From sequence record NC_061421.1: DNA of 64,000 nucleotides; one strand, given 5' to 3'. The notes under the pieces were generated by a model, which saw nothing but the letters and a program-made list of their open reading frames with translations, was not told the DNA's origin and did no database searches. Positions 1-64,000 of the stretch are shown here, in pieces (within the stretch, counting starts at the first letter, position 1; every line of letters starts with the position of its first letter). The position numbers were made by a program, and so were the translations under genes.

Positions 1-140
1 CAACTTACGATAGTCTGTGACCAATCCGTTTCAATCTCGCCGTCGTCGAAGATAAGACGAAAACGGTCGAAATCATTTTCTTTGGACCAAATTTCCTTTT
101 CTGTCCAATGTGCAATATCTTCAGCCCATTCAACGCGCAT
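1..140 (-). CDS. 5' end (truncated by window edge) of probable nvRNAP beta' C-terminal subunit (phiKZ gp74-like)
   Basis: ATG at 140 overlaps the TAA of the upstream beta gene (TAATG); open frame MRVEWAEDIAHWTEKEIWSKENDFDRFRLIFDDGEIETDWSQTIVS runs off the window; identity from synteny only. Confidence 0.5.
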   Translation of the reverse strand, partial: MRVEWAEDIAHWTEKEIWSKENDFDRFRLIFDDGEIETDWSQTIVS

Positions 141-2413
141 TACTCATCCTCTTCTGTCGCATCGGTGTCCTCTTCCGGAATTTCAAATTCGTCTTCCAGT
201 TCGGGATCTTCAATATAACCTTCCCCATCCGATTCTGCTACATCGGAGAAATCGTCTTTGTAGCCCGGCTTACTTCTGGTCGCTGCACGTATTTTTTCCT
301 CCTCTTCTAAGGTAATATTATCCACGTCCATGTACGCCATTTTAACCCCGGAGCAATACAGCGTGTTATTAAGGTAATTCAACGCCATGCTGTTACCCAA
401 CGGGATTTTCTCTCTGTCGATGCTCTTATCCAGATCCACCGGATTTTCAGCAGAGATAATCTTACTCCACATGTACTCCTGAGCTTTCGGATTATTTGCC
501 CGATCCAACATATCCGCTGCCCATTTGCCACCAACGATCCCGACGTAGTTACGAATCTCCGATTCACCAAAAAGCCGGAACGGAATCTTACGGAATGGTA
601 AGTTGTACCGCTCACGTCCAGATGGTTTGGTAGGAACCCCATGAACCTGGCGTTTGGCAATATCGACCGCGCCCCAGTCATGACCCGTTTTCTCCAGTAC
701 GATAACTTTGATTTCACCAATCATCGTCGGTTTCGTACTAGGGACTCGTTCCCCTAAGTCATTAATCCAGGTGACGTGCTCAACAGGTTCCGGGAAAGCG
801 GCCCGTAAACGCCGACACTGCTCTGCCCCCAGTCCCGGGGTATACGGCGGCATATACGCAAAGATTGCGTCTTCTGCTACCGCATCGACATGTTGTTTAA
901 TGCGTTCAAAGCCCCAGTTTTGCTCGTCGATTTTATCGAGATAAACAGGAGTTGCGGCACGATAATAACGTCGAAGTAGTTCGTAACACTCCAGATAGGT
1001 TTCTTTGGATCGACTTTCCGCCAGCATAGCCCGAATCGGTTTTTCTACGCGCTGTTCTGCAACGTAATTACAGTACTGCTCGATAAACATACTCGGGTTC
1101 ATGCGGTTAGCGATACTGAAACCGTCCACAATTAAATCGGCAGTCGTCCCGTCTGCATATTGTGGCATCTCTGCACGCGGTTTCTTCGCACAAATGACCC
1201 CTTTCATCCCATAGTCGGTTGACAACTTGTAACCGATGGTTGGCGTGATATCGTACATGAAAGAAATCTTCACGTAGAGTGTTGGGATACTTTGTTTCTT
1301 CATGCGAAAACGTCGTTTCCCTTCTGGGGCAGAAGTGAAAACTATGGCGTCGGTAACTAGCCGATGGAGCTTTTTAGACAACGCTGGTTCTTTCCCTTGA
1401 CCAGCCGAACGACGAAGTTGACGATAGACTTTCACGATACTTTCCATGTAACGCATTTTAGCCTTCCAGAGTCGAGTTATCGCGTCGTCTTCACCGTATT
1501 CACGTCCTGTGAATTCTGGCATCAGATCGAGTTTATCGCCATCGGACATCCAGAGATCGATGTCTACGACCCGCGCATCTTCTACACCCGCTTCGATGAA
1601 ATACTTCTCGTCGAAATAATAATCGTACTCCTGCATTGCAGTAGGCGTCATTTCTACTGCCCCTAACATATCGTCATATTCGCGCAAGGCCATCAGAAGA
1701 CCATCTTTACGAATAAGCTCCCCGGGCAGCGGTAAAGGACGATACCGTTTATCGTTACCGTAGCTATTGATCGGGTACTTCCCTTTCGGAATGATGATGG
1801 TCACTTCCCCAAAGCCAGTGGTCTGATTTTCCTTACACCATTCTTCAGAGACCAAGAAACCGTCCTCGGTCACCGCGTGGTGACTTTGAAAGGTTGTTTT
1901 GGTACGCGTAGAATAGATATAATCCCCTTCTGGCGTTACCCCCGGAGAACGGTTTAAACGCACCCCTCGCTGTAGAACCTCTCCTGGCCGCATCAGTTTT
2001 TGATTCTCTATGACCGGGACAAACTTAAAACCAAAACTGGTGTGATGTGAGCAATAGGTGTCGTATTCGAGGTAATCGTACTCCTTCGTTTCGAGGTTTT
2101 TAACGATCAAAATTTTCTTCGGGTTTTCCTTGAAACTCTCCTCTCCACGGCCAACGTCAAATTTATCGATCACAGCGATGACTTCGCAAGGGAATTCGGT
2201 TTTGCATCCGAACGTATATTTCGCGTATTCCTTTTCTACCCCGACAAAGAACCTTGGACGATTGATTCCTTTCGTGATTAATTTCTGTTGAATCTGAGAC
2301 GCTAACATGACCAAACGCGATGGTGAAGTACACACTGCCCAGGGACCAAGATGAGTCGCTGTCCCTATTAAATCAACATCCATTTGATGTTCATTTGCTA
2401 ACTTTTCTTTCAT
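140..2413 (-). CDS. non-virion RNA polymerase beta subunit, C-terminal part (phiKZ gp71-73-like)
   Basis: 757 aa; KLSTDYGMKGVICA, ADLIVDGFSIANRMNPS, KTGHDWG and FRLFGESEIR match conserved RNAP beta C-terminal motifs; position in the Chimalliviridae core block. Confidence 0.9.
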   Translation of the reverse strand: MKEKLANEHQMDVDLIGTATHLGPWAVCTSPSRLVMLASQIQQKLITKGINRPRFFVGVEKEYAKYTFGCKTEFPCEVIAVIDKFDVGRGEESFKENPKKILIVKNLETKEYDYLEYDTYCSHHTSFGFKFVPVIENQKLMRPGEVLQRGVRLNRSPGVTPEGDYIYSTRTKTTFQSHHAVTEDGFLVSEEWCKENQTTGFGEVTIIIPKGKYPINSYGNDKRYRPLPLPGELIRKDGLLMALREYDDMLGAVEMTPTAMQEYDYYFDEKYFIEAGVEDARVVDIDLWMSDGDKLDLMPEFTGREYGEDDAITRLWKAKMRYMESIVKVYRQLRRSAGQGKEPALSKKLHRLVTDAIVFTSAPEGKRRFRMKKQSIPTLYVKISFMYDITPTIGYKLSTDYGMKGVICAKKPRAEMPQYADGTTADLIVDGFSIANRMNPSMFIEQYCNYVAEQRVEKPIRAMLAESRSKETYLECYELLRRYYRAATPVYLDKIDEQNWGFERIKQHVDAVAEDAIFAYMPPYTPGLGAEQCRRLRAAFPEPVEHVTWINDLGERVPSTKPTMIGEIKVIVLEKTGHDWGAVDIAKRQVHGVPTKPSGRERYNLPFRKIPFRLFGESEIRNYVGIVGGKWAADMLDRANNPKAQEYMWSKIISAENPVDLDKSIDREKIPLGNSMALNYLNNTLYCSGVKMAYMDVDNITLEEEEKIRAATRSKPGYKDDFSDVAESDGEGYIEDPELEDEFEIPEEDTDATEEDE

Positions 2414-2489
2414 GGCAGAGTAAGCCCCTTTCTTTCACGATAGCATAAACGTAAGTCTAGACAAAAGCGTCTAGACCACCCTCATTTAA

Positions 2490-2497
2490 GTGATATA
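2490..2497 (-). promoter_or_regulatory. putative phage early promoter core TATATCAC
   Basis: GTGATATA on + strand, 77 nt upstream of the beta gene; recurs upstream of several minus-strand genes; resembles the phiKZ early consensus TATATTAC. Confidence 0.6.
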
Positions 2498-2526
2498 TTC
2501 ATTAACAGTTTTGGAGAAGACGACTG

Positions 2527-2877
2527 ATGGCTGAACCGCTTGTTACTAAACTACGTAACCCGGGACAACCGGCCTACTATACTTTTGGCTGGATTAATTG
2601 CGTAGAAGATCACCTTACTTTCTTACAAGACCCAGGAAATGGAGATGTTTACCGTCCTACTGGGATGGAAAGGTCTCGATACCAGGGTCGCTTTTATGCC
2701 TTTTTACGCGACGTGGCAAAAATGAATCAACCGCAGTATTTTTACCCTTATCTCAGAGCCAACAACATGACGTCACCTGACCAATTTGGCGAAAAACATG
2801 ATTTGTTGATTTTCCCTGATATTAACAAAATAGAACAAATTTATACACGTTATACTGCGTCCCTTCCAACGCAATAA
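2527..2877 (+). CDS. conserved-looking hypothetical protein (possible LysM/tail-X-like small virion protein)
   Basis: 116 aa, GGAG RBS; YLRANNMTSPDQF..LLIFPD resembles tail-X/LysM patterns (weak). Confidence 0.65.
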   Translation: MAEPLVTKLRNPGQPAYYTFGWINCVEDHLTFLQDPGNGDVYRPTGMERSRYQGRFYAFLRDVAKMNQPQYFYPYLRANNMTSPDQFGEKHDLLIFPDINKIEQIYTRYTASLPTQ

Positions 2878-2924
2878 GACCGACTATACTATAGCTTTCT
2901 GGCGTGGAAAATGAGGGTTAAGAC

Positions 2925-2960
2925 AAAAAAATAAGAGAAGAGGGAAAACCTCTTCTCTTA
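2925..2960. terminator. intrinsic terminator between convergent genes
   Basis: 12-bp stem TAAGAGAAGAGG/CCTCTTCTCTTA with A-tract on the left. Confidence 0.8.
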
Positions 2961-2969
2961 TGCATCGAA

Positions 2970-3209
2970 TCAATTAGGCTCAAAGACGTCCGGAGAATAC
3001 GTAAGAAAGTTATCTACGTTCTCGACCGGGATTTCCAAAAAGGCGGCGATTTCTTCACCGGAATATCCTCGCTCTGCAGCAGAAATAACCAGACGATGAA
3101 GATGGTTATCGATAGTGGTGCGAAATAGATTTACTTGCGCCTCAACGTCATCAAGAATCAATTTCACGCCTAAATCACCACCTTCGTTCCAGGGTCTTTT
3201 CATGTTCAC
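2970..3209 (-). CDS. small HTH-like protein
   Basis: 79 aa; AAERGYSGEEIAAFLEIPVENVDNFL fits a sigma70-r4/LuxR-type HTH pattern. Confidence 0.6.
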   Translation of the reverse strand: MNMKRPWNEGGDLGVKLILDDVEAQVNLFRTTIDNHLHRLVISAAERGYSGEEIAAFLEIPVENVDNFLTYSPDVFEPN

Positions 3210-3262
3210 CTCTCAATCAAGACAAATAAAATTGAGAGGGCCGTTAAGCCCTCTCAATGAGA

Positions 3263-4489
3263 CTATCGACGATAACGACCAAAGTCATTACGACCCCGAC
3301 CAAAAGCACTGCGACGGTCGCTGTAATCGTCACGACGCTCTAAGAGGGAACGTGGACGAGATTCGCGACGATCATCATCGTAATCGCGGTCGTCTCGATC
3401 GCCTAAACGACGCAATAAACTTCCTTCGGTACGACGGTCGTAATCACGATCATCACGACGAATCAGGCTTCGCGGCGCATCGCGGTCATCATCGACTGCG
3501 CGCAGAACATGGCGACGACCGCTAGAGACTTCACGGCGCTGTTCCCGTTCTTCACGAACCCGCTCACGGTGCTCTGCCTTTGCCTTTGGTTTAGCCAACT
3601 CATCTTCATTGGCTTCACCCTCGTTACCTTCCAGTGGCGGGATGTCATTACGGTACTCTGACAGTTCCGCCATGTTTTTCACCCAGTTGGTACCGATCAA
3701 AAGACCTTTTACTTCTTCAAAATCGTCAATGAAGGTTTTGGTCACTTTATTGAGATCAAAGGCCAGATTCGCAAATGACATCATTAACGCATGGAAGTTC
3801 GGCGCCACCGAAGATCGACTACCATAGCTATATTCATCGATCGATTTGTCGAACTGCGGGAAGATGTGACGAATCAGGTTGAACAGTGCCGCACGATCAC
3901 GTACACGGAATGTCACGTCGAAGATTTTCTTATCTTCGTTATGTTCCTGATCAGCGATAGGGAAAGTCGCCACTGCTACACGAGAATACTCCTCTCCTTT
4001 CCAGACGCCGCCACGCTTGATGAAGATATTGATAAACGCATTGTCGCCTTTAAAGGTCAGCTTTGCTTTCATCAATTTGCGCGTGTCTTCAACGGTGCGC
4101 TTGTCAGCGTCCGGGATTAAACGCAGGTAATCCCGCTGCTCAGGGGTCAGCTTTGCGTGTTTATCCGTATCAGCCGCCAATTCCATTAAGAAGCAAATCA
4201 GCGTTGTACCAACCTGATACAGACGATTACAAACGCAAAGCGTCAGGCGCTCCAGTACTTCGGATTTCTTACGTTGGGTATTTTCCGAAAGAGGGTGAAA
4301 GGGGATTGTGTTTTCCCAATCCGGATTTTTCAACCACTCGTCGGTCGGTAGAACCAACTGACGTTTGTTCATCGTGAACGGCGCTTTCACGCCGACCTCT
4401 TCGAAATATACCGCGCCTTTTTCATCGACCTCAAACCCCAGTGCGGTCATGATCTCGCGATAAATCGTCGTTAACTTTTTCTTACTCAT
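3263..4489 (-). CDS. Chimalliviridae core-block protein (phiKZ gp70-like position) with R/D-rich disordered tail
   Basis: 408 aa; lies between the PicA-like gene and beta; LPFHPLSEN-like motif (IPFHPLSEN); C-terminal about 100 aa of mixed-charge RD repeats. Confidence 0.75.
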   Translation of the reverse strand: MSKKKLTTIYREIMTALGFEVDEKGAVYFEEVGVKAPFTMNKRQLVLPTDEWLKNPDWENTIPFHPLSENTQRKKSEVLERLTLCVCNRLYQVGTTLICFLMELAADTDKHAKLTPEQRDYLRLIPDADKRTVEDTRKLMKAKLTFKGDNAFINIFIKRGGVWKGEEYSRVAVATFPIADQEHNEDKKIFDVTFRVRDRAALFNLIRHIFPQFDKSIDEYSYGSRSSVAPNFHALMMSFANLAFDLNKVTKTFIDDFEEVKGLLIGTNWVKNMAELSEYRNDIPPLEGNEGEANEDELAKPKAKAEHRERVREEREQRREVSSGRRHVLRAVDDDRDAPRSLIRRDDRDYDRRTEGSLLRRLGDRDDRDYDDDRRESRPRSLLERRDDYSDRRSAFGRGRNDFGRYRR

Positions 4490-4518
4490 TTCTTTTCCTC
4501 AAGGAAAGGGTTATATTC

Positions 4519-6042
4519 TTAGAAACGACTGTTCCCGCCCCAGCTAAAATTCGACAAAGCATCATCGATCGGTTTATCATCCATGGAGAACTGACTGTCT
4601 GCCAGCTCTTGGATAGTTGTCTGGAAATCGTTGGTGATTTTACTGGCGAGATCGAAATCGTCGGTTTTCTGTGGCGAAATCAGACCATCACAATACATCG
4701 GAATAACGTAGAGTTCCTCCGGTTGTCCGTCTAATGAAAGGTTGATTTTAATGTCAGTAATTGCAGAACAGTCGATACTGCAAGTGACGATAATATTGCC
4801 GTTATGCGAAATAGGGTTTGCGACCTGAAACTCAATCAGTTGTCGCACTGCGCTGATATTCGCAGACACGTTAGCACCGGGAATTAATGGTCTTTCCCCG
4901 TAAACCTCAACGTGCATTTCTCCGAGCGGATTATCGTTACTGAACACTACCATCGCATCAGAAATGTGGTTAGTCATCAGGATACTAGGGACCGCCTGAG
5001 AGATAATACGCACTGCTACTGCTTCTGCGCCAGCGCCGCCCAAACTTGCCCCACGACCACGTTCGTAGCTCTGATATCCGCGTTCTTCAACTTGTTTAGG
5101 GTTGATAAAACGAGTTACTGGCTCGCCATGATACGTCTCAGGCCAATCTACCATCCTTGCCATATCGCGAAGACGAATGGTCCCTTCCTGATAAAAATCA
5201 CACTCTTGCAGGAACTGAGTAAACAACGGATTATCTTCCGTTTTACTCACGTTAACTGCGCCAGCTGCCAGTTCAGATTTTGACATTTCTTCCCCAGCGA
5301 AACTGGAATCCGGGTTCCATGAAGGTTGCTCCATAGTTTCCGCCAATACCCCTGCTTTCAGTACCGTAGAGATATAGTCGGAAGCATTGTTCTCACGACG
5401 AGAACCCATTTTGATATCGCCTACAAGATCTGCGCGAGTGTCGATGATCTGATCACCACCGGAGTGATAACGTTGATAGTCGCGGATACCGACATCGTTA
5501 AAAATGTCGTGTGGACGAATAAGGCGTTCGCCTTTATCGCGGCGTAAGCCAACATGACCTTCGCCACGACCACGACCACGAATGATATATTCGGAAGATT
5601 CGATACGAGGGCGCAATACTCGGCCCCGACCCGTATCCAGAATTGTATCACGAATAATCACACTGTTGTTGATAAACAGCTCCATGTTATCGTCTAAATC
5701 CCCGCTGATCGTACTGACGCCGTTATAGTCAGTAAAACCTGTGAGGACCTGACGCTGAGTGGTGCCGTTATAGTCCGAGATTAAAAAGGTGATAATAAAA
5801 CTTAACCGTTTTTCACCCCAACCTCCCGGAATCTCGATCAACGACCCACGTTTTGAGGTCATGGAGATAGCGTCATTAACCATGGACGATAATGTAATCG
5901 AATTGATATTTTTACCATGGTCTGTCGCTTTAAGAATGCGGTCTTTAACACCATTATCGAAATGGGTCGTAAATGAACTTCCGTACTGATCGTCGTAGTT
6001 AGAGGTAGTAAAGAAGATGGCGCTAATGACAGTTGGTTTCAT
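4519..6042 (-). CDS. picA: probable phage-nucleus protein importer PicA/Imp1 (phiKZ gp69-like)
   Basis: 507 aa; immediately downstream of the gp68-like gene in the conserved gp68-gp69-gp70-gp71 order; assignment by synteny and size. Confidence 0.6.
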   Translation of the reverse strand: MKPTVISAIFFTTSNYDDQYGSSFTTHFDNGVKDRILKATDHGKNINSITLSSMVNDAISMTSKRGSLIEIPGGWGEKRLSFIITFLISDYNGTTQRQVLTGFTDYNGVSTISGDLDDNMELFINNSVIIRDTILDTGRGRVLRPRIESSEYIIRGRGRGEGHVGLRRDKGERLIRPHDIFNDVGIRDYQRYHSGGDQIIDTRADLVGDIKMGSRRENNASDYISTVLKAGVLAETMEQPSWNPDSSFAGEEMSKSELAAGAVNVSKTEDNPLFTQFLQECDFYQEGTIRLRDMARMVDWPETYHGEPVTRFINPKQVEERGYQSYERGRGASLGGAGAEAVAVRIISQAVPSILMTNHISDAMVVFSNDNPLGEMHVEVYGERPLIPGANVSANISAVRQLIEFQVANPISHNGNIIVTCSIDCSAITDIKINLSLDGQPEELYVIPMYCDGLISPQKTDDFDLASKITNDFQTTIQELADSQFSMDDKPIDDALSNFSWGGNSRF

Positions 6043-6069
6043 TTCAAGGTTCCTTTTCAGTAGTGCGGT

Positions 6070-7611
6070 TTAGGGTTTAGCAATTACGGAGCGCGTGTTG
6101 ATAAAGATAATGAATTCCGCTAACAGTTGCTTAAAGTTAGGCGGTACCATCATCCCACGATCGCCGTCTTCAATCATGGTACTTTTCTCAGCAATGACGT
6201 CTACGATGTCCCGTTGCCAATAGTTGTTCGCAAATTCATTGTAGAAAGCGTTAACGGCGATTTCTCCTGGTGTCTTCAACGAAGCTTTAGAACGGGCTGT
6301 TCCTAAAGTCGTGTAACGACGATACGGATAGATCTCATTGAAAACGTTTAATTGCTCCTCTTTAATTTGGCCAGCATTAAAGATGGTTTGAATCCGTCCC
6401 TTTTGCGTGGCACCAATTAAATCTGCTAATACAGAAAACCCATTTTGATGCAGATAGACTTGAGCGATCGAAATCAGACCAATCGCACCTGTCCGATCAG
6501 TATGCGGTAACGCACGCGTGACGCTGTGTTGATGCAATGTCACCGCTACCAGCTTTAACTGACATTCAATTGGATTAAAGAACTTACGGGCGTTATTACG
6601 GGAAATGACGGATACTAATAAACCCCGGTCATAATCGTCACCTAAAATACGACTGGCTTTATTACGAAGTTCATGAGCCCAATAATCAAAGGCAATACGC
6701 TCGCCGTCAGATATACTTTCTCTGACTTTGTAGCTCTCAGCCGTAGAAAGATTATCTTCCTCCCCTCCGGAATCTTTAACCATCGTTTTTGGACGTACCT
6801 CGTCTTTACCGCTACGCCCGCCATCACTCGGGAGCTGAGTTTTAATCGCGCTCCACATCTTACTAATCAGATTAACAGTTTCAATCTGGTCATCGTCATC
6901 ATTGTGACTGAGCTGAATCACGGATAAACGACTTACTACCAAATATGCCAGCATCCATTCCGGGATATCGGCAGAACCAATGCCAAAAATAATGTTCTTC
7001 ATACCGGGCGTAGTTCCTGCCACCACGGCATCAACGAATTCTCGAAAACGTTCCATCGGTTGAGATTCCATAATCTCAGTCCGCCGCAATAACTGTAACG
7101 CATAAATTTCTTTATTCGATTCAGCCATCGCCGATTCCATCGCCAAAAACTCAGTCCATACCGGCACCATCGCTTTCAAGGCAATCGACATATACGTCAA
7201 CTGCCGGTAGTCGGGTTCCAAATAAGTCTGTTCTGGCCGATCGTCTTCCAGTAATGTTGTTTTCAAATCGGGCGGTAGGCGAATATCCGAATAATGCCGC
7301 ATCCAGTGCTCAATTAACGCTAACGGAATAAAACGATACAGTTCGATAACGTCTTCGTTCACAAGACGACTTGTAGTATTGAACTCGTAGGCGTTATCGA
7401 GTTTATCCCGGATATTGCGATAAGCAAGGAAAATCTTTTCTTGAACGTCTTCGTCCAAAAAGGCGAAAAAACGATTAATGTCACGAAACGTTGTTTCGTT
7501 CCACGATAATTTTTTCATCTCCCAGAACAAAACGTCGTACGACCCGTGACCCATGCAAAGTACACGTGTTTTTGTTCTTCCGCCTAAACTTTCATCAAAA
7601 TAAAATTGCAT
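6070..7611 (-). CDS. probable nvRNAP promoter-specificity subunit (phiKZ gp68-like)
   Basis: 513 aa, helical; size and position match gp68; own TATATCAC promoter. Confidence 0.65.
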   Translation of the reverse strand: MQFYFDESLGGRTKTRVLCMGHGSYDVLFWEMKKLSWNETTFRDINRFFAFLDEDVQEKIFLAYRNIRDKLDNAYEFNTTSRLVNEDVIELYRFIPLALIEHWMRHYSDIRLPPDLKTTLLEDDRPEQTYLEPDYRQLTYMSIALKAMVPVWTEFLAMESAMAESNKEIYALQLLRRTEIMESQPMERFREFVDAVVAGTTPGMKNIIFGIGSADIPEWMLAYLVVSRLSVIQLSHNDDDDQIETVNLISKMWSAIKTQLPSDGGRSGKDEVRPKTMVKDSGGEEDNLSTAESYKVRESISDGERIAFDYWAHELRNKASRILGDDYDRGLLVSVISRNNARKFFNPIECQLKLVAVTLHQHSVTRALPHTDRTGAIGLISIAQVYLHQNGFSVLADLIGATQKGRIQTIFNAGQIKEEQLNVFNEIYPYRRYTTLGTARSKASLKTPGEIAVNAFYNEFANNYWQRDIVDVIAEKSTMIEDGDRGMMVPPNFKQLLAEFIIFINTRSVIAKP

Positions 7612-7645
7612 TCGATTTTTCCTCGGTTGTACTGCCTTCAGTAAG

Positions 7646-7653
7646 GTGATATA
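7646..7653 (-). promoter_or_regulatory. putative early promoter TATATCAC
   Basis: motif 35 nt upstream of the 7611 start, preceded on the minus strand by a T-rich tract. Confidence 0.65.
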
Positions 7654-7672
7654 TACACGAAAACAAATGGAA

Positions 7673-7698
7673 CCGAGTGAGTCCGCGGACTCACTCGG
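7673..7698. terminator. perfect 26-bp palindrome, probable terminator of the chmC-like gene
   Basis: CCGAGTGAGTCCGCGGACTCACTCGG is its own reverse complement; 15 nt downstream of the stop. Confidence 0.65.
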
Positions 7699-7713
7699 GT
7701 AACCCTATTTTGT

Positions 7714-8517
7714 TTACCAAGGAACGTCGTTATCGAAGTCGCCTTGCGCTGCAGGCGCTGAGGCCGGAGCAGAAGCCCCGCTGTTGTTATTCCAGCTATT
7801 TTGTTGAGACTGCTGACCACCGCCGTTCCAGTTCCCGCCACCTTGACGTTTCGCAAAGTTTTGTTGGTTCTGTTGTTTGTTACGATCTTTCGCTTCCTGG
7901 AGTTCCTGATCGGACATGTAACCCGCTTTTAGCATAGAGTTGACATGATCCCACCAGATATCGGCGCGTGCGCGAGCGGAAAGCTCAGATACGTAACCGT
8001 TAGTAAGAACTTCACCGGACGCTAAACGCAACTGTGTCATCTTCGGCGGAACAAAATAGAACTTGATATTGTCCCGACCTTTCATACTGAGACCGATAAA
8101 GACACCTTCTTGGTCTTTACCGACAACCACCATCACTTCGGTCTCTGGGCGATCCAGTTTTTTACCGAACATGAAAGTCGACATACTTTCCAGTTTCATA
8201 ATGTTATCGGGTAGGCGTCCCAACGCCGCGTCCTCGATAGCCATGGTGATCATTCTGAATTGACTGATGGTAGGGAAGAAATCGATTTTCCCTTCTCGTC
8301 CCTGTTTACGCAAGTTAACGCCCATTTTGATATCACGGACTTTAACGTGGTTACCGTCAACTTTGTGATAACGGAAATCAACAAAAAGAAACGGTTCTTT
8401 GCCATCGCTGCTTGCAGTAGCGGGTGCACTCAGCCGGCAATCCCAGGCATCCATTGCACGTAACGGACGACCAAGGTCAAAGTTGTTATTGTAAGCCATA
8501 GCTAGCCTTATTTTCAC
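7714..8517 (-). CDS. chmC: probable ChmC-like nucleic-acid-binding protein with G/Q/N-rich tail and SSB-like acidic tip (start may be ATG 8499)
   Basis: 267 aa; beta-rich N-domain plus low-complexity tail ending GDFDNDVPW; directly upstream of the gp68-like gene, as for PhiPA3 ChmC. Confidence 0.6.
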   Translation of the reverse strand: MKIRLAMAYNNNFDLGRPLRAMDAWDCRLSAPATASSDGKEPFLFVDFRYHKVDGNHVKVRDIKMGVNLRKQGREGKIDFFPTISQFRMITMAIEDAALGRLPDNIMKLESMSTFMFGKKLDRPETEVMVVVGKDQEGVFIGLSMKGRDNIKFYFVPPKMTQLRLASGEVLTNGYVSELSARARADIWWDHVNSMLKAGYMSDQELQEAKDRNKQQNQQNFAKRQGGGNWNGGGQQSQQNSWNNNSGASAPASAPAAQGDFDNDVPW

Positions 8518-8569
8518 GGTTAAGAAAAGGGTTATCGTATTAACTGTCTGACGCGTAAAAACCGAGTCT

Positions 8570-9415
8570 TCAGAGCAGTCGTTTCAAATGCTCAGCGGTG
8601 TAACGGTCGCTCATCCAACCCAGATTTAGTTTGATTTTGTCTGTGGTGGTCATTGTGGTCCATTTAAACCGTTCTGCCAGTTCAAGGACTGCTTCACGAA
8701 CAGCTTTGGGGTAACGCATAAAAAGAATGTTTCGGTCTCCAAAGACCTGAATGGTGAATTCGTTGAAAGGTATCCGCGGATAGAGTTTCCCGTCTGTCAG
8801 TTTAGTGTTCCATTGACTCTTCGATTTAATTGCACCAGAGTAGGATTCGATTAATCGAAGTTGGGTGAACGCGGTGCGCGAGAGTAGATCAACGGGGTAA
8901 TGCGTGAGAATTAAAGCTTTCACAGGTTCGCCTTTTAATTGGGAACCTTTATCGAAGTCTAAATACTGACCAATCGGTCTGCGAAGTACCTCATCAATTA
9001 CATTGTCCATGAGAAAATGATATGTCTTTTGTAACGGCGTTTTAGGTGTAAATAGAATAGCACCAGGGAAACGCCGTAAGAGATCTCCGTACTCTCGATG
9101 GTACAATGTAACTTTGTCCAATTTCCCTTGTCCATATTGCAGGATTTGTTGAAGTTCTTCCTCGAGGGTATCAGCAAATCCCACAACAGTTTCTCGCATA
9201 GTTCGGTTACTTTTATCTTGCCCTAACGCCGAGACTAATGCCTTTCGGTCTTCTCCGTCCAAAGCGTCGTAAATATTACGATACAATGTACGGGTGTTTA
9301 TCCAGAGCCCGCCATAGCGTTTATTAGGCTCCAGCGTTTCCATGGCCAAGCTGGTACCGATGCTGAGCGGGAGTTCCCCTACCGCTCTGCGGGCAAGGAT
9401 ATCATAGACGTTCAT
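8570..9415 (-). CDS. conserved core-block hypothetical protein (possible 5'-3' exonuclease/PIN-like fold)
   Basis: ORF track 8570..9430; GAGG RBS favours ATG 9415; LPLSIGTSLA and LWINTRTLYRN look like conserved phiKZ-like motifs; function weakly supported. Confidence 0.65.
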   Translation of the reverse strand: MNVYDILARRAVGELPLSIGTSLAMETLEPNKRYGGLWINTRTLYRNIYDALDGEDRKALVSALGQDKSNRTMRETVVGFADTLEEELQQILQYGQGKLDKVTLYHREYGDLLRRFPGAILFTPKTPLQKTYHFLMDNVIDEVLRRPIGQYLDFDKGSQLKGEPVKALILTHYPVDLLSRTAFTQLRLIESYSGAIKSKSQWNTKLTDGKLYPRIPFNEFTIQVFGDRNILFMRYPKAVREAVLELAERFKWTTMTTTDKIKLNLGWMSDRYTAEHLKRLL

Positions 9416-9426
9416 GGCAAATTCCC

Positions 9427-9654
9427 TCAATTAGGGTCAAGTTTATTTTTCCGATGTTCGACGATCTCGTTAATAATCGCAAGTGTAGTGCGTGAAATGA
9501 GAACGATGAAAAAGGCCACTGTAGTGTGCAATGTAACGTTGTAAGGTCCTGTGTGCAGGAGACTCGCAAAACTGGCCAGAAACCACAGCCCGAACCAAAT
9601 TATGGAAAAACGAATTATCTCTACCGCGATACCCTCAGCCGATTTTTGTAACAT
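9427..9654 (-). CDS. small two-TM membrane protein
   Basis: 75 aa; two hydrophobic stretches (IIRFSIIWFGLWFLASFASLL, VTLHTTVAFFIVLIS); tightly packed in operon. Confidence 0.7.
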   Translation of the reverse strand: MLQKSAEGIAVEIIRFSIIWFGLWFLASFASLLHTGPYNVTLHTTVAFFIVLISRTTLAIINEIVEHRKNKLDPN

Positions 9655-9656
9655 GA

Positions 9657-10778
9657 TTACTCCTCGATCAAGTCTTGTAAAAGTCGTAGTGCGTGGTCAA
9701 TTTTCTCTGATGGGATCTGTTCATTTTCCCAACGTTGTTTGAATAACGGGCTGACGCTCGACGGTGTCAATGCAGTAAACTCATAGCGCTTTTGAGTAAA
9801 AGTACTACCCGTCGTAGTCGCGGTTTTCTTCCCTCGCCGTATCTCGGAAAGCTCTAACGCAGGGAACGTCGACTTAAGAATTTCCATCCACGGTAATACC
9901 GGGTCATCCGCCATAAATTCAATGCGTAAGGCTGACCCTTCAACCAGATCGGTTTGTTGGTCGATAAGGTCGATTATTTCCGGGAAATCCAACCCTATGG
10001 CAGAAATAGTCCGATAAATTTTAGCCTTCGTATTAATTTTTCTTTTGAAATTAATTTCTTTTCCATTCAGAAACGTAATTTCAAGAACACCTTTTGGCTC
10101 CTCTTCTCCGTGCCCTAATCGGTTAAGAGATCCTACCGAAATCCATTTCATAAATCGGCTGTGATTGTGGATATGGCCGGATAGAATAGCCAGCGAGACC
10201 AGATCGCTCCATTTAGCAGCATCGTGTAACGCAGGAGAATGTATCCCGGGTAATTGGTAACTGCATCCGCCGTGTACAATTGCAATGTCGACCTTTTCCA
10301 TCCCTCTGGAGTGAATAAGATCTTTAACTTGTTGATAAGTTAATTCTGCATTATGCGTCCATTCATCAGGGAGATAGAGAATGTTTATATCCCATTCCTC
10401 TAGATACTCAATGCTTAGCGCATCGATATATTTCAACTTACACTCAATCCCTTCTCCGGTGTTAATAAAATCAAAGATTTGACTTTGCTTTCTATCATGG
10501 AGGTTCGTCCCTTCCAATACCCGCAACAAAATATCCCACTTTTTACAGTAACGAAGAAGATGTCGCGCGCCTTCCATGGCGTAGTAAATGTCAGGGTCAT
10601 TGAAACTTACTAAGTGATCGAAGTAATCGCCGGAGACGGTGAGAATGTCTAATTCTGGTTTTTCTTCCATTGGGTAGAGCCTACGGATGTCCGCTAACAT
10701 CCGTGGTGATTTGGTTCGTTTATGGAAGAAGTGAATGTCGCTGATGGCACCAATAGTGAGCTTTTTATCAGTAATCAT
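9657..10778 (-). CDS. sbcD: SbcD/Mre11-family metallophosphoesterase nuclease
   Basis: 373 aa; calcineurin-like motifs SDIH, SGDYFD, EGTNLHD, VHGG, SGHIHN. Confidence 0.85.
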   Translation of the reverse strand: MITDKKLTIGAISDIHFFHKRTKSPRMLADIRRLYPMEEKPELDILTVSGDYFDHLVSFNDPDIYYAMEGARHLLRYCKKWDILLRVLEGTNLHDRKQSQIFDFINTGEGIECKLKYIDALSIEYLEEWDINILYLPDEWTHNAELTYQQVKDLIHSRGMEKVDIAIVHGGCSYQLPGIHSPALHDAAKWSDLVSLAILSGHIHNHSRFMKWISVGSLNRLGHGEEEPKGVLEITFLNGKEINFKRKINTKAKIYRTISAIGLDFPEIIDLIDQQTDLVEGSALRIEFMADDPVLPWMEILKSTFPALELSEIRRGKKTATTTGSTFTQKRYEFTALTPSSVSPLFKQRWENEQIPSEKIDHALRLLQDLIEE

Positions 10779-11325
10779 ATTCGTCCGGTTGAATCAGAGA
10801 AGTCGTTGTAGTTGTACTGGCTCCTCCCGGAATAGGTTCGATTGACGTTTGCCCAGGGTAAGGATAGCCGCAATGGACGCGTATTTCATGTAAGCGTCGC
10901 TGCCACATTTCTTTGTCGATGGTATCCAGAGTCAAAGAGGCGTAAATCTTTTCACTCATTGCCTCCCCTTGTTTCCGTAAACGGTTTGTGATCGTTTTTA
11001 TTTCCATGGTAATGGAGAATAACGAATGTTCGCCGCCAGAATATTTAGGCTGAAAATCACCCAGAATAGGCGGGAAAATCCAGTTGATCACCCCTTCTGC
11101 ATTATAAATAAAAACGGGCTTATTTCTTCCGAACGCGATGAGACGCTCCCAGTCGTCTAACGCTTGTTGTTGTACGCTCGCTTCGGTATTAAAAAAGCGC
11201 GGAGCCCAGTTTGTCTCAAATTCTTTCATGCTTATTTTGCTCAGCATATCTGCGGAGTAGTTGATAACGTCGTTGAGATCTCGGGTTAAATCAACTTTAG
11301 TTAATTCAGGCGTTTTTTCAGTCAT
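10768..11325 (-). CDS. conserved core-block hypothetical protein
   Basis: 185 aa, overlaps neighbours in operon. Confidence 0.75.
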   Translation of the reverse strand: MTEKTPELTKVDLTRDLNDVINYSADMLSKISMKEFETNWAPRFFNTEASVQQQALDDWERLIAFGRNKPVFIYNAEGVINWIFPPILGDFQPKYSGGEHSLFSITMEIKTITNRLRKQGEAMSEKIYASLTLDTIDKEMWQRRLHEIRVHCGYPYPGQTSIEPIPGGASTTTTTSLIQPDEYDY

Positions 11326-11716
11326 TGTCTAAAATCCCCAACACCGCTTTAATGACACCGTTGTAGTATTCGATAATACGAGAGAAGTCATAACTTTTCC
11401 CGTCACGTGTAAATCTAACTTTGAAGATCACCCCAAAGGTATCTTTTGTCTCGTCTATCTCTGGCGTGACTAACACTTTGACGTCTGAAAAATGGGTACT
11501 GAACAATGTAGTATATTTCTCGGTCATTTCAGTACAAAGTGCATTTGGGTCTTCAGAGTACAATTGAATCATTGCGTCGAGTGAAACGATTTGTCCGTTG
11601 TAAATATCCGATTGACTAGACTTTGCCCAAATACTAGACGCGAACAATTCGTCAGCGATGACATAAGGGTTTTTTGTGTATCCGTGCCCATTTAAACTTG
11701 GATGTACTGTAGCCAT
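11318..11716 (-). CDS. conserved core-block hypothetical protein
   Basis: 132 aa, operon-coupled. Confidence 0.75.
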   Translation of the reverse strand: MATVHPSLNGHGYTKNPYVIADELFASSIWAKSSQSDIYNGQIVSLDAMIQLYSEDPNALCTEMTEKYTTLFSTHFSDVKVLVTPEIDETKDTFGVIFKVRFTRDGKSYDFSRIIEYYNGVIKAVLGILDND

Positions 11717-11766
11717 GGTGGTTATTCTCGCTATTTAGGGTCTACAGAAATACAGAATAAATACAA

Positions 11767-11800
11767 AAAAGAAAAGGGCACACAATGGCCCTTTTCTTTT
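11767..11800. terminator. bidirectional-type intrinsic terminator
   Basis: AAAAGAAAAGGGC...GCCCTTTTCTTTT inverted repeat. Confidence 0.75.
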
Positions 11801-11808
11801 ATTTTACT

Positions 11809-12429
11809 TTACAGCTTCTCACCTAAAGGATTGAATGGATCAATTCCTTCATCAATGGTGTCGTTGATAACGTCAAAGGTCGCAATCAATTCCATTTGCT
11901 GTTCCATAGTGAGATGTTCCTCTCCCTCTACGTCACAGGCGCCATAAACGTATTCGCTCCACCATTCACCTTTCTCATTCTTTTCAGCTACGCCGTTTCG
12001 GATTGCTGTCCAGTAAGGATCAGGAGTACCTGGGTCGTTAAACACAAATGCATCACGTTTAGCTCCCCACGCATGAGTAGACTGACGATTCCAAAGAGAT
12101 CGTGTACGTGGACTGCTCAGTAACCAACGACGCATGGCCATAGGCGCCGTTGCCACTTCTTCCGCAGAATCCAAGAACTGAATCACGTTATCGCGATACA
12201 AACCGCGTTTACTCCGATTCAATCTTTTCAGCTGGGTACGTACAGTGTCGTCGTATAACGACGAAATCATCGTTTTCGCTGAATTCAACATCCCTTTCGC
12301 ACGATCAGACAGATTAGAACTGAATCGTTCCAATCTTTCGTAGGACCGCTGGATATCTTCCCTGTCAGGTATTCCGAAAGCTGCAGCTCGAAAGACGGAC
12401 TCTCCGCCGTCGATGATTGCTATTTTCAA
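11809..12429 (-). CDS. conserved core-block hypothetical protein downstream of beta'
   Basis: 206 aa; ATGA overlap with the beta' stop. Confidence 0.75.
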   Translation of the reverse strand: MKIAIIDGGESVFRAAAFGIPDREDIQRSYERLERFSSNLSDRAKGMLNSAKTMISSLYDDTVRTQLKRLNRSKRGLYRDNVIQFLDSAEEVATAPMAMRRWLLSSPRTRSLWNRQSTHAWGAKRDAFVFNDPGTPDPYWTAIRNGVAEKNEKGEWWSEYVYGACDVEGEEHLTMEQQMELIATFDVINDTIDEGIDPFNPLGEKL

Positions 12430-13880
12430 TGGTGTCTCCCGTATAAGAAATTGTTAATCGTGGAACGCACCGGTTTTCCGATTTCCATGTTGTTATTCAA
12501 ACTCAGAGGTTTATTGAGATCGAAAGTTCCCGTATGCGGAGAAAGCTTACGTATAGCAATAAAGTCCTCACGTGAAAGAATAGGCATCCCGGCCAACTGG
12601 TCCCCATCGAAGTCACAGTTAGGAGCCTTAAGAATCAACAGACTAAGGCCGATTGTGTTATCGTGTGGATCTGTTTTGAACTTTGTTACAAATAGAGATT
12701 GAACCGAACGAAGGTTCAATGTCGGGTTTCGGCCCAGGATTTGTGGTAGGCCACGTTTACCCTGAAGCGTCGTGTATGGCGACCGTTCGATTAAACGATT
12801 GAGCATATCGTGCATATATGGATCATACTGCCCGACACAGTCAATGATAAAGCGCTCGCTTTGCGCCAGAGTTAAACCGTCCCGCATCAACATACCGAGT
12901 AAGTGCGTGTGATACAAGGTTACACCCATACCCCACGGCATGTGCATTTCCTCATAATCGTGAGCACCTGACAAAGAACTTACTACACCACGATAAGTGG
13001 GGCCGGTACGCGAACCGAAGATTTGCTTACGATACCACCCTGGCTTCGATCCCAAAACATTTTTGTCAACAAATTCACGATACGCAATCAACATAGTCAG
13101 TGCTTTGAATGTGTTGTGCTCTCGTGTATTTTGATACCGCGGTTCTTCTTTTCCCACCAAACCATAAATCGCTCTGGCTGCATCAATAACATTGACATAG
13201 CCTTCCGCGCAAAAACGCGTTTTGTTAGAAAGTTCAGTGATAATACTACGCCGTGAGGGTAACGGCAGGTATTGCGAGAACAGCAAATGTCTGTTGTTTC
13301 GCATGAAATCATAAACTTCCGTACGCTTTTGGTCTGGTTTGAAAACCGGCGCCGTCATCAACGTTTCCAGTATCGCATCGAAGTTATCAATGAAATGGTT
13401 ATACCCACGGGGAATTTCCAGTTTCTTGAATCGTTCGTAGATAACGCTATTGCGGTTCTTTGGTTCGTAACGCGTATTACAAAGCCATTCGATAGCGCTG
13501 AAGTCGTCTTGCTTAAAAGCGCGTATCAGCATATCGAGAGCATTAATACGCATAAATGCTCTGACCCCGTATGGGACGCGTATCCATACGCTTGATTCAA
13601 ACCCGCGATCAATCGGCGACATAACCTCGGTGTCACAATGTGGACAAACCGTGTTGGGGGTGTCAGGTTGCGTAGAGGTGTTATACCGGCCAGTGGTCAT
13701 CCCGCATTCGCAGGACGGTAATGTATCAATGACGTCCCCTTCGTACTCCGTCATGGTAAGTTCCCTGACGGGGTCAATCAATTCATACTCATCCGACCGG
13801 ATTTCATTGAGAATAATCGGCGGGCGTTTAAGCCGTTGGATATCTCTGTCGTAGTCAGGTAACGCGTAATAAATGCCCAT
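12426..13880 (-). CDS. non-virion RNA polymerase beta' subunit, N-terminal part (phiKZ gp55-like)
   Basis: 484 aa; Zn-binding CECG...CPHC, GRNPTL, catalytic NCDFDGD; directly downstream of chimallin. Confidence 0.92.
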   Translation of the reverse strand: MGIYYALPDYDRDIQRLKRPPIILNEIRSDEYELIDPVRELTMTEYEGDVIDTLPSCECGMTTGRYNTSTQPDTPNTVCPHCDTEVMSPIDRGFESSVWIRVPYGVRAFMRINALDMLIRAFKQDDFSAIEWLCNTRYEPKNRNSVIYERFKKLEIPRGYNHFIDNFDAILETLMTAPVFKPDQKRTEVYDFMRNNRHLLFSQYLPLPSRRSIITELSNKTRFCAEGYVNVIDAARAIYGLVGKEEPRYQNTREHNTFKALTMLIAYREFVDKNVLGSKPGWYRKQIFGSRTGPTYRGVVSSLSGAHDYEEMHMPWGMGVTLYHTHLLGMLMRDGLTLAQSERFIIDCVGQYDPYMHDMLNRLIERSPYTTLQGKRGLPQILGRNPTLNLRSVQSLFVTKFKTDPHDNTIGLSLLILKAPNCDFDGDQLAGMPILSREDFIAIRKLSPHTGTFDLNKPLSLNNNMEIGKPVRSTINNFLYGRHH

Positions 13881-13910
13881 AAATCCCCTCTAAGCATTAA
13901 ACTCAAGACA

Positions 13911-13941
13911 AAAAAAGAAAGGACCGAAGCCCTTTCTTTTT
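13911..13941. terminator. intrinsic terminator after chmA
   Basis: AAAAAAAGAAAGG...CCTTTCTTTTT inverted repeat with tracts on both sides. Confidence 0.75.
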
Positions 13942-13964
13942 ATTTATATCACCGTACTACTTGA

Positions 13965-15866
13965 TTAACGGCCGAAACCGTAAGAAGCGCGAGAACGCGA
14001 ACGGAAACCACCGCCGTCGTAACCGTTAGACTCGTAGCGGGAAGTGTAACCACGACGAGACGTACGGTTGTCCTGAGAGATACCATCGGCGGTTACGACC
14101 ATACCAGCTTCGGACAGTGCGCGGGTCAGACCAAACAGCCAGTTGGCGTTCAGTTCAATCACGTCAGCACGGTCAGTGATCTGGTATTGACCACCGGTGT
14201 AGTCTTCGATGATTTTCTCGATCTGGTCCATACGGACAGCCAGATCAATGCCATCATCGTTCAGGCAGCGGTCGAAGTCGGCGACAACCTGCGGGGATTT
14301 CAGGCCGAAGTTGGTCAGGATTTCGTAGTAGCCGATTTCACGCAGGTCGCGTTTATGACCCTGTTCGTCAACCCAGGTACCGAGCATCTGCGGCATTTCG
14401 CGGATGATACCGACGTCGTACAGATCGTTGGTGTTCATGATCGCAGAGAAGCGCTTACCGGACACGTTATCTGCCGCATCGATCAGAAGATCGACCGCGT
14501 CTTTACGGTTCGGGTTGCTCATGTCGCAGGCATCCAGCAGCAGGTTCAGCATCGGCGTTACGATAGAGGTGCGCGGCACCTGAATCTGAACGATTTGGCT
14601 GTTTTCGCGGATGACGTTAGACACCAGATCGGCCCACTGGCTGTCGCTCAGAACTTCCGGTAATTTATCGAACTCGCCTTTCAGTTCGTAGGTCAGCGCA
14701 TCCGCAGTACGGAGCGCGCCTTTACCGGCGATCGGACGAAGACCCTGAATCAGTACCGGCTCAGTCATCAGTGCAGAGACCTGCGCCAGAGAGAACATCA
14801 GGTATTCCGGGATCGGGTGACATTTCAGCTCGCTGATAACCAGAGCGGCGCCATAGATACGGGTATCTTGGTCTTCCGGTTTTTTGCTACGGGAAGTGAA
14901 GAAGCTGTTGCTCGGCTCTTCTTCGCCTTTGTAGTACAGATCGACATGGCTAACAATGCCCGCCAGCTGAGTGGACTCACGCTCGGAAAGAACGTTAACC
15001 ATACCGCCACGACGTTCGTCACGCGGAGCGACCATCAGATCAACGACGATATCTGCGCGGTGCGGCAGGTCAGTGATGTCGTCAGCGATGTCGCCCTGGT
15101 GGAACGCGATGTTCGCCAGCAGATCGTTGTTTTTCAGGTCCAGTGCTGCAATGCTGAATTCGTTCGTGTTCAGCAGGCCGTTAACCGTATAGATGATCTG
15201 GTTGAATACCGCGCTGGCGATAGTTTCCAGTTCACTGTCGGTCGGTTTATCGTTCAGGATCGGAGAAGCAGCCAGATGCTGTACCGGACCTTTGAACGCC
15301 GGGTTGGACGCTTCGATCAGTGCGTCGAGAGAGTCTTTGTAACCCTCAGCTTCGTACTGGTCGTTTGCCGTAGTGGTGTAACGCACGGTCAGATCGCGGC
15401 TAACGGTTACGGCCTGTTTCGGCATGACGGTATTACCAACGAAGATTACGGTAGAAGCGAACACTTCACCGGTATCTTTCATGCGCGCTGCAATAACGGC
15501 CGCGTCCAGTTTCATCTGGGTTTCTTTGCCGATGGCCGGGGTTACGGTCCATTCTACCGCGCCGTTCAGGCTCAGGGCGGCGGCGTGTTGTTTCTGAATT
15601 TCTTTCGCCAGTTCGACGAATTTTGCTACGTCGCCTGCCGCAGAATTGAGAGACAGTACCGGCGCGTCTTTACGGAAGTTATAAGTAGAATTCACTTTTC
15701 TCTCCTGAGTGTTGGAAGAATCTTGGTTGGTGGTAGAACGGTTATAAGTACGGCGACGCTGATTCTGATCGCTACCGGCAGATTCGTTACCTGCGGTGTT
15801 ACGCGCTTCAGCTGCTTCAACAACGGTGTCTTTTTCTTGGTTGTGATCGTCATCACGTAAAGCCAT
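13965..15866 (-). CDS. chmA: chimallin, major phage nuclear shell protein
   Basis: 633 aa (known chimallins are about 630 aa); between the DNA polymerase region and beta'; disordered termini; strong high-expression codon bias; AGGAG RBS and TATATCAC promoter. Confidence 0.85.
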   Translation of the reverse strand: MALRDDDHNQEKDTVVEAAEARNTAGNESAGSDQNQRRRTYNRSTTNQDSSNTQERKVNSTYNFRKDAPVLSLNSAAGDVAKFVELAKEIQKQHAAALSLNGAVEWTVTPAIGKETQMKLDAAVIAARMKDTGEVFASTVIFVGNTVMPKQAVTVSRDLTVRYTTTANDQYEAEGYKDSLDALIEASNPAFKGPVQHLAASPILNDKPTDSELETIASAVFNQIIYTVNGLLNTNEFSIAALDLKNNDLLANIAFHQGDIADDITDLPHRADIVVDLMVAPRDERRGGMVNVLSERESTQLAGIVSHVDLYYKGEEEPSNSFFTSRSKKPEDQDTRIYGAALVISELKCHPIPEYLMFSLAQVSALMTEPVLIQGLRPIAGKGALRTADALTYELKGEFDKLPEVLSDSQWADLVSNVIRENSQIVQIQVPRTSIVTPMLNLLLDACDMSNPNRKDAVDLLIDAADNVSGKRFSAIMNTNDLYDVGIIREMPQMLGTWVDEQGHKRDLREIGYYEILTNFGLKSPQVVADFDRCLNDDGIDLAVRMDQIEKIIEDYTGGQYQITDRADVIELNANWLFGLTRALSEAGMVVTADGISQDNRTSRRGYTSRYESNGYDGGGFRSRSRASYGFGR

Positions 15867-15939
15867 CTTTAATTCTCCTAGGAGTTTAAATCAATTATAA
15901 TCGCGATTTCCGAAGATACTCATTATCTTCTTCATTATA

Positions 15940-15947
15940 GTGATATA
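15940..15947 (-). promoter_or_regulatory. putative early promoter TATATCAC for chmA
   Basis: motif 74 nt upstream of the chmA start with upstream T-tract. Confidence 0.7.
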
Positions 15948-16152
15948 GACGTTAAAAAAGTTTGAAATGGGTTATTTTATCATTGAAGATATAATAAGCC
16001 CTTCTTAGCAGAGAGTTCTGTTGAATAATCAACAATAACTTTCTACATATAATAGATTACTACGCCCAGTTGGGCTGTTCCTTCGTTATGAAGGATTTCT
16101 TTCATAGTATAGACTACTAACCTAAAAAAAGATTTTATACCGGAGAACGTCA

Positions 16153-17247
16153 ATGATTTCAGCTTTTGAACTTCTCAACCGTCAGTCCGTTAAAACGTTC
16201 TTCCCTGGTCAACTTACCGTCCTTCGAGGGAATGCCGAATTAAACTTAAGAAACATTAAACGACATTACCTTAACAGTATTCGTGCAGTGGACAGTGACC
16301 ATATCCTGATACAGATACTACAACATCTTCCTACCCGATTAGATCTTGATGACGAACAGTATTATCGTTACTGTCATTCCGCCAGTAAATTGACTCATCG
16401 TGCACTAAATTTAAACACCGAAACTGTCTTGTCGGGGCGAGCCAGTAAAGCCTGGTTTTACGGTCAGGGCATTACCGAGTTTTACATTGTAGAAGAATCC
16501 GATTTACCGTATCGCTTCGACGCTAAAAATTACTGGCGTGCTCTGACCCCTGTACGGGTACTTTCCCATCCGTTAACCGGACTTTCGTTCAATGCGCGTG
16601 ACGGAAGTCCGTTCAGTAAAGAGAAAGGGTTTGCATTTATCTCGATCGACATCGGTCTTTTGGCTGTTCAGTACCGGCATTGGGAGCTTTACAACAACGG
16701 TACGGAAACTCAACAACACCCTGTCTCCATTAACCAATTCATTTACCAGTATCCTTTGGTCAACATGATTGAAGGAGATATGGATTTTTGTTTCTTTAAC
16801 CGGTTAAGATTAAAGAAAGGTTTCATTGAAGAAAATGATGACAAAGCACGACATGGTCTCGCTATCATGGATTTACGACCGATGACGGACCGGGTATGGG
16901 ATGACTGGTTACAACGTGCTCAAACTGCGCCTAGAAGATTTATAGATCTCCCGGCACAAATCCCAGAACTGTTTGCAGATACCCTACTGGAAAGGATTAC
17001 CTTCCCGGACATTTTGTTTAACCGTCAAAACTTGGGTATTTACACGCTGGCAAATTTACCATACCTAAGTACCCTGTCCCGCCTTTCCGGCGAAACAGGG
17101 TCAAAGGATAACGGGTCAGTTCAAACCCAACTAGAACGATGGTATAACCGTTTTGTAAACGGTAACTATTTCCTTCCTATTCATGGCATCAATCCTCAAG
17201 GTACTCTACAGGTTCTTTTGGACGAAGTGCTGACTCCACTTCGTTAA
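16153..17247 (+). CDS. conserved hypothetical protein, probably late/virion-associated
   Basis: 364 aa, GGAG RBS; plus-strand gene between polymerase and chmA as in phiKZ-like genomes; TATG in upstream region. Confidence 0.7.
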   Translation: MISAFELLNRQSVKTFFPGQLTVLRGNAELNLRNIKRHYLNSIRAVDSDHILIQILQHLPTRLDLDDEQYYRYCHSASKLTHRALNLNTETVLSGRASKAWFYGQGITEFYIVEESDLPYRFDAKNYWRALTPVRVLSHPLTGLSFNARDGSPFSKEKGFAFISIDIGLLAVQYRHWELYNNGTETQQHPVSINQFIYQYPLVNMIEGDMDFCFFNRLRLKKGFIEENDDKARHGLAIMDLRPMTDRVWDDWLQRAQTAPRRFIDLPAQIPELFADTLLERITFPDILFNRQNLGIYTLANLPYLSTLSRLSGETGSKDNGSVQTQLERWYNRFVNGNYFLPIHGINPQGTLQVLLDEVLTPLR

Positions 17248-19405
17248 AGTCCGAGAAAGCATCCTCACGAGGGATTTGATCGAAGATCAGTTTACTCTGG
17301 TCTTTATCGAAGAGATAATACTCCAACGATTCCAACACCAGGTAGAACGGTGACATGGCACTACCAATGATTTTACGGATATTAGTCGCCTCTAGGATGT
17401 CGCTTGGAATACCGATTGACATGACGATACTTTCTGGCAGCAGAATACGCCCGATATAGGGTTTATTTTTTGCTGCCAGAAATCTCCGCATCCGTTCCGC
17501 CATCTGCTGGTCTTTCCACTGAGTCAACCACTTCTCTGTTTTCTTTTTCGTGTCATGTACGATACTAAACGCCAAGGCCGAATATGGCGGTGGCTCGATT
17601 CGTCCAAATCGGGGCGCAAAAACTTCTTGCCAAAGTTCGTAGTTTAAATACGGCGTGTTTTGATCTTCTGTTTTCTTCGTGTACCCATCCTCTTCTTTAA
17701 CACGTGCCGCTTTCAGGTAGGTTGTTTCCCCTCTACGTATCGATTCGTAAATTGTATACTCCCACCGCGCCACCCATCTTAAATACTTCCCTAACTCTAA
17801 CGTTTCTCCGGCAGTAACTTTGTCAACAATTTCCTCAATCATCAGATCAAGGTCCTTACGGACGCCAGCCGGGGAGTTGGAAGCAATTAATTCCACGCCT
17901 TTCTTTTCACGGTCATGAATATAAACCCCTTCTTGTACGCGTTTATTAGCAGCGTAGTGTTTAGCGCGACTAGTGAGCATGAAGACAGGGAAAAGATATT
18001 CGTTCTTCATCGAGAGACGGAAGACTTCTTTTTCTTCCTGTACACCCATGTTAACCGTCATTGTGGCGAGGTTATGGGTGGTGGTCTGTGAAACCAGGAA
18101 AGCAATCCCCTCAGCAAGAACGATATTTTCCGGCGTTAAGAGATCGTTGTCCGAGTACCAACGAATCCAATCCTGCACCGTAAAAATCGCAGAGTCGGTA
18201 TCAGAACCAACACCAGCTCGCCGAACCGCATGTGGGAAATCAGAAATCAAGAAAGGGATATTTCTTGACATCAAGAAGGTGTCAATGATTTCTTTATATT
18301 TGTCCAAGGTATAGTAAATCGTGGCACAAGTTGATCCCAATTTCCAATAATCAGGATGTGCCTTAACATCGTCATGCCAAGGGTTGTTCTTCCCTATAAT
18401 TTCAGGAAACATAACGGTGATCTGCGCCATGGTATCTTCATCGACGTGTTTCATCCAGCCAATGTAGTCCTCAACCGGTTCACTGGCTGGCGTTACCAAA
18501 CCCCGAACAAGGTCTCTTACGAGCGCATCGTTAAATTGACGCAGATGGTAGAGATCGCCCATGTAAACGAAAGCTGCTCGTTCGTAATCGCTACATCCTC
18601 TAAGAAAACGACGAAGATTTTTATCGCCTCCTTCCGAACGCCAGTAGAGGTCAGAAGAATACGACAACACTCCCATAGTTTCTTCTAATGTCGGGATATG
18701 TAGCTTAAATTTGTCCACAGTTTCTTTTACTTTCGTCCAGTCGGTCAGTTCAAGAATACTGCTTAAATTTGCGTACAATACGTCAGGTCGCCAATAATGA
18801 CGACTACCAGATAGCAGGCGGTCATTATTCGAGTTTGCAATCCCATTAGCGATACGACAACAACTGGTTAATACCGGGTGCGTTGACCTGTCGTATAACG
18901 GAGAATGCTCAGAACGGTGGTTGCCGGAGATGGCGTTATTCAGGATCTTTTTGTTGTTCTGATTATTGTTGTGGAAAGTGGCTTTGATCGTGTTACCTAC
19001 TTTCTTTGCTTCAAACATCTCGTGCTTTTCAGCAGAGCGCTTCTTTAAGTTACCTTTAATGTATTCAGACAGCAACGATAATTTTTGGTGCGGTGGCAAT
19101 ACCACGGTAAAGGTTGGTGCCATTAACCATTCATTCTCTAAAATATCCGAGAGGTATTTAGAGAACGGAATCATAATCGGTGATTGGTCTAAATTCTCGT
19201 CTCGCTCCAACATGCAGAAAGTCGGGTCAACTAATCCTGTCTCTGGATTGTTTAATTCGTCGATCACAAACTGACGACATTCTTCAAATGGACGACCCGT
19301 GCTTCTCTGGATGAATAAAGCGGTTTGAATAACGTATGATTCATGTACGCCAAGATCGCGTTTATAATCTTTTGCTGTGCGAGTAAAAGGGTTGGCTACT
19401 TTCAC
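17189..19405 (-). CDS. family-B DNA polymerase, catalytic subunit of the split jumbo-phage polymerase (phiKZ gp50-like)
   Basis: KxxNN motif B-like (NNKKILNNAISG), motif C-like GSDTDSAIF, KNEYLF..KHY, KGVE; no exonuclease domain; GTG at 19405 with AAGGA RBS (ORF track extends to 19492). Confidence 0.85.
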   Translation of the reverse strand: MKVANPFTRTAKDYKRDLGVHESYVIQTALFIQRSTGRPFEECRQFVIDELNNPETGLVDPTFCMLERDENLDQSPIMIPFSKYLSDILENEWLMAPTFTVVLPPHQKLSLLSEYIKGNLKKRSAEKHEMFEAKKVGNTIKATFHNNNQNNKKILNNAISGNHRSEHSPLYDRSTHPVLTSCCRIANGIANSNNDRLLSGSRHYWRPDVLYANLSSILELTDWTKVKETVDKFKLHIPTLEETMGVLSYSSDLYWRSEGGDKNLRRFLRGCSDYERAAFVYMGDLYHLRQFNDALVRDLVRGLVTPASEPVEDYIGWMKHVDEDTMAQITVMFPEIIGKNNPWHDDVKAHPDYWKLGSTCATIYYTLDKYKEIIDTFLMSRNIPFLISDFPHAVRRAGVGSDTDSAIFTVQDWIRWYSDNDLLTPENIVLAEGIAFLVSQTTTHNLATMTVNMGVQEEKEVFRLSMKNEYLFPVFMLTSRAKHYAANKRVQEGVYIHDREKKGVELIASNSPAGVRKDLDLMIEEIVDKVTAGETLELGKYLRWVARWEYTIYESIRRGETTYLKAARVKEEDGYTKKTEDQNTPYLNYELWQEVFAPRFGRIEPPPYSALAFSIVHDTKKKTEKWLTQWKDQQMAERMRRFLAAKNKPYIGRILLPESIVMSIGIPSDILEATNIRKIIGSAMSPFYLVLESLEYYLFDKDQSKLIFDQIPREDAFSDFNEVESALRPKEPVEYLED

Positions 19406-19478
19406 GTTACAATCCTTAGATAGAGGTTTCTCTACAGGAATAATCCGAACACTGAAAAAAGAAAAAAAAAGACGATAA

Positions 19479-19514
19479 CTTTCTCTCTGCAACCGAAGGG
19501 TTGCAGAGAGAAAG
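19479..19514. terminator. intrinsic terminator hairpin
   Basis: CTTTCTCTCTGCAACC-GAAG-GGTTGCAGAGAGAAAG, 16-bp stem. Confidence 0.8.
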
Positions 19515-19516
19515 GT

Positions 19517-19939
19517 TTAACTCGTGGTGATTGTGAAGTTATTGAAACCTGCTGCGCTGATGGCCAACCGAATCTTCTCAATGTCACCAGTGCCAATACC
19601 AGGAATAAGCACAGTAGCATTGACGGTGTCCACAACAACGATAGTATCGACTTTGATCCACGGAAGACCAATAACGCGCTCGGTACCGTCTTCAAGTTTC
19701 AGTACTAACCAGTTGTAAGAGCGAGCATTGTCTTCTACTGTTCCTGATGGAAGAAGCGGGTAAACTTTAGCGTGTTCCGCTTCTGGATCAATGCCGAATT
19801 TAGTTGCGCCCCGTGCCGAAACGATGTCGGTAGGAACGGCGTTTCTGAAGACGTCGCCGTATAATGCTGAAGGGTATACCTGGAATGTAACGGTCGCGTT
19901 TAACGTGAATTTACCGAGTATCAAATCAGTCGTCGCCAT
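19517..19939 (-). CDS. conserved hypothetical protein (beta-rich)
   Basis: AAGGA RBS before ATG 19939 (MATTDL); LKLEDGTERVIGLPWI resembles a conserved phiKZ-like motif. Confidence 0.75.
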   Translation of the reverse strand: MATTDLILGKFTLNATVTFQVYPSALYGDVFRNAVPTDIVSARGATKFGIDPEAEHAKVYPLLPSGTVEDNARSYNWLVLKLEDGTERVIGLPWIKVDTIVVVDTVNATVLIPGIGTGDIEKIRLAISAAGFNNFTITTS

Positions 19940-20300
19940 GTGCATTTCCTTTTGTGTCAAAAGTCAGAAGAAGGGACAGAGAATCGTAAAACTCAATGTC
20001 TACATAACGAAGGTTGGTTCGCTCCGTTAATTCGGTACATAACTCGGCCAGCGCAATCCCTGTCTGGTAGAGAGCACCGGTAATACTAACATATTCAATG
20101 TTTGGCTTACCGGTACGTAACACTGTGTCGAGTATTTCTAAGACCGACTTACGTGCTTCCTCTTTGACGAATTCAACATCTACCACCTCATCGTCGTCAT
20201 TCTCCCCCTGCGTCTCTTCCAATAGTTCCTGGTAAAAGTAACTATAGATAATAGGTAGACGTATAGGGGAGGAGAGAACTTTTATTTTCATGTTCTTCAA
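19926..20300 (-). CDS. small acidic protein, member of tandem paralog array
   Basis: 124 aa, coupled overlaps. Confidence 0.7.
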   Translation of the reverse strand: MKNMKIKVLSSPIRLPIIYSYFYQELLEETQGENDDDEVVDVEFVKEEARKSVLEILDTVLRTGKPNIEYVSITGALYQTGIALAELCTELTERTNLRYVDIEFYDSLSLLLTFDTKGNAHGDD

Positions 20301-20670
20301 TCCTTAAAGCAAGAGAATGACTTCCGGTGTAAAGGAACAAATTCTCCAGCGTGTATGAATCAGTCAATAGGAAAGGGAGGGTCTTCTCAAACTCTCTTAA
20401 TAGACGCCGGTGTAGGCAATCGTAGTTTTCGAGTATCAATTCCACCGCATAATCAATAGACGCGCTATCGCTGGAAACGATTCGATTCCGCAATATGTCA
20501 GGATGCATCACCATCTCTAATGGCTGTAAGATATCTTCAACAAACAACGATGAAAACTCCCTCGGCGTAACCCAAGCACTTTTCGGAAAGTTATCGAGTA
20601 TAGCTCCCATCCCCGAGTAAAAGGTTCTGCAAGGCAAGACGGCCAGAACAGAGGGAGGTTTTGTTACCAT
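20242..20670 (-). CDS. small acidic protein, member of tandem paralog array
   Basis: 142 aa. Confidence 0.7.
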   Translation of the reverse strand: MVTKPPSVLAVLPCRTFYSGMGAILDNFPKSAWVTPREFSSLFVEDILQPLEMVMHPDILRNRIVSSDSASIDYAVELILENYDCLHRRLLREFEKTLPFLLTDSYTLENLFLYTGSHSLALRIEEHENKSSLLPYTSTYYL

Positions 20671-21128
20671 GTCTCTCTCTCCAAATCATTCAGGACAAAA
20701 GAAACTGTGTCATTACGTAACAGAACGTCATCGATCATTGTGTTGTCGTTATAACGCAGCTCACGTGACTTAAATGTATTGAGTAGGTCGTAAGCAATCA
20801 CTTCGGCCATATCTTCAATATAACATGTGAGCTTGTACCGATCTGACGCCGAAAGGAGATGAATTTCGTTGTCCGTATCGTCTCTGTTGACAAAGTAAAG
20901 ATCAAGGAAGTCATCTAAACGCTCCGCGGCTTCTTGGTGCGACAAAAAACGTGCGTCCAAGACAAAAGTAATGACCGCCAACATAAAGTCCACTACCTCA
21001 AAACTGATCGTCTTGTCTGATTTCCCTCGTATGAGAGGGGAGATGTAGCGGTCGTAGTAAAGGAAAAGGTTTCGTGCAGGCCAATCTTTCACATTGAAGA
21101 TAACAATCGTGCGATGATATTTGCCCAT
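20664..21128 (-). CDS. small acidic protein, member of tandem paralog array
   Basis: 154 aa. Confidence 0.75.
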   Translation of the reverse strand: MGKYHRTIVIFNVKDWPARNLFLYYDRYISPLIRGKSDKTISFEVVDFMLAVITFVLDARFLSHQEAAERLDDFLDLYFVNRDDTDNEIHLLSASDRYKLTCYIEDMAEVIAYDLLNTFKSRELRYNDNTMIDDVLLRNDTVSFVLNDLERETW

Positions 21129-21136
21129 GGTTGTGT

Positions 21137-21589
21137 TTACCCTAAAAATGTTGTAACGCGAAAAAATATCCCGAACGATTTAACTTCGAAATAATCTATT
21201 CTCGGTGACGCTTCAAAGTGGTCCCGAATTTCATGTCGATAATACTGATAGAATAACAAAGAAAGTTCTTCAGCGCTTTCAATCAGTTCATCTGTAGTGA
21301 GATCTGATAACTTCGCATTCGGGTAACCCCGAATAAAATCCTTTATCTCACGCTCCCAGAAAGGTGTAAACTCGGAGATTACCACCGTGCGTTTATAATC
21401 AATGATCAAATCAAAGATCAGTTGAATAATTAAACGCCGATATAAAATATCGCAGTATGATAGTTCGTGTAAAACCGCCGCTACCTTCGTCCGATAAGGG
21501 AGAACAAAGGTTCGTAATTGGGTCTGACGGAATTCGTCGCCGTTAATGAACGACTGTGACATACAACGTCCTCCCAATGAGCTTAACAT
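21137..21589 (-). CDS. small acidic protein, member of tandem paralog array
   Basis: 150 aa; true start probably the internal MSQSF. Confidence 0.7.
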   Translation of the reverse strand: MLSSLGGRCMSQSFINGDEFRQTQLRTFVLPYRTKVAAVLHELSYCDILYRRLIIQLIFDLIIDYKRTVVISEFTPFWEREIKDFIRGYPNAKLSDLTTDELIESAEELSLLFYQYYRHEIRDHFEASPRIDYFEVKSFGIFFRVTTFLG

Positions 21590-21956
21590 TCTTGAGTTGA
21601 TTCGGATGTTCGATCAAAGAACTTAATTCACGCGTTTTAAACGAAAGTCGCGATGCCAATAACTGAATGTCAATATAGAACATAGCTCCCAGATCGTCCT
21701 TAAACGAAGGGTCTAAGTACTCCATTCCATCCGAGGAAAAGATAAGATCCAATATCTTTTCTGTTTCTTCGCCCGCCTTGAAAAAGAATGGCATTGAATA
21801 CCCACCCCGCAAGCGAGAAAGAGAATATAAAAACACCGGGAGAATAATCTCCCGGCGGTCAGTAGAATAGCGTTTTTCTATCTTATTCAGATCAGGTGTG
21901 TTCCAATTAAGATCGTAAACAAATGTCTTTGAACAAGCTGATGGATCGTTGATCAC
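21543..21956 (-). CDS. small acidic protein, member of tandem paralog array
   Basis: 137 aa. Confidence 0.7.
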   Translation of the reverse strand: MINDPSACSKTFVYDLNWNTPDLNKIEKRYSTDRREIILPVFLYSLSRLRGGYSMPFFFKAGEETEKILDLIFSSDGMEYLDPSFKDDLGAMFYIDIQLLASRLSFKTRELSSLIEHPNQLKNVKLIGRTLYVTVVH

Positions 21957-22320
21957 TACTGACCTCCCATTGATAGTAATCGATTAGTCGGTCAGTGAGT
22001 CTTACTTGTAAAAAATCACTGACCGTTGACTGAACCGACGAGAGAAACGCGTCGGTATCCGAGACGCTTAATTCCGGGGAAGAAAAGTATTGTAACATTC
22101 TCCCTTCCGAACTGGAATAACCAAAGATGGTTTTTTCTAATACGTGTAAAAGCAGCATCGGGAAAGCTTCCCCGAATGTCATGGGTTCGAAGCCTTCTTC
22201 AAAAAAGCGATAGTAAACGTTCCTTAGCTTCCCGCGGAGTTGTTCGATGTCAATAATAACTCGCACGAGCCTCACGTTTCTCTCGCTGAATTCGTTCCCA
22301 GTCCCGGATTCGCCAATCAC
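21907..22320 (-). CDS. small acidic protein, member of tandem paralog array
   Basis: 137 aa; true start probably about 20 codons downstream. Confidence 0.7.
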   Translation of the reverse strand: MIGESGTGNEFSERNVRLVRVIIDIEQLRGKLRNVYYRFFEEGFEPMTFGEAFPMLLLHVLEKTIFGYSSSEGRMLQYFSSPELSVSDTDAFLSSVQSTVSDFLQVRLTDRLIDYYQWEVSSDQRSISLFKDICLRS

Positions 22321-22753
22321 CCATATTCTCCAAAATTAAACAGTTGCTCCTGACTTCCAGTACACGAATCTCTTCCCAGTGCTTATCCTTACGAATCTCA
22401 CAGTCTTTAAAATACTCCAGACAGAAGATAATAAAAACATCAATGACTTCACGGTAAAGTTCTTGAGAAGGTTCGTCGCAGATTTCTTCGTTATTCTTAC
22501 CGAACCCTATCGGTTCCAGTGTATAACCCTTAAACCATGTTCTGATTGCACCATCATCGTCCCAACATTCCCATGGGAAGAGAGCTTCTCGGTTGATGGC
22601 GTTCCAGAAGATACGTAAAGCACTTTCTTTTAGATCTTCTACTGTGACTCGTTCATTGGCATGGACGTCAATTATACGATAATGCTCGCGCGCATAACGT
22701 AAGATTGATGAGAGTCGTCTCGCAAGGTAATCAATGTCAATAACATAACGCAT
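22250..22753 (-). CDS. small acidic protein, member of tandem paralog array
   Basis: 167 aa. Confidence 0.75.
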   Translation of the reverse strand: MRYVIDIDYLARRLSSILRYAREHYRIIDVHANERVTVEDLKESALRIFWNAINREALFPWECWDDDGAIRTWFKGYTLEPIGFGKNNEEICDEPSQELYREVIDVFIIFCLEYFKDCEIRKDKHWEEIRVLEVRSNCLILENMGDWRIRDWERIQREKREARASYY

Positions 22754-22764
22754 AACGGTCGCCT

Positions 22765-23169
22765 TTATTGATAAACAATGTATTTACGAGAGTCAATCAT
22801 TTCCGTAAAGAACTCGCCCGGATAAATATAGTTTTGCCACTGTTCACGCAATTTGCGTAAAATAGATTCCATCGTACCATTTTTAGTCATGAGCGTAATT
22901 TCTTCCTGTAAAGCCATGTAGAACGTAAGCTGGTCCCTGTAGTACGGGTCATCGGGAATGGTTTCGAAATCGTTTTCTAACGGGTCGATATAATTTTGGT
23001 AATAAACTTCAATAAAGAGGGTTCGATAGTCAATCTTACCTCCCTCCTCCCAATGGTAAGCTGTTGTTAAAAACGTCTCAATAATCTGGTTTCGCCAGAT
23101 GCCCTGATACCCGTCCGAGAAGAGTTTGAGTGAGTAAGGTATCTCGAAGACGTATTTTTTAGTGTGCAT
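22765..23169 (-). CDS. small acidic protein, member of tandem paralog array
   Basis: 134 aa. Confidence 0.7.
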   Translation of the reverse strand: MHTKKYVFEIPYSLKLFSDGYQGIWRNQIIETFLTTAYHWEEGGKIDYRTLFIEVYYQNYIDPLENDFETIPDDPYYRDQLTFYMALQEEITLMTKNGTMESILRKLREQWQNYIYPGEFFTEMIDSRKYIVYQ

Positions 23170-23483
23170 AGATCGGGATTCCTCTGATAAAACTCGTCAT
23201 CGTCGACCCAGATAAACAAGGCCCGATTCCTTAGGTCCAATGATAGGACGTTTAAAATATTAACAGGGAGTTTAAGAGGAATCCCACCATATTCTTTCTC
23301 GAGCATTCTTGCTACCTGCCATACTTTGTCGGTTTCAAGCGTATTGTTCTCTAAGATGTAGTGTTCCGGTAGAACGACCCCGTATACTCGATCCAACCAG
23401 AAAGACAAAACTTGTTTCCGGTAATAATCGGGCATCGTAGGGGTCATCTCCAGAAAGCGATTAATGTCTACGATTATCAACAA
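23067..23483 (-). CDS. small protein, member of tandem paralog array
   Basis: 138 aa; 103-nt 3' overlap with the next gene. Confidence 0.65.
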   Translation of the reverse strand: MLIIVDINRFLEMTPTMPDYYRKQVLSFWLDRVYGVVLPEHYILENNTLETDKVWQVARMLEKEYGGIPLKLPVNILNVLSLDLRNRALFIWVDDDEFYQRNPDLCTLKNTSSRYLTHSNSSRTGIRASGETRLLRRF

Positions 23484-23873
23484 TTACCTTTCCTCCAGAA
23501 TAATTTCGAATTCGTCTTGATTGATTCTAAAATCCCGCACTTGATAGTATCCTGGAATTTGGCCCATAGACTCAAATAACGCACTGAGCTCTTCCTCCTT
23601 ATCGTTGACTCGGTTGAAGACGTCATGAATCATTGTTTCAAAATCGAGCGTTTTATCTACACTGATTCTGTTCGTCGGACATACACGGTCAGTCAAGAAA
23701 TAGATAGCTCTGGCCCAATGCTCACGGTTCCGGTAATGGAACCATGTCATCCATGTCGCATAGAAGATTTCCGCCTGAGTGAAGAGAAATGGGTAGGGGG
23801 CGGTTATCCAGAAAAAAACTTTTGGTATTGTCCCTTTAATTTTGATTGTCGATTCTGGAGTCCTGTAATTCAT
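23484..23873 (-). CDS. small protein, first gene of tandem paralog array
   Basis: 129 aa; downstream of the TATATCAC promoter. Confidence 0.7.
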   Translation of the reverse strand: MNYRTPESTIKIKGTIPKVFFWITAPYPFLFTQAEIFYATWMTWFHYRNREHWARAIYFLTDRVCPTNRISVDKTLDFETMIHDVFNRVNDKEEELSALFESMGQIPGYYQVRDFRINQDEFEIILEER

Positions 23874-23974
23874 TCTAAGCCTCTTTTTGCTTCAACTATA
23901 CATTCCCCTTCAAATAAATAGAAAAGCTCGTACAAAGCGATTATAGGAGCCTTATACGACATCTTATCAATAGG

Positions 23975-23982
23975 GTGATATA
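23975..23982 (-). promoter_or_regulatory. putative early promoter TATATCAC for the paralog array
   Basis: motif followed by CCTATTGA, as at 37143. Confidence 0.65.
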
Positions 23983-24045
23983 TACTTTACTGAAATTCGA
24001 CAAACATAATCTCTCTGGACTTACGCCCAGAGAGAAAATAAAAAG

Positions 24046-24070
24046 ACGGAGTGGGAAACCCCCACTCCGT
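24046..24070 (-). terminator. terminator after phuZ
   Basis: ACGGAGTGGG/CCCACTCCGT 10-bp stem with U-tract on the minus strand; second hairpin at about 24010-24035. Confidence 0.75.
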
Positions 24071-24119
24071 AGATGACTTAAGCGAATGAAGCAGCTAAAA
24101 ATGTCGTACATAGAATGGA

Positions 24120-25088
24120 TTAGAATTCCATTCCATCGCCTTGCGTGTCACCCTGAATAAAGCTCTGCACTGCGACTGACTTTTTATCCCTTGCCATCCG
24201 GCGTTGTTCAAAGTCGTCGTAGGTTTTACGGAGGTCCGTCAGAATTTCATTCAAACCGTGAGTATGGATGAGGAAGTAAAGGGAATCTTCCCCTGACCGT
24301 TTACGTGAACCGTAGGTGTTGTAGTCAGCAGGAATAGTCCCGGTTGTGGGTTTATTGTCACCGTAAAGTTCCGCAACTGAGATGGGGGCGGTTACCTCCA
24401 ATGCGTCTTCTCGGTCCTGGAAAACTTCCAACAGTCCCAGCTCCGGTCGTACGCCTGCGCCAATCACTGGGCGTGCCCAAGTGAGGACGTCTGCTGAATC
24501 GAGACCGTGGTGTTTACCTGAATAGAGATCGAGGACTGCGCGAATGGTGGCAATCATAATCGCATCGACTTCTGCATTACGAACGTTGTTTTCGTTACTT
24601 TCAAACGCCACGTTCGCAAACTGATTGTTTTTGATCGCGATATTACGAATAGACGAAATAGTCTTCATCGTGTTTTCGGTTGTTTTCGCCGATTCGGTAG
24701 ATCCCACTAAAAAGACCAGAACGGCTTTCCCTTGGGCGTAGAGCCCCTCGATGAGTTTAGGGCCAATTACGGAGCCCGATCCACCGGACGCTGAAAAGAT
24801 CAGGATGTTCAGTTCTGAAGGTTTGAGTTTCAGAAGAATGTCGCTGATACTACGATCGGTAACGTCATAGTTAGTTTTACGGATTTTACCCGCGCCATCA
24901 ACCCCTTCCAGAAAATACCATTTATCTTGATCGACAACGGTGCGCTCAGAAACATTAGAACGGCTACCGTCAACGTAAGCCTCTCTTACGTTTGCCAGAT
25001 CCGATAGATCAGTACGCATCAGCTTGGTGAGGATGTCAATTCCCGCCCCGCCGGCACCGTAGATAGTTACTGTGTTATTCGACGACAT
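24120..25088 (-). CDS. phuZ: PhuZ phage tubulin
   Basis: 322 aa; YGAGGAG, GVDGAGK, tubulin signature SASGGSGSVIGP; acidic/hydrophobic C-terminal tip DGMEF. Confidence 0.95.
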   Translation of the reverse strand: MSSNNTVTIYGAGGAGIDILTKLMRTDLSDLANVREAYVDGSRSNVSERTVVDQDKWYFLEGVDGAGKIRKTNYDVTDRSISDILLKLKPSELNILIFSASGGSGSVIGPKLIEGLYAQGKAVLVFLVGSTESAKTTENTMKTISSIRNIAIKNNQFANVAFESNENNVRNAEVDAIMIATIRAVLDLYSGKHHGLDSADVLTWARPVIGAGVRPELGLLEVFQDREDALEVTAPISVAELYGDNKPTTGTIPADYNTYGSRKRSGEDSLYFLIHTHGLNEILTDLRKTYDDFEQRRMARDKKSVAVQSFIQGDTQGDGMEF

Positions 25089-25173
25089 AATACAGATACT
25101 CCTTATGTTAAGCCAAAATAGCTCTTGTCATAATACCTTATACGACGTCGTAAAATAATCGAGGGAGAAGAAA

Positions 25174-26004
25174 ATGGTATTGCAAAAAGTCATTTCAGAT
25201 ATTCGCTTTAATATCCCAAAAGAAGTCTTGGAAATCGCTTTCCTCGGAGACTTGGGGTTAGAGCGGCGGAAACCGGGTGCCCTTGACTGGGAGATTCGGA
25301 ACAAAATTATCGATGCTAAAGTTCGCCCTGACTGTAATTTATTAGGGGCTTTAGAAATGAATATCCCATTAGCCAACGCGGAAGTCATCTACGACGCTAC
25401 TGGACTGTACCGTAATACCGTTCGTATACCTAAGTCACTCACTCAAGGTAGAAGTATTGTTAGTGTTTCTTATTTTAACTATTACTACTACACTGGCGCT
25501 ATCGGTCAAGTCGGCGGATACATGGCCAATAACTTTTCCAGTAATACCTGCGGCAATTCCCCGATGATGGCGCAAGCATCCCGTATATTGCAATCTGCGG
25601 CCAACTCCGATTCCACAGGGACAGCAGCTGTTCGTCTTATTGGGGAAAACACGATCGTTGTTAATGACTACATTGGGTCATTACTTCAAGGGTCGTTGGT
25701 TTGTCTTGTTAGCCATGATTCTGAAATGAACTCGATCGGTCCTAAAGCGGTTCCTCAGTTCTCCAAACTCTGCCAATTAGCTTGTAAAGCATACATCTAC
25801 AATACTTTAAAAGTTAAACTCAACGGAGCTTACTTAGCCGGCGGCGCCGAACTGGGGGAAATACAAAACTTTGTTGATAGTTACTCGGATGCTGCGGAGC
25901 AATACGAGGAGTATTTCCGTGAAGAGTGGTCGGCGGTTCAGTTTGCAAATGACGACACACGTAATTCCTGGTACTTACGTAACCTGATCGGCGGCGGCGC
26001 ATAA
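25174..26004 (+). CDS. putative virion structural protein
   Basis: 276 aa, GGGAG RBS, divergent from phuZ as in phiKZ-like phages; TATG upstream. Confidence 0.7.
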   Translation: MVLQKVISDIRFNIPKEVLEIAFLGDLGLERRKPGALDWEIRNKIIDAKVRPDCNLLGALEMNIPLANAEVIYDATGLYRNTVRIPKSLTQGRSIVSVSYFNYYYYTGAIGQVGGYMANNFSSNTCGNSPMMAQASRILQSAANSDSTGTAAVRLIGENTIVVNDYIGSLLQGSLVCLVSHDSEMNSIGPKAVPQFSKLCQLACKAYIYNTLKVKLNGAYLAGGAELGEIQNFVDSYSDAAEQYEEYFREEWSAVQFANDDTRNSWYLRNLIGGGA

Positions 26005-26013
26005 GCGATTATA

Positions 26014-26044
26014 AGACTGGGAGTGACTTAGTCACTCCCAGTCT
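26014..26044. terminator. hairpin between convergent genes
   Basis: AGACTGGGAGTGAC-TTA-GTCACTCCCAGTCT 14-bp stem. Confidence 0.75.
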
Positions 26045-26048
26045 GTAT

Positions 26049-26882
26049 TCAGTGGCACCTTATAACTACGCAGTCCGCATCAAGATCTATTACCGCTGTG
26101 GCATCATTCTCTTTGTCAGTGATCGATAGTCGATACGTTTCCACTGCATTGATATCCTGCATCAAACGATTGGTGTAACTGGTTTCTTCTATTTCCGTCA
26201 CACCCACTACAAAACTGTAACCGCTCACTGCCCCATAGCACATGGCCAAGATTGAGCCTACTACATAATTCCACTCGTCCAGCTTCCAATCGCCGTGGCT
26301 GTAAACGGAAAAGAGGATGCGCGTATTCGTTTCATTCTCGATCAGTAAGAAAGCATCTTTACCAATGAAATGAGGGCTTTCCAGACTGACTACTTGTACG
26401 TATAAGAGCGAGACCCCGGTTAAAGAATCCCTGACTTCAAATCCGTCCTCTATATTCCAGAAGACAAAATAGTCTTTATTGTTCTTCGCCATCATTTCGT
26501 AGTAAGTGATCACTCCATCCTCGTCGAAATAAGGACGAACGTACACCTCTTCGTTACGTAATGGGAAAACCGACCCCTCAGTAATCTCCTTGACTTGGAA
26601 AACGCTTACGATAATCGCGCTTTCGGGTAGGACGCCCATATCTGTTAATAGTACGGAAATTTCCAATAGGGACAGAGATTCGGTATCTATCCCATCAACG
26701 TCTTCAAGGTGTAAAGTCCATACTGAGCTGGTGCTGTCAGGAAAACTCAACGTGATTAAAATGGTATTTGCCCGGAGCGAATCTTTAGTGGGTTGTCCGT
26801 TGATACGGACAACCGCCCCTTTCTTTTCTTTTTCTTCATCGACTGCATCAGTACTTATCTCGGTTTCGCTCATCGCCTGCAT
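26049..26882 (-). CDS. hypothetical acidic protein
   Basis: 277 aa ORF, operon context. Confidence 0.7.
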   Translation of the reverse strand: MQAMSETEISTDAVDEEKEKKGAVVRINGQPTKDSLRANTILITLSFPDSTSSVWTLHLEDVDGIDTESLSLLEISVLLTDMGVLPESAIIVSVFQVKEITEGSVFPLRNEEVYVRPYFDEDGVITYYEMMAKNNKDYFVFWNIEDGFEVRDSLTGVSLLYVQVVSLESPHFIGKDAFLLIENETNTRILFSVYSHGDWKLDEWNYVVGSILAMCYGAVSGYSFVVGVTEIEETSYTNRLMQDINAVETYRLSITDKENDATAVIDLDADCVVIRCH

Positions 26883-26910
26883 AACTACCCCTCAGAGAAA
26901 GAAACGTAAA

Positions 26911-27369
26911 TCAATTCACGACCGTTTGTAACACCGCGCTATCACGCACGCTTTCGAAATAAGTTAATAATGCGCTACTGTCTGGGTTAGCGATTTGAAA
27001 GTTATTCAGGGTATCCTGGAAACCTGCTGAGAAATTACCTAGCTCATCAATAACCAGAAGCTCATTCAACATCCACCAATAACGCCCTTTAATTCGGACG
27101 ATAGCGGGTTGTCCCCAAATTAAACCTTTCATTTCAAAATTATAATGAAGTAAAAGGTTTTCCTCTACTTGATTTAAGAGGGTTCGAATAGGCCCAGCTT
27201 CTTTATTCTTCCTGAGAATACGGTAAACCACTAACTTACCGTCAATAAATAAAACCACGCAGTGACGAATATTTTTAGCCGTCAAAGAAAGTGTCAATAA
27301 AACATCCGTGTCGTTGGTTAACGAAAGATCAAGAAGTTGGCCATCGGTAAAACGAACAATAGTTGTCAT
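26911..27369 (-). CDS. hypothetical protein
   Basis: 152 aa, GGAGG RBS. Confidence 0.75.
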   Translation of the reverse strand: MTTIVRFTDGQLLDLSLTNDTDVLLTLSLTAKNIRHCVVLFIDGKLVVYRILRKNKEAGPIRTLLNQVEENLLLHYNFEMKGLIWGQPAIVRIKGRYWWMLNELLVIDELGNFSAGFQDTLNNFQIANPDSSALLTYFESVRDSAVLQTVVN

Positions 27370-27397
27370 CTACGCCTCCGGTGGCCGAAAATTGTAA

Positions 27398-28030
27398 TTA
27401 GATTAGGTTCCAGCGTTTTTCCATCAATTCGCTAATACGGTTTTTAATCTCGTTACTTTTAATCCAAGGCGGATTAATGAGGTCAGAGATAACGATCCCA
27501 ATTTTAGGAAGGTTTTTCAGTAGGGTGGTAATTTGCCCCGGTCGTAACCCTTCTACTGGAGTATTGATGTCCAGCTTACAATAATAGCCGAAGTCATTTA
27601 ACTCCTTGTCGAAATACCAGTCCAGTTCCCCGACAAAACCATTCCCTAAATCCACCGCGTAACGTCTTTTCTGATAAAGGCGTTCTCCAAAAGGTAACGC
27701 CATTTCATATTCTTCCTGAGTGATAACCTTTTCCAATTCGATACAACGAGAAGTTAGGGTATTAGGATCATACGGCAGTCGGTATTTTGTCGCCGCCTCG
27801 TAAAGTGTCACATTTGCTGAATTTTCTAAATCGCCGTTAAAAGTTTCAGTACGACGAACACGTACCGTCAGACGTGTGTTATTTTGCGTCATCGCATTCG
27901 TTTCAGATTGCGTGATTTGTAAATAATTTGTCTTGACATCCTTTAATCGGAGATAGGAAGCATCATCGAGTTTAAAGAAGATGGCTACCTCGTTTTCGTT
28001 ACTTTTCTTCTTCCCCATCATGATTCTCAT
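27398..28030 (-). CDS. CYTH/triphosphate-tunnel metalloenzyme-like protein
   Basis: 210 aa; ENE..FFK, VRVRRT, K, ELEKVI, QKRRY, GELDWYF in CYTH order. Confidence 0.65.
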   Translation of the reverse strand: MRIMMGKKKSNENEVAIFFKLDDASYLRLKDVKTNYLQITQSETNAMTQNNTRLTVRVRRTETFNGDLENSANVTLYEAATKYRLPYDPNTLTSRCIELEKVITQEEYEMALPFGERLYQKRRYAVDLGNGFVGELDWYFDKELNDFGYYCKLDINTPVEGLRPGQITTLLKNLPKIGIVISDLINPPWIKSNEIKNRISELMEKRWNLI

Positions 28031-28526
28031 TGATCAAATAAGCTTCGTACTCAACGTTCAATTTTGTCAGTAGACGCGGAACAATAGCTTCAATTAATAA
28101 GGTCACTGACAAAGGATCAAAAAGCGGATCTTTTGTCAGCAGTGCATAAATAACGTCAGCGAAGGAACTCTTCTCAATTCTGCTGCGAATATTCGCCCCA
28201 TCACTCAAACGGGTATTTGAAATGTCTATCCCGGTTATACGTAATCTTCCGTTCTCAGAGATAGATAGGGACAAAAAAGAAAGACGCTCCAGTAACCAAG
28301 GCAGGTACGCGCTGCGTACCTGCCTATCGACAATCTTCATTTCCTCCACTTCAAAAATCAAAGGGAAATCAAATTGCTCCGCTTTGACTGGGCAATAACC
28401 CCTCGCCTCCTTCTTCACAAATACATCAGAAAGGGTTTGATTGCGATTGCCCAGAAAGCCGCTAAAACGCAGCGGCTTTTTCAGAATTTCCATGGTAGGG
28501 AGGACTACGAGACTCTGCGTTTTCAT
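27999..28526 (-). CDS. hypothetical protein
   Basis: 175 aa. Confidence 0.7.
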   Translation of the reverse strand: MKTQSLVVLPTMEILKKPLRFSGFLGNRNQTLSDVFVKKEARGYCPVKAEQFDFPLIFEVEEMKIVDRQVRSAYLPWLLERLSFLSLSISENGRLRITGIDISNTRLSDGANIRSRIEKSSFADVIYALLTKDPLFDPLSVTLLIEAIVPRLLTKLNVEYEAYLINENHDGEEEK

Positions 28527-28586
28527 GACAGTTCCTTTTTAACGTATTCAGACAAAAAGTTCATTATCAATAGACGCAGGATTAAT

Positions 28587-29141
28587 TTAAGAATACATCG
28601 CGATCAGTTTTTCTACAGGGGTAGACTCGAGCAGGTATTTCGCAATAGGCGCCGCCTTAAGTTGCAGCTCCAGTCTTGTGGGTAACGTAATCTTTTTCCT
28701 GATTTGACAACAATCAGTATCGAATGACGCATAAAGGACAATCTTTCCGAGCTCGATACGAAGCCCCGCATTAATCGGTTTGATCGGAAGGTTACTTACG
28801 TGAGGGAGCGTATTCCATTGATCAACAAACCCTCGGACATTTAAGGTATATCCATTATCCGACGTTAAACGCTCAATGTCATGTCCCGTTATCGCAAGAT
28901 AAAGATCGGCGATGTCTACACCTAATTGCGTCATGCAAAAACGCCGACCAGGCTCTTTCATCGCGTATCGCAATACCAGTGTACAGTAATGCTCTTTGAT
29001 GATATTAAATACATCAGTTTTCGCTTCACGCGTTTTAAACGACGTGACTAATGACCCATAATGACGCAACTCATGAATCACTACGCCCTGAGTGACGTAA
29101 CTCTTCGCACGTAATTTCCCGATATCAACGTTATAGTACAT
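28587..29141 (-). CDS. hypothetical protein
   Basis: 184 aa, AAGGA RBS. Confidence 0.75.
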   Translation of the reverse strand: MYYNVDIGKLRAKSYVTQGVVIHELRHYGSLVTSFKTREAKTDVFNIIKEHYCTLVLRYAMKEPGRRFCMTQLGVDIADLYLAITGHDIERLTSDNGYTLNVRGFVDQWNTLPHVSNLPIKPINAGLRIELGKIVLYASFDTDCCQIRKKITLPTRLELQLKAAPIAKYLLESTPVEKLIAMYS

Positions 29142-29159
29142 GTGGGTTCCTTTTATCGT

Positions 29160-29633
29160 TTAAGCAAAAGCAAAACAAGGAGTGCCGTTAAGGGTGAATG
29201 TATTCTCAACGACAGTCCGAATGATTTTTTCATCCAGATCAGCGCGACACGTCGGTGACGTGATTCGACGTTTATTTAAGCCGTGAATTACCAGTCCCGG
29301 GTCGAGGTCGAATGAAAGATAATCGATCTTTTCTTTTTCATCCTCTAACCACCGGTATTCGTAGTCATATTTTCTCTCGTCGTACTTAACAGGGTGCCGA
29401 GAGGTAATTCTGAATGTCCTCCCAGTGAAGCCATCCTGAAAGGCGTTGTAGAGCTTAAAGATTTCCGTTCTGGCTGTTTCAAGACTGGTCGACTTGTAGT
29501 TGTTGGGGTTAAGGTCAGCTAATAGACGACCGTCTGCTGCGATGATGATGTGACCTTTGTGGATAGTGATTATTTTACCGTCGTCGGTCCGTTGCTGCAG
29601 ACCGCCACATCCTGTTAATTCAAATGTAATCAC
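29160..29633 (-). CDS. hypothetical protein
   Basis: 157 aa. Confidence 0.7.
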   Translation of the reverse strand: MITFELTGCGGLQQRTDDGKIITIHKGHIIIAADGRLLADLNPNNYKSTSLETARTEIFKLYNAFQDGFTGRTFRITSRHPVKYDERKYDYEYRWLEDEKEKIDYLSFDLDPGLVIHGLNKRRITSPTCRADLDEKIIRTVVENTFTLNGTPCFAFA

Positions 29634-30138
29634 TTAATAACCCTCTAATAAGCTTGAATGGTTCTGGTTGATATCCAACTCCCTCGATTACGTCTGAGGG
29701 ACTGAGGAGGTAAAATTTATTTACTTCGTCTTCTTGCCAGAGAATATGGTCACGATAATCTAATAAACCATCCGGATAGAGTACGTCGTAATACTTCTCC
29801 CCAACCTTCAGTAAAGAGTGGGCAAAGTTCAATTCAGTCGGCAGGTTACTGTCGTAATAAACCTCTTGGAAATAAAATAAACATACCTCAGGGGAATCGG
29901 TACAAAGCTCGACTCCTAGATCAGTAACAGCCAGACAACACCCAGAATAAACTTCACCACAACCTTGATCGACCGAGGCATAGATCCAGATCGCGAAGTC
30001 GTCATCCGTGCGAAACGAAAGTTCTTCAGCACGCCTTCTCATCCAATCGGCAGTGAACTCATCGACATCTAAACTGTTTACCAAGAAAAAGTCTTTGTAG
30101 ACTTTTCGCACTAAGTGTAAATACTCTGATACGGTCAT
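29620..30138 (-). CDS. putative papain/transglutaminase-like (Cys-His-Asp) protein
   Basis: 172 aa; DQGCGEVYS...HSLLKVGEKYYDVLYPDG; parallels 61330..61827. Confidence 0.55.
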   Translation of the reverse strand: MTVSEYLHLVRKVYKDFFLVNSLDVDEFTADWMRRRAEELSFRTDDDFAIWIYASVDQGCGEVYSGCCLAVTDLGVELCTDSPEVCLFYFQEVYYDSNLPTELNFAHSLLKVGEKYYDVLYPDGLLDYRDHILWQEDEVNKFYLLSPSDVIEGVGYQPEPFKLIRGLLSDYI

Positions 30139-30139
30139 G

Positions 30140-30481
30140 TTATTCTATTCTGTCAGTATAATTACCATACCACCATCCGTCAGGGGCAAGAGTGGGTATC
30201 ACTCGACTTCCGCCTTCTGTTGGAATCCAGTCCAGATTGAAGACCAGCTTAGAGGGCCAAGACGCTTCGTTAGCCCGTACCTTTCTTCCGACCGGTTCTT
30301 CTAATGGGTAAAAACGAAATCGAAACATCTCTTTATTTTCTAGTTTTTCAATCACCACCTTTGCATCTGCCCAGCGCTTTCCTTTTCGAATCGCCCGTGA
30401 AAAGGTCGCCGTAATTACTTTACCCTTGCGACGAAATTTCACACAGGGTGTGGTTTTAATTATGCTAATAGGTAATGCCAT
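30140..30481 (-). CDS. hypothetical basic protein
   Basis: 113 aa, AAGGAG RBS. Confidence 0.75.
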   Translation of the reverse strand: MALPISIIKTTPCVKFRRKGKVITATFSRAIRKGKRWADAKVVIEKLENKEMFRFRFYPLEEPVGRKVRANEASWPSKLVFNLDWIPTEGGSRVIPTLAPDGWWYGNYTDRIE

Positions 30482-30510
30482 TAGAAAATCTCTCCTTAAA
30501 AATTATAGAA

Positions 30511-30538
30511 CCTCTAGAGACGCGTCCGTCTCTAGAGG
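30511..30538. terminator. hairpin/terminator
   Basis: CCTCTAGAGACG/CGTCTCTAGAGG 12-bp stem. Confidence 0.65.
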
Positions 30539-30550
30539 GGAGTATTTTAT

Positions 30551-31231
30551 TCAGCGATGTGAATGGTTATCCGCAATAGTTATTGGCAGTTGATTTTGGA
30601 ACGCGTATAGCGTGACTTCCTGCTTATAAGCTTTGCGATGATTTGAAACGACGGTGTTGACGTATTGCTTGAATCCGGCAACTGTGCGGGGTTTACCTTT
30701 TTCAGTGTAGAAGAATGCGCGATTACCTGCTGCACCTCCTGCCACCCTTACCGCTAACCGATCGTTTCTTGCCTTCAGTATTTTCACTGCACCGCCGGGT
30801 CCTAACAGATGGGCCATGTAGATTTCATTGATCCCGACCTGACGTTGCAGTGAACGCTCTAAAAACTCTTTGTTCTCCTTCATGTACGCAACAGCCATCA
30901 AGGTATTTGCGCGCGGATTTTTAACACTGGTTCCGGGTTTAACCCCGTATTCTTTACCGTACTTCTTAACCGTGGTACGCCACGTTCGATCCGTGAATCC
31001 GAATAACCCCTTTGCTGAACTTCGTTTATTTTTCATACCCGCGCCCATTGTACTTTCAATGGATGCCATGGTAACCAGATCAATCATTTTAACATCGGTT
31101 TTTTGAGAGACTCGATATAAGGTATCGCTATGCTTTGCAAAGCCTACGCTATTGGTCGAGACAGATGCGGTTGCTGAGGTAGCGAAAACGCTAACGACGC
31201 AAAGGACAAGCGCCCAGAAATAGTTTGGCAT
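30551..31231 (-). CDS. signal-peptide-bearing lytic transglycosylase (SLT/GH23-like)
   Basis: 226 aa; N-terminal signal peptide; catalytic Glu in MASIEST, SSAKGLFGF..TW, YMAHLLGPGGA. Confidence 0.85.
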   Translation of the reverse strand: MPNYFWALVLCVVSVFATSATASVSTNSVGFAKHSDTLYRVSQKTDVKMIDLVTMASIESTMGAGMKNKRSSAKGLFGFTDRTWRTTVKKYGKEYGVKPGTSVKNPRANTLMAVAYMKENKEFLERSLQRQVGINEIYMAHLLGPGGAVKILKARNDRLAVRVAGGAAGNRAFFYTEKGKPRTVAGFKQYVNTVVSNHRKAYKQEVTLYAFQNQLPITIADNHSHR

Positions 31232-31325
31232 TTCTAAAGTTTCCTATTCAAATCAAAAGAAAGCCAGGGTGAACAAGTTACGTATCTCAACGTAACCCTT
31301 CAAGCCCTGACTATAGGAAAGCGTC

Positions 31326-31976
31326 TTAATGGACGTTTCCGGCCCGCTCTTTCATCAGCGGGAATTCCAAATTGGTTCTGAAATTAGTGATCTCGTGATC
31401 AAAGAAACTCACGTAAACTCGCTGAGTATCGACGAGATTCCCGACCACGAAGCGGTAGCTCCCGAGACGAATATGTTCCGCCACAATACTGAATGCGTAG
31501 AGGAGTTCACTCGGGTTAAACGGCGTACTGTTACTGCTCACTACATTGAACGGGTTTTCCCCTGCTATTTCTGTCGCCACGAAGATCTTACTGTCGCCTT
31601 GGTGCCACCACGCATATTTCCCGATACCGTCTTTTACCGTGAGTAGTACAGCGGGATTCTCAGGACGGCTGAGGTCAATGGCGATCTGTTCTACTGACGG
31701 AAAGGTTGCGCAGAGTTCAAAGAGATACCAGAACAGGTCTTTGTGACCTTCTCCAACCGCCTCGTTTAACTGTTCAATGCTCGTTGCTGAACCGTACTGA
31801 CCGATAACACTACTGAATACCGCAGGTTCTTCAGTTAAGTTTGCACCGGGGTGTGCGACGCCTTCAAAGACCTGTTCTTCGCTAGGACTGACCGGCACCG
31901 TTAGGGAGAGAAGGTTAGTAGACTTATCGTGGGTAAACGTCCCTGTCTGATAAATACGAATGTCAGGTTTGCTCAT
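31326..31976 (-). CDS. hypothetical protein
   Basis: 216 aa. Confidence 0.75.
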   Translation of the reverse strand: MSKPDIRIYQTGTFTHDKSTNLLSLTVPVSPSEEQVFEGVAHPGANLTEEPAVFSSVIGQYGSATSIEQLNEAVGEGHKDLFWYLFELCATFPSVEQIAIDLSRPENPAVLLTVKDGIGKYAWWHQGDSKIFVATEIAGENPFNVVSSNSTPFNPSELLYAFSIVAEHIRLGSYRFVVGNLVDTQRVYVSFFDHEITNFRTNLEFPLMKERAGNVH

Positions 31977-32044
31977 GGGTATTTGTTCTCACTCAGTAAA
32001 GAAAAAGGAGGTACAAAGGAAGAAGGCTTATCGTTAAATTCAAA

Positions 32045-32152
32045 AATAAACGTCAAGGTCAACGACTTCACCGCTCTACTCTTTAGGAGTAGAGCTCTAA
32101 GGATGGGGACGTAGCCCCTAATACGCACAGGCTTCGCCGTGCGAACTTCAAC
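32045..32152 (-). ncRNA. candidate structured small RNA (three to four hairpins)
   Basis: intergenic; TATG at 32152-32155, hairpins at 32124-32143, 32105-32118 and 32073-32095, then a U-rich tract. Confidence 0.4.
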
Positions 32153-32185
32153 ATAATTAAGTTTAATAATTTAAAAAATGAAAAA

Positions 32186-32596
32186 TCACTTTTCGTAAAG
32201 AGCAATTACCTTAAGAATCTCACTAACCATTGAGGTAGGTAATTTAAAGTCGTTGTTAACCATTTTTTCTTTGAACACGCGAATGTCCTTATTCCCACGA
32301 TCGACAATCAGCCCGAAATGTCCGTTCAACCATTCCAGTTTGGGATTTTTGAGCAGTCGTTTCAGTAAGCGCTGTTCTGGTTCATTAAGTTCAGAAAAGG
32401 TCTTCCGTGGTTTAGTACGAATAAAGAGAGGGCGGCGACTTGGATCAGAAAGGTAATCGTTTAGAAAGTCGAATAGTTCACTTTCCGATAAATAACTTTC
32501 TTCATGGCGATACTGGATAATTTCATCGACACGTACAGGTCTTAACCCAAATGACCGTAGAAACATTCGCGCAACATCGTAATGACGTACTGACAT
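32186..32596 (-). CDS. hypothetical protein
   Basis: 136 aa, AGGAG RBS, TATATCAC promoter upstream. Confidence 0.8.
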   Translation of the reverse strand: MSVRHYDVARMFLRSFGLRPVRVDEIIQYRHEESYLSESELFDFLNDYLSDPSRRPLFIRTKPRKTFSELNEPEQRLLKRLLKNPKLEWLNGHFGLIVDRGNKDIRVFKEKMVNNDFKLPTSMVSEILKVIALYEK

Positions 32597-32631
32597 TATT
32601 TTCTCCTGTTTAGTGAGGGTTATTCATTAGG

Positions 32632-32639
32632 GTGATATA
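32632..32639 (-). promoter_or_regulatory. putative early promoter TATATCAC
   Basis: motif 36 nt upstream of the 32596 start. Confidence 0.65.
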
Positions 32640-32660
32640 GTTCTCTAAACTATTCGAAAC

Positions 32661-32693
32661 AAAAAAAAGAAGGAGGAAACCCTCCTTCTTTTT
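32661..32693. terminator. intrinsic terminator
   Basis: AAAAAAAAGAAGGAGG-AAAC-CCTCCTTCTTTTT. Confidence 0.8.
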
Positions 32694-33057
32694 ACACAAT
32701 GGGTAAACAAGACAAGAGTCGCTCTGTCACCACTAACGGTGACTTGCGTTTCTTTTCTACTTCTCTACCCAACAAAGCCCGTAATTTGATAGCCTGAACC
32801 CGAGTGAGTTCCCAGACAATTTCATTTCGGGTAATACATTTCCAGAACCCCCAAAAGGAATTCGTGGAAACGTATATGATCTCCTCCTGAGACGCTCTCA
32901 AACGTTCTGAAAGCGTCGGTAAGTCCAAGGTCAATAAATGACCCTCATTACCGCCAACGTCGCCTAAACGCGTATTGAGGGCGTTATATAACGCCCTCAT
33001 TTCTCTTGGCTCAATAATCAGGTCGCGGTAAGCAAATACCTGATAATCACTTAGCAT
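32692..33057 (-). CDS. hypothetical protein, tandem paralog of 33047..33412
   Basis: 121 aa; LYNAL, W.L.R.QA..L and LVVT shared with neighbour. Confidence 0.75.
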   Translation of the reverse strand: MLSDYQVFAYRDLIIEPREMRALYNALNTRLGDVGGNEGHLLTLDLPTLSERLRASQEEIIYVSTNSFWGFWKCITRNEIVWELTRVQAIKLRALLGREVEKKRKSPLVVTERLLSCLPIV

Positions 33058-33412
33058 TTTTGTTCACCGCCATTAAAGGGATTTGTAAGTAGCGCACTTG
33101 GTCGAAGGTCATCACCAGACGTTTGCTGGATTTCTTCGACAGAAAAGCTTCCAATTTTAAGTGCAACCGGAAAGCCTGACTACGACGGATTTGCCAGTAG
33201 CTTTTGTTCCCTAACCAGATGGCCAGTAGACCGTCGTCAACGTTATAAACCCGCATGAGAATATCTTCCCCGCGGTTAGTGCGAATATCTTCACCCAGTG
33301 CGTTATAGAGCTTTTTAGCGTAATAGCGGTTTAATACTAATACCGGCGCAGGGGCGTTTTCTACCGGGCGATTGTCTTCCCATTCTTTGGCAACACGCTG
33401 AGTCATGTTCAT
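33047..33412 (-). CDS. hypothetical protein, tandem paralog of 32692..33057
   Basis: 121 aa; LYNAL, WQIRRSQAFRL, LVMT. Confidence 0.75.
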   Translation of the reverse strand: MNMTQRVAKEWEDNRPVENAPAPVLVLNRYYAKKLYNALGEDIRTNRGEDILMRVYNVDDGLLAIWLGNKSYWQIRRSQAFRLHLKLEAFLSKKSSKRLVMTFDQVRYLQIPLMAVNKNAK

Positions 33413-33457
33413 GTTTTGATTCCTTACGTTAGAATTGGTTTAGGTGAAGGTAAGTGA

Positions 33458-33847
33458 TTATGCGGCAATTGCCATTTTAGCACGGATAGCAGAAGGCATA
33501 TCGTAAACGATTTCTTTTCCCGGCCGTAAAGCTTCTTGACGGGATGCTACTTCGACGCGTACTTTTCCGCGAATTTGAATACCGATGCCCAGTTCTGTTT
33601 TATAAAACTCGATATCCTGATACTTATCGTTAGAGGCTTCAATGGCGTTCAGCAGCAACCATTTGATCTCGCCTTTACGGTTAAAGGAAAGATCCTGCAG
33701 CTGGGAATACAGAGGAAGATATTCGGTTTCCAGCAGCGTTTGTGCCGGAGTATCAACGAACTCAGTTTCGTGATAAAGTGCCCGCAAGAAGCCAGCGATA
33801 CGTGCAGCAGTGATTGCGAGGGTTTGTTTTTCATTGAAAGTGATCAT
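33458..33847 (-). CDS. hypothetical protein
   Basis: 129 aa, GGAG RBS. Confidence 0.75.
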   Translation of the reverse strand: MITFNEKQTLAITAARIAGFLRALYHETEFVDTPAQTLLETEYLPLYSQLQDLSFNRKGEIKWLLLNAIEASNDKYQDIEFYKTELGIGIQIRGKVRVEVASRQEALRPGKEIVYDMPSAIRAKMAIAA

Positions 33848-33887
33848 GTTAAATACTCCGGTAGAATGATTGAGGTGGAATGAAACC

Positions 33888-34208
33888 TTAGGAAATGTTT
33901 TTAACTAACCGCTTGAAGACGGCCGCGTTGGTAGTGAAGCAAACGATATTTACGGGTTCGACGTAACGATTGGTCAACGTGAAGATATAGTCGTCGTATG
34001 AGCGCAGTATTTTCAACGATGCTTCGTAGACGTCATGGTTCACCGTACGAACTAATACAACGGTGTTGTAAGTGTCACCAGGATTTTGAAGACGATCGCC
34101 CAACGAGTTGGCGTCATTGTGGGAAAAGATCAGCTCGATGGTGCGGACGTCGTTTGATTCAATGTCTTTGTCGAGAAAGACCACGGAGTTCATTTTTGAA
34201 AAACGCAT
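33888..34208 (-). CDS. hypothetical protein
   Basis: 106 aa, AGGA RBS. Confidence 0.75.
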   Translation of the reverse strand: MRFSKMNSVVFLDKDIESNDVRTIELIFSHNDANSLGDRLQNPGDTYNTVVLVRTVNHDVYEASLKILRSYDDYIFTLTNRYVEPVNIVCFTTNAAVFKRLVKNIS

Positions 34209-34269
34209 GATTAATCCTAATTAATTGAAAACGGAAACAAAGCGAGTACGACCTTTACCCGCCCCGTAT

Positions 34270-34593
34270 TTAATTGGATTCGAAGGATGTCTCCGAAAGT
34301 GCAATAATTTCTTCCAATCCATCAAGGATCACTCCGGCCGCAATAAGGGTTAGCTCTTCCCCAGATGGTGTTAGGTCACGAACAGAACCCCGCGCTGTTG
34401 ATACAGAAATTAGCATCCTTCTCACTTTGGTATTCATTATAAACACTTCGGTTAACGGTAGGTTGTAGAACACCTCTGCGCGCTGAGACAACTGGTAAGC
34501 AATTTCATTCTGGGAAATTTCCGTGTTCTTTACAGTGTCAAACCATGCCAGAATATCTTTAGCTGTTTCTACGGTTGTTTTTAAGTCAGCCAT
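34270..34593 (-). CDS. hypothetical protein
   Basis: 107 aa, GAGG RBS, first gene behind the repeated promoter element. Confidence 0.75.
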   Translation of the reverse strand: MADLKTTVETAKDILAWFDTVKNTEISQNEIAYQLSQRAEVFYNLPLTEVFIMNTKVRRMLISVSTARGSVRDLTPSGEELTLIAAGVILDGLEEIIALSETSFESN

Positions 34594-34633
34594 TTTCTTT
34601 TCCTCTAAGTTTAGTTATTCAGAAAGGTCTTTC

Positions 34634-34685
34634 CTTTCCTATTTCACTGTAGCAATATATACATCAAACAAACTGCATTTCGATT
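34634..34685. repeat. 52-bp divergent-promoter repeat, copy 1 (51/52 identical to 56293..56344)
   Basis: CTTTCCTATTTCACTGTAGCAATATATACATCAAACAAACTGCATTTCGATT; contains TATATTGC on the minus strand; TATG just downstream on plus. Confidence 0.9.
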
Positions 34686-34727
34686 TTTAGAAGTTTGTAT
34701 GTTAACTGCCCTTTGAAGGAAACTATT

Positions 34728-35972
34728 GTGGAAATCAAAAACCTTTTTGACGACCGTTTTAAGAATGTCGTCTATGATACTCGCTTTGCCAGAGAAATTG
34801 CTGTTTTCACGAAGACCTTCGAGAACAAAGGTGACCATGCAAATTTCTTTGGTAGTGGATTACTCGGTACAGTACGTATCAGATGGACCAACACTGAGAC
34901 CAACGGCTTTTTCGACGATATCTTAAAAATAGACCCAGATGATCTCAAAGCCGATATCGACGAACTTGATTGCATTGATCCGTCCCATATCGTCACCACT
35001 GACGCGTTTAACTTGATGATTGTCTATTGCGTGCATCGCGTGATGACAACCGGTAAGTTATCCGCACCGCAACGAAAAGAAGTCGCCATCAATTTATTGA
35101 GAATTCTTCATTTCAAATTTATTTGCGGTATCATTACGCGTTATTTCCCCCACGGCACAGATGTTCAAATCGCCCTACGAACGTACGAAGCCATGACTAA
35201 CCGTTTTGATCTTAAGATCTACAAGACCTGGGGGAAGTTAATTACTGCCCGTGCCCAGTCAATTCTTGAGCCTAACGGTATCCACGCGAAAACTATCCAG
35301 ACTTTCGCTGATGACGACGCAGTCAAGTACATGTTGTCCGATATCCAAACACGTATCCGTACGGTAATTAAGACGTTAACTGCGCTTTATTACCAAGTCA
35401 GGGAAACAGACGGCCGCGTCATTTCGGTTTCTAATATGGTCGAAGTAGAAGGGACAATGGAGATCCGCGATATCAAACGCGCGTTCCCGAAATATCGTCG
35501 CTATCTCTTTGAACAAATGGTTGACCCGGCAAGTTTTATTCGGTTAGAGTTAGTTGATATCCTAACGAAAAACGCCCCGTCGCAGAAAAAAGCTCTGATT
35601 GCCACGCTGCAATATGTCAGTCTTCACGTTATCAACCCGGAAGCGGTTTTCAGCGGGAAAGAACCTAAACAGAGTAAAGAAGCGAAGAAACTGATTGAGT
35701 TCACGGACAGGACGTTAGAGTATACGTTTGATTTTATTCATGGTAAGGGAATTAACCCACGGAACCTGGCGGAGCTGATCGGTAGTATTAAAGCCGTTCT
35801 CAACGCTTCACGAAACAAAGAACCTGAGGTCATGTACTTACGTACAGAGGGTGACAAAATTGTCAGGGCTGCCACTGGGAAACGCGAACCTACCCCTGTT
35901 TCCGCAGAGAGAACGTCTTTCATTTTATACCTCATTCTACGGACGTTGACGATGTCCTACTACCAAAGTTAA
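34728..35972 (+). CDS. conserved putative virion structural protein
   Basis: GTG 34728 with AAGGA RBS (ORF track from TTG 34695); about 414 aa, helical; plus-strand gene with TATG upstream near the terminase block. Confidence 0.7.
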   Translation: MEIKNLFDDRFKNVVYDTRFAREIAVFTKTFENKGDHANFFGSGLLGTVRIRWTNTETNGFFDDILKIDPDDLKADIDELDCIDPSHIVTTDAFNLMIVYCVHRVMTTGKLSAPQRKEVAINLLRILHFKFICGIITRYFPHGTDVQIALRTYEAMTNRFDLKIYKTWGKLITARAQSILEPNGIHAKTIQTFADDDAVKYMLSDIQTRIRTVIKTLTALYYQVRETDGRVISVSNMVEVEGTMEIRDIKRAFPKYRRYLFEQMVDPASFIRLELVDILTKNAPSQKKALIATLQYVSLHVINPEAVFSGKEPKQSKEAKKLIEFTDRTLEYTFDFIHGKGINPRNLAELIGSIKAVLNASRNKEPEVMYLRTEGDKIVRAATGKREPTPVSAERTSFILYLILRTLTMSYYQS

Positions 35973-36009
35973 AACAAAAAAAAAAGAGAGGGCAAACGCC
36001 CTCTCTTTT
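35972..36009. terminator. bidirectional terminator, 38-nt exact repeat with 56932..56969
   Basis: AAAC(A10)GAGAGGGCAAACGCCCTCTCTTTT. Confidence 0.9.
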
Positions 36010-36018
36010 GTGCCTTAG

Positions 36019-37065
36019 TTAAAGGCCGATTTGTTTCGCTAAACGACAATAGCCGCGATAGAAGGCATCGATCAGAAGATTCTCCAACAGCGGAATACTG
36101 GGAATACTCTGACCAAAAACGTTATAGTTCCAGGTTACGTGTTTCCGGATAGCACAGGTATTTTCTGGCGTAGGGCCTTTGACCATATAAGCGATGTCCC
36201 CTACACTGGAGGTTAAAACCCAACGATCTTCGTCTTCGCGGTATTCTACATCAGTAATAAAACGGTCTGTTTTAAACTCCGCGTCGCTCAAAGGTCCGCC
36301 GATAATGTCCTCAATAGCGTGCCTCATGTATTTGTCAATCAACGGGATCTTTTGAATGTTCCCGTCGATATGGTACCCGAACCCCTTACCTAAAATGGTC
36401 CCAACGTAGAAACCTTCACAGCTGTCCTTGTCATTAGAGCGGTTGATCAACTTCAGTACCAGGTCAGATGTACTGTCGAAGAACAGCGCTACATTGGGGA
36501 GAAACTGATATTCCCCCCGGCGTTGACAGACAACCTTATGCGCCCATGCCAGCTCAAACTGAGAACGCATATACAAAATGAAATCAGCCCCGAGCTGTCG
36601 CTGCCACGTCCGGCCGTAAAAGTCCCCAACCCACGACGACTTATCGTCGGCCATAGTCCCTGAAGCAACAGGTCGACCGTTCATTAGCAGCGTACGTTGC
36701 ATGACATGAATTTTAAAGCGGCAGTTCAGCATAAAACGAACCCTGGCCTTTTCACCCATGTAATGTTGGAAGGCGTGTTGGATCGCAAGAAGGCTAAACG
36801 GTTTTTCATTTTCCTGAGTAAAATGGTAACGCACGGTGTCGCCATGTAGCGTAACAAACACGAGATGTTTCATCTCGAGCGTTGGGGTATTATCTAGCCG
36901 AATAAGAATATTTTCATTTTTATCGGTGAAGATATAACCGTGTTCATTTTTGTATGCGAAGACCGAATTGTTTTTATCAAGGGGCATTACCCCGTCGTAA
37001 TTAAAATTAGAATCGGTCTTTTTATCGTAAACGCTGGCGTAAACAAAAGTTTCAATAGTGGCCAT
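36019..37065 (-). CDS. hypothetical protein
   Basis: 348 aa, AAGGAGG RBS, TATATCAC promoter. Confidence 0.8.
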   Translation of the reverse strand: MATIETFVYASVYDKKTDSNFNYDGVMPLDKNNSVFAYKNEHGYIFTDKNENILIRLDNTPTLEMKHLVFVTLHGDTVRYHFTQENEKPFSLLAIQHAFQHYMGEKARVRFMLNCRFKIHVMQRTLLMNGRPVASGTMADDKSSWVGDFYGRTWQRQLGADFILYMRSQFELAWAHKVVCQRRGEYQFLPNVALFFDSTSDLVLKLINRSNDKDSCEGFYVGTILGKGFGYHIDGNIQKIPLIDKYMRHAIEDIIGGPLSDAEFKTDRFITDVEYREDEDRWVLTSSVGDIAYMVKGPTPENTCAIRKHVTWNYNVFGQSIPSIPLLENLLIDAFYRGYCRLAKQIGL

Positions 37066-37142
37066 GTTGATCCTCCTTAAGGGTTAGAGAATAAGAGGAA
37101 TGTCAGCAATAACGCCGACATTCCGTATCGATGTTCAATAGG

Positions 37143-37150
37143 GTGATATA
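37143..37150 (-). promoter_or_regulatory. putative early promoter TATATCAC
   Basis: motif 78 nt upstream of the 37065 start. Confidence 0.65.
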
Positions 37151-37168
37151 TACACCACTATCTTTTGA

Positions 37169-39343
37169 CTACCTATAGTAATTTGTACCCATGTATTTTT
37201 GGAACTCCGCGTGACGATTGGAGTTGATCTCTTCAATCTTCCCGGTGACGTTAATCGGCTCAGCACCTGCCTCTTCCAGACATTCGTTAAGGTAATTCAA
37301 ACGTCTTTCTAGCTTCATAGCACTGATAGGATTATCGGCAGTTTCCATTGCGGTTAAAAGTTTCTCGATCTCCCGATGGAGGAAATCAATCTCTTCTTGT
37401 TGCTCATCAATCTCATTCGCATTCCCCGCCAATACGTCCACCGCTCCGGTCAGTACCCGTCTTGAGTCTAAACCATAATAGTCTAAATTCGCCCCGTAAA
37501 TCAGTAAATAGACGGTCAGAAGATAAGCGATCACGGTGTCATCGTGACCACCTGGCGGATGGTCTATTTTACCGTTCTTTTCAATCAACCCGGTCAATTC
37601 TGCAATCAGGATTTTATCGTGTATCCGAGTAGCACCTTTCAACATTGCAATTTTCAGCACAGTTTCATAAAGCTGTCTGCGCGTGGTAGTGCCTGTACAG
37701 AAACCAAATTTGGTTTTCCGTCGAATGTAAAAGGCGTCGTCACGGCGATTCATGTCTCCTTGGATTTCCATGTAAGAAGCTGTATCTACTGACTTATTAT
37801 CAACGATCGAGTTGTAAATTCGTTTAAACGGGTCGATGCCTTTGCTGTGCAAAATCAAGCACAGGTAGTCGATGAACGTCTGTCCAGTAGATTTCCTTTC
37901 GGGGATAAAGACGGCTTTTGGATAAGAGATCAACAGATCACCTAAGAACTCAGCGTATTTAGGGATCAAAGCTTCATTGATCACTGAAACCCCGATAACG
38001 TCTGCGCTATACGGATCGAGGAAGACCAATGACAACGCATCTCGTCCCCCGCCCTCTGAGGTATCTGCCCCGATAATAAAGGTCATCGTTTTCCGGTGTT
38101 CGTCGATATATTCTTTCGGAACATACCAGTGAACGATGTAGCCGTTACGGAAAATCTCGGAGTAATCAGAATAGCGTTGGGAACCGATGGCTTTCGCCAA
38201 TAATTCTTTGTCGATCGGGTTGTTGGTCCCGGCTGCTGTCCAGATATTAAAGAAGTCTCGGTCTGCTTCTGGTCCACGTGCCATTGCGCGACGCATGTTT
38301 TCGTAGTGCTGCTCATCAGAAACACCAACCTGATTATGACTCCAGGTTCCGTTAATCAAAAGTTTAGCGTCTTTTGACTTAAGGTTGCGCTGCACCACCT
38401 CACGAAGATTAGCCTGCGAACCAGCATCGTAAAAATGGTCAGACCACCGGGCTGCTTCGTTCCACATTTTGAAGACGAAGCGTCCGTCGCGGCTGGTTTG
38501 GTCACCCGCAGTTGTGGTCATGATACTTCCCCACGGCATGTTTCTTGCTTTGGCTTTTTCGATCGCGGCGTTCATACCAGGCATCGCAGCTTTGAACGCA
38601 ATCTCGATATAGTTGATGAAGGGGGTTTCATCCCAGCCTACTGTTGGCGAGGTGTTACCGCGACCGACTTTGTTTGCACCGCCTGGGTCAGAGCGCGAAA
38701 CTGCTACTGCAAACAAATTACCACGAGTGTTGTAAGTGACCTTTTCGTTTGCGATCGTATCGGAGCGGTCAGTTACTGTTAAGTACGGCGGGAGATACTC
38801 ACGAATGCGTCGTATCATGGTGGTGGTTTCGGAACGGAGTTCGTCTGATTTAGTCACCAGTGAAATACGAGCTTTAGTGTACCGCATGTACAACAACCAC
38901 GAGTACAAGCAATAAGAGATAAGTGATTTACCGGTCTGACGGGGCTGTATCAGAAGATAATCGATGTGGTTCATGTACGACCAAATAAGCGACATATTCG
39001 CTCGGTTCGCACGTAACAGATCGCCTTCTTCACCGACGACAGGTGGGACGCGCAAACATTCTCTGAGGTAATACCAAATGTTATATTCGGCCTCTATCTT
39101 AATCGCTATCATCTGATCTTCAGTCAAATTTGGACTGAAAGGGTCAACACCAACCAGATCAGGGTTTAAAAGCGCAAGTGGCCAATGGTGATTTTTGATC
39201 CCCATTTTTTGCAATACCCCGACAAAACGGGTAAACTCTTTGTTTGGCGTATCCCAATCGGGTATAGCGCTGGGATGGTAGTCCCAGTCCTCAAGGTGGA
39301 GTATCGGCCGTGAATCATTTTCCATCGTATTGTGTATCGACAT
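37169..39343 (-). CDS. terL: terminase large subunit
   Basis: 724 aa; Walker A QPRQTGKS, Walker B VGWDE, MTTTAGD, RNase H-like nuclease IGADTSEG and HDDTVIA. Confidence 0.95.
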   Translation of the reverse strand: MSIHNTMENDSRPILHLEDWDYHPSAIPDWDTPNKEFTRFVGVLQKMGIKNHHWPLALLNPDLVGVDPFSPNLTEDQMIAIKIEAEYNIWYYLRECLRVPPVVGEEGDLLRANRANMSLIWSYMNHIDYLLIQPRQTGKSLISYCLYSWLLYMRYTKARISLVTKSDELRSETTTMIRRIREYLPPYLTVTDRSDTIANEKVTYNTRGNLFAVAVSRSDPGGANKVGRGNTSPTVGWDETPFINYIEIAFKAAMPGMNAAIEKAKARNMPWGSIMTTTAGDQTSRDGRFVFKMWNEAARWSDHFYDAGSQANLREVVQRNLKSKDAKLLINGTWSHNQVGVSDEQHYENMRRAMARGPEADRDFFNIWTAAGTNNPIDKELLAKAIGSQRYSDYSEIFRNGYIVHWYVPKEYIDEHRKTMTFIIGADTSEGGGRDALSLVFLDPYSADVIGVSVINEALIPKYAEFLGDLLISYPKAVFIPERKSTGQTFIDYLCLILHSKGIDPFKRIYNSIVDNKSVDTASYMEIQGDMNRRDDAFYIRRKTKFGFCTGTTTRRQLYETVLKIAMLKGATRIHDKILIAELTGLIEKNGKIDHPPGGHDDTVIAYLLTVYLLIYGANLDYYGLDSRRVLTGAVDVLAGNANEIDEQQEEIDFLHREIEKLLTAMETADNPISAMKLERRLNYLNECLEEAGAEPINVTGKIEEINSNRHAEFQKYMGTNYYR

Positions 39344-39389
39344 GAGGGACTCCCTCTACTGTAAATATTATCATAGAGAAAGTATAGGG

Positions 39390-39420
39390 CACAGAGAGGA
39401 GGGTTTCCCTCCTCTCTGTG
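39390..39420. terminator. hairpin between gp26-like gene and terL
   Basis: CACAGAGAGGAGG/CCTCCTCTCTGTG 13-bp stem. Confidence 0.65.
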
Positions 39421-39431
39421 TGCAAAACGAC

Positions 39432-41141
39432 TTATGATAAGGTATGACGAATAATCATCCCAGCAGTAGCCAGTTGTAGGTCTACGCCGTTCACCGTACG
39501 TACCCAGTGGAGCAATGCCAATTTCCCAACAGTACCGCCTGTCGCGATCGTGAACGTGGTATTCCACGCAGAAATCGGTTGACGGACACGAATGTTGTCT
39601 ACCTGGAGGATAAAGTGCGTAGGTACCAGCGGTTCGCTTTCGGTTTCGGTATCGTACAACGGATGTAGCCGGTAGTACAATCGATCAAGCCATTCGCTTT
39701 GCGTTTGTGCACCCATACTCATATCCGTCGACCAAACCTGAGACGAGATATACTTCAAACGGCACTCAAGTGATCCGCCGTAGTCCTCGTCACCTATTTC
39801 GAAGTTGACAAACCAAGGCGATTCGACACCGCTCTCACCGTCAGCCATTAACGTAATGTCGTTTTTCTGAACATGACGATAACTACTAAAAGAACTGGAC
39901 ACTTTTGAAATATCCAGTGCAAAGGCCATGTGTTGTTTGGTGTTATAGAGCGTCGGATCCCAGACCGCCGACCCAGGTGCCGCTTCGAGAAGATCCGTTA
40001 CTTCGTACATCGCTAAACGATCGAGGCTTTGCATGAAATGACGAAGTTTGTAACCGTTACCGTTACTCTGCCATTCTGGGAACATAAAGAGTTTCACCGA
40101 ATAAGCATTTGGGAGCGTCACTGATTCAATGGTATACGCTACGGGAATAGTGCCCGAGGCAGTGGCCGTACCCTGATAACTTTCGGTACTGTCCAGCTGA
40201 TAAAACAGTGTCAGTGGACTGGTCTGCCCAGATTGAGTCGGGATGAACTCGCTCAAACCGGAAAGATAGATTTTACTACCATCGACCGGTTTGATCACTG
40301 AACTACCGTCGGTATAAGTCACCCTTACGCTAACATCAATCGATGTCATCAACAGATTAACAGGTACGTTGAGACGGTTCGGGTCGGTGGCACTTAAATA
40401 ACTACTGACCAGTGCAACAGAATCGATAGATCGTTTTGCCGAGTTAGATTGACGAATAATTCCTGAATCTACCACGGTCATGGTAAAGCGACTCGTCGGG
40501 AGCCCTGCCGCATCGTAGAAGATAACAAGAACGATTTCGCCGTTCTCAATTTTTCTCGTCGCATTAGCCGTAACGGGAATGCGGTAGTTACCCGTCGTGT
40601 CACCCTCAATGGTCATCAACGGGATTTCGTCACTCTCCAGTTGACCAGATTGGTTGTAGTACGCGGACAACACTTCCAGGTTACCGGTAGTGGATGTGTT
40701 AGAGAACACACGAACCTTTGTCGCGGTCGGCTGATAGGCTCTCAATAAGCTGTCGAAAGCCATCTCTGGCGGAGAGACAGTGTTATCAACGTAAACAAAG
40801 AACCCAGGTTGCGGGTAACGACTCCCGACCCCTAAAAGAATATCGATGGAGTTATCGATAGTCGTAGGGACGTTGTACGCGATCCAGGTCGATAACAGTG
40901 TTGACGTATCCACTTCAGTAACGATATAAAACCCAGAATTTTTATCGAAGATACGATCCCCTACTTTAGGGACGAATCGTCCGATGTTCCCCGAACCTAT
41001 TCCGGCGGGACCGACATAAATTTCAGAGCGCGCCCACTCTTTGTACAACCCGTTCGGGTTCCAGATAGGTACATCAGCTGGCGTATCGTCCGTTAACACC
41101 AGCGCGTATTGTACTCCACTTGTAGTGGTCGATGTGGCCAT
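39432..41141 (-). CDS. virion structural protein, probable baseplate component (phiKZ gp26-like)
   Basis: 569 aa, beta-rich; terL-gp26-gp27-gp28-sheath-tube synteny. Confidence 0.75.
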   Translation of the reverse strand: MATSTTTSGVQYALVLTDDTPADVPIWNPNGLYKEWARSEIYVGPAGIGSGNIGRFVPKVGDRIFDKNSGFYIVTEVDTSTLLSTWIAYNVPTTIDNSIDILLGVGSRYPQPGFFVYVDNTVSPPEMAFDSLLRAYQPTATKVRVFSNTSTTGNLEVLSAYYNQSGQLESDEIPLMTIEGDTTGNYRIPVTANATRKIENGEIVLVIFYDAAGLPTSRFTMTVVDSGIIRQSNSAKRSIDSVALVSSYLSATDPNRLNVPVNLLMTSIDVSVRVTYTDGSSVIKPVDGSKIYLSGLSEFIPTQSGQTSPLTLFYQLDSTESYQGTATASGTIPVAYTIESVTLPNAYSVKLFMFPEWQSNGNGYKLRHFMQSLDRLAMYEVTDLLEAAPGSAVWDPTLYNTKQHMAFALDISKVSSSFSSYRHVQKNDITLMADGESGVESPWFVNFEIGDEDYGGSLECRLKYISSQVWSTDMSMGAQTQSEWLDRLYYRLHPLYDTETESEPLVPTHFILQVDNIRVRQPISAWNTTFTIATGGTVGKLALLHWVRTVNGVDLQLATAGMIIRHTLS

Positions 41142-41142
41142 G

Positions 41143-43701
41143 TCACGATTCCTTTATAAAGAAATAATCGTTAAGAGCAAGACGATTATTGAGATAGTAA
41201 AGATTGATGTTCTGTAAGAACTGCCAACGTTTCGTCGTGATTCCGACAGCGGATGAAAACGGGTGCGCATCGATGAAGATATAATTTGTGTTCCAGGTAC
41301 TCCTGCACGGGTCGATGTCTAAATACGCAGTGTACTTAGCCATGATCTTATCCAGAGCGACCTTATCGTTAACACTTAGAGGCTCACTGATCGTCCCGTT
41401 TTCAAGATCAAAGAGTAAACGGGTAATGACAACAGAGAACATTCTGTATCGTTCATTGATCGGGTTCGGTCCCGTTAATTCTTTCTCCGGGAATTTCAAC
41501 GTCATGTAATCATTAACGCGCTTATCGGACTCCGTGCCCATTTCAATCAGTTCCGCGTTGGCATTACTGGAAATACCATAAAGCGGGACATAAACCATTT
41601 CTTCAGAATAAGCCAGTCCATTAGGGAGTAACGGAATTTGTTTTTCATCCGCATCTTCGATGAACGGGACCGTACTGGGGTCTACTAATTTCCCATCGAT
41701 GACAGTCCGAATAACTTTGTCGTCTCGTACATCAAAACGCCCGTTAACACTGACATAACCGTGGTCAACAAATCCAATGCTTTTCGGAGGAGAATGGGTG
41801 ACAGTGGGCGTTTCCCAACCTAAACCAGCAAACGTGAATTTTTGCATCGAGCCGAGCGATTCGTCGTAATAACGATTAGTGATCAAAGTACCCTGATTAC
41901 CAGAAAGAATAAAATCAAGTCCTTCAATCAACGGATGACCGTTCATCCAAACACGTAATTGACGTGGTCGAATAGGTAGTACAGTTCCTGCGGTTTTACT
42001 GTAGGTCAAGGTGAAACGATAAATACCGTCCGAGCTGTCCACTAACTGATCGTAAACCAACGCATCCTTACTAGTGAGAATTAATCCCATGTTTCGTGCT
42101 TTAACGTGAATCCAGGTCACAACGTTATTCAGGACAGTATAGTGCGTTCCTTCGACAGCAGGCACCCATTCACCGGTTAAGACACCATTGTTAATAGGGC
42201 AGGTGAAGAAGTAGTATTGATACTTATCGTCCAATGTGGCGTTATCATTGCTCGGTGACCAAGTAATGGCTTTCGTCCCCCAACCAATAATCCCTTCCAC
42301 CAACGCCGCCGCTTCATCTTTCACGAAATACCGCTCTGCATAACCGTGTTTATGCCACCCCAGTAAAAGGCCGTTCTCGTCGTACTCAAAAAGCGTTGAG
42401 CAAAGCGACAGACCAAAAGGAACGTCGACGTAACCGCCGTTAGAGGAGGGAGTAACTTTCGTCGGGTTTAATGCAAACAGCGTAGCCAACGCATTGTAAC
42501 CGTACGCATTGATTACGTCGGTCGCTGTGAAGCTCGCCCAGAAGTTTCTCATGATGGCGGTATAAAGTGAATTTTCAAGATTTTCAACACGCCATTCTGT
42601 CAGCGTGGAATCAATCCCGATCATCGCCCTTAAAATGTCGGTATCACTTAAGCGGTAAAGGGTTTCGATTCGGTTGACTTCGTGAATCAACGGACGATTG
42701 TAACCGGACTCCCTCAGGTGTAGACGAATATAACAGTTTTCATACGACGTCCAGCCGTCATTGATGTAAGCAGAGACGTAACCGGTGGGAATACTGTAAT
42801 CGGCATGTGTGACGTTCCGTAAGCTGTTTTCTTTATTACGGTGGTAATAACGTCCGCTCAATGCGCTGGCACTGTCGACTTTGTAAAGGTAAAGATCGAT
42901 GTCGTCAACGTAATAAATTTCGTTGTCGTGGGTATTTTTACTCGGGTGCAGTAAATATTTCTTCAGATTATCCAGTGTTGACGTATAATCGTATAACGAT
43001 GAGATTTTAAAATCAACCACATGACTAACCGCAGAGTCGTAGAACGCCTCGATAAGATCCCCAATGGCAATGTCCGTGGATTTGATCTCAGGTTTCCAAA
43101 CCCCATTGTGAAAGATGTTCACAACGCCCGTTAACGCCTGCAGCGGCCGCAGTGCTGTAATAAACGTCGCAATATCGCTTTGACGGACGATTTCTCGTCC
43201 GAGATAAGCAATCTTTTTCCCGATATTGTTACTGCGATCCGAACGGAAAAAAGCGTTGTTGTAAATACGAAGATAAACTTTTTCTTTCGCCAGTTCCCAG
43301 CGTGTAGAATAGTCTTTGATCGCGATAATTAAATTGTCGTCGTAGGTCCGAAGAACGTAACTCGAAAACAAAGGGAGTTTGATCCCCGTTTCCAAATAGA
43401 GGTCAACAACTAAATCGTTGACCTCAGCGTAAGGCCCTAACGCCATCCATACCCCGCGTTTATCGGGAAGTCCTGTACGCCATCTGCTGTTATTCCCGAT
43501 CTGATAAAGATGGTAGACGTCGGTTTCTGTGGGTAACGGGGTGTCAACCCAAAGAATGGAATGAGAGACCTTTACCCCGCTGTCTTTCGTGATTCGTGTT
43601 AAGTCCAGGATTACTTGCCGATCTTGAATAGGCGCGCACCAGAGATTTGTACGTGCATGATCGAGAAGGAAACTTTCAGTAACTGAATTCATTACACGCA
43701 C
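41143..43701 (-). CDS. large virion structural protein (phiKZ gp27-like)
   Basis: 852 aa; HARTNLWCAPIQDRQ N-terminus; synteny. Confidence 0.75.
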   Translation of the reverse strand: MRVMNSVTESFLLDHARTNLWCAPIQDRQVILDLTRITKDSGVKVSHSILWVDTPLPTETDVYHLYQIGNNSRWRTGLPDKRGVWMALGPYAEVNDLVVDLYLETGIKLPLFSSYVLRTYDDNLIIAIKDYSTRWELAKEKVYLRIYNNAFFRSDRSNNIGKKIAYLGREIVRQSDIATFITALRPLQALTGVVNIFHNGVWKPEIKSTDIAIGDLIEAFYDSAVSHVVDFKISSLYDYTSTLDNLKKYLLHPSKNTHDNEIYYVDDIDLYLYKVDSASALSGRYYHRNKENSLRNVTHADYSIPTGYVSAYINDGWTSYENCYIRLHLRESGYNRPLIHEVNRIETLYRLSDTDILRAMIGIDSTLTEWRVENLENSLYTAIMRNFWASFTATDVINAYGYNALATLFALNPTKVTPSSNGGYVDVPFGLSLCSTLFEYDENGLLLGWHKHGYAERYFVKDEAAALVEGIIGWGTKAITWSPSNDNATLDDKYQYYFFTCPINNGVLTGEWVPAVEGTHYTVLNNVVTWIHVKARNMGLILTSKDALVYDQLVDSSDGIYRFTLTYSKTAGTVLPIRPRQLRVWMNGHPLIEGLDFILSGNQGTLITNRYYDESLGSMQKFTFAGLGWETPTVTHSPPKSIGFVDHGYVSVNGRFDVRDDKVIRTVIDGKLVDPSTVPFIEDADEKQIPLLPNGLAYSEEMVYVPLYGISSNANAELIEMGTESDKRVNDYMTLKFPEKELTGPNPINERYRMFSVVITRLLFDLENGTISEPLSVNDKVALDKIMAKYTAYLDIDPCRSTWNTNYIFIDAHPFSSAVGITTKRWQFLQNINLYYLNNRLALNDYFFIKES

Positions 43702-43709
43702 CTTTTCGT

Positions 43710-44648
43710 TTAATAAGATTTCTCTTGATGATTAGCCGTCATGGCGATGAGGTCATTGACGCGTCCAATAAACTCGTCGCTCTTCAACCCGCGTCCTTCG
43801 CGGTCAATCAATTGGGTCAGCCACGCTTTACGGTATTGTTTTTCCCCTGCGCAGGAAGAATAGATCATCGCGATGAACATCGGCGGGTATTCCAAAGCAA
43901 CAGCAAGCCATTCACGGACTTCTGAACTACCAAACCAGCTAGTCGAAGTCAGCGTCCAAAGAATGCGTTTGTCCATTCGTTTCAAGGACAAACTCTCGCC
44001 AAATTCCGCCAACGCTTTGCAATAATCGTCCAAGTTGGCCATGTAACCGACCGGGCGCAGCCAGACATCCAGTTTTTGAAAAGGAATGTTCAAAATACGA
44101 CTGATCTTGATACAGAAGACTTCGTGACGACGTTCGTTGAAATCCGCCTCTGCGCAATGCAGACAGTAATAGTAGTAGGCAGTGATAGCCTTTACTTTTT
44201 CACTGGTCATTTCGTTGAGGTTGAGTTTATTCTTTAATAAACCGGTCAACCACTTGGCGAAAATCGCCAGCGGTACATCGATATTGAAATAGAACGCATC
44301 AGTGTTTCCTTCGGCCCAGGCCATTTCTAACACTGCTCTGCGAAAAACAATCCCCGCTGAACCTTCATTATTAAAGTCAACAGACCCATCGCTGTTGAGA
44401 GTGAGCACATTACGGTAAGGACGTAAATCAATGTATGTATAAGGAACACCTTGAACATCCTGCGCAAACGGATGACGAAAAATAGGGATACTCTCTAACT
44501 GCGGACTCTTTTCAATGGCGGCCAGCAACCCTTTAAAACGGTTAACTGGGGTCAGCGCTCCCTCGGCTTTTGCGATCAAAAGTTTCCCCGGTAAGCTACT
44601 TGGGAAAACAGAACTACCCGCTGAAGTTTCGAAACTGTGTTTAAACAT
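43710..44648 (-). CDS. virion-associated protein (phiKZ gp28-like)
   Basis: 312 aa; ALEYPPMFIAMIY; synteny. Confidence 0.7.
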   Translation of the reverse strand: MFKHSFETSAGSSVFPSSLPGKLLIAKAEGALTPVNRFKGLLAAIEKSPQLESIPIFRHPFAQDVQGVPYTYIDLRPYRNVLTLNSDGSVDFNNEGSAGIVFRRAVLEMAWAEGNTDAFYFNIDVPLAIFAKWLTGLLKNKLNLNEMTSEKVKAITAYYYYCLHCAEADFNERRHEVFCIKISRILNIPFQKLDVWLRPVGYMANLDDYCKALAEFGESLSLKRMDKRILWTLTSTSWFGSSEVREWLAVALEYPPMFIAMIYSSCAGEKQYRKAWLTQLIDREGRGLKSDEFIGRVNDLIAMTANHQEKSY

Positions 44649-44811
44649 TACTTAATTCTCCAATTATGGCCATACCCTACAGAATGTTAATATGACGACT
44701 TACCCTATTTACCCGTAAACTATGGTTTACAAATCCCCAAGCTTGGGACTAGCGTCACTATGACTGTACATAATTTATGCGGTACCTACTCTTTTTAAGA
44801 GGCAAAAAGAC

Positions 44812-46881
44812 ATGTCTGAACAAATCACGGGATCAACACCCAGAATTTATTACCGTGGTACGAAGGATAGTTCAGTAACTCGTTCTACGGGTTCGACGAC
44901 TACCCTTCCGCTCCATCGGCCCTTAATCATGTTCTTCGGCCAAAAAGGCCCGACCGTTCCGACATGGATCGATCCGGTGAAATTCGAAGACATCTACGGC
45001 AGCGAAACCACCAATCTGTCCGGTGTTTACTGCACCCACTCCACCCCTTTCATCAAAGAAGCGATTGCAGCTGGTAATCAGTTCATGGCACTGCGTCTGG
45101 AACCGTCCGATATTCCAGATGTAGCAACCCTTGGACTTTCTGTTGATTGGGTAAAGACCAAGATTGACGACTACGAACGCAACGACGACGGTACTTATAA
45201 GCTGGATACTAACGGCGATAAAATTCCGCTCGCCACGCAAATTGACGGGATAAAATTCCGGTTCGTTCTCGAGAAAATCGAAACCAACGAATCCGGTGTG
45301 AGCCAGTATAAAAAACGTACGGCTAAAGCCGGGACCATCGGTACCGAAGCGACGCCGTCAACGATTACTCCGCTGGCCGATTTCCGTTGCCGTTTCAAAT
45401 CGTCGCTGGGCGCTAACACTGCGCTGCGAATCTGGGCACCTACGATTAACTCCGCGCAGGCTGCTGACGCCGATTTACAGGCTCGTATCAAATCCTTCCT
45501 GTATCGCTTCCAGATTCTGACCCGCGCAGATAAAGCAAGCTCACCGACGATTTTTGAGACCATCTATAATGAACCATCATTATCGGTCGGTTTCGGGGAA
45601 AATCTGGTTGATCCACAGACCGAAGTGGTCTACGACTTCGTTGAACGAATCGACAGTCGCTATAACGATGAAGACCCGTCCACTTACCTGATGTCGCCGC
45701 TGGATACGCCGTATCTGTATCAAGCCAACATCGATAGCGTTCTGACCGCCATCCAGGAACTGGAAGCGCCGTTCGACACAGTTTCTGCCGACGAAGATGA
45801 TCTGTATCAGATTAACCTCTTCGGGGCTCAAACCGTAGAAGGCGTCCCGTACCATGCGGTGCAAATCCTGGGTGTACTCGATGGTGGCGTTACGCTGACC
45901 GAAACGGCGACCAATTACCTCCAGGGTGGCGGTGACGGTACACTGGGTAACGACAGCTTTAACGCTGCAGCGTATGCGGTACTGTCGAATCTGAGCAATA
46001 ACGCGGCGTTCAATATCACCAACTATGCGCGTTATCCGTTCAACGCATTTTGGGATTCCGGTTTCGACCTGAAAACCAAACAAACTATTCCGCAGCTGAT
46101 CGGTTTGCGTGCAGACACCTGGATCGCGCTGTCCACGCAGGATATTTCGTCGGACTTTAACTCCAACGAAGAAGAAGAGTCTATTGCGCTCTCCTTGATG
46201 TCTCGCGTCTCTGCGTTCCCGGACTCCTCTGACTTTGGTACCCCGGCATTCCGCGGTATGATTGTCGGTGGTGCAGGGTACTACACCGAAACCACCCGTA
46301 AGCTGCCGGTACCGTTGACACTGGACCGTTTCCGTGCCTACTGTCGTTATGCAGGCGCATCTGACGGAGTGCTCAAACCTGAATACGCTGTCGACGAAGG
46401 TGATGCACGTAAGGTCCAAGTTGTGAAAAGTATCAATAACCTGGATAAATCGTGGCGTGTCCGTCGCGCGCAATGGAATAACAACCTGGTCTATGTGGAA
46501 GACTACGACACCAACTCCCAGTTCTATCCGGGACAACAGTCGTTCTACTCCGAACAAGGTTCTGTTCTCAAAGCAGCAATTGTCGGTTTGTGCGTAGCCA
46601 ACCTGAACCGTTTCGCGTTTGAAGCATGGCGTGATCTCACCGGTACTCAGAAACTGACCGACGACCAACTGATCGAACGGTCTGATGACGCTGTGAGTAC
46701 TCGCGGTACGGGCGCGTTTGACGATCGCCTGATCTTTACCCCGCATTCTGAAATCACTCAGGCGGATAAAGAGCGCGGTTACAGCTGGTCTATGCGTATT
46801 GACTTCGGTGCTAACGCATTCCGCACCGTGATGGATATGTCTTCTGTCGCATACACCAGAGAGGAATTAGCAAATGGCTAA
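44812..46881 (+). CDS. tail sheath protein
   Basis: 689 aa; divergent from the baseplate genes; GSTPRIYYRGTKD, YPFNAFWDSGF; high-expression codon bias; followed by tube-sized gene. Confidence 0.85.
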   Translation: MSEQITGSTPRIYYRGTKDSSVTRSTGSTTTLPLHRPLIMFFGQKGPTVPTWIDPVKFEDIYGSETTNLSGVYCTHSTPFIKEAIAAGNQFMALRLEPSDIPDVATLGLSVDWVKTKIDDYERNDDGTYKLDTNGDKIPLATQIDGIKFRFVLEKIETNESGVSQYKKRTAKAGTIGTEATPSTITPLADFRCRFKSSLGANTALRIWAPTINSAQAADADLQARIKSFLYRFQILTRADKASSPTIFETIYNEPSLSVGFGENLVDPQTEVVYDFVERIDSRYNDEDPSTYLMSPLDTPYLYQANIDSVLTAIQELEAPFDTVSADEDDLYQINLFGAQTVEGVPYHAVQILGVLDGGVTLTETATNYLQGGGDGTLGNDSFNAAAYAVLSNLSNNAAFNITNYARYPFNAFWDSGFDLKTKQTIPQLIGLRADTWIALSTQDISSDFNSNEEEESIALSLMSRVSAFPDSSDFGTPAFRGMIVGGAGYYTETTRKLPVPLTLDRFRAYCRYAGASDGVLKPEYAVDEGDARKVQVVKSINNLDKSWRVRRAQWNNNLVYVEDYDTNSQFYPGQQSFYSEQGSVLKAAIVGLCVANLNRFAFEAWRDLTGTQKLTDDQLIERSDDAVSTRGTGAFDDRLIFTPHSEITQADKERGYSWSMRIDFGANAFRTVMDMSSVAYTREELANG

Positions 46882-47749
46882 GAAAGATCCTAACACGATC
46901 ATGAGTGCTAATAGTTCGTACGCTAACGGGGCCAATGGTTCCGTTACTAACCTGGAGATCCCAGCAGCGTTCGGCTATACGCCTGATTTTCGTTACTACC
47001 ATGCTGCGGCCGATTATACACGTCGCCCAACAATCGCGTTCCTGATGGAACTCCCCAACTGTTTCAAAGACACCGATGATGCAGCGAAATGGGGCGGTTC
47101 CCTGAAAGCGTTAATCGAGATGCATTCTCGTACAATCGATGGCCTCGACTATACGTTGGAAGTGGAACACGTTGAAACGCCATTCGGTGGCGGCGGCGAA
47201 ATGATGCAGACCTTGTCTAAGGTTCGTCGTGCTCGCTCGGTCCCGGTGTTTACCTGGGTGGAAAAAATCGGGATGCCGGTTTCCCGCTTCTGGAACAACT
47301 ATATCCTCTACTTCATGGGTGAACCTAACTCTAACGTAGCGGGTATTATCGGTAAAGGTGGAATCACTCCGGCCGCAACTTATCCGGATTATAACACTTT
47401 CTCCGTACTCTTCGTTGAACCGGATCCTACCGAACGTTACGCACTGCGTTCTACGTTGATCACCAACATGCAACCGACCGGACAAGGTCCGGAAATGCGC
47501 ATGTCGAAAGACCAGACTTCTTCGCCAGAACAGCTTCAGATCTCTCAGACCTTTACGGGTCTTCAGATGGTCGGTCGCGGTGTTGACAAACTGGGCCAGA
47601 TGATGCTCGATCGCGCATCACAAACCGGTATTGACCTGAATGCTCAACCGGCATTCCTCTCAGACCGTGAAGCCGACGTCGCTGCACGTACTGACGGTTA
47701 TATCGATCAGCTTGTCTCTTCGTTATCCAAACCGGGCGTGGCAATCTAA
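46874..47749 (+). CDS. tail tube protein
   Basis: 291 aa, overlaps sheath stop; size and synteny match phiKZ gp30. Confidence 0.8.
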   Translation: MAKKDPNTIMSANSSYANGANGSVTNLEIPAAFGYTPDFRYYHAAADYTRRPTIAFLMELPNCFKDTDDAAKWGGSLKALIEMHSRTIDGLDYTLEVEHVETPFGGGGEMMQTLSKVRRARSVPVFTWVEKIGMPVSRFWNNYILYFMGEPNSNVAGIIGKGGITPAATYPDYNTFSVLFVEPDPTERYALRSTLITNMQPTGQGPEMRMSKDQTSSPEQLQISQTFTGLQMVGRGVDKLGQMMLDRASQTGIDLNAQPAFLSDREADVAARTDGYIDQLVSSLSKPGVAI

Positions 47750-47760
47750 TAAGACATACT

Positions 47761-47788
47761 CCTCAGAGAACCTTCGGGTTCTCTGAGG
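47761..47788 (+). terminator. terminator of the sheath-tube operon
   Basis: CCTCAGAGAACC-TTCG-GGTTCTCTGAGG followed by TTTATTTT. Confidence 0.85.
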
Positions 47789-47879
47789 TTTATTTTGCTG
47801 AGATAAAACATTTGACTAAATGACCAAATAAGGGTATTCTTGAAGCGGTAAATATGACTCGTTAATTAAGAGGTGAATT

Positions 47880-48524
47880 ATGTTTGATAAAAACTCAGCA
47901 CTTAAGTTACAACAGTCCCTTAAAACCGCAGGTTTCGACCCTAAAGGAATCGACGGTTTGTGGGGTACAAATTCCCAAAAGGCTTTAGATGCATCGTTCG
48001 CTAAATACGACATTGCATGGAGTAAAAGAGTCGCCCCTGAATTTGTGGCAAAAGTAAAAGACATTGTTTCGAAAATTGGTGGAGATCCCAGCCACTTAAT
48101 GTCATGTATGGCATTCGAAACCGGTCGTACATTTAGCCCCACTATTCAGAATGGAGCCGGTGCTCCTTACTACGGACTTATTCAGGGCGGTGCTGCATTC
48201 TGTAAGGATGTAGGAATTACGCTGGATCAGTGGAGAGGTATGACAGCCTTACAACAGCTTGATTACGTCTATAAATGGTATCTTCCGTACAAAGGAAAAC
48301 TTGAAGACCTTCCATCATGGTACATGCGCATACTCTGGCCGGTCGCAGTTAACAAACCCGACACGTACGTGTTATGGGACAATAAGACACGACCAACCAC
48401 ATACGCGCAGAATAAAGGACTGGATGTGAACAAGGATGGCGTTATTACTCGAGCAGAAGTATCAAAAGTTATTTACAACATGTATGCGGAAGGTTGTTTG
48501 ATCGAGAACCGCCGACCGCTTTAA
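47880..48524 (+). CDS. modular endolysin: N-terminal peptidoglycan-binding domain plus lysozyme-like catalytic domain with EF-hand-like loop
   Basis: 214 aa; LQQSLKTAGFDPKGIDGLWGTNSQKAL (PG_binding_1), MAFETGRTFSP...GLIQ, DVNKDGVITRAE. Confidence 0.85.
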   Translation: MFDKNSALKLQQSLKTAGFDPKGIDGLWGTNSQKALDASFAKYDIAWSKRVAPEFVAKVKDIVSKIGGDPSHLMSCMAFETGRTFSPTIQNGAGAPYYGLIQGGAAFCKDVGITLDQWRGMTALQQLDYVYKWYLPYKGKLEDLPSWYMRILWPVAVNKPDTYVLWDNKTRPTTYAQNKGLDVNKDGVITRAEVSKVIYNMYAEGCLIENRRPL

Positions 48525-48534
48525 GCGAGGCGTT

Positions 48535-48648
48535 ATGGGAGCAACTACCCTGTCGGGTGGAGATGTATTGATTATTTGCGCCGGAATCCTTATTACCATG
48601 GCTGCAACAGCATTCGTTCTTTCACTCTTGTTCGACGATAAAAAATAA
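48535..48648 (+). CDS. 37-aa single-TM protein downstream of endolysin (not in ORF track)
   Basis: GAGG RBS; MGATTLSGGDVLIICAGILITMAATAFVLSLLFDDKK; shares terminator with the endolysin. Confidence 0.6.
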   Translation: MGATTLSGGDVLIICAGILITMAATAFVLSLLFDDKK

Positions 48649-48662
48649 AAAGATAAAGTACA

Positions 48663-48692
48663 CAGAGGAGAGAGCCTAGGCTCTCTCCTCTG
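48663..48692. terminator. terminator between convergent genes
   Basis: perfect palindrome CAGAGGAGAGAGCCTAGGCTCTCTCCTCTG. Confidence 0.75.
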
Positions 48693-48702
48693 GTTTTGTC
48701 AC

Positions 48703-49299
48703 TCAACTTAAATGCTTAATTGCGAGATCAAACATTTTTTGCTTTACATCATCGAACCCGTAAAGACGTTGATAGGCGGTTTGGTTTTGATTCCAAAGTT
48801 TGTCCATTAAGAAGACATTGCTCACTTCAGAAGCGTCAGTACCGCCCCAATGCGGATTATCATCAAAGAGATAATAATCATACCCTTTTAAGTTGGCGTC
48901 CAGCCAAGTCTTTTTACAGGGGACTTTCTCAGGGTCTAAGAAGACCCCTTCCATTTCAACGCCAAGGCGGTCAAACTGCCGCTGCGTAAATTCAGCAGCG
49001 CGAGGGTGATACCCGCGGTGCGTAGCGAACATCGTTTGTAGGCGCGCTCCAAAGACCGTTTGCATTTCTTTAATCAAAGCAGGAAGAGCTTCAAAACCAG
49101 GCACCCAGTCCGCGTGTTCCATGAACGAACCGTCTTCTAAAACCGCCTTGAGGAAAGGAGCCTCAAACGGATCCGTACGCGAAAGTCGATTTTTCCAAAC
49201 CAGCCCGCAGTTAAACGTATCGTTAATCCAGCGTGTCATGGCTTTTTCGGTTTCAAACTTGGTGTCATCCAAGTCAAACACGAACATTACTTTTTTCAC
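48703..49299 (-). CDS. HAD-superfamily phosphatase (5'(3')-deoxyribonucleotidase-like)
   Basis: 198 aa; motif I FDLDDT, motif II ATHR, Lys, motif IV LFDDNP. Confidence 0.8.
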   Translation of the reverse strand: MKKVMFVFDLDDTKFETEKAMTRWINDTFNCGLVWKNRLSRTDPFEAPFLKAVLEDGSFMEHADWVPGFEALPALIKEMQTVFGARLQTMFATHRGYHPRAAEFTQRQFDRLGVEMEGVFLDPEKVPCKKTWLDANLKGYDYYLFDDNPHWGGTDASEVSNVFLMDKLWNQNQTAYQRLYGFDDVKQKMFDLAIKHLS

Positions 49300-49799
49300 G
49301 ATTTAAGTTTCCTTTGCAGATAAAGATCCAGTGAATCTTTGAGTTTTTCCAAATACTGCTGACAAGAACTGGATAACGTGATTTTCCCACTGGGGCCGGA
49401 AATTGTCAATAGACCGTAGGATAGGGATAATACGTTAAACGCAGCCAGATCCACCAGAATCGTGTGCGAACCCCAAGACACAATAATCTCCAAGTCTTGT
49501 ACAAAACGCGTTTTGGGGGCTTCTGAGGAGTTCTCGTAGACATTCTCGTGAAGTTTGTAGTCACTCCATTGTGCAGTGATGTACTCGTACACAGTTTCCG
49601 CTTCAAAGATGTCATCAGTTTCGATATTGATATTAACATCATCGTAGTTACGTACATTGACGTACGTAGACGGACAGACAAGACCTACGCTCTGGCCTTT
49701 TTTAACAAACTTGATCTTTTCCAGATCTACGTAAAACGTCCCTTTAGCCGTTGTGATAAACAACGTAGTATTATTGATTCTCTGGAGTATTGAATTCAT
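49296..49799 (-). CDS. hypothetical protein
   Basis: 167 aa. Confidence 0.7.
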   Translation of the reverse strand: MNSILQRINNTTLFITTAKGTFYVDLEKIKFVKKGQSVGLVCPSTYVNVRNYDDVNINIETDDIFEAETVYEYITAQWSDYKLHENVYENSSEAPKTRFVQDLEIIVSWGSHTILVDLAAFNVLSLSYGLLTISGPSGKITLSSSCQQYLEKLKDSLDLYLQRKLKS

Positions 49800-50715
49800 T
49801 GTTACTTACCTTATTGATGTTTTGGAGAATAAGTGCGTGTAAAATATCAAACGAAACAGGGTAATCAAAGACCCCGCCCGCAGCGTCGGGGTGCCCACCG
49901 CCGTTAAAGTCGTGTGCGAGTCTTTGCGCCCAACCCGTCCCTTTACGAGAACGGAAAGAAAGACCTAAACCTTTTTTGTTTAACGTTACGTTTACAACGA
50001 GGTCTACGTCATCTCTTTTTGCTAACAGCATCGAGGCTGCCTCAGATGCGTAATAGTACGGTGCCGAAAGATAAACCGCAGTAAACTGGAAAACGCCATT
50101 TGTTTCCACCGGGAAACATACTTTTTTATCGAGATGAAACGTGATATTTTTATTTCTGGATTCGATGAGTAAATCAACGACAGGTCGGATTTCCGCCTCC
50201 ACTCTTTCTTTGCTATACTCTAGCAGCGCGTTGAACGGCGGGAAGATATCTTCTTTGTTACCCTTCTTCAGGAAACGAACGAAGTACTCGTGATATTCCC
50301 GTTCACTGTCCGTAGCAATCCACAAATCTCGATTGTTAATCAAACGAATAACTTCCGGCATCTCGCCGTGGTTCAAATACTTCCAGGTTAAACCAGAACC
50401 AGCCAGATTACGATCAAAGTGAACGATAGTACCGGGGAAGATTGATCGGATGGTTTTACAATCCTCTTCTTTATCGTCGTGGTGATCGAGGATAACCAAT
50501 CCGCCTAATAAATGTTTGTTTTCTTCTACCCATTCTACCGGCGGGGTGAAATCGAGGAAATGAGCGTAGTGCTTTTTACCTTCCTCAAGTTTTGGCATGG
50601 CGCGGTAGTTTACCGGAACAAATGTCGGTTTGTCAGAGTACTTGTAGAAAAGTGCCGCTGCCGCGAAACCATCCATGCAAAGATCGTGATAAAAAACAAT
50701 TAATTCAGTTTCCAT
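49771..50715 (-). CDS. DHH/DHHA1-family phosphoesterase
   Basis: 314 aa; YHDLCMDG, FLDF, ILDHH, GGGHPDAAG. Confidence 0.9.
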   Translation of the reverse strand: METELIVFYHDLCMDGFAAAALFYKYSDKPTFVPVNYRAMPKLEEGKKHYAHFLDFTPPVEWVEENKHLLGGLVILDHHDDKEEDCKTIRSIFPGTIVHFDRNLAGSGLTWKYLNHGEMPEVIRLINNRDLWIATDSEREYHEYFVRFLKKGNKEDIFPPFNALLEYSKERVEAEIRPVVDLLIESRNKNITFHLDKKVCFPVETNGVFQFTAVYLSAPYYYASEAASMLLAKRDDVDLVVNVTLNKKGLGLSFRSRKGTGWAQRLAHDFNGGGHPDAAGGVFDYPVSFDILHALILQNINKVSNNEFNTPENQ

Positions 50716-50770
50716 TTTACTTCCTCAACAAAAAAATAAATTAGGGGAGAATTTTCTCCCCTAATAGAGT

Positions 50771-51019
50771 TTAGACTATTTTCAATATCTGGCGATGGTA
50801 ATAACGCTCAGTCAGTGCATTCAGTGAAAATTCTGCACTTTCAGGACGCGCAATAAAATCATCGCAAACCTTCTGGGTTTCTTCAAAGACCAGACGCTTA
50901 CGAATACGTTCTGCAACACGCCGTACCATTTTGGCTTTACCTTTGTGTTCCCGAAACCCGATAGCCAAAGTGACTAACAAATCGATCATCTCATGATCGA
51001 GAGCGATATTTCTGCTCAT
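50771..51019 (-). CDS. hypothetical protein
   Basis: ATG 51019 in ATGA overlap with the upstream stop; 82 aa. Confidence 0.7.
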   Translation of the reverse strand: MSRNIALDHEMIDLLVTLAIGFREHKGKAKMVRRVAERIRKRLVFEETQKVCDDFIARPESAEFSLNALTERYYHRQILKIV

Positions 51020-51366
51020 CCGGCAATATCTACATTTGAGTAGAGAACGGAACAAGTGTCGTCGCCGTCGAAGACCACGCCAGATTCATTCATCCATTTA
51101 GTTTCGCTTTTAGATTTTTTATCCCGGAAAGACGCGGTGGTATAAACTTTATACCCCGGAGTTTGAGCTTCTCCTTCCATAGCGCTCAAGGGACTGGGTT
51201 TACTGCGGAGTACAGCTACTGAAACGGTCTTGGTGTCCACAGTAGGGAAAGTCGCCACAGCTTCCTTAACTGCATTTTGTACTCGGGAGATACAGGCCGC
51301 ATTCGGCGCTGCGATTGCTTGGTTGATTGTCAGGGATGCAATAGCCAGCAGAATAATTTTTTTCAT
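51016..51366 (-). CDS. exported protein with signal peptide and Cys pair
   Basis: MKKIILLAIASLTINQAIA|A; AAGGAG RBS. Confidence 0.8.
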   Translation of the reverse strand: MKKIILLAIASLTINQAIAAPNAACISRVQNAVKEAVATFPTVDTKTVSVAVLRSKPSPLSAMEGEAQTPGYKVYTTASFRDKKSKSETKWMNESGVVFDGDDTCSVLYSNVDIAG

Positions 51367-51466
51367 TGTTTTCTCCTTCTAAAACGCGGTTCATCTGTTC
51401 GGTGTTTAAGTTCAAGCCAATTTCACTCATAGCACGAAAGAAATCGACATCGTTAATTTTGTTCAT
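51266..51466 (-). CDS. small hypothetical protein
   Basis: 66 aa; ATGA-coupled to the upstream gene but overlaps the next gene by 100 nt. Confidence 0.45.
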   Translation of the reverse strand: MNKINDVDFFRAMSEIGLNLNTEQMNRVLEGENNEKNYSAGYCIPDNQPSNRSAECGLYLPSTKCS

Positions 51467-51864
51467 TCAGTGATCACAAAGGTGTTTTCAGAAAACGGAC
51501 GGAGGTTACCTCGTTCAATCCAATACCCGTAATTCAAGAGTGAATCAAACCATCTGAGTATAGGTTGAGCTAGAGAGTGTATTTCTATTTCTTCAATGAT
51601 CGTTAACCAATTCGTCTCAACTTCAATATCAAGTAAATATCCTTCGTAGTCGCAGTTGAGTACATCGTAGAGCGTCTCAGCAAAGAGATTTACATCGATG
51701 TCAAGATAATGAAGATCGTTTCGGGAAAGTATTCGTAGTGTATCGTATATTGGACAGAGCGTCTCAAAAAAGAGCATCGCATGATTTTTTGAGAGCACCC
51801 TAATAAAGAAAGGATATTCTACGTAGACCCTTTTACGCCGTGTTCCCGTAGAATTGTAAGTCAT
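51463..51864 (-). CDS. small acidic protein resembling the 20-24 kb array members
   Basis: 133 aa; same N-strand, helical core and C-terminal strand architecture. Confidence 0.7.
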   Translation of the reverse strand: MTYNSTGTRRKRVYVEYPFFIRVLSKNHAMLFFETLCPIYDTLRILSRNDLHYLDIDVNLFAETLYDVLNCDYEGYLLDIEVETNWLTIIEEIEIHSLAQPILRWFDSLLNYGYWIERGNLRPFSENTFVITE

Positions 51865-52072
51865 CGGGCCGCCGCTCCTTCAATTCACGTAAAAGGACGG
51901 TCAGTGGCGCCGGGGATAATGCGACTTTTCCCAGCCACGAATAACAGTCGTTCTCTTTTACGGTTAGTCTGACAAAACGCGCTGTTGTTTTAATGGCATT
52001 TTGTGTTTTATGTATAGCGTATGCCAACTGCAATGTCAGTAGGATATCGTCCCATTCTGTTTCATTTCCCAT
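51833..52072 (-). CDS. hypothetical protein
   Basis: 79 aa. Confidence 0.65.
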   Translation of the reverse strand: MGNETEWDDILLTLQLAYAIHKTQNAIKTTARFVRLTVKENDCYSWLGKVALSPAPLTVLLRELKERRPDDLQFYGNTA

Positions 52073-52074
52073 TT

Positions 52075-52485
52075 TTAACCTCTGTCGATAGTGAAAATAT
52101 CAAAACCAAAAAACCCGGGGGCGTCTTTGTTCTGTTCACCAAGGCGCCAGTAGTCGTTAAACGCCCGACGACGGATTCTTAACACTCCCTCGAACGCGAC
52201 CAAAGTAGGGTCAGTAAAAAGGAGATTGGCTTTGATTCCTTTCTCCGTAAGTCGGAAATTAGTGAAGAGGTGAGTCGGCTCTTTAAATTTCCTGTAACGC
52301 AGATAAAATTGATCAAAGGTCTCAGTGTGTTTCTTATCCAAAGAAGGATTGAGTTCGCCTTTTAGACTTTCTCGTGCTTTGAACGCGCGAAGTAGACGCT
52401 CTAGATCCGTTGGACGCATGAAATCTGGTAAGGGTAAATAAACATCGACAATGTGATCTTGATTAGCGACTTTAAACACAGACAT
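52075..52485 (-). CDS. hypothetical protein, possible degenerate prohead-protease fold
   Basis: 136 aa; LKGELNP...THLFT...FGFD. Confidence 0.7.
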   Translation of the reverse strand: MSVFKVANQDHIVDVYLPLPDFMRPTDLERLLRAFKARESLKGELNPSLDKKHTETFDQFYLRYRKFKEPTHLFTNFRLTEKGIKANLLFTDPTLVAFEGVLRIRRRAFNDYWRLGEQNKDAPGFFGFDIFTIDRG

Positions 52486-52542
52486 TTCCTTTTGTGATGA
52501 TTACAACGAAAAAAGAGGGTGACTACTCACCCTCGAAATAAT

Positions 52543-52725
52543 TTAAATTTTACAAGCCCCGCCTTCACAGTCATCGCTAGCTTCGATTTCCGGTTGGGCT
52601 TCGATGAACGCTTCGTTCTTTGCCGTCGCTGCTTCAACTTCTGCATCGCTGAGCGTAAATGAGTCAAAGTCGAGACTCTCATCTTTGGTACCGCTGAAAC
52701 GGGTACCGGGAACAGGTTGTGCCAT
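52543..52725 (-). CDS. 60-aa acidic protein ending in an NrdA-like redox tail (DDCEGGACKI)
   Basis: AAGGA RBS; hairpins on both sides (about 52509-52535 and 52802-52838); C-terminus nearly matches E. coli NrdA ...DDGCESGACKI. Confidence 0.8.
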   Translation of the reverse strand: MAQPVPGTRFSGTKDESLDFDSFTLSDAEVEAATAKNEAFIEAQPEIEASDDCEGGACKI

Positions 52726-52843
52726 TAGAACTTTTCCTTTTTTAATCCGAGACGTAATGCCTCAAAGAAAGACAAGTAAGACTTAAAAAAGAAAAAGACC
52801 CAGAGGCATAGAGGGTTACAAACCCTCTATGCCTTCTTTGAGA

Positions 52844-53314
52844 TCAATCAAGGTAAAAACATTTCCCGCCTTTGTTCTCCGCTACTAATTTTTTCAGTCC
52901 GTTAGTAGAGAAGACCACGTAGGCATCCGGGTGACCCTCAACGTACAGTTTGAAATTTTTCGCTTTGGTTACCTTAACGGTGTCGAAGAACGCACGCCAG
53001 TTACTGGATCCAACTCTAGAGAGGGGGGTAATCATCTGGTACGTATCCCCAGCTATGTCAATAACCAACGTATAACGGTCATCGGTAGTAGAAAGAGATT
53101 GTCCTTTCGCGTCGGTCAGGAAAAGCGCCTGATCTGGCCAGTTGTCACCGGTATCGCGACACGAGAACGACAGTGAATAACCGTCTGTACTTTCGGTATA
53201 AAACTCAAGGGTTCCTTGCTGATATGACTCTGTCCAGCGATTCACAACAGCTTGTGAGGCGAAGGACATAAACGCAGAAAGAGCCACCAGTGTTGCAGCG
53301 ATAAATTTTTTCAT
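52844..53314 (-). CDS. exported (periplasmic) hypothetical protein
   Basis: 156 aa; MKKFIAATLVALSAFMSFASQA signal peptide; two Cys. Confidence 0.8.
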   Translation of the reverse strand: MKKFIAATLVALSAFMSFASQAVVNRWTESYQQGTLEFYTESTDGYSLSFSCRDTGDNWPDQALFLTDAKGQSLSTTDDRYTLVIDIAGDTYQMITPLSRVGSSNWRAFFDTVKVTKAKNFKLYVEGHPDAYVVFSTNGLKKLVAENKGGKCFYLD

Positions 53315-53404
53315 GATATTTACCTTTTAGATAGAAGTGTGATTGATTAAAGTGCGGTTTCAGTGGGATGAATCTATAAGAGCGCTTTGCGACTCGGTGA
53401 AGAC

Positions 53405-53683
53405 TTACGCGTAGTACCAGTATCTTCTTTCAGATTCGAGTAAAGAAACCAGAATGAAGCGGAAAAATATACTCATCAAATAACAAATCAGACAAGTTAA
53501 CTTTACCCCGTAAGATGTCCAGTCGCGAAGAGTTCTGACTAAGCGACCTTTCCAGGAATTGTCGAACAATATAGCATCTTTCGCGGCGAATTTTGCCAAT
53601 TGCCAATTAGCAATAAAGAGCAGAGTACCCAGTATCAGCAAAACTATTAACGCAACGAAGGTGATTAACAATAAAGTTTCCAT
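53405..53683 (-). CDS. membrane protein
   Basis: 92 aa, two hydrophobic segments, AAGGA RBS. Confidence 0.75.
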   Translation of the reverse strand: METLLLITFVALIVLLILGTLLFIANWQLAKFAAKDAILFDNSWKGRLVRTLRDWTSYGVKLTCLICYLMSIFFRFILVSLLESERRYWYYA

Positions 53684-53715
53684 GGAAATGTCCTTAGCGA
53701 AGGGAGAAATGTCTT

Positions 53716-54054
53716 TTAGATGTATTTGAGGTCGTCTGTGTCTTCGCGCATCTGGCGGAGGCGTTCACCTCGCGAACTGTAATAGTTTCGACGAAGTCTG
53801 CGACGATCTTTACGGTTTTGTTGGTAACTAGGTTCAGTTATCAACGTTTCGACAAAAGGTGGTGATTCAGATTCTACCGGTGCAACGACAGTTTCCTCTT
53901 CAGTAAACCCGTTTTCCATTACAGGGGAAACAGGTTCAATTTCAGGGGCAGTGTTAACTTTCTTTTCTGCCGCTGCGCTTTTGTTATTGGCAAAGTACCA
54001 AAAGAGCATTGCCAACAAAGTTATAAGCAGAACGATAGCTATTGTTTCGATCAT
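53716..54054 (-). CDS. N-anchored membrane protein with acidic linker and Arg-rich tail
   Basis: ATG 54054 with AAGGAG RBS (ORF track from 54099). Confidence 0.75.
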   Translation of the reverse strand: MIETIAIVLLITLLAMLFWYFANNKSAAAEKKVNTAPEIEPVSPVMENGFTEEETVVAPVESESPPFVETLITEPSYQQNRKDRRRLRRNYYSSRGERLRQMREDTDDLKYI

Positions 54055-54074
54055 TGGAGTACTCCTTTTAGTAA

Positions 54075-54635
54075 CTATGCGAATGTGGTTTCTGTACAAG
54101 AAAAACCATAGTGTTTATCATTAGGCCGAGTTCCGACCTTTTTCTTTTTGATCGCCTGGCGTCTGTTGTAACGGATTTGACGATACCGTAGTTTAACTAC
54201 CCATACGTAAAGGTTCTTAAGAATAAAGGACCCTGCAATTAATCCAGATCCCAGCATAACTGCTTTTGCCAACGGATGGGGTATGAAGTAGTTATAACTG
54301 AAGGCCAAAGTCGCGGCGGTGCCTGTGATGACATAGATGGGGATTTCAGAGCACATCGCTTGGTTGAGTTGATAATATTCAAGTAGCTCGCGAATAATCT
54401 TAATCTTTTCGGCGTCGATTTCTTTTTCAGCCGGGAAGAAATAACGAATAACCGCGTTTGCATCCAATCCAACCGTGTCAATGAATCTAGCCCAGTTTTC
54501 TTTCCCGGCGAGTACGTTGATAACTCGAATTACCGCAACCAAGAGTTCGCTATGTTTAGCGGAACACTTTATTGCCGACAATACAGAGTCCACATCTTCC
54601 CAAGCGCGCCGGTAATCCATCGATCGTTTTTTCAT
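54075..54635 (-). CDS. membrane protein
   Basis: 186 aa, two C-terminal TM segments. Confidence 0.7.
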   Translation of the reverse strand: MKKRSMDYRRAWEDVDSVLSAIKCSAKHSELLVAVIRVINVLAGKENWARFIDTVGLDANAVIRYFFPAEKEIDAEKIKIIRELLEYYQLNQAMCSEIPIYVITGTAATLAFSYNYFIPHPLAKAVMLGSGLIAGSFILKNLYVWVVKLRYRQIRYNRRQAIKKKKVGTRPNDKHYGFSCTETTFA

Positions 54636-54946
54636 TTAGCTTCTTCCAGAATAACGTTGACCCGACTTTCGCGTTTGATAGCCCAGGTTAAGATAACTGC
54701 GTTCAATAACCCAATGACAACAAATGCAACGAAATCAACCGATACCATCACCGCGCCCAGAATACCGATAATGGTCAGAATGGCCAGAAAGGCGTAGTTG
54801 ATAAAGATCATATTCCGAGAACGTTTCTGATACTTCTCTTCGGTTGATTTTTTACCGGCACGAATAAAAGCCACGGTAATGCCGTTGAGGAATAAAGAGA
54901 CAATTCCGAACAGAACGATCGCTACGCAGATTAAAGTGGTTAACAT
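54632..54946 (-). CDS. three-TM membrane protein
   Basis: 104 aa, very hydrophobic. Confidence 0.75.
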   Translation of the reverse strand: MLTTLICVAIVLFGIVSLFLNGITVAFIRAGKKSTEEKYQKRSRNMIFINYAFLAILTIIGILGAVMVSVDFVAFVVIGLLNAVILTWAIKRESRVNVILEEAK

Positions 54947-55339
54947 GATTTTTACCTATTTATTTAGTAAAAGGGTTGAATGAATTTGTCCTCTAAAGAA
55001 GTGTACAAATCGCATAGAGCGATGCCCAAGATCGACCGGTGAACTCACAGCCTTTTATCTTGCAGCGTCGTGTCGTCTCAGAGAGTGTTTACTACGGCCT
55101 ACGATTCATAATCTCAGACATAACTCGATTTGTTAGTCTAGAGTGAATCGCCCGTCAAAGCCTCGATCTGTTACGGCAACGATAACAACGAATTTTACCA
55201 ATGTACAACTTCTTCTTACGAGATATGAGAGAGTGAGAAAATACACTTTGCTTTAGAATTAAGTAACACTACTTATTTCTAAGCGTTTCATCATAAGCTC
55301 TTCCTTTCAAGTTAAGTGTGCCGAGGGTGGAGTTACTGC

Positions 55340-55687
55340 TTACGCAGTTGCAACGCCAGCTTCGTCAACAGAAGCTTGAGTCGTTTCAACCGGTGCAGTT
55401 ACATCGCCGCTTTCTTTTGGGAAAAGCAGCGCCTTCAGGTTTTTGTAAGTGTCGGTGACGTAGGTCACGATCAGCAGACCCGCTACCATATATGCCGCGA
55501 CTTCGACCGCCAGGCTCAGGAAGAAGATTGCGAAGAAGATCAGGATCGCCATCAGAATCGTGTCGAATACGAAGCTACCTAACGCTTTACCCTTCTCAGT
55601 GATAGAGTAGGTAGTGCTTTCGGTATCGCCTTCAACGACAGTTTCTTTAGCGACGAATTGTGCGAAAAACGATTTGAATTTGTTCAT
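55340..55687 (-). CDS. two-TM membrane protein
   Basis: 115 aa, high-expression codon style, AAGG RBS. Confidence 0.8.
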   Translation of the reverse strand: MNKFKSFFAQFVAKETVVEGDTESTTYSITEKGKALGSFVFDTILMAILIFFAIFFLSLAVEVAAYMVAGLLIVTYVTDTYKNLKALLFPKESGDVTAPVETTQASVDEAGVATA

Positions 55688-55770
55688 GATATTTACCTTT
55701 TAGATGGATTAGATAATAACTGCATTTGAGAGAGTACTACTAACACCGTTGAGAGACGGTGGCCTAGAGC

Positions 55771-55887
55771 TTAAATAAACTGTACTGCCGCGATTACGAT
55801 CAGCGCTAAAATACAAGCTGGGAGGACAGCCAAATCCAGAGCAATAGCCATTGCCCCAGCCCCGAATAAAGAGAGTGCGTTTTTCAT
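55771..55887 (-). CDS. 38-aa hydrophobic peptide (not in ORF track)
   Basis: TAATG coupling; MKNALSLFGAGAMAIALDLAVLPACILALIVIAAVQFI. Confidence 0.55.
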   Translation of the reverse strand: MKNALSLFGAGAMAIALDLAVLPACILALIVIAAVQFI

Positions 55888-56057
55888 TACGCTGGCTCCC
55901 CGTGGTCTGTGTTCATCCATTTTCCGGTATTAGCCTGGGAATCGATGATAGCGCCGACCATACCGGCCACAAAAGCAATAAGAATCGCTGGAACTACTGT
56001 CAGTTCAAACATAGCTGAAACCAACAGAACAATAATTAGCATGATGAAATAAGTCAT
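55887..56057 (-). CDS. 56-aa two-TM membrane protein
   Basis: GAGG RBS before ATG 56057 (MTYFIML); ORF track extends to 56153. Confidence 0.7.
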   Translation of the reverse strand: MTYFIMLIIVLLVSAMFELTVVPAILIAFVAGMVGAIIDSQANTGKWMNTDHGEPA

Positions 56058-56071
56058 TTTAATTACCTCTT

Positions 56072-56230
56072 TTAAAGTTCGTATGAGATTGCCATGATCA
56101 GGAAGAAAGGGGAAAGCGCATACCAGGTAATGACACTTACAACCCCGTAACAAATAGCCATCGGTATACTCACGCCGAAGATGAAAAGAGTGATGAAAAA
56201 TCCCATTAGGAAGATAATTAATTCTTTCAT
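56072..56230 (-). CDS. 52-aa hydrophobic protein (not in ORF track)
   Basis: GAGGA RBS; MKELIIFLMGFFITLFIFGVSIPMAICYGVVSVITWYALSPFFLIMAISYEL. Confidence 0.6.
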   Translation of the reverse strand: MKELIIFLMGFFITLFIFGVSIPMAICYGVVSVITWYALSPFFLIMAISYEL

Positions 56231-56292
56231 ACTTTCCTCTTAGACCTCTTAGGTCAGTAAATGGATGTTTAGTTATCAGAAAAGCGTTATAT

Positions 56293-56344
56293 CTTTCCTA
56301 TTTCACTGTAGCAATATATACATCAAAAAAACTGCATTTCGATT
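56293..56344. repeat. 52-bp divergent-promoter repeat, copy 2
   Basis: 51/52 identical to 34634..34685. Confidence 0.9.
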
Positions 56345-56388
56345 CTTAAGAGTTTTTATGACCCCTTCTACAACACAGGCTCTCTACG

Positions 56389-56928
56389 ATGAAAAAACTC
56401 ACTATTTGGGGACTCCCTGTCCCTTTACTCGGTTTTCTTCACTGGTTCGTTTTTCTATTGATTTATTTCTTTGCGTTAATTATTTGTGTTTTTGTCACCC
56501 CGTTCCTTCCTATTTTCGCAACTAAGGAAGGTAGACTCCCTACGTGGTTAGCCTGGTTTGATACCCCAGATAACACCCTTGATGGGGATTCAGGCTGGAA
56601 AGAGAAGCATTCGCTTTGGGTAAAATTTTTACCGGATTGGGCCGAGACTTATGTGGCCCGAGTATTCTGGTTATACCGTAACCCTCTTTATGGTTTCTCG
56701 ATCAGCGTTCTAGGGGCCCCTAAGGATAAACACCTCCAGCCGGTTCTGGACGGTAAAGGCTTTGACGTAAAAGGGACGTATAAGTCGCATTACTGGATGG
56801 TTTATTTCATGCGGGATGATCATGTCAAGAAACGCCGTTTTAAAGTGTATATCGGATGGAAACTCAAAGCGGAAGGATTTGATAAATATCAGTTCGCTTT
56901 TTTGATTAACCCTTTCCAAACGCCGTAA
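56389..56928 (+). CDS. membrane-associated phage hypothetical protein
   Basis: 179 aa; N-terminal TM; WFDTPDNTLDGD and WLYRNPLYGF motifs I recall from many phages. Confidence 0.8.
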   Translation: MKKLTIWGLPVPLLGFLHWFVFLLIYFFALIICVFVTPFLPIFATKEGRLPTWLAWFDTPDNTLDGDSGWKEKHSLWVKFLPDWAETYVARVFWLYRNPLYGFSISVLGAPKDKHLQPVLDGKGFDVKGTYKSHYWMVYFMRDDHVKKRRFKVYIGWKLKAEGFDKYQFAFLINPFQTP

Positions 56929-56931
56929 TTG

Positions 56932-56969
56932 AAACAAAAAAAAAAGAGAGGGCAAACGCCCTCTCTTTT
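56932..56969. terminator. bidirectional terminator, exact copy of 35972..36009
   Basis: 38-nt identity. Confidence 0.9.
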
Positions 56970-57409
56970 TATATTCTTTTTAAAGAATCGATTTCCAGCG
57001 CCACTTCAAATTCGTAAAGCATTCGCCCGAAGAAGGTCGCAATCGTGAGCAAGCCGAGGAGGTATTCGTGATGTACCATCAACAGAATCGTAAAAGCTAG
57101 TGCAACGATGATTCGCTGACAAACATTCATTCCGCCTACAAAGGTAATGTGTTTTTCTGCCTTTTCAACGATCACTTGGCGCATCGCAGGCGTCAGGACG
57201 GCGCGTGTTATATCGGGCAATGAAACGTATTGATAAAGCACCCAACCTAAACGACCGAGAATGAGTGCTACTGCCCATAGACGAACCAAATCAAAGGCTG
57301 TTTCGTTTTGCTTAAAACACAATACAGCGAGTACCACGCAAGAGAGCAGCGAGCAAATTTTAGAGGTGAGGGTAGAGAGGTAGAACATCTTTGTATTCCT
57401 TTTCTTCAT
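56969..57409 (-). CDS. four-TM membrane protein
   Basis: 146 aa, four hydrophobic segments. Confidence 0.75.
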   Translation of the reverse strand: MKKRNTKMFYLSTLTSKICSLLSCVVLAVLCFKQNETAFDLVRLWAVALILGRLGWVLYQYVSLPDITRAVLTPAMRQVIVEKAEKHITFVGGMNVCQRIIVALAFTILLMVHHEYLLGLLTIATFFGRMLYEFEVALEIDSLKRI

Positions 57410-57459
57410 GAATTGTCATAGTTGTCAGGGAACGGTTGTTCCCTGACAATGGACGGAGA

Positions 57460-57960
57460 TTAGTTACAGGTCAGAACGAGCTTCCCTTGGATATGGGTCA
57501 CGCCAAATGGCATCTGCTGAGCGTCCAGGTTGATCTTCGGAGCCAGCGCCAGCGTTTTGGTGTTACCTGCGATATTCTGCGCTTGTGCAGCATCAGTCCA
57601 CGCGTATTCCACATTGTTAACGAACACGGAAGTTTGATCGCGGTTGCTCACCGTCATCAGGTTATCGGCAAAGTCGAAGCGACCAGTGTTCTGGGTCAGT
57701 TTCGCTTCAGTGAGGCGCCAGTTTTTCTGGGCCGTGTTGCTGGTCAGCACGAAGTTGATCGCCTTACTGTTATTAGTACCGGTTTCGCCTTTCAACAGGA
57801 TACCGCCGACTTGAACACCGTTCGCGTAATCGATACCGCAGGAGATTTGAGTTTGGTTGTATTCTGCGTCCCAGACCAGTTCATTGGCAGCAAAAGCCGA
57901 AGAGGTCAGTGCCAGAGCGATTACGGAAACAGCGATTTTGATAGATTTCATTTGATACAA
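57460..57960 (-). CDS. exported pilin/fimbrial-subunit-like protein (start may be 57951)
   Basis: signal peptide ending SSAFA|A; beta-rich; Cys near N-terminus and in terminal GKLVLTCN; high-expression codon bias. Confidence 0.7.
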   Translation of the reverse strand: MYQMKSIKIAVSVIALALTSSAFAANELVWDAEYNQTQISCGIDYANGVQVGGILLKGETGTNNSKAINFVLTSNTAQKNWRLTEAKLTQNTGRFDFADNLMTVSNRDQTSVFVNNVEYAWTDAAQAQNIAGNTKTLALAPKINLDAQQMPFGVTHIQGKLVLTCN

Positions 57961-58011
57961 TTCCTATTTGAATAAAGAAAGGTTTTAGTTAAAAACGACG
58001 AGAATTTACTA

Positions 58012-58416
58012 CTATGGATCAACTTGCATGGCGCGTTGAGAATCCATTTGTTGATTCTTTTCCATGCGATCCATTTCCATCTCCAAACGTTTAATTTGGA
58101 GTTCTTTCTGACGGCGACTCAAATCAGCGAGTCTTTCACATGACTCTGCCATTTTATCGTCGCCCCCGAGAGGGATACTGATGCTAACGTAACCGCCTTT
58201 ATCGTCATTAGCATAACGATACTCGCTGCCGTTATTTCCGTACGCACCAACGTTGATTGTCGCCTGAGGACGGCTAACCTCACAGCTAATATCACCGTTT
58301 TGAATACGGCCGCGGTTTTCTGCGATGTTGTTGGTGATATAGGGAGCATCAGCAAAGGCGGTGCCAGCTGCTACCAATGTTACAATGAACAAGAGAATTT
58401 TATTCGAGATCGACAT
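58012..58416 (-). CDS. exported protein with amphipathic beta-hairpin and C-terminal coiled coil
   Basis: GAGG RBS before ATG 58416; signal peptide ending TAFA|D; ATINVGAYG...GGYVSISIPLG, then a heptad-rich helix. Confidence 0.7.
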   Translation of the reverse strand: MSISNKILLFIVTLVAAGTAFADAPYITNNIAENRGRIQNGDISCEVSRPQATINVGAYGNNGSEYRYANDDKGGYVSISIPLGGDDKMAESCERLADLSRRQKELQIKRLEMEMDRMEKNQQMDSQRAMQVDP

Positions 58417-58771
58417 TGAAACATGCCTCTGGCTGAATTTCCGATTGAGGGACAACCTGCATGGCGCAGATCATTACGTATTTTTTACCGTTACTTCTCT
58501 CCCGAATAAATTTATTATTGACTTTGATAGGGAAGGTTGCCCTTTCTCCACCGAAGACATATTTTTTATACGGAACGCCGTTTTTATCGGCGATTTTTTT
58601 ATCTTCGACGCGAAATACAAAATCAGAAGATTCTTTCGAATCAACAAACATCTCAACAACTGTATAGTTGTCGTATCCGATCGGTGTTACCCGCTGCACC
58701 GGGCCGAAATAAAATGCCATGGCATTAACAGAGAACAGCGACAAAAGAGTAAGTAGTAATAAGCGTTTCAT
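58400..58771 (-). CDS. exported Ig-like, pilus-chaperone-like protein
   Basis: 123 aa; signal peptide ending NAMA|F; beta-strand pattern; YVMICA...EACF Cys pair. Confidence 0.65.
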   Translation of the reverse strand: MKRLLLLTLLSLFSVNAMAFYFGPVQRVTPIGYDNYTVVEMFVDSKESSDFVFRVEDKKIADKNGVPYKKYVFGGERATFPIKVNNKFIRERSNGKKYVMICAMQVVPQSEIQPEACFNVDLE

Positions 58772-58838
58772 TCAATTTCTCGGTGAAAGAAAAATAATAG
58801 AGGGAGTGAAGGGTATTAATACCCTTCACTGTATAATC

Positions 58839-59255
58839 TTATTTGCAATGACGGCGCGGTTGATGGTTAAAGTTATTCTTCAAACGCTCCAGTGAACTTT
58901 TAGATGCCGGCGGTTCGGTGACTTTAGTGTTGTTGATAGATACAACATTTTGCTTTCCAGTGCACGGCCAAATTTCAAGAATTAATTCGGCTGTATCGTC
59001 TTTTTCCAGACCACCATAAACTTCGGAAAGAAGGTAGTAATCTGAAAATGCCGCTGCGTCTAAAATCAGATCAGAGATCTTAGAACCCGCGACAGGGTAA
59101 AGTTGACTAACAACTAATTCCCCGTCCAGTAAATATTCTGCTAAGGTAATTTTGGGAGTGGAATAAACCGCTTTTACTTTAATATCCTTAACGGAAAATT
59201 TACTTGAGGTGATTGCCTTCTGAATGTTTTCAATGGTTTTTTTAGCTAATAACAT
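58839..59255 (-). CDS. hypothetical protein
   Basis: 138 aa, AAGGAG RBS; TATATTTC promoter variant at 59324-59331. Confidence 0.75.
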   Translation of the reverse strand: MLLAKKTIENIQKAITSSKFSVKDIKVKAVYSTPKITLAEYLLDGELVVSQLYPVAGSKISDLILDAAAFSDYYLLSEVYGGLEKDDTAELILEIWPCTGKQNVVSINNTKVTEPPASKSSLERLKNNFNHQPRRHCK

Positions 59256-59396
59256 GTGAAACTCCTTTTTAAATGGTTTAGTTTGGTTTCGTGAAAAGGT
59301 TTTATTATTCCTTGTTCACCTTAGAAATATATATGTTAAAAAAATTGGAAATCAAAAAAAAAGAAAGAGAGAGGAAACCCTCTCTCTTTCTTACCT

Positions 59397-59660
59397 TTAC
59401 TCGGTTTCTTTCAAACCGAGTAAAATATCGGCTTTTTCTCGCGCTACTTTCTCTGAATGGGTGAGGCCATGACCTTGACGCTGATGTCCGCACATCCAAC
59501 AACTGCAATTACAAGGAGTGGTCGCAACCCGCCCGATAATACCTTTATCGGTTTGAGGTTTCATGTTGAGAAAATAAACGTTTGCGTTCCAGTAGTGAGA
59601 AACTTTCTTTTTCTTCACTACTTTTTTGAACCGACGATAAGCGCGATCGCGTTGTGCCAT
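59397..59660 (-). CDS. small basic Cys-cluster protein
   Basis: GAGG RBS before MAQRDR; K/R-rich; TTPCNCSCWMCGH. Confidence 0.7.
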   Translation of the reverse strand: MAQRDRAYRRFKKVVKKKKVSHYWNANVYFLNMKPQTDKGIIGRVATTPCNCSCWMCGHQRQGHGLTHSEKVAREKADILLGLKETE

Positions 59661-59742
59661 AATTCCGATTCCTCTTAATTTCACCCGTAAGGAACATCCC
59701 TACGGGCAACGTGGGAATTCAGAATGGCGGTAGTACCGCGTT

Positions 59743-60195
59743 TTAGGCAGCATAGGCTTTTTCAACCCCCAATAAAATTTCCCCGAGTTTCTCACCGGTA
59801 ATATCCCCTAACCCTTCGATAAAAGATTGAAGGGCGCTGACCCCTAGTTTAAGATTACGGGAAGGACCAGCCCAGTAATTAAGGGAAAGTGAAATATAAA
59901 AACACTCTGGCGCGAAGCGAATGCCTGAGCTTTTTACGCCAGGCGTGACATGGAACAGCGGAACGAACGGTATTTTATTCGCCGATAGACCGTTAACAAT
60001 TTCGTCCCCGTTCTTTATTGGGAACAGGTCATGAAAACTGATAACGACAGATCGGTTTTTGGCTTTGACAAACAATCCGAAGTTGATACGTAATTTATCG
60101 GCATTACTAACCTGAATAAAGTCGCCGAATTCGGCTTTGTTCCGTTTGGTCCAAAGTGCATTACGACCTTTAAAAGTACAAAGCATTTGAATCAC
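59743..60195 (-). CDS. hypothetical protein
   Basis: 150 aa. Confidence 0.7.
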   Translation of the reverse strand: MIQMLCTFKGRNALWTKRNKAEFGDFIQVSNADKLRINFGLFVKAKNRSVVISFHDLFPIKNGDEIVNGLSANKIPFVPLFHVTPGVKSSGIRFAPECFYISLSLNYWAGPSRNLKLGVSALQSFIEGLGDITGEKLGEILLGVEKAYAA

Positions 60196-60383
60196 CCTTC
60201 CCCGAAGATAGAGTTAATTAACTCGTCGTTACCCGACGCGTAGATCTTTCTGCTCAATGCAGCATTTTCTACTTTCCATTGATACAACGCCCGTCCCTTG
60301 TTAGGGTGCGGCATTTGTTTTCGTAACGCCTTCTTTTCTTTACGGGTCATTTTAACCCCGCGTTTCCAAATTGACTTTGCCAT
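60192..60383 (-). CDS. small basic hypothetical protein
   Basis: TAATG coupling at 60383 (MAKSIW). Confidence 0.65.
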   Translation of the reverse strand: MAKSIWKRGVKMTRKEKKALRKQMPHPNKGRALYQWKVENAALSRKIYASGNDELINSIFGEG

Positions 60384-60760
60384 TATTCCTCCGGCCAACG
60401 AATGATTATTGCATTACCGGTACGGCGAGAATAATCTTCCATTCTCTTATACTCGATACAACGTTCTACGTACTCCACGGTATAATCCCCGTAGTGCGCG
60501 ATTTCTTCCGCGGGTATACCGCGCATGTGCGCCTCGTAAATCCCTGTCTGTCGATAATCCGTAGTGATGGACTCTAATAACTCGTCCCTTTGTTTTATTA
60601 ACCGCCCGATAATACTTCTGGCGATTCTATCGCCAGCGCGAACCTTGAAGAGTTCTTTCTCTCTGTCCTTGTTTAAGAATGAGATATAGGGCGAACTTTT
60701 AATAAATGAGCTCACGAAGTTCCCTCGCGGTGTCGTTATCGGCCAATAGATGGAACCCAC
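60383..60760 (-). CDS. small HTH-like protein
   Basis: 125 aa; EAHMRGIPAEEIAHYGDYTVEYVERCI. Confidence 0.65.
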   Translation of the reverse strand: MGSIYWPITTPRGNFVSSFIKSSPYISFLNKDREKELFKVRAGDRIARSIIGRLIKQRDELLESITTDYRQTGIYEAHMRGIPAEEIAHYGDYTVEYVERCIEYKRMEDYSRRTGNAIIIRWPEE

Positions 60761-60920
60761 TTATTGTCGACGTATCTGCTCCGATACGTTTACCCATAAC
60801 GAGTAAATCGTAACGGGCGGTCGGCAGCGGAAGAGGTAGCGCTTCTTTATCAATTTGGGTTTCGTTTACCAAATCACAAAGCGATTCTTTCGCGAGAAAA
60901 ATCTGGTAATCTTTATCCAT
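60699..60920 (-). CDS. hypothetical protein
   Basis: 73 aa. Confidence 0.55.
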   Translation of the reverse strand: MDKDYQIFLAKESLCDLVNETQIDKEALPLPLPTARYDLLVMGKRIGADTSTISGFHLLADNDTARELRELIY

Positions 60921-60925
60921 AGTGG

Positions 60926-61333
60926 CTATTTCCAGCAGACGTCGAAGGTGATGATGTCAGAGCGATAAGTGCCATCTTCGTTTTTCTTCCGCAGAATACG
61001 CGGATAGAATTTAAACGGCAGGTCTGGCTCTTGGAGCGATTTCGCCACCCGTTCAGATTTGATAGGGTTATAAGATTGAATGATCGCCGTAAGATTACCT
61101 TCGCTGTCCCAATTGTAGTGTTTGGTGACGAAATGGCAATCCTTCTTATCAACCGTCACGTAACGAAGGAACTCTTCTTTCGACATCCCTTTCACTGGCG
61201 GAGGTAAATGTCCCAGCTCCAGGAAAGAATGTTTCCTTTCGAAGAACTTACTGACAGAGGCTATCCCTAAACGGTCCACCTCAGATTTGTTCAGTAATAC
61301 TACACGACGGGAAAATTTAGCCAGTTCGTTCAT
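60926..61333 (-). CDS. hypothetical protein, possible degenerate prohead-protease fold
   Basis: 135 aa; LELGHLPP...CHFVT...FYPR...IITFD. Confidence 0.7.
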   Translation of the reverse strand: MNELAKFSRRVVLLNKSEVDRLGIASVSKFFERKHSFLELGHLPPPVKGMSKEEFLRYVTVDKKDCHFVTKHYNWDSEGNLTAIIQSYNPIKSERVAKSLQEPDLPFKFYPRILRKKNEDGTYRSDIITFDVCWK

Positions 61334-61827
61334 TTTAGATTCTCCAAATAAGTGTTCAAACGATCAACGTGAGCGGCGACCCATTCCGGATCGTCGTAAT
61401 CATCAATATTAGCAGTGACTTCTAATACAGCGTCTGGTACTTCGACAGAGTAGTATTCCATATACATTTTTAATAATGAGCAACCCGCCGCGTCGATGTA
61501 TAGGTACGCATCGAAAATGTCGGTATCGCTAACTTCATTCGCTCTGTCGGAACTGTGGAGCGTGTTAAGATCTTCTATTGTCGTCCCATCCGGATGTGCT
61601 GTATCGAGTATCACGCCATCAATACTTAAGAAAGCGTGGTTGTCATTATCCCAATACGCGACAGAGTGACCTAGCGTATTTGCGACGGCACCAATTGCTA
61701 GTGCGGCAGTCCCGCAATCGCCTTGGTTGATTCTCTGCACAGCGTCTTTATCATCAATCCTATCAAAGAAGACGCGATAGAAAGTAACAAAGGTGTTAAT
61801 CAGTTCTTTTGGGGTAACGGTAGGCAT
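61330..61827 (-). CDS. putative papain/transglutaminase-like (Cys-His-Asp) protein
   Basis: 165 aa; INQGDCGTAALAI...NHAFLSIDGVILDTAHPDG. Confidence 0.65.
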   Translation of the reverse strand: MPTVTPKELINTFVTFYRVFFDRIDDKDAVQRINQGDCGTAALAIGAVANTLGHSVAYWDNDNHAFLSIDGVILDTAHPDGTTIEDLNTLHSSDRANEVSDTDIFDAYLYIDAAGCSLLKMYMEYYSVEVPDAVLEVTANIDDYDDPEWVAAHVDRLNTYLENLK

Positions 61828-62494
61828 TAATAAACTCCTCTTGGTTGACTTTCAAATAATCAAATGCAATTTGGTATTTCGACGCTACATCGCCATGACG
61901 GAAGGTGTACTGCTCATCCAGCGCATCGAACCTCGCCAGCGCTTGTGCTAAAATACCGCTATGAAATCCAGTGCGAGGTAAGTTGTTTAAGAATTGATCT
62001 TTCTCGACTAACCATGCCCGTAAAAAGGCTATAGGCAGGTCGTCTGGGTGAGACGCATTGTCCAGGATATCGGCGATTTTTACCGCCCAGATAAAAGGGT
62101 CGTCAGAGCCAATCAACCTCAGATTTTCTAATGTTGTTCTATTACAGCGATTCGCCTTGATATATTCTTTCGTATAGACATCCGTCACCCCATCCACAAT
62201 ATGGATGGTTCGATTTAGTAACTTTGAAAATTGGAAACTGATGTTATCGAAAGAGAAAATAGTATAGCGTAAATCCTCCAGTGACAATTCCGTGTCTTCA
62301 ACAACGTCATGGAGAAGGCCCGCACAAACAACTTCTGCTGGAAATTGGTATGCTTTTAAAAGTTCACTTACTTTGAAAGGGTGAATGTAATAAGGTTTAT
62401 CACTTCCTTTTCTCTTTTGTCCAGTGGCACCATGGGCAACCATTGCCACGATATTGGCCAGCCGATAAAGTTTTTCTTCATTCGTAGCGTTCAT
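61796..62494 (-). CDS. SpoT/Mesh1-type HD-domain hydrolase (small alarmone hydrolase-like)
   Basis: 232 aa; AH..QKRKGSDKPYYIHP, AGLLHDVVEDT, VKIADILDN; no synthetase domain. Confidence 0.85.
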   Translation of the reverse strand: MNATNEEKLYRLANIVAMVAHGATGQKRKGSDKPYYIHPFKVSELLKAYQFPAEVVCAGLLHDVVEDTELSLEDLRYTIFSFDNISFQFSKLLNRTIHIVDGVTDVYTKEYIKANRCNRTTLENLRLIGSDDPFIWAVKIADILDNASHPDDLPIAFLRAWLVEKDQFLNNLPRTGFHSGILAQALARFDALDEQYTFRHGDVASKYQIAFDYLKVNQEEFINAYRYPKRTD

Positions 62495-62525
62495 GTGCCA
62501 CCTTAATAGATTGGGTTACATTAGA

Positions 62526-62533
62526 GTGATATA
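62526..62533 (-). promoter_or_regulatory. putative early promoter TATATCAC
   Basis: motif 32 nt upstream of the HD gene start. Confidence 0.65.
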
Positions 62534-62562
62534 GTCTTCAAATAAATTCCGTTCACCGTAAA

Positions 62563-62598
62563 ATAGAAAGAGGAGAGGGAAACCCCTCTCCTCTTTTA
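62563..62598. terminator. intrinsic terminator
   Basis: AAAGAGGAGAGG-GAAAC-CCTCTCCTCTTT. Confidence 0.8.
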
Positions 62599-62601
62599 TC
62601 G

Positions 62602-63225
62602 TCAATAAATTCGAACTTCGTAAACACCCTGCTGAACAAAGGTAATTCCCACACCCAAGTTCGCTGGCCAGTTCACCAAGATCTTGCCCGGTGTCGCTTC
62701 ATTGGCGACGATTGCCGATGACATCTCGATAGCATCTGAGGCGTTACCTTTGGCAAGTACATATTCACCGTAAACGTTAGGGTACGACACATTCAAAACA
62801 ATAATACGGTGGTAACCGGTAGTCCCGATAAGCCGTGACGGAATCGTGATGCTTTCGTTGGCGGTAGCAGTGTAGCGGAATAATACGCCAGTCGCCGCAT
62901 TATTGACAGGAAGAGAAACTGCCACTCCAGAACTGTTCATGATCTGAGACAGTGTACTCCCGTCAAACAAAAAGATGTTTGCCGCTGTTTTGGTGTAATC
63001 CGACCAAATCAGTGCGTAATCACCCGCCTTAAGATTCGCCAAAGCGGTCGCACTGTCCGTATAAACGGTAGGGTTAGCCATAACCATACGAAGCACGGCC
63101 ACTGAGACCGCCTGTGTACTTTCGTCCCCGTTTACCAATGAAGTCGAGAAAGGAATGATATCCTTCTCGGCTATGGTGTTGACACGGGTAAGTTCGGAGA
63201 TCTTTACCGAGATATCTTCTGCCAT
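62602..63225 (-). CDS. putative virion/tail-fibre-associated protein
   Basis: 207 aa; N-terminal VKISELTRVNTIAEKDIIP...STQAVSVAVL resembles fibre/decoration N-terminal motifs; TATG at 63260-63263. Confidence 0.6.
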   Translation of the reverse strand: MAEDISVKISELTRVNTIAEKDIIPFSTSLVNGDESTQAVSVAVLRMVMANPTVYTDSATALANLKAGDYALIWSDYTKTAANIFLFDGSTLSQIMNSSGVAVSLPVNNAATGVLFRYTATANESITIPSRLIGTTGYHRIIVLNVSYPNVYGEYVLAKGNASDAIEMSSAIVANEATPGKILVNWPANLGVGITFVQQGVYEVRIY

Positions 63226-63280
63226 GTTAAAGTTCCTTAGGAATAAAACGAAGAGTTAACATAGCAACTCAGTCGTGGTA

Positions 63281-63967
63281 TTACGCCGGATCCGGGTTAG
63301 GGATATTGACGTCACTGATACCCACCGCTACATCGGGATTAGGTTCAACGCTGTCATTTTGCTTCCTTTCGATTCGTAATTTCTCGGGGTGTTTCAGATT
63401 AAAACGACGCCGCATTTGGTAGAGATAATTGTTATCGTCGTCATCGCCGATAAATTTGATTTCATACCCAACCCGGTCAAAATAACTGTAGGTATCAGAG
63501 CGACTGTTTTTACGTTCTAATCCAACAACGACTTTCCCTTTAAACCGCTTATAGTCTTCCGTCCAACTCTGGAAATGTTTTGTTGGGAAACAGGGAGTTG
63601 AGAAGCTGATCTCGTAAACGGCTCCTCTGAACCAGGTCAGTTTATCGTCAATAAGCTGGGCGTCATTAGGGATCAACGCGATCAACCGCATCAACGGGTA
63701 AATAAGGTCCCGATGGATTGTTTCTCCTCGAAACTCACCACCAACCCTGACGATCTCTTCCCCGTTATCGTAGCCATCGGACCAGGTTGCGTTATCAAGG
63801 CTCCTGATCGCTTTCTGCCGAGTCTTTGAATCGAATTGACCCATCAGCTTAATGTAATGAAGAAACGTCTCTGTGAGCATATCACAGAGCGTAGGGTCGA
63901 TGAAAAATGATTCCGGTCGGATGTAATTTCCTTCAACGAAACCCGCTCCGGAACGAAGATACCTCAA
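63281..63967 (-). CDS. hypothetical protein
   Basis: 228 aa ORF. Confidence 0.65.
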   Translation of the reverse strand: MRYLRSGAGFVEGNYIRPESFFIDPTLCDMLTETFLHYIKLMGQFDSKTRQKAIRSLDNATWSDGYDNGEEIVRVGGEFRGETIHRDLIYPLMRLIALIPNDAQLIDDKLTWFRGAVYEISFSTPCFPTKHFQSWTEDYKRFKGKVVVGLERKNSRSDTYSYFDRVGYEIKFIGDDDDNNYLYQMRRRFNLKHPEKLRIERKQNDSVEPNPDVAVGISDVNIPNPDPA

Positions 63968-64000
63968 CTCAATAAACGCTTCGACGTGCTGCGGATTAAT

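Follow-up and report, generated by a model that had tools for sequence, protein, structure and literature searches.

Why should two unrelated genes, 21.7 kb apart in one phage genome, lie between almost the same flanking sequences? The question is raised by a 64,000-nt stretch of DNA (the window, taken at its full length) that spans positions 62001–126000 of the genome of the Klebsiella jumbo phage vB_KpM_FBKp24 (phiKp24; record NC_061421.1). Roughly 88% of the genes in this 307-kb genome are on the minus strand, and the minus-strand units are parted by composite modules, common across the genome, in which a GC-rich hairpin and T-run are followed by a ~37-nt promoter motif. At two loci, A and B, a single plus-strand gene stands among these units (gp112 and gp139, respectively; the two are unrelated, with a best BLASTP E of 6.3). 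On balance we favor the view that the frames around them are copies of phiKp24's ordinary transcription punctuation, homogenized by gene conversion, and do not form a mobile gene holder.

The Repeated Flanks at Loci A and B

The upstream blocks of the two loci agree at 51 of 52 nt (34634–34685 vs 56293–56344). A longer form of 68 nt (34634–34701 vs 56293–56360) is 93% alike, and weaker similarity reaches left to 34609/56267 (95 nt, 86%). The terminators behind the two genes are the same at 38/38 positions (Table 1). On re-comparison of the sequences, the repeat coordinates and match counts given in the original prediction, and all the facts it stated about them, were borne out. It had also placed terL, sheath and tube genes in the 21.7-kb interval; terL and the tail sheath gene are indeed present, but a tube gene is not named there in the deposited annotation. 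In a self-comparison of the genome, the A and B elements are the top dispersed repeats, barring one 131-nt pair at 73% and self-palindromic hairpins, and no shared promoter block or terminator was found among the other plus-strand islands (~20).

Because the arrangement is also found in Centimanus, an independently assembled phage, and the repeats are recovered in contigs of three unrelated runs, they are not an assembly artefact. A common 42-nt node at about twice the flanking depth in contigs of an isolate run (490 vs ~260) speaks for the same conclusion. Logan contigs stop at the repeat, and the single raw-read run (X22) had 0 reads on the window.

Table 1. Features at loci A, B and D, in window coordinates
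Feature	Position	Strand	Description
Element A	34609..34701		93-nt predicted back-to-back promoter block, gp111 (minus)/gp112 (plus); repeat family with B and C; four-phage alignment
Leader of leftward transcript, A	34609..34644	-	Putative; imperfect inverted repeat 34621-34639 and AACTAAAC box 34609-34616 (minus-strand reading)
Leftward promoter A	34645..34679	-	Putative; core TATATTGC-N5-TG, 34645-34659; T-rich upstream part
TATG A	34698..34701	+	Candidate phiKZ-type late start signal of gp112, 30 nt before GTG start
gp111	34270..34593	-	First gene of leftward unit at A; truncated divergent allele of a 224-aa gene in relatives
gp112	34728..35972	+	Virion head protein, conserved, phrog_2921; lone plus-strand gene
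Terminator A	35972..36009		Predicted two-way hairpin, stem 35985-36006, between A-run and T-run; ends gp112 and converging gp113 unit
gp138	56072..56230	-	First gene of leftward unit at B
Element B	56267..56360		Predicted back-to-back promoter block, gp138/gp139; core 56304-56318, TATG 56357-56360
gp139	56389..56928	+	DUF7338 membrane protein; lone plus-strand gene
Terminator B	56932..56969		Identical to terminator A; predicted to end gp139 and converging gp144-gp140 unit
gp144	58839..59255	-	First gene of predicted unit begun at D and ended at terminator B
Module D	59276..59393	-	Putative leader and promoter, core 59317-59331; abuts related hairpin terminator ~59354-59393; no plus-strand gene between

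A search for both flanks in the whole genome and in relatives, as the original prediction had proposed, was carried out and found four modules in phiKp24, two of which (C and D) are absent from that prediction. C repeats the upstream block a third time and lies outside the window (genome positions 139711–139793). All four modules have a common non-canonical promoter core and a common leader, consisting of an imperfect inverted repeat and a AACTAAAC box, and in intergenic DNA this box is found only at A, B, C and D. Judged by these sequence features, A–D are one predicted promoter subfamily, and given the shared variant core and leader the leftward units behind them are probably co-regulated. 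The possibility that a single gene family stands behind the A and C leaders was also considered and rejected, the first genes not being of the same family.

Predicted Promoters and Terminators

The upstream block reads as a predicted back-to-back promoter pair. The divergent pair originally proposed agrees with what is seen in each direction, namely a strand-specific, genome-wide motif leftward and a conserved TATG rightward. The leftward motif, TATATCAC-N5-TG, has 26 intergenic matches in the whole genome, all of them (26/26) on the minus, or coding, strand and often immediately after a hairpin and T-run. The canonical consensus from 23 sites is ~37 nt long and built round this motif, with an upstream box ~13 nt from the AT-rich core. 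The leftward core at A is a non-canonical variant of it; GCAATATA (that is, TATATTGC on the minus strand) lies at 34652–34659 and 56311–56318. According to a review (PMC7598289), phiKZ early promoters are served by the virion RNA polymerase, and ahead of operons they carry a ~10-nt AT-rich motif that is strongly conserved. The leftward motif has these properties, being strand-specific, conserved, AT-rich, ~10 nt long and upstream of operons. A host sigma-70 promoter was rejected, as the best match (9/12) is no better than those to shuffled sequences.

In the same review, phiKZ late promoters are a bare TATG that overlaps the start site, is used by the non-virion RNA polymerase and is located shortly upstream of late or structural genes (PMC7598289). 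In phiKp24, TATG is found 25–55 nt upstream of start codons in 41 cases, vs 10–16 for control tetramers (a 3–4 fold enrichment), and one copy lies 32 nt ahead of terL. It is kept in 12/12 copies of the upstream block (loci A, B and C aligned in four phages), and also at A and B in Moabite, a distant phage. Early and late, as applied to the phiKp24 promoters, are labels assigned solely by analogy with phiKZ.

The blocks of the leader are conserved in 11 copies, and the TATG, AACTAAAC and AGGAAA blocks are kept in every copy. The leader hairpin has a consensus energy of -1.6 kcal/mol, and the changes in it are mostly from G-C to G-U. With so little covariation support and so weak a consensus fold, a structured leader RNA was set aside as an explanation. 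A search of Rfam found no known RNA family in the elements, just weak terminator look-alikes far under gathering scores.

The downstream block reads as a strong two-way terminator hairpin, predicted from its folding (-20 to -22 kcal/mol on either strand, z about -5 to -6.6), and the bidirectional terminator of the original prediction is consistent with these strong hairpins on both strands. Folding and a pattern scan together give the layout of a two-way intrinsic terminator, that is, a GC-rich hairpin set between an A-run and a T-run.

The Same Genes Stay in the Same Frames

The original prediction went further, and took the frames to be a reusable cassette into which different ORFs are swapped. 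This would make the promoter and terminator sequences recombination handles, as in the promoter-early stem-loop (PeSL) cassettes of T4-type phages, where PeSL-mediated gene shuffling is documented (Arbiol et al. 2010, PMC2839356; Comeau et al. 2014, PMC4122927). Several observations in phiKp24 are in keeping with such an arrangement. Unrelated genes sit inside near-identical frames, composite terminator-promoter modules are plentiful, a module without cargo exists (D), and behind the leftward promoters of A and C phiKp24 and its 98% relative have different first genes.

The cargo itself argues otherwise. The same two genes occupy the same loci in 13/13 related genomes, drawn from two genera, and invariant cargo among relatives had been named beforehand as the outcome that would speak against swapping; the swappable cassette is thus not borne out. 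Across ~290 phiKZ-like phages gp112 belongs to the core virion genes. Its inverted position next to terL is already seen in Moabite, with frames there that are unrelated and not common to both loci. No copy of the A/B frames with other cargo was found in IMG/VR, where a pattern scan returned only a known Siatvirus genome, or in a scan of JGI metagenomes, which returned nothing. The loose ends of the metagenome (Logan) contigs are, in every case, a known B or Siatvirus-B flank, i.e., known paralogous flanks. Promoter-bearing spacers hold no excess of the breakpoints between phiKp24 and Centimanus (6/39 intergenic breakpoints vs 16% of spacer length). There is no evidence that genes are swapped in and out of these frames, we regard a mobile expression cassette as very unlikely, and the finding reveals no new gene-shuffling mechanism.

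Why A and B Are Nearly Identical

A different history is suggested by the site patterns of element A. Over its left 29 columns it has 10 differences from its paralog B vs 1 from its Siatvirus ortholog, and over the 51-column core it has 1 difference from the paralog vs 10 from the ortholog (Fisher p = 3.5e-4 for this chimeric pattern). Because the left part of A goes with its ortholog and the core with B, the comparison points to B-to-A gene conversion in the phiKp24/Centimanus lineage, with direction and mechanism as we infer them from the patterns. Between genera the core of B differs at 2/51 columns and that of A at 10/51. The terminators follow the same pattern: that of B has one and the same sequence in both genera, and that of A has a stem top and loop of its own in Siatvirus. 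There are also lineage-specific substitutions common to A and B within one genome (alignment columns 50–51). These are patterns of four sequences from two deep lineages only, Moabite being too distant to polarize the changes, and fast divergence of the A core in Siatvirus, with no conversion in phiKp24, could produce them as well.

Selection alone, by which A and B would be alike through binding the same polymerase or regulator with no transfer of sequence, is an unlikely explanation. The core does overlap a functional motif family, B is almost invariant between genera, and the TATG, AACTAAAC and AGGAAA blocks are retained in every copy. However, the 23 canonical promoters have just a loose consensus and the terminator stems differ at every other locus, so that identity of this degree is not demanded by function; nor is an identical loop and stem functionally required in two terminators. 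Neither the chimeric pattern of A nor the substitutions at columns 50–51 are explained by selection.

We also considered an ancient duplication of the whole promoter-gene-terminator unit, one gene of which was later replaced. The same pair of loci has both flanks in common, and these were alike as early as the ancestor shared with Siatvirus (the promoter blocks are 86%–88% alike, and the terminators share a stem). But the genes and gene ends retain no residual similarity (over the last 26 coding nt ahead of the terminator they are only ~54% alike), gp112 and gp139 have old and separate histories, and the closer likeness of the copies in phiKp24, compared with those in Siatvirus, would be left unexplained. 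Such a duplication seems to us highly improbable.

Under gene conversion of ordinary punctuation, the reading we favor, the frames would answer to what a lone plus-strand gene needs. It would need a promoter of its own, here a TATG signal of the phiKZ non-virion-polymerase type; a hairpin that halts both converging transcripts; and, for the minus-strand genes beyond it, a promoter from which to restart. A, B and, outside the window, C may each supply this promoter, two-way stop and minus-strand restart. Once the phiKp24 lineage had parted from the Siatvirus group, locus A would have had its promoter core and terminator overwritten by sequence from locus B, with gp112 left in place during the ectopic conversion of both flanks. 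Converting both flanks around an untouched gene needs two patches or a looped-out heteroduplex.

Comparison with Known Systems

The likeness to T4-type PeSLs is partial. In both cases small composite terminator and early-promoter sequences are repeated through a large lytic phage genome, and the copies are similar enough for recombination. The stem-loop of a PeSL is joined directly to its promoter, which holds for module D and several canonical modules here, whereas at A and B a gene separates the two halves, by 1.3 kb and 0.6 kb, respectively. PeSL promoters are strong and sigma-70-like, and the phiKp24 motif is not sigma-70-like. PeSLs accompany variable ORFans in hyperplastic regions, but the cargo here is conserved and one of its genes is core virion. 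PeSL copies recombine to give indels and mini-circles. No sign of either was found in the phiKp24 data, in which breakpoints against Centimanus show no enrichment and contigs end at the repeat.

Morons are variably present accessory phage genes with their own promoter and terminator, inserted between neighboring genes. gp112 and gp139 resemble them in standing singly, with a promoter and terminator to themselves, where the surroundings are transcribed differently, but every relative has both, and gp112 belongs to the core structural genes. In concerted evolution by ectopic gene conversion, dispersed paralogs within one genome are more alike than orthologs. This is seen at A and B, together with a sharp tract boundary; unlike the usual case, the tracts are very short regulatory ones (~50 and 38 nt) that flank a non-homologous gene, in a nucleus-forming jumbo phage. 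The probable short-tract conversion between regulatory elements 21.7 kb apart bears on the recombination activity of such genomes.

It is also possible, if quite doubtful, that A–D form a regulon peculiar to the clade, in which non-canonical promoters of early type have a leader or operator in common and exchange sequence ectopically in the phage nucleus. If so, phage-polymerase promoters would be the basis of a PeSL-like system that could occasionally place or remove opposite-strand genes between a terminator and its promoter, and D would be the empty site.

The candidate consensus for early promoters, the TATG signals taken as late, the predicted two-way terminators and the leader family of four together offer a first outline, at the level of sequence, of how transcription may be punctuated in nucleus-forming Klebsiella jumbo phages of the phiKp24/Siatvirus group. 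This outline is directly testable and of use in annotation or engineering. It is like that of phiKZ in having an AT-rich ~10-nt motif before operons, recognizable by sequence alone, and TATG before late or structural genes, and unlike it in that the motif sequence is clade-specific; tight back-to-back pairing of both promoter types with a shared leader is not described in the review passages used here (PMC7598289). Late promoters of the phiKZ type go with split multisubunit RNA polymerases encoded by the phage. In phiKp24 one beta-prime-like RNA polymerase fragment lies at genome positions 254547–254840 (E = 1.9e-6, below the Pfam cut-off), and the published description of this phage lists genes for tubulin and the nuclear shell (PMC8386662).

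Frames A and B and their copies

The window matched bases 62001–126000 of Klebsiella phage vB_KpM_FBKp24 (phiKp24; MW394391, 307,210 bp) at 100% identity. Most phiKp24 genes have been reported to lie on one strand, and the phage encodes tubulin and nuclear-shell proteins (PMC8386662), which places it among the phiKZ-like nucleus-forming jumbo phages. In our ORF map the minus strand holds 304 of the 345 genes, with ~25 plus-strand islands; a beta-prime-like polymerase fragment is also encoded in the genome.

Two frames, A and B, each a promoter block and a terminator, enclose gp112 and gp139. As originally predicted, the genes inside are unrelated, 52 nt of the upstream repeats match at 51/52, and the two terminators agree at all 38 nt; the upstream repeat, which begins with these 52 nt, runs to 68 nt at 93%. 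When the phiKp24 genome is compared with itself, these stand out as its most prominent dispersed repeats. The same arrangement is found in the independently assembled genome of Centimanus, a near relative, and in contigs from two metagenomes and an isolate run; the shared repeat node is twice as deep as its flanks in the isolate contigs. Because these agree, we take the frames to be real and rule out an assembly artefact. There are two further copies, C and D, and none of the A–D sequences is present at the remaining plus-strand islands of the genome, whose terminators, all of them perfect hairpins, have other stems. A separate 32-nt repeat (94%) lies over the start codons and ribosome-binding regions of the minus-strand genes gp130 and gp135.

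Positions of the repeats, genes and neighboring features (window coordinates unless marked)
Feature	Position	Strand	Remark
Upstream repeat, A	34634–34701		
Upstream repeat, B	56293–56360		
Terminator, A	35972–36009		
Terminator, B	56932–56969		
gp112	34728–35972	plus	phrog_2921; annotated as head structural protein
gp139	56389–56928	plus	DUF7338 membrane protein
C, third upstream-block copy	genome 139711–139793		precedes plus-strand glycosyltransferase gene pair
D, fourth copy	59276–59393		same-type leader and promoter abutting a related hairpin terminator; no plus-strand gene between
D terminator stem-loop	59363–59390		Centimanus: extract L015 ~290–320
Candidate early promoters (examples)	32639; 37150; 62533		
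Deposited "promoter"	32603–32625		
Compared stretch of gp111 with identity breakpoint	34245–34521		
Endonuclease gene site	57460–57502		Centimanus: extract L006 3198–4166
Locus C extra gene site	genome 139693–139720		Centimanus: 216099–216796
32-nt repeat	53304–53335; 55677–55708		
Moabite DUF7338 homolog and tailspike gene			extract L013 2501–5301

Constancy of the enclosed genes

The original prediction was of a reusable cassette into which different ORFs are swapped. Homologs of gp112 and gp139 occupy the same loci in 13 of 13 related records (phiKp24, Centimanus and the Siatvirus group), and locus C carries the same glycosyltransferase pair. Scanning IMG/VR and JGI metagenomes for the pattern brought up no frame with other cargo, and every loose end of the metagenome contigs proved to be a known paralogous flank. 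phiKp24 and Centimanus are separated by 39 intergenic breakpoints, 6 of which (15%) fall in promoter-bearing spacers, as against 16% of spacer length. Given constant cargo in the relatives sampled to date, scans without other cargo and no excess of breakpoints, swapping is unsupported; constant cargo is also the outcome that the original prediction named as speaking against it.

Homologs of gp112 occur in ~290 phiKZ-like phages. In the distant Moabite, gp112 (58% amino-acid identity) is a lone inverted gene beside terL and the gp113 homolog; its promoters form a divergent TATATAAC/TATG pair and its terminator is two-way. Frame A of Moabite does not resemble its frame B. The Moabite DUF7338 homolog of gp139 directly precedes a tailspike gene that shares its strand, a hint that this membrane family may be functionally tied to host-surface recognition.

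Predicted promoters and terminators

The core (the promoter part of the A/B repeat), when read on the minus strand, conforms to TATAT(C)AC-N5-TG, a motif that recurs across the genome. Its 26 intergenic matches all fall on that strand, 16–130 nt ahead of most minus-strand genes and frequently right behind a hairpin and T-run; the canonical sites (n = 23) share a consensus of ~37 nt. Comparison with sigma-70 promoters found no likeness in the leftward block. The motif resembles the AT-rich motifs that, according to PMC7598289, bioinformatics can pick out ahead of the early operons of jumbo phages encoding RNA polymerases. Canonical sites end in CAC, the cores of A–D in TGC, AGC or TTC. Downstream of the core, A–D share an imperfect inverted repeat and a AACTAAAC box, which in intergenic DNA occurs only at these four loci; covariation support for an RNA hairpin in their leader (the left part of the block, predicted to head the leftward transcript) is weak.

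Examples of the candidate early promoter, TATATCAC-N5-TG, are tabulated. No plus-strand island has this motif (chance of zero matches ~0.04), and the plus-strand genes may for this reason all be non-early. A deposited promoter feature that by sequence resembles a T3/T7-type promoter was probably mis-predicted, since it falls within a canonical TATATCAC promoter's leader and includes an ACTAAAC box.

Rightward, A, B and C each have a plus-strand TATG 30–38 nt ahead of the start codon. All 12 aligned copies, which come from four phages, keep this TATG, as do the Moabite A and B loci, and a TATG is also present ahead of terL. Genome-wide, TATG is enriched 3–4-fold over control tetramers 25–55 nt upstream of start codons. 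The same tetramer, at the start site, is all there is to the phiKZ late promoter (PMC7598289). The A/B terminator hairpins fold strongly on both strands. With the motif family, TATG and these hairpins, a divergent promoter pair plus two-way terminator is a plausible reading of the blocks, as first proposed; the accompanying early (leftward) and late (rightward) timing of the predicted promoters we only infer.

Origin of the likeness between A and B

We aligned A and B from phiKp24, Centimanus and two Siatvirus-group phages (KpLz-2_45 and KpZh_1), and compared the left 29 columns (leader) with the 51-column core. phiKp24 A differs from its paralog B at 10 leader positions and one core position, and from its Siatvirus ortholog at one leader and 10 core positions (Fisher p = 3.5e-4 for the leader/core contrast). 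B against B across genera gives 10 and two differences, respectively, and Siatvirus A against Siatvirus B seven and seven. The terminators parallel the cores: the B type is identical across genera, and the Siatvirus A terminator differs in the stem top and loop.

The simplest account would be that sequence from locus B overwrote the promoter core and terminator of locus A. The overwriting would date from after the Siatvirus lineage had split off and, since one later substitution is common to the A cores of phiKp24 and Centimanus, from before these two separated. Alternatively, with two deep lineages to compare, the Siatvirus A core may itself have diverged fast. Overwriting of A by B fits the best account of the frames, a four-member family of ordinary terminator/promoter/leader modules, two of which would exchange by short-tract gene conversion. 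Separate exchanges in the Siatvirus lineage are hinted at by ~10 extra right-flank nucleotides common to its A and B terminators and missing from phiKp24 A.

The 21.7-kb interval between the direct repeats does include terL and the tail sheath gene, as predicted. A crossover between A and B would delete or duplicate it, and a deletion would leave a product not viable on its own. Contigs end at the repeat, and the raw-read run examined for junctions contained no reads from this phage.

Differences from relatives near the modules

The Centimanus version of the D terminator stem-loop is the exact reverse complement of that in phiKp24 between unchanged flanks; by this comparison the hairpin is flipped in place. 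Centimanus also has a ~1-kb "endonuclease" gene, missing in phiKp24, between the gp140 and gp141 homologs, bounded by a 43-nt duplication of the gp141 3′ end. A breakpoint inside gp111 marks a fall in identity between the two phages, from 97.6% to 80.8%; gp111 itself, at 107 aa, is a truncated allele, 49% identical, of a 224-aa gene whose long form is found in contigs from two further runs. Immediately after the leader at locus C, Centimanus and KpLz-2_45 carry a gene of ~210 aa that phiKp24 lacks, this indel being bounded by an 11-nt repeat resembling a ribosome-binding site.

What the first reader, a model, noticed from the sequence alone, without database searches (positions are those of the whole stretch)
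52543..52725. Stand-alone 60-aa protein carrying a near-copy of the NrdA C-terminal redox tail
Seen: a small acidic, probably disordered protein ending ...IEASDDCEGGACKI, with its own RBS and hairpins on both sides, so probably monocistronic. Known: E. coli class Ia ribonucleotide reductase alpha (NrdA) ends ...DDGCESGACKI. That Cys-x4-Cys pair swings into the active site and re-reduces it with electrons from thioredoxin or glutaredoxin. Inference: the phage makes a detached tail. It could act in trans as an electron shuttle that boosts dNTP supply, complement a phage RNR lacking its tail, or compete for the RNR active site or Trx/Grx as a decoy. No RNR gene is in this window, so it is not the end of a split nrdA here.
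Basis: partly seen in the sequence, partly recalled or inferred. Interest (0 to 1): 0.85.

Follow-up and report, generated by a model that had tools for sequence, protein, structure and literature searches.

The report
Phage-encoded free RNR redox tail
A jumbo Klebsiella phage that has no ribonucleotide reductase of its own encodes a 60-residue acidic, mostly disordered protein whose last 12 residues copy the cysteine-pair tail that the host's DNA-precursor enzyme uses to recharge itself; about a hundred related phage proteins keep that tail, and nobody appears to have described them.

Summary
Window 52543-52725 (minus strand) is gene vBKpMFBKp24_129 of Klebsiella jumbo phage FBKp24, annotated only as hypothetical. 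It encodes 60 residues with net charge -10. It has its own Shine-Dalgarno site and a strong terminator hairpin on each side.

Its last 8 residues match 7 of 8 of E. coli NrdA's last 8. They match exactly the NrdA end of Pectobacterium and Brenneria. A profile of the family, searched blind against the PDB, returns class Ia RNR alpha C-termini as its top 14 hits, always aligned end to end. Only the last 12 residues are NrdA-like.

The family has 105 distinct sequences in jumbo phages, in small lambdoid-like phages and as C-terminal fusions. The distal cysteine is invariant. Synonymous codon drift shows selection acting on the peptide.

No RNR gene was found in FBKp24, PhiEaH1 or CASP1, so the idea that it complements a tail-less phage RNR is refuted for this genome.

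The most likely function is that the peptide meets the host partners of the tail: thioredoxin or glutaredoxin, and the NrdA active site. Whether it boosts or inhibits host RNR cannot be decided from sequence. Its ortholog in phage phiR1-37 showed almost no RNA-seq reads.

The parts
52543..52725 (-). Coding sequence of the 60-aa acidic protein (gp129), stop codon included
   Evidence: Relatives found. Synonymous codon drift with a conserved peptide.
52546..52581 (-). Residues 49-60: the tip that resembles the NrdA tail, with Cys53 and Cys58 (C-x4-C-K-I)
   Evidence: Column shares.
52597..52647 (-). Residues 27-43: the only predicted helix (pLDDT 83-86)
52645..52683 (-). Residues 15-27: acidic-hydrophobic N-terminal motif, conserved in the family. 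Its likeness to the NrdB C-terminal peptide was tested and is not significant.
52735..52739 (-). Shine-Dalgarno AAGGA, 9 nt upstream of the ATG
52758..52774 (-). 17-nt upstream block identical in KpLz-2_45 (a different genus) and unique in the window. Candidate promoter or 5'-UTR element.
52785..52845 (-). Intrinsic terminator of the upstream gene gp130 (stem 52797-52845, U-tract 52785-52796). It isolates the small gene from upstream transcription.
52505..52534 (-). Intrinsic terminator directly after the small gene (stem 52515-52534, then a U-tract)

Best explanation
gp129 is a free-standing mimic of the C-terminal redox tail of the class Ia ribonucleotide reductase alpha subunit (NrdA). It is made by a phage that has no RNR and must draw its dNTPs from the host enzyme.

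Shown: the gene is real and under purifying selection. Its last 12 residues reproduce the NrdA tip, including both cysteines, their spacing and the terminal Lys-Ile. The rest is an acidic, flexible chain with one helix.

Inferred: because the tip is what thioredoxin or glutaredoxin and the NrdA active site recognise, the peptide meets those same partners. My preferred mechanism is a diffusible dithiol shuttle. Host Trx or Grx1 reduces the peptide's cysteine pair. The reduced tip enters the oxidised NrdA active site and re-reduces its disulfide. This adds a second re-reduction route and raises host RNR turnover while the phage replicates a 307-kb genome. The direction of the effect (boost rather than block) is the least secure step.
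For: Tip identity: 7 of 8 residues to E. coli NrdA, and 8 of 8 to Pectobacterium and Brenneria NrdA. Klebsiella NrdA ends ...DDDCESGACKI.

Blind searches: the top 14 PDB hits of the family profile are class Ia alpha C-termini, aligned end to end. They include chain 1qfn_B, the NrdA peptide solved bound to glutaredoxin 1. hhalign gives E 5.9e-6.

Conservation in 105 sequences: the distal Cys is present in 105 of 105, C-x4-C spacing in 97, Gly at position -5 in 100, and terminal Ile in 98. Only 2 of the 91 small members have any other cysteine. Retention of both thiols fits redox chemistry rather than binding alone.

Selection: synonymous codon changes across phages leave the peptide identical.

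No RNR in FBKp24, PhiEaH1 or CASP1. No RNR lies within 10 kb in 8 IMG/VR loci. The family also occurs in roughly 40-kb lambdoid-like phages, so the target must be a host protein.

FBKp24 encodes thymidylate synthase, DHFR, dUTPase, thymidine kinase and dTMP kinase. It therefore invests in dNTP supply downstream of RNR.

The role of the tail as a shuttle from Trx or Grx to the active site is established (PMC9669993, PMC4078304).
Against: No functional, binding or expression data exist for this protein.

The phiR1-37 ortholog g117 had almost no RNA-seq reads: mean 3.9, 1.5 and 1.2 in early, middle and late samples, against hundreds to tens of thousands for its neighbours (PMC4848604 Table S2). 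Loss of short transcripts cannot be excluded.

The similarity covers only 12 residues and is borderline in database terms (PDB E 0.02).

Phage tips mostly carry Gly where enterobacterial hosts carry Ser at position -6, so they are not tuned exactly to the host.

The enzyme's own tethered tail has a large local-concentration advantage. A free tail might add little, or might compete with substrate or with the native tail.

The conserved N-terminal motif, the helix and the fusions to unknown domains are not explained by a simple shuttle.
Confidence: 0.4

Rival explanations
1. Decoy or inhibitor, working like yeast Sml1. The free tail, anchored by its acidic N-terminal part, occupies the NrdA site used by the native tail or the substrate, or soaks up Trx or Grx. 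This lowers host RNR activity or diverts reducing power, for example to stall host replication or to hinder competing phages that need thioredoxin.
For: The same tip mimicry as above applies. There is a precedent for a small disordered protein that blocks regeneration through the large subunit's C-terminus: Zhang et al. 2007 PNAS, seen by title only in the reference lists. The whole module, not just the tip, is conserved, including in fusions. That fits a binding element as well as a tip. The protein is highly acidic, net charge -10.
Against: Carriers without an RNR of their own would starve themselves of dNTPs. Both cysteines are kept almost universally, which a pure blocker would not need. 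The tested likeness of the N-terminal motif to the NrdB alpha-binding peptide is not significant (p about 0.17 against permuted queries).
Confidence: 0.25
2. A portable, Trx- or Grx-rechargeable arm for a partner other than RNR. In this view the module delivers or senses reducing equivalents for another phage or host protein. The stand-alone genes would be split-off versions of the fusion proteins.
For: Fourteen of the 105 distinct family sequences are longer than 70 aa (82-360 aa) and carry the whole module at their extreme C-terminus. At least five unrelated N-terminal domains are involved. Some stand-alone members begin exactly where the fusions' linker begins.
Against: N-domain types A and B have no conserved cysteine apart from the tail pair, so they have no evident disulfide to recharge. 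Neither type has a homolog anywhere in FBKp24, nor among the neighbours of stand-alone genes. There are no Pfam hits and no informative fold match.
Confidence: 0.15
3. Convergent motif with an unrelated role, such as a metal-binding knuckle, a RiPP precursor, or a generic acidic DNA or protein mimic.
For: The match is short (12 residues). Six members have C-x3-C and two have C-x2-C spacing. There is no functional data.
Against: The blind PDB search returns RNR tails and nothing else above noise. The match includes the non-cysteine positions and the exact C-terminal register. No modifying enzymes lie nearby: terminators flank the gene and the neighbours have no Pfam domain. The other contexts are nin-like accessory regions.
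Confidence: 0.12
4. Leftover 3' end of a decayed or split phage nrdA gene, or a non-coding chance ORF.
For: Split nrdA genes are known in some phages (from my own knowledge, not tested here).
Against: Nothing upstream resembles NrdA. tblastn with full NrdA hits only the last 16 codons, and hhalign stops at 12 columns. A terminator and an unrelated gene lie immediately upstream. The gene has its own start and SD, conserved across genera. There are 105 distinct small homologs with synonymous drift.
Confidence: 0.02

Closest known systems
C-terminal redox tail of class Ia RNR alpha (E. coli NrdA residues about 750-761, Cys754/Cys759)
   Same: Both lie at the extreme C-terminus and share C-x4-C-K-I. 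Seven of 8 residues match E. coli and 8 of 8 match Pectobacterium and Brenneria. Both follow an acidic, flexible stretch.
   Different: The phage tip is not attached to an RNR catalytic barrel. It is a separate 60-aa gene product of a phage that has no RNR. Nothing upstream of the 12-residue tip is NrdA-like.
Yeast Sml1 (and Spd1, Hug1, Dif1): small disordered regulators of the RNR large subunit
   Same: Both are small, largely disordered proteins that plausibly act at the tail-dependent regeneration step of RNR.
   Different: There is no sequence relationship (Pfam gave no hit). As far as I know, Sml1 does not copy the cysteine pair. Sml1 is a cellular checkpoint protein, not a viral one. Inhibition is shown for Sml1 and only conjectured here.
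Phage-encoded thioredoxins and glutaredoxins that feed RNR (T4 NrdC, NrdH-type redoxins)
   Same: Both would be a phage investment in electron supply to ribonucleotide reduction.
   Different: Those proteins have a thioredoxin fold with CxxC and usually accompany a phage RNR. gp129 has no fold beyond one helix and no Trx-family hit, and it mimics the acceptor (the tail) rather than the donor.
PHROG families 14561, 10239 and 24014 (unknown function)
   Same: Weak to moderate matches with family members (E 0.048 for gp129; 2e-4 for the Miami homolog). These appear to be fragments of the same family.
   Different: No function is recorded and the RNR-tail likeness is not noted. The PHROGs split the family into several groups.

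Membership tests
Class Ia RNR alpha subunit (NrdA) | Catalytic ten-stranded barrel (Pfam PF02867), ATP cone and all-alpha domain | tested here: not met
   The 60-aa protein has no Pfam family at E up to 10. The NrdA proteins used for comparison carry PF02867, PF00317 and PF03477.
Class Ia RNR alpha subunit (NrdA) | C-terminal cysteine pair, C-x4-C, two residues from the end, after a flexible acidic linker | tested here: met
Class Ia RNR alpha subunit (NrdA) | The tail is reduced by Trx or Grx and re-reduces the active-site disulfide | not testable with these tools
   No complex prediction or assay was available. The 1qfn_B peptide (NrdA tail bound to Grx1) is among the profile hits.
Split or decayed phage nrdA | Other parts of nrdA, or nrdB, present in the same genome | tested here: not met
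   tblastn of E. coli NrdA and NrdB against the whole genome gave a best E of 0.74. The annotation has none. Twenty large ORFs have no RNR domain.
Sml1-type RNR inhibitors | Sequence membership in the Sml1 family | tested here: not met
   No Pfam hit of any kind.
Sml1-type RNR inhibitors | Binds the large subunit and competes with its C-terminal tail | not testable with these tools
   Only single-chain structure prediction was available.
Thioredoxin/glutaredoxin-fold redoxins (NrdC, NrdH) | Thioredoxin fold with a CxxC active site | tested here: not met
   The AlphaFold2 model has one helix only. The spacing is C-x4-C. There is no Pfam hit.
RiPP precursor peptide | Adjacent genes for modifying enzymes (radical SAM, YcaO, lanthionine synthetase and the like) | tested here: not met
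   The gene is flanked by terminators. The neighbours gp128 and gp130 have no such domains. Other contexts show none either.
NrdB C-terminal alpha-binding peptide (mimicry by the N-terminal motif) | Sequence likeness to the last 8 residues of NrdB beyond what composition gives | tested here: inconclusive
   The mean best score is 11.5, against 10.1 +/- 1.5 for permuted queries; 17% of permutations score as well.
The small-protein family defined here (PHROG 14561/10239/24014) | 42-70 aa, net charge -8 to -17, acidic-hydrophobic N-motif, helix, tail ending in a Cys pair | tested here: met

The most novel reading that the evidence does not exclude
Phages of several unrelated lineages carry a diffusible copy of the RNR alpha redox tail. 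These lineages include nucleus-forming jumbo phages, phiR1-37-like phages and small lambdoid-like phages. With this copy they directly reprogramme the host's class Ia RNR at its re-reduction step. That would be a mode of viral control of dNTP supply with no described counterpart in bacteria or their viruses, and the first natural example of the tail working, or being blocked, in trans as a separate polypeptide.
Probability: 0.5. Interest if true: 0.85.

Novelty: new variant of a known kind. Interest (0 to 1): 0.72.

Why it matters
RNR is the only de novo source of DNA precursors, and its tail-mediated re-reduction is a recognised step of its catalytic cycle. A natural, separately encoded tail would give RNR enzymologists a ready-made probe for how the tail reaches the active site and how Trx and Grx recognise it.

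It would also show how large phages without an RNR secure, or manipulate, the host's dNTP supply. In addition, it assigns a concrete, testable hypothesis to about a hundred clusters of 'hypothetical' small phage proteins, now split over three PHROGs of unknown function.

Tried and rejected
1. Single-sequence searches found nothing. These were Pfam, PDB phmmer with the whole protein and with the last 22 residues, and blastn against E. coli genomes (no DNA-level trace of nrdA). Only the family profile reached NrdA.

2. I tested the idea that the N-terminal acidic motif copies the NrdB C-terminal peptide that binds alpha. It does not rise above composition, so I dropped it as evidence.

3. I tested whether the Alcaligenes-type ending (...ACII) tracks a host NrdA ending. 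The one genome-contig scan found five matches. Four are small family ORFs inside Paenalcaligenes or Alcaligenaceae genomes, one is a 28-codon frame in an uncultured Bacteroidetes contig, and none is an NrdA end. The Alcaligenaceae NrdA tails themselves could not be fetched, so co-variation remains untested.

4. The fused N-terminal domains gave no clue to function. They have no Pfam hits. The AlphaFold2 model of type B has pTM 0.54, and Foldseek found no PDB match and only uncharacterised phage proteins. There is no homolog in FBKp24 or next to stand-alone genes.

5. Two 'Bacteriophage sp.' tblastn hits were spurious; they are ABC-transporter frames.

6. The contig carrying P0033 matched nothing in the phage or plasmid collections.

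7. Literature searches for such proteins, including the tail strings themselves, found nothing. The Zhang et al. 2007 paper on Sml1 was not held.

8. The upstream 17-nt block is not a recurring promoter motif in the window.

Declared slips. One search contained the 60-aa ORF pasted. That script timed out, and later scripts read the sequence from files. I have not used it to build anything, and this report gives column counts instead.

Full report
WHAT THE WINDOW IS

The window is bases 62001-126000 of Klebsiella phage vB_KpM_FBKp24 (MW394391.1, 307,210 bp, genus Maaswegvirus), at 100% identity. The genome carries a chimallin-like shell protein, a tubulin-like protein and split multisubunit RNA polymerases. 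It therefore belongs to the nucleus-forming jumbo phages.

THE OBSERVATION

The ORF at 52543..52725 on the minus strand is real and is annotated as vBKpMFBKp24_129, 'hypothetical protein'.
- It encodes 60 residues: 14 acidic, 4 basic, and only two cysteines, at positions 53 and 58. It ends Cys-Lys-Ile-stop.
- An AAGGA Shine-Dalgarno site sits 9 nt before the ATG.
- Immediately upstream, the neighbouring gene gp130 ends in a strong hairpin with a U-tract (-28.8 kcal/mol, z -6.5).
- Immediately downstream of the small gene there is a second hairpin with a U-tract (-14.7 kcal/mol, z -4.3).
- In Klebsiella phage KpLz-2_45, a different genus, the upstream stem is kept through compensatory changes. 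The SD site and a 17-nt block (52758-52774) are identical there. That block occurs nowhere else in the window.

AlphaFold2 with a 54-sequence alignment predicts one helix (residues 27-43) and coil for residues 1-26 and 44-60.

IS THE TAIL REALLY NrdA-LIKE?

I fetched E. coli K-12 nrdAB by accession (NC_000913.3, shown) and read the ends with the translate tool.
- NrdA's last eight residues and gp129's last eight differ at one position (Ser against Gly). Both sit at the extreme C-terminus after an acidic run.
- Among 120 enterobacterial NrdA clusters, 103 end with the E. coli version. Fourteen (Pectobacterium, Brenneria) end with exactly the phage version. Klebsiella NrdA matches gp129 at 10 of its last 11 positions.
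- Single-sequence searches are too weak to see a 12-residue match. A profile of the phage family searched blind against all PDB sequences returned class Ia RNR alpha chains as its top 14 hits (E 0.02-0.6). Every time, the profile's last position aligned to the chain's last residue.
- Among those hits is 1qfn_B, the NrdA tail peptide solved bound to glutaredoxin 1. The next RNR hit, after three unrelated RNA-polymerase subunit chains, is the C-terminus of the Lactobacillus class II enzyme, at E 4.5.
- Profile-profile comparison gives 85% probability and E 5.9e-6 over exactly 12 columns, family residues 49-60 against NrdA 750-761, and nothing further upstream.
- Within the phage genome, none of the other 5243 open frames of at least 30 codons has more than 3 of 8 identities to the NrdA end. 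The expected number with 7 of 8 is 1.7e-5.

THE FAMILY

tblastn against phage genomes, a profile search of 5.8 billion proteins and an exhaustive HMM search of 1.84 billion cluster representatives together give 105 distinct sequences.

Known carriers:
- the Klebsiella KpLz-2_45 group
- Erwinia Alexandravirus phages and PhiEaH1
- Yersinia phiR1-37 (g117)
- Klebsiella Miami-like phages
- a Stenotrophomonas phage
- Salmonella SA002
- the 47-kb Alcaligenes phage CASP1

CASP1-like copies lie in the accessory region between replication and packaging genes of roughly 40-kb lambdoid-like phages. Further copies lie inside Paenalcaligenes genomes.

Column counts from the C-terminus, out of 105:

| Position | Residue counts |
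|---|---|
| -8 | Cys 97 |
| -7 | Glu 83, Asp 13 |
| -6 | Gly 84, Ser 16 |
| -5 | Gly 100 |
| -4 | Ala 76, Gly 29 |
| -3 | Cys 105 |
| -2 | Lys 81 |
| -1 | Ile 98, Leu 7 |

Ninety-seven sequences have C-x4-C, six have C-x3-C and two have C-x2-C. Small members are 42-70 aa with net charge -8 to -17. Only 2 of 91 have any other cysteine.

The tail codons differ synonymously between phages while the peptide stays the same. Both Cys codons, all four Gly codons, three of the four Ala codons and both serine codon families are used. This is selection on a translated product.

Fourteen sequences are longer than 70 aa (82-360 aa) and carry the entire module at their extreme C-terminus, joined to at least five unrelated N-terminal domains.

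NO RNR TO COMPLEMENT

- FBKp24 has no annotated RNR, thioredoxin or glutaredoxin.
- tblastn with E. coli NrdA, NrdB and YfaE finds nothing better than E 0.74. The only NrdA C-terminal match is gp129 itself.
- Twenty large unannotated proteins have no RNR domain.
- The complete genomes of PhiEaH1 (218 kb) and CASP1 likewise have no class I RNR.
- No RNR gene lies within 10 kb of the small gene in eight IMG/VR loci.
- FBKp24 does encode thymidylate synthase, DHFR, dUTPase, thymidine kinase and dTMP kinase.

The partner must be a host protein.

MECHANISM

It is established that the class I tail cysteines re-reduce the active-site disulfide and are in turn reduced by thioredoxin or glutaredoxin (PMC9669993, PMC4078304). 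A separate peptide with the same tip should meet the same partners.

I rank the explanations as follows.

1. Trans-acting dithiol shuttle that adds re-reduction capacity to host NrdA (confidence 0.4). The carriers depend on host RNR, and both thiols are kept almost without exception.
2. Sml1-like decoy or blocker (0.25). It has a eukaryotic precedent and would explain why the acidic motif and helix are conserved. It is hard to reconcile with carriers that have no RNR of their own.
3. A rechargeable arm for some other partner (0.15). The fusions suggest it. However, the fused domains have no conserved cysteine, no homolog in FBKp24 and no recognisable fold.
4. A convergent motif with an unrelated role (0.12).
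5. A gene remnant (0.02).

My idea that the N-terminal motif copies the NrdB peptide that binds alpha did not beat permuted controls.

EVIDENCE AGAINST, STATED PLAINLY

There are no functional data. In the only transcriptome available for a carrier, phiR1-37 g117 has almost no reads (3.9, 1.5 and 1.2, against hundreds to tens of thousands for neighbours; PMC4848604 Table S2). Short monocistronic transcripts can be lost in library preparation, so this is a caution rather than a refutation.

NOVELTY

Pfam has no model for the family. Three PHROGs of unknown function each hold a fragment of it. Full-text searches, including the tail strings themselves, found no description.

The component, an RNR redox tail, is well known. 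Its existence as a detached, widely conserved phage gene appears to be new. I therefore file it as a new variant of a known kind, with interest 0.72.

SLIPS

They are declared under Tried and rejected.

Noticed in passing
window 63281-64000 (gene gp154 runs past the window end; L005:5284-6555, minus strand): A 424-aa 'hypothetical protein' has an N-terminal Pfam PF25185 Tad3 domain (Type I Thoeris inhibitor), E 8.9e-28. It is a likely anti-defence gene and is not annotated as such.
   Followed up: partly
window 49771-50715 (minus strand): gp124 is a DHH/DHHA1-family phosphoesterase. It may be a nanoRNase, pAp phosphatase or cyclic-nucleotide phosphodiesterase. Its role is unknown.
   Followed up: no
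window 52758-52774 (minus strand): A 17-nt block between the upstream terminator and the SD is identical in KpLz-2_45 although the coding regions have diverged to 72% aa identity. It is unique in the window. The adjacent bases can form a small hairpin with one compensatory change. It may be a promoter or a 5'-UTR element.
   Followed up: partly
L019:1701-2192 (Salmonella phage SA002); proteins P0178-P0188, P0202, P0211, P0213, P0216: The whole module occurs fused to the C-terminus of larger proteins with at least five unrelated N-terminal domains. Types A and B have no Pfam hit, no conserved cysteine and no informative fold match.
   Followed up: partly
L020:10001-10144 (metagenomic contigs of 60-581 kb): One family member (P0033) sits next to RND efflux pump, DoxX and acetyltransferase genes on very large contigs that match nothing in the phage or plasmid collections. 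The contig could be a megaphage, a plasmid or a chromosome.
   Followed up: partly
L026-L029 (Paenalcaligenes and Alcaligenaceae genomes): Family copies ending ...ACII lie inside bacterial genome assemblies, presumably in prophages. Their neighbourhoods were not examined.
   Followed up: no
P0051 (Erwinia phage Y3), P0050: P0051 has C-x2-C spacing instead of C-x4-C. P0050 has an extra cysteine-rich N-terminus.
   Followed up: no
L011:3010-3165 (phiR1-37 g117): The ortholog lies in a nearly silent island with g116, behind a predicted sigma-70-type promoter. It shows almost no RNA-seq reads at early, middle or late times.
   Followed up: partly
L005:30591-33208 and L006:30300-32366 (FBKp24, outside the window): The phage encodes nicotinamide phosphoribosyltransferase plus PRPP synthetase, and NadR plus an NMN transporter. 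This is a full NAD+ reconstitution set of the kind linked to counter-defence.
   Followed up: no
window 52844-53314 and 51016-51366 (minus strand): The neighbours gp130 (PHROG 3429, unknown function) and gp126 begin with signal-peptide-like hydrophobic segments. The small cytoplasmic-looking gene therefore sits among probable exported proteins.
   Followed up: no

Follow-up and report, generated by a model that had tools for sequence, protein, structure and literature searches.

Three consecutive genes of a Klebsiella jumbo phage, here called A, B and C, constitute a real, undescribed and mobile envelope module. We consider it very likely that their products are exported and together make up a three-protein module of the cell envelope. 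The trio's site of action is probably the cell envelope during infection, where it may form a fibre or coat, an activity not so far described for lytic phages. Literature searches returned no account of such a module.

Genomic Locus and Gene Layout

The window (the whole stretch of DNA analysed, 64,000 nt) derives from the Klebsiella jumbo phage vB_KpM_FBKp24. Its ORFs were matched to GenBank record MW394391.1, with a window position equal to the record position minus 62000. Genes A, B and C correspond to gp143, gp142 and gp141, three consecutive, tightly packed ORFs on the minus strand. Gene A (58400..58771, minus strand) encodes 123 amino acids and was characterised by ORF calling, annotation, AlphaFold, Foldseek and family alignment. 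Gene B (58012..58416, minus strand; ORF, annotation, alignment) encodes 134 amino acids from its ATG, and the first 17 nt of it coincide with the last 17 nt of A. Gene C (57460..57951, minus strand; ORF, annotation, AlphaFold, Foldseek, codon bias) encodes 163 amino acids ending in GKLVLTCN. The gene lengths and this C-terminus, as given in a preliminary description of the locus, were the same in the ORF list and the GenBank annotation.

The cassette is delimited by two hairpins on the minus strand. Its 5′ edge is marked by a terminator-like perfect 13+13 hairpin with a T-rich tail (58805..58830, predicted fold −16.5 kcal/mol, z −5.4) located between gp144 and A, and its 3′ edge by a 12+12 hairpin directly past the stop codon of C (57422..57449, −22 kcal/mol, z −6.1). 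Stable hairpins were also present 3′ of C in most lineages described below. An Rfam search over the cassette region returned nothing above threshold, and no flanking repeats suggesting a transposon were found around the cassette.

Conservation and Mobility of the Cassette

The gene order A-B-C was the same in all 13 lineages examined, and neighbouring genes were separated by −17 to +63 nt. Represented among these lineages are five phage genera (Maaswegvirus, Siatvirus, Miamivirus, Eowynvirus and Henunavirus) plus one Providencia contig, and B and C were carried by the same 24 phage records. The dN/dS of the trio was 0.07–0.13, i.e., purifying selection. Flanking genes were common only to the nearest genus and otherwise unrelated, and no fourth conserved gene was found alongside A-B-C. 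These comparisons indicate that A-B-C is a horizontally mobile, strongly conserved operon-like cassette; the co-conservation on which the preliminary description depended was thus recovered in the gene-neighbourhood analysis.

The cassette sits in accessory or nucleotide-metabolism regions, not in structural modules. Carriers include therapeutic-candidate Klebsiella and Erwinia phages. The Providencia contig is plasmid-like: it encodes a plasmid-type ParB, lacks phage structural genes and carries an intact A-B-C. A separate usher operon lies 3.2 kb off on this contig, beyond a toxin–antitoxin pair and insertion-sequence remnants. A bacterial origin of the cassette was not found: when 185,579 species genomes were scanned twice by pattern, the only match was a 592-bp scaffold, probably a contaminant. 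No C gene was found on PLSDB plasmids. A distant C-like gene was seen without neighbouring A or B on a 2.6-kb contig (L020), which is too short to judge.

Export Signals and Cysteines

Signal peptides were called by rule (one to two Lys/Arg, a hydrophobic core and a small-x-small site). All three proteins carried one, with hydrophobic cores averaging 2.8–3.3 on the Kyte–Doolittle scale over 10 residues and the last residue of the small-x-small site at position 19 in A, 22 in B and 21 in C. The predicted signal peptide of A, with cleavage after this site, spans residues 1–19 (58715..58771, minus strand), where the structural model has a low-pLDDT helix at residues 3–13. That of B, which has no lipobox cysteine, spans residues 1–22 (58351..58416, minus strand), and that of C residues 1–21 (57889..57951, minus strand), with a pLDDT below 50 for residues 1–15. 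By the same rule, no further membrane segment was detected beyond the signal peptide in A, B or C, and all 39 proteins of the 13 lineages had a signal peptide that offers a signal peptidase I site but lacks a lipobox.

Each mature protein contains exactly two cysteines (positions 102 and 117 in A, 45 and 93 in B, and 38 and 162 in C), and both lie at aligned positions in every A, B and C of all 13 lineages. By their signal peptides and even cysteine counts, A, B and C fit Sec-exported, DsbA-type oxidised envelope proteins. The preliminary description of three consecutive minus-strand genes with Sec signal peptides and Cys pairs agrees with the ORFs, the rule-based calls and the alignments. A crude version of the signal-peptide rule flagged five of the 85 window genes, and a combinatorial estimate of the probability that three such genes are adjacent by chance was p ~0.008; since the trio is conserved in 13 lineages, chance adjacency is irrelevant.

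Searches of the trio and its neighbours against Pfam, PHROGs, NCBIfam and PADLOC yielded only signal-peptide look-alikes. The sole NCBIfam matches, Stx2B and BhsA, were rejected because they cover residues 1–20 and 1–36 alone; they scored 13–14 bits against cut-offs of 90–205.

The predicted export bears directly on whether A, B and C could be virion or virion-assembly proteins. The carrier phages are all large myophages, several with complex tail fibres (PMC9700779), as such a role would allow. Virions assemble in the cytoplasm, however, whereas cleavable signal peptides and conserved disulfides put A, B and C outside it; the trio is present on a bacterial contig that has no phage structural genes; and no PDB chain was matched in a set in which the deposited phiKp24 models of capsid and tail should be present. 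The phiKp24 papers reported no virion proteome or transcriptome. The preliminary description had placed the proteins in the host envelope rather than in the virion, and nothing suggests virion proteins; we regard a virion or virion-assembly role as extremely improbable.

Gene A Encodes an Ig-like Protein

The AlphaFold model of A was confident (pLDDT 86.8) and showed an all-beta Ig-like sandwich, with the mature protein forming one domain of ~104 residues. Its best Foldseek matches were MSP domains, which SCOP places in the PapD-like superfamily. No pilus chaperone was present among the top 50 Foldseek matches of A, and no PapD Pfam match was obtained in 14 A relatives. Matches of A to the diphtheria-toxin R-domain, GH3 and arrestin were rejected as generic Ig-like. 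A and C showed no detectable homology, as they align over the signal peptides only. As modelled, A is a generic Ig-like sandwich. The earlier proposal of a fimbrial chaperone Ig domain was therefore supported for the all-beta Ig-like fold but not for the chaperone assignment, given the single domain and the lack of any chaperone or PapD match.

Receptor-binding beta-sandwich domains were among the structural neighbours of A, and the trio consists of small, disulfide-bonded, exported proteins. Both observations would suit a soluble complex that is secreted and works extracellularly, in an adhesin-like or binding role, after release at lysis or through B. The A matches in question are, however, generic Ig-like ones with a TM-score of 0.4, no enzyme or toxin family was matched (Stx2B amounts to a 13-bit signal-peptide hit), and the trio has no partner of catalytic size. 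We judge a secreted complex to be very unlikely.

Gene B Encodes a Predicted Hairpin and Coiled-Coil Protein

Three parts were recognised in protein B: a conserved stretch near the N-terminus, a beta-hairpin framed by the disulfide and, at the C-terminus, a coiled-coil-like helix. The mature protein has 112 residues and one hairpin. The beta-moment profile placed two amphipathic beta-strands (residues 51–58 and 76–84) and their loop at residues 51–84 (58165..58266, minus strand). An amphipathic heptad-like helix after Cys93 was assigned by helical moment and alignment (residues 87–125; 58042..58158, minus strand). The hairpin motifs quoted in the preliminary description are present in B; family-averaged beta-periodicity peaked at the same two strands, with the amphipathic helix next. 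The strands are eight to nine residues long, with Tyr at the loop ends and the cysteines placed symmetrically at the hairpin base. The loop is rich in Asn, Gly, Ser and Tyr and varies in length, with an insertion in one lineage.

The junction between hairpin and helix had been likened to that of TolC. Sub-threshold matches to Pfam OEP (PF02321) were obtained in 11 of 32 B relatives, over the hairpin and the next helix. The best scored 21.7 bits (relative P0047) against a cut-off of 22, and the ten others scored 10–19 bits. They always paired B residues 44–118 with profile positions 33–107, unlike the stray Pfam matches in the A and C families, which were singletons. The B of the window itself had no match to Pfam OEP. 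The B profile had no match among PDB sequences at E-values up to 10, hhalign gave a probability of 1.9% for B versus TolC and 0.4% for B versus a TolC/CusC/MdtP alignment, hmmsearch between B and TolC gave −3 bits, and a PDB search with TolC itself added nothing. The non-significant hhalign alignment gave the same pairing, of B to TolC repeat 2. The TolC comparison thus stood insofar as repeated sub-threshold OEP matches fell at the proposed junction, and fell short at the Pfam threshold and in every reciprocal test.

B resembles TolC/OEP proteins (PF02321) in its succession of helix, hairpin and helix, and its second strand and next helix align to the strand-to-helix junction. TolC/OEP proteins differ in having ~450 residues and two tandem repeats, each with two strands and long helices; TolC itself gave two OEP stretches, the best at residues 232–427. 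A terminal aromatic beta-signal was absent from B, whose strands are also short by outer-membrane standards. We consider an outer-membrane barrel of B possible, if rather doubtful.

With its coiled coil in the periplasm and a hairpin that seeks the membrane, the protein could also serve in lysis, with B, aided by A and C, weakening or bridging the outer membrane like spanins or disruptins; lytic transglycosylase genes are indeed present in the same window as the trio. Spanins, however, have a lipobox or a retained N-terminal membrane anchor and genes beside endolysin or holin. B has neither a lipobox nor a retained N-terminal membrane helix, which is not spanin architecture. In no lineage does the trio lie beside endolysin or holin genes, and a plasmid-like contig of bacterial origin still carries it intact. 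A lysis accessory is accordingly a highly unlikely reading of the trio.

Gene C Encodes a Probable Pilin-Fold Protein with High Predicted Expression

Mature C has ~142 residues (~15 kDa), and its AlphaFold model was confident (pLDDT 87.5). The top Foldseek matches were CfaB (E-value 6.5e-4, probability 1.0), CS17 and CooA, which are class-5 chaperone–usher pilins. They were followed by the PapG pilin domain, FimA/FimI, SafA, PapE, CsuA/B, CupE, TasA, cannulae and uromodulin. Ordinary Ig domains, though far more numerous, did not fill the list. TM-scores of C against the pilins were only 0.39–0.47, and the monomer model has seven strands, so that an incomplete, groove-bearing fold is at most putative. 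On the strength of the model, C is likely to be truly pilin-fold, as the preliminary description had anticipated.

A conserved N-terminal extension of C (residues 22–37; 57841..57888, minus strand) was delineated by alignment and DSSP and is a candidate donor strand. It has no regular secondary structure in the monomer model, and DSSP assigned no strand to it. Residues E24, V26, W27 and A29 of the extension were invariant in 12 close relatives, and A29 was invariant in 19 sequences, including two that are ~23% identical. A conserved extension that is unstructured in the model is compatible with donor-strand exchange. Whether C polymerises is a tentative matter; we put it somewhat below an even prospect.

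C and 18 relatives had no fimbrial match in Pfam, NCBIfam or PDB sequences. When 1.84 billion representatives were searched with a C profile, only 11 proteins were returned, all of the same small family or spurious; the 1579-residue protein P0104 was rejected as a C relative on account of a spurious match.

The frequency of optimal codons (Fop) of C was 0.72, the third highest of 78 window genes (median 0.51, standard deviation 0.087). For comparison, it was 0.79 for chmA and 0.66 for the sheath gene, in line with the strong codon bias like that of these two genes noted earlier for C, and average for A and B. The Fop of C was the highest within the trio in 12 of 12 phage lineages, usually with a hairpin 3′ of C. 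By codon usage, C is the highly expressed member of the trio.

The same data were weighed against a non-polymerising envelope complex that binds or blocks a host envelope component and so alters the host surface during infection, with the exclusion of other phages as one possible outcome. Possible targets would be a receptor, capsule export, an efflux duct or the chaperone–usher pili of the host, C then mimicking a pilin. A complex of this kind accounts equally for the export signals and disulfides, and high expression of C fits a stoichiometric binder. The genomic setting outside structural modules also agrees. In FBKp24 the cassette adjoins several small membrane-protein genes, and in one lineage an Ail/Lom outer-membrane gene lies directly 3′ of C. 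Known phage periplasmic proteins, moreover, mostly serve exclusion or lysis control (T4 Sp, Imm and RI; T5 Llp), which favours such a complex. It leaves unexplained, however, why C resembles fibre subunits over ordinary Ig domains and why its unstructured N-terminal extension is conserved. PADLOC, at E-values up to 1, had no match for A, B, C, gp144 or gp140. We regard a non-polymerising complex as unlikely on balance, while giving it serious weight.

Comparison with Known Systems

Searches via Pfam, NCBIfam, PHROGs and PDB profiles gave no link of the trio to a fimbrial, chaperone, usher or curli family. Nothing among PDB sequences was matched by A, B or C, whether with phmmer or with profiles. 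An usher (~800 residues, Usher/PapC) was absent from and beside the cassette in all 13 lineages. The trio is outside every known pilus system, and A, B and C are three uncharacterised protein families.

The closest parallels are found at the level of folds and gene order. As in class 5 (alpha, CFA/I-CS1) fimbriae of enterotoxigenic E. coli, C comes after the genes of an Ig-like protein of the periplasm and a putative protein of the outer membrane, and is itself a ~15-kDa secreted beta-protein with a predicted fold nearest to the major pilins CfaB, CooA and the CS17 subunit, an N-terminal extension and the highest predicted expression in the operon. Class 5 fimbriae differ in having an usher of ~800 residues and a two-domain chaperone (PapD_N plus PapD_C). 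C differs in turn by its lack of a fimbrial Pfam match, its low TM-scores to pilins, its N-to-C-terminal cysteine pair and its occurrence in lytic phage genomes.

Usher-independent donor-strand fibres (Bacillus TasA, archaeal cannulae/threads and uromodulin/ZP filaments) were among the structural neighbours of C, and TasA, cannulae and uromodulin show that strand-complemented Ig-like or jelly-roll subunits are able to polymerise when there is no usher. These fibres belong to other organisms and secretion routes, however, their E-values were weaker, at 0.01–0.1, and they have no A-like or B-like partners. The curli set (CsgG pore, CsgE, CsgF and CsgC) is a fibre system of several small exported proteins, including an Ig-like protein of ~100 residues with cysteines and an oligomeric outer-membrane pore. 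The trio departs from curli: neither Pfam nor structural searches matched a Csg protein, C is not of the amyloid-repeat type, nor is B a lipoprotein.

Periplasmic and outer-membrane proteins are also known from other lytic phages: T4 Sp, Imm and RI, T5 Llp and Cor are small, phage-encoded, exported by Sec and active in the host envelope during infection. Unlike the trio, each is a lone protein that lacks a pilin fold and belongs to no three-gene cassette, and no similarity of A, B or C to them was detected in PHROGs.

Discussion

The results are consistent with a model in which A, B and C are exported by Sec, acquire one disulfide each and act jointly in the envelope of the infected cell. C, predicted to be the most abundant, would polymerise or attach by strand complementation via its N-terminal extension, giving a fibre or coat. 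A, the one-domain Ig-like periplasmic partner, may hold or cap C. B would oligomerise via its C-terminal coiled coil, and its hairpins could enter the outer membrane, where B would serve C as anchor or as a small TolC-like channel. We infer both this division of labour and the benefit to the phage from the features described above. A fibre or coat cassette with A as partner, B as anchor or channel and C as subunit is a reading that we hold tentatively, at a little less than an even prospect. A bolder version is unlikely: a self-sufficient minimal fibre machine of a new kind, with A as holder, B as TolC-like exit or anchor oligomer and C as donor-strand pilin, with which lytic phages would clothe the infected cell in a phage-made fibre or coat and which homing endonucleases would carry as a cassette from one large phage to another.

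The picture of a miniature chaperone, pore and pilin system, with which the preliminary description had begun, was upheld in part at the fold level and not at the level of families, as there is no usher and no known pilus family. As an analogy the picture is reasonable; it does not assign the trio to a family. The filament, and the proposed masking of receptors, exclusion and altered adhesion, are putative.

In a 2026 review of jumbo-phage biology, the words periplasm, signal peptide, pili, fimbria and secreted do not occur, which suggests that the envelope side of jumbo-phage infection is unexplored. If C polymerises, strictly lytic phages would for the first time be found to encode and deploy a pilus- or coat-like structure. 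The gene set would, moreover, be far smaller than any other behind a strand-complemented fibre of the Gram-negative envelope: three proteins of 104–142 residues, without an usher. If B is truly a single TolC-type unit, it would show that such barrels can be built from minimal protomers. On a sober reading, the trio would still be a mobile, conserved envelope module of three uncharacterised families.

Genome context and gene arrangement

The window region was 100% identical to the Klebsiella jumbo phage vB_KpM_FBKp24 (MW394391.1, 307 kb, Maaswegvirus), with window positions equal to record positions minus 62000. Listing of open reading frames (ORFs) confirmed three minus-strand genes exactly where the preliminary description had placed them: A (gp143, 58400–58771, 123 aa), B (gp142, 58012–58416, 134 aa counted from the ATG common to its relatives), and C (gp141, 57460–57951, 163 aa). 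The first 17 nt of B also belong to the end of A, and no broken genes were found in the trio region. All three products are annotated as hypothetical proteins in GenBank. Elsewhere in the window, the GenBank record has no annotated feature in the ~1.3 kb between the genes for the chimallin homologue gp083 and the DNA polymerase gp084 (15867–17188).

In FBKp24, the cassette was bracketed by two strong hairpins (−16.5 and −22 kcal/mol, z −5.4 and −6.1), and a stable hairpin was present 3′ of C in most of the 12 phage lineages carrying the trio. Three minus-strand terminator-like hairpins, alike in their T-rich tails (repeat family D1), were located at 56941–56970, 58785–58830, and 59361–59392, splitting the region into short transcription units. 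The adjacent interval 55300–57400 was dense with genes for small membrane proteins (gp135–140), among them a DUF7338 gene that lies on the opposite strand.

Export signals, cysteines, and codon usage

At the N-terminus of each of A, B, and C, a basic n-region led into a strongly hydrophobic core, with a small-x-small site at residues 19–22; rule-based analysis found no further membrane segment or lipobox. Signal peptides were assigned by rule, not by a dedicated predictor, and the assignment was backed by the sole NCBIfam matches of the trio, which fell on the signal peptides of other exported proteins. Each mature protein contained exactly two cysteines. The signal peptide and two cysteines at aligned positions were retained in 39 of 39 proteins from 13 lineages. 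The exported, cysteine-paired character originally proposed for the trio was therefore upheld, with signal peptides assigned by rule. A crude signal-peptide rule picked only five of the 85 window genes, and by our own count the chance of three flagged genes adjoining was ~0.008. The other two were gp126 (51016–51366) and gp130 (52844–53314), the mature part of the latter also having two cysteines; the proteins exported by the phage may thus not be limited to the trio.

The high-expression codon bias ascribed to C was likewise borne out. Its fraction of optimal codons (Fop) was 0.72, the third highest of 78 window genes and 2.4 sd above the median, below the value for the chimallin homologue and above that for the tail sheath; the values for A and B were average. 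C had the highest bias within the trio in all 12 phage lineages. The second-highest value in the window (Fop 0.77) belonged to gp135 (55340–55687), a 115-aa membrane protein with a weak Pfam match to a holin family (E 0.005).

Distribution and conservation

Relatives of C formed 12 clusters among 5.8 billion proteins, and a profile search found 11 representatives among 1.84 billion; A and B had 15 and 67 clusters of relatives, respectively. Gene-neighbourhood comparison, suggested in the preliminary description, found the trio co-conserved across 13 lineages: FBKp24, Siatvirus KpLz-2_45, Miamivirus, Eowynvirus, Henunavirus pEp_SNUABM_01, seven metagenomic large-phage lineages, and one 169-kb Providencia rettgeri contig. 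Every locus with readable surrounding DNA contained all three genes on one strand in the order A-B-C, with spacing from a 17-nt overlap to a 63-nt gap. In the GenBank phage collection, 24 records carried B and the identical 24 carried C. No fourth conserved cassette gene was found across the lineages, and the flanking genes gp144 and gp140 were shared with Siatvirus only. Pairwise identity averaged 31% in A, 47% in B, and 46% in C; C had diverged to 23% in one lineage, where B was still at 38%. The dN/dS ratios between FBKp24 and the 97%-identical phage Centimanus were 0.07–0.13.

The cassette was located in accessory and nucleotide-metabolism regions (among tRNA genes in pEp_SNUABM_01, a 147-kb member of the Vequintavirinae), a setting that fits a host-directed function. 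It was never found within structural or lysis modules. The trio is unlikely to serve in lysis or as part of the virion.

In four lineages, the gene immediately downstream of C encoded a GIY-YIG/T5orf172 homing endonuclease that has a DUF723 zinc finger (in local coordinates, 4598–5566 in Centimanus locus L002, 4064–5083 in L013, where it is Miami gp133, 7053–8396 in L022, and 7202–8326 in L031). This gene is present in Centimanus and missing at the same spot in FBKp24, where the matching site is the spacer at 57389–57459. Endonuclease-driven co-conversion may be a route by which the cassette passes between co-infecting large phages. In L031, the most divergent lineage, a gene for an Ail/Lom-family outer-membrane beta-barrel directly follows C (6615–7133).

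A bacterial copy of the cassette

The P. rettgeri trio (GCA_040139945.1, contig JBEEVP010000011.1) was intact, and its codon usage had moved toward that of the AT-rich host (GC3 ~0.2). Around it lay a toxin-antitoxin pair as well as insertion-sequence remnants, and the contig encodes a plasmid-type ParB. Its intact state indicates that the cassette can persist without a phage, which also counts against a virion role. A genuine usher-chaperone fimbrial operon lies 3.2 kb upstream of the trio (60–4413 and 7667–8903, respectively, in locus L017), separated from it by a TacA-type antitoxin gene and insertion-sequence remnants; an association between the two is unproven. No other bacterial copies were detected in 185,579 species genomes or PLSDB, and the cassette is essentially a phage trait.

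Predicted structures of C and A

The structure of C was modelled confidently (pLDDT 87.5). Its best structural match in the PDB was CfaB (E 6.5e-4, probability 1.0), followed by the CS17 subunit and CooA, all class-5 fimbrial major subunits. Next came pilin domains or subunits of the Pap, Fim, Saf, Csu, and Cup systems, and further matches included the usher-independent strand-complemented fibres TasA, cannulae, archaeal thread, and uromodulin. Ordinary immunoglobulin and fibronectin domains, although far commoner in the PDB, did not top the list for C as they did for A. The predicted fold thus agrees with the pilin-like reading of C, with TM-scores of only 0.39–0.47. Residues 22–37 lacked regular structure in the monomer model, and some positions in this segment were invariant in close relatives, one of them in 19 of 19 sequences. 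Such features would be expected of a donor-strand extension, for which the segment is a candidate.

A was modelled (pLDDT 86.8) as a seven-stranded Ig-like sandwich. The Ig-like part of its proposed resemblance to a fimbrial chaperone therefore stood, but no pilus chaperone was among its best 50 structural matches. MSP domains came nearest, ahead of numerous beta-sandwich domains that are unrelated to one another. In SCOP, MSP domains share a group with the N-domain of pilus chaperones; this offers a lead rather than a test. Comparison of A with C detected no relationship.

Similarity of B to TolC

B was examined at the sequence level only, by family alignment, periodicity, and Pfam scans. In the alignment, a conserved segment at the N-terminus precedes Cys45 and an amphipathic strand (51–58), after which comes a loop that varies in length and has many Asn, Gly, Ser, and Tyr residues. 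The second strand (76–84) has one face that is fully aliphatic and is followed by Cys93 and then by a heptad-like helix of 30–40 residues. Both strands end in tyrosines at the loop side, and the cysteines lie 8–10 residues outside the hairpin on each side.

Scanned singly, 11 of 32 B relatives matched the Pfam model of TolC-family outer membrane efflux proteins (OEP), the highest score being 21.7 bits (cut-off 22); the window B itself did not match. These matches always aligned B ~44–118 with profile positions ~33–107. Since E. coli TolC residues 232–427 correspond to profile positions 2–187, we take positions 33–107 to cover the second pair of strands and the beginning of the long helix in TolC. 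As an internal control, stray Pfam matches in the A and C families came from one or two members each. The B profile had no matches among PDB sequences, and profile-profile comparison gave no significant similarity to TolC by itself or to a TolC/CusC/MdtP alignment (E. coli K-12, NC_000913.3); a weak, non-significant second alignment to the latter paired the same strands as the OEP matches. The TolC likeness first noted for B is real at the level of a motif but falls short of demonstrating family membership; matches were sub-threshold and reciprocal searches negative.

Likely function

The three products most likely form one envelope device, as they are produced jointly, are exported and oxidised, and have been retained as a set by selection. 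A minimal set of proteins for building a fibre or coat is the most economical reading. C, shaped like a fibre subunit, would be the bulk component, A would be a small periplasmic partner, and B has features that an oligomeric outer-membrane anchor or duct would show. The strongest alternative is that the three proteins form a complex that does not polymerise but binds some component of the host envelope.

The resemblance of the cassette to chaperone-usher systems, the OEP family, and usher-independent strand-complemented fibres is confined to fold and layout. It lacks the usher and the two-domain chaperone that define chaperone-usher systems, and it gave no match to their families; B likewise falls short of the defining features of OEP proteins, as it scores under the threshold, contains a single hairpin, and gives no reciprocal match. 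We found no description of such a trio in the literature searched, and exported proteins are absent altogether from a 2026 review of jumbo-phage biology. That the cassette is a new kind of minimal assembly machine seems rather improbable to us; we rated it instead as a new variety within the strand-complemented Ig-fold fibre or envelope proteins.
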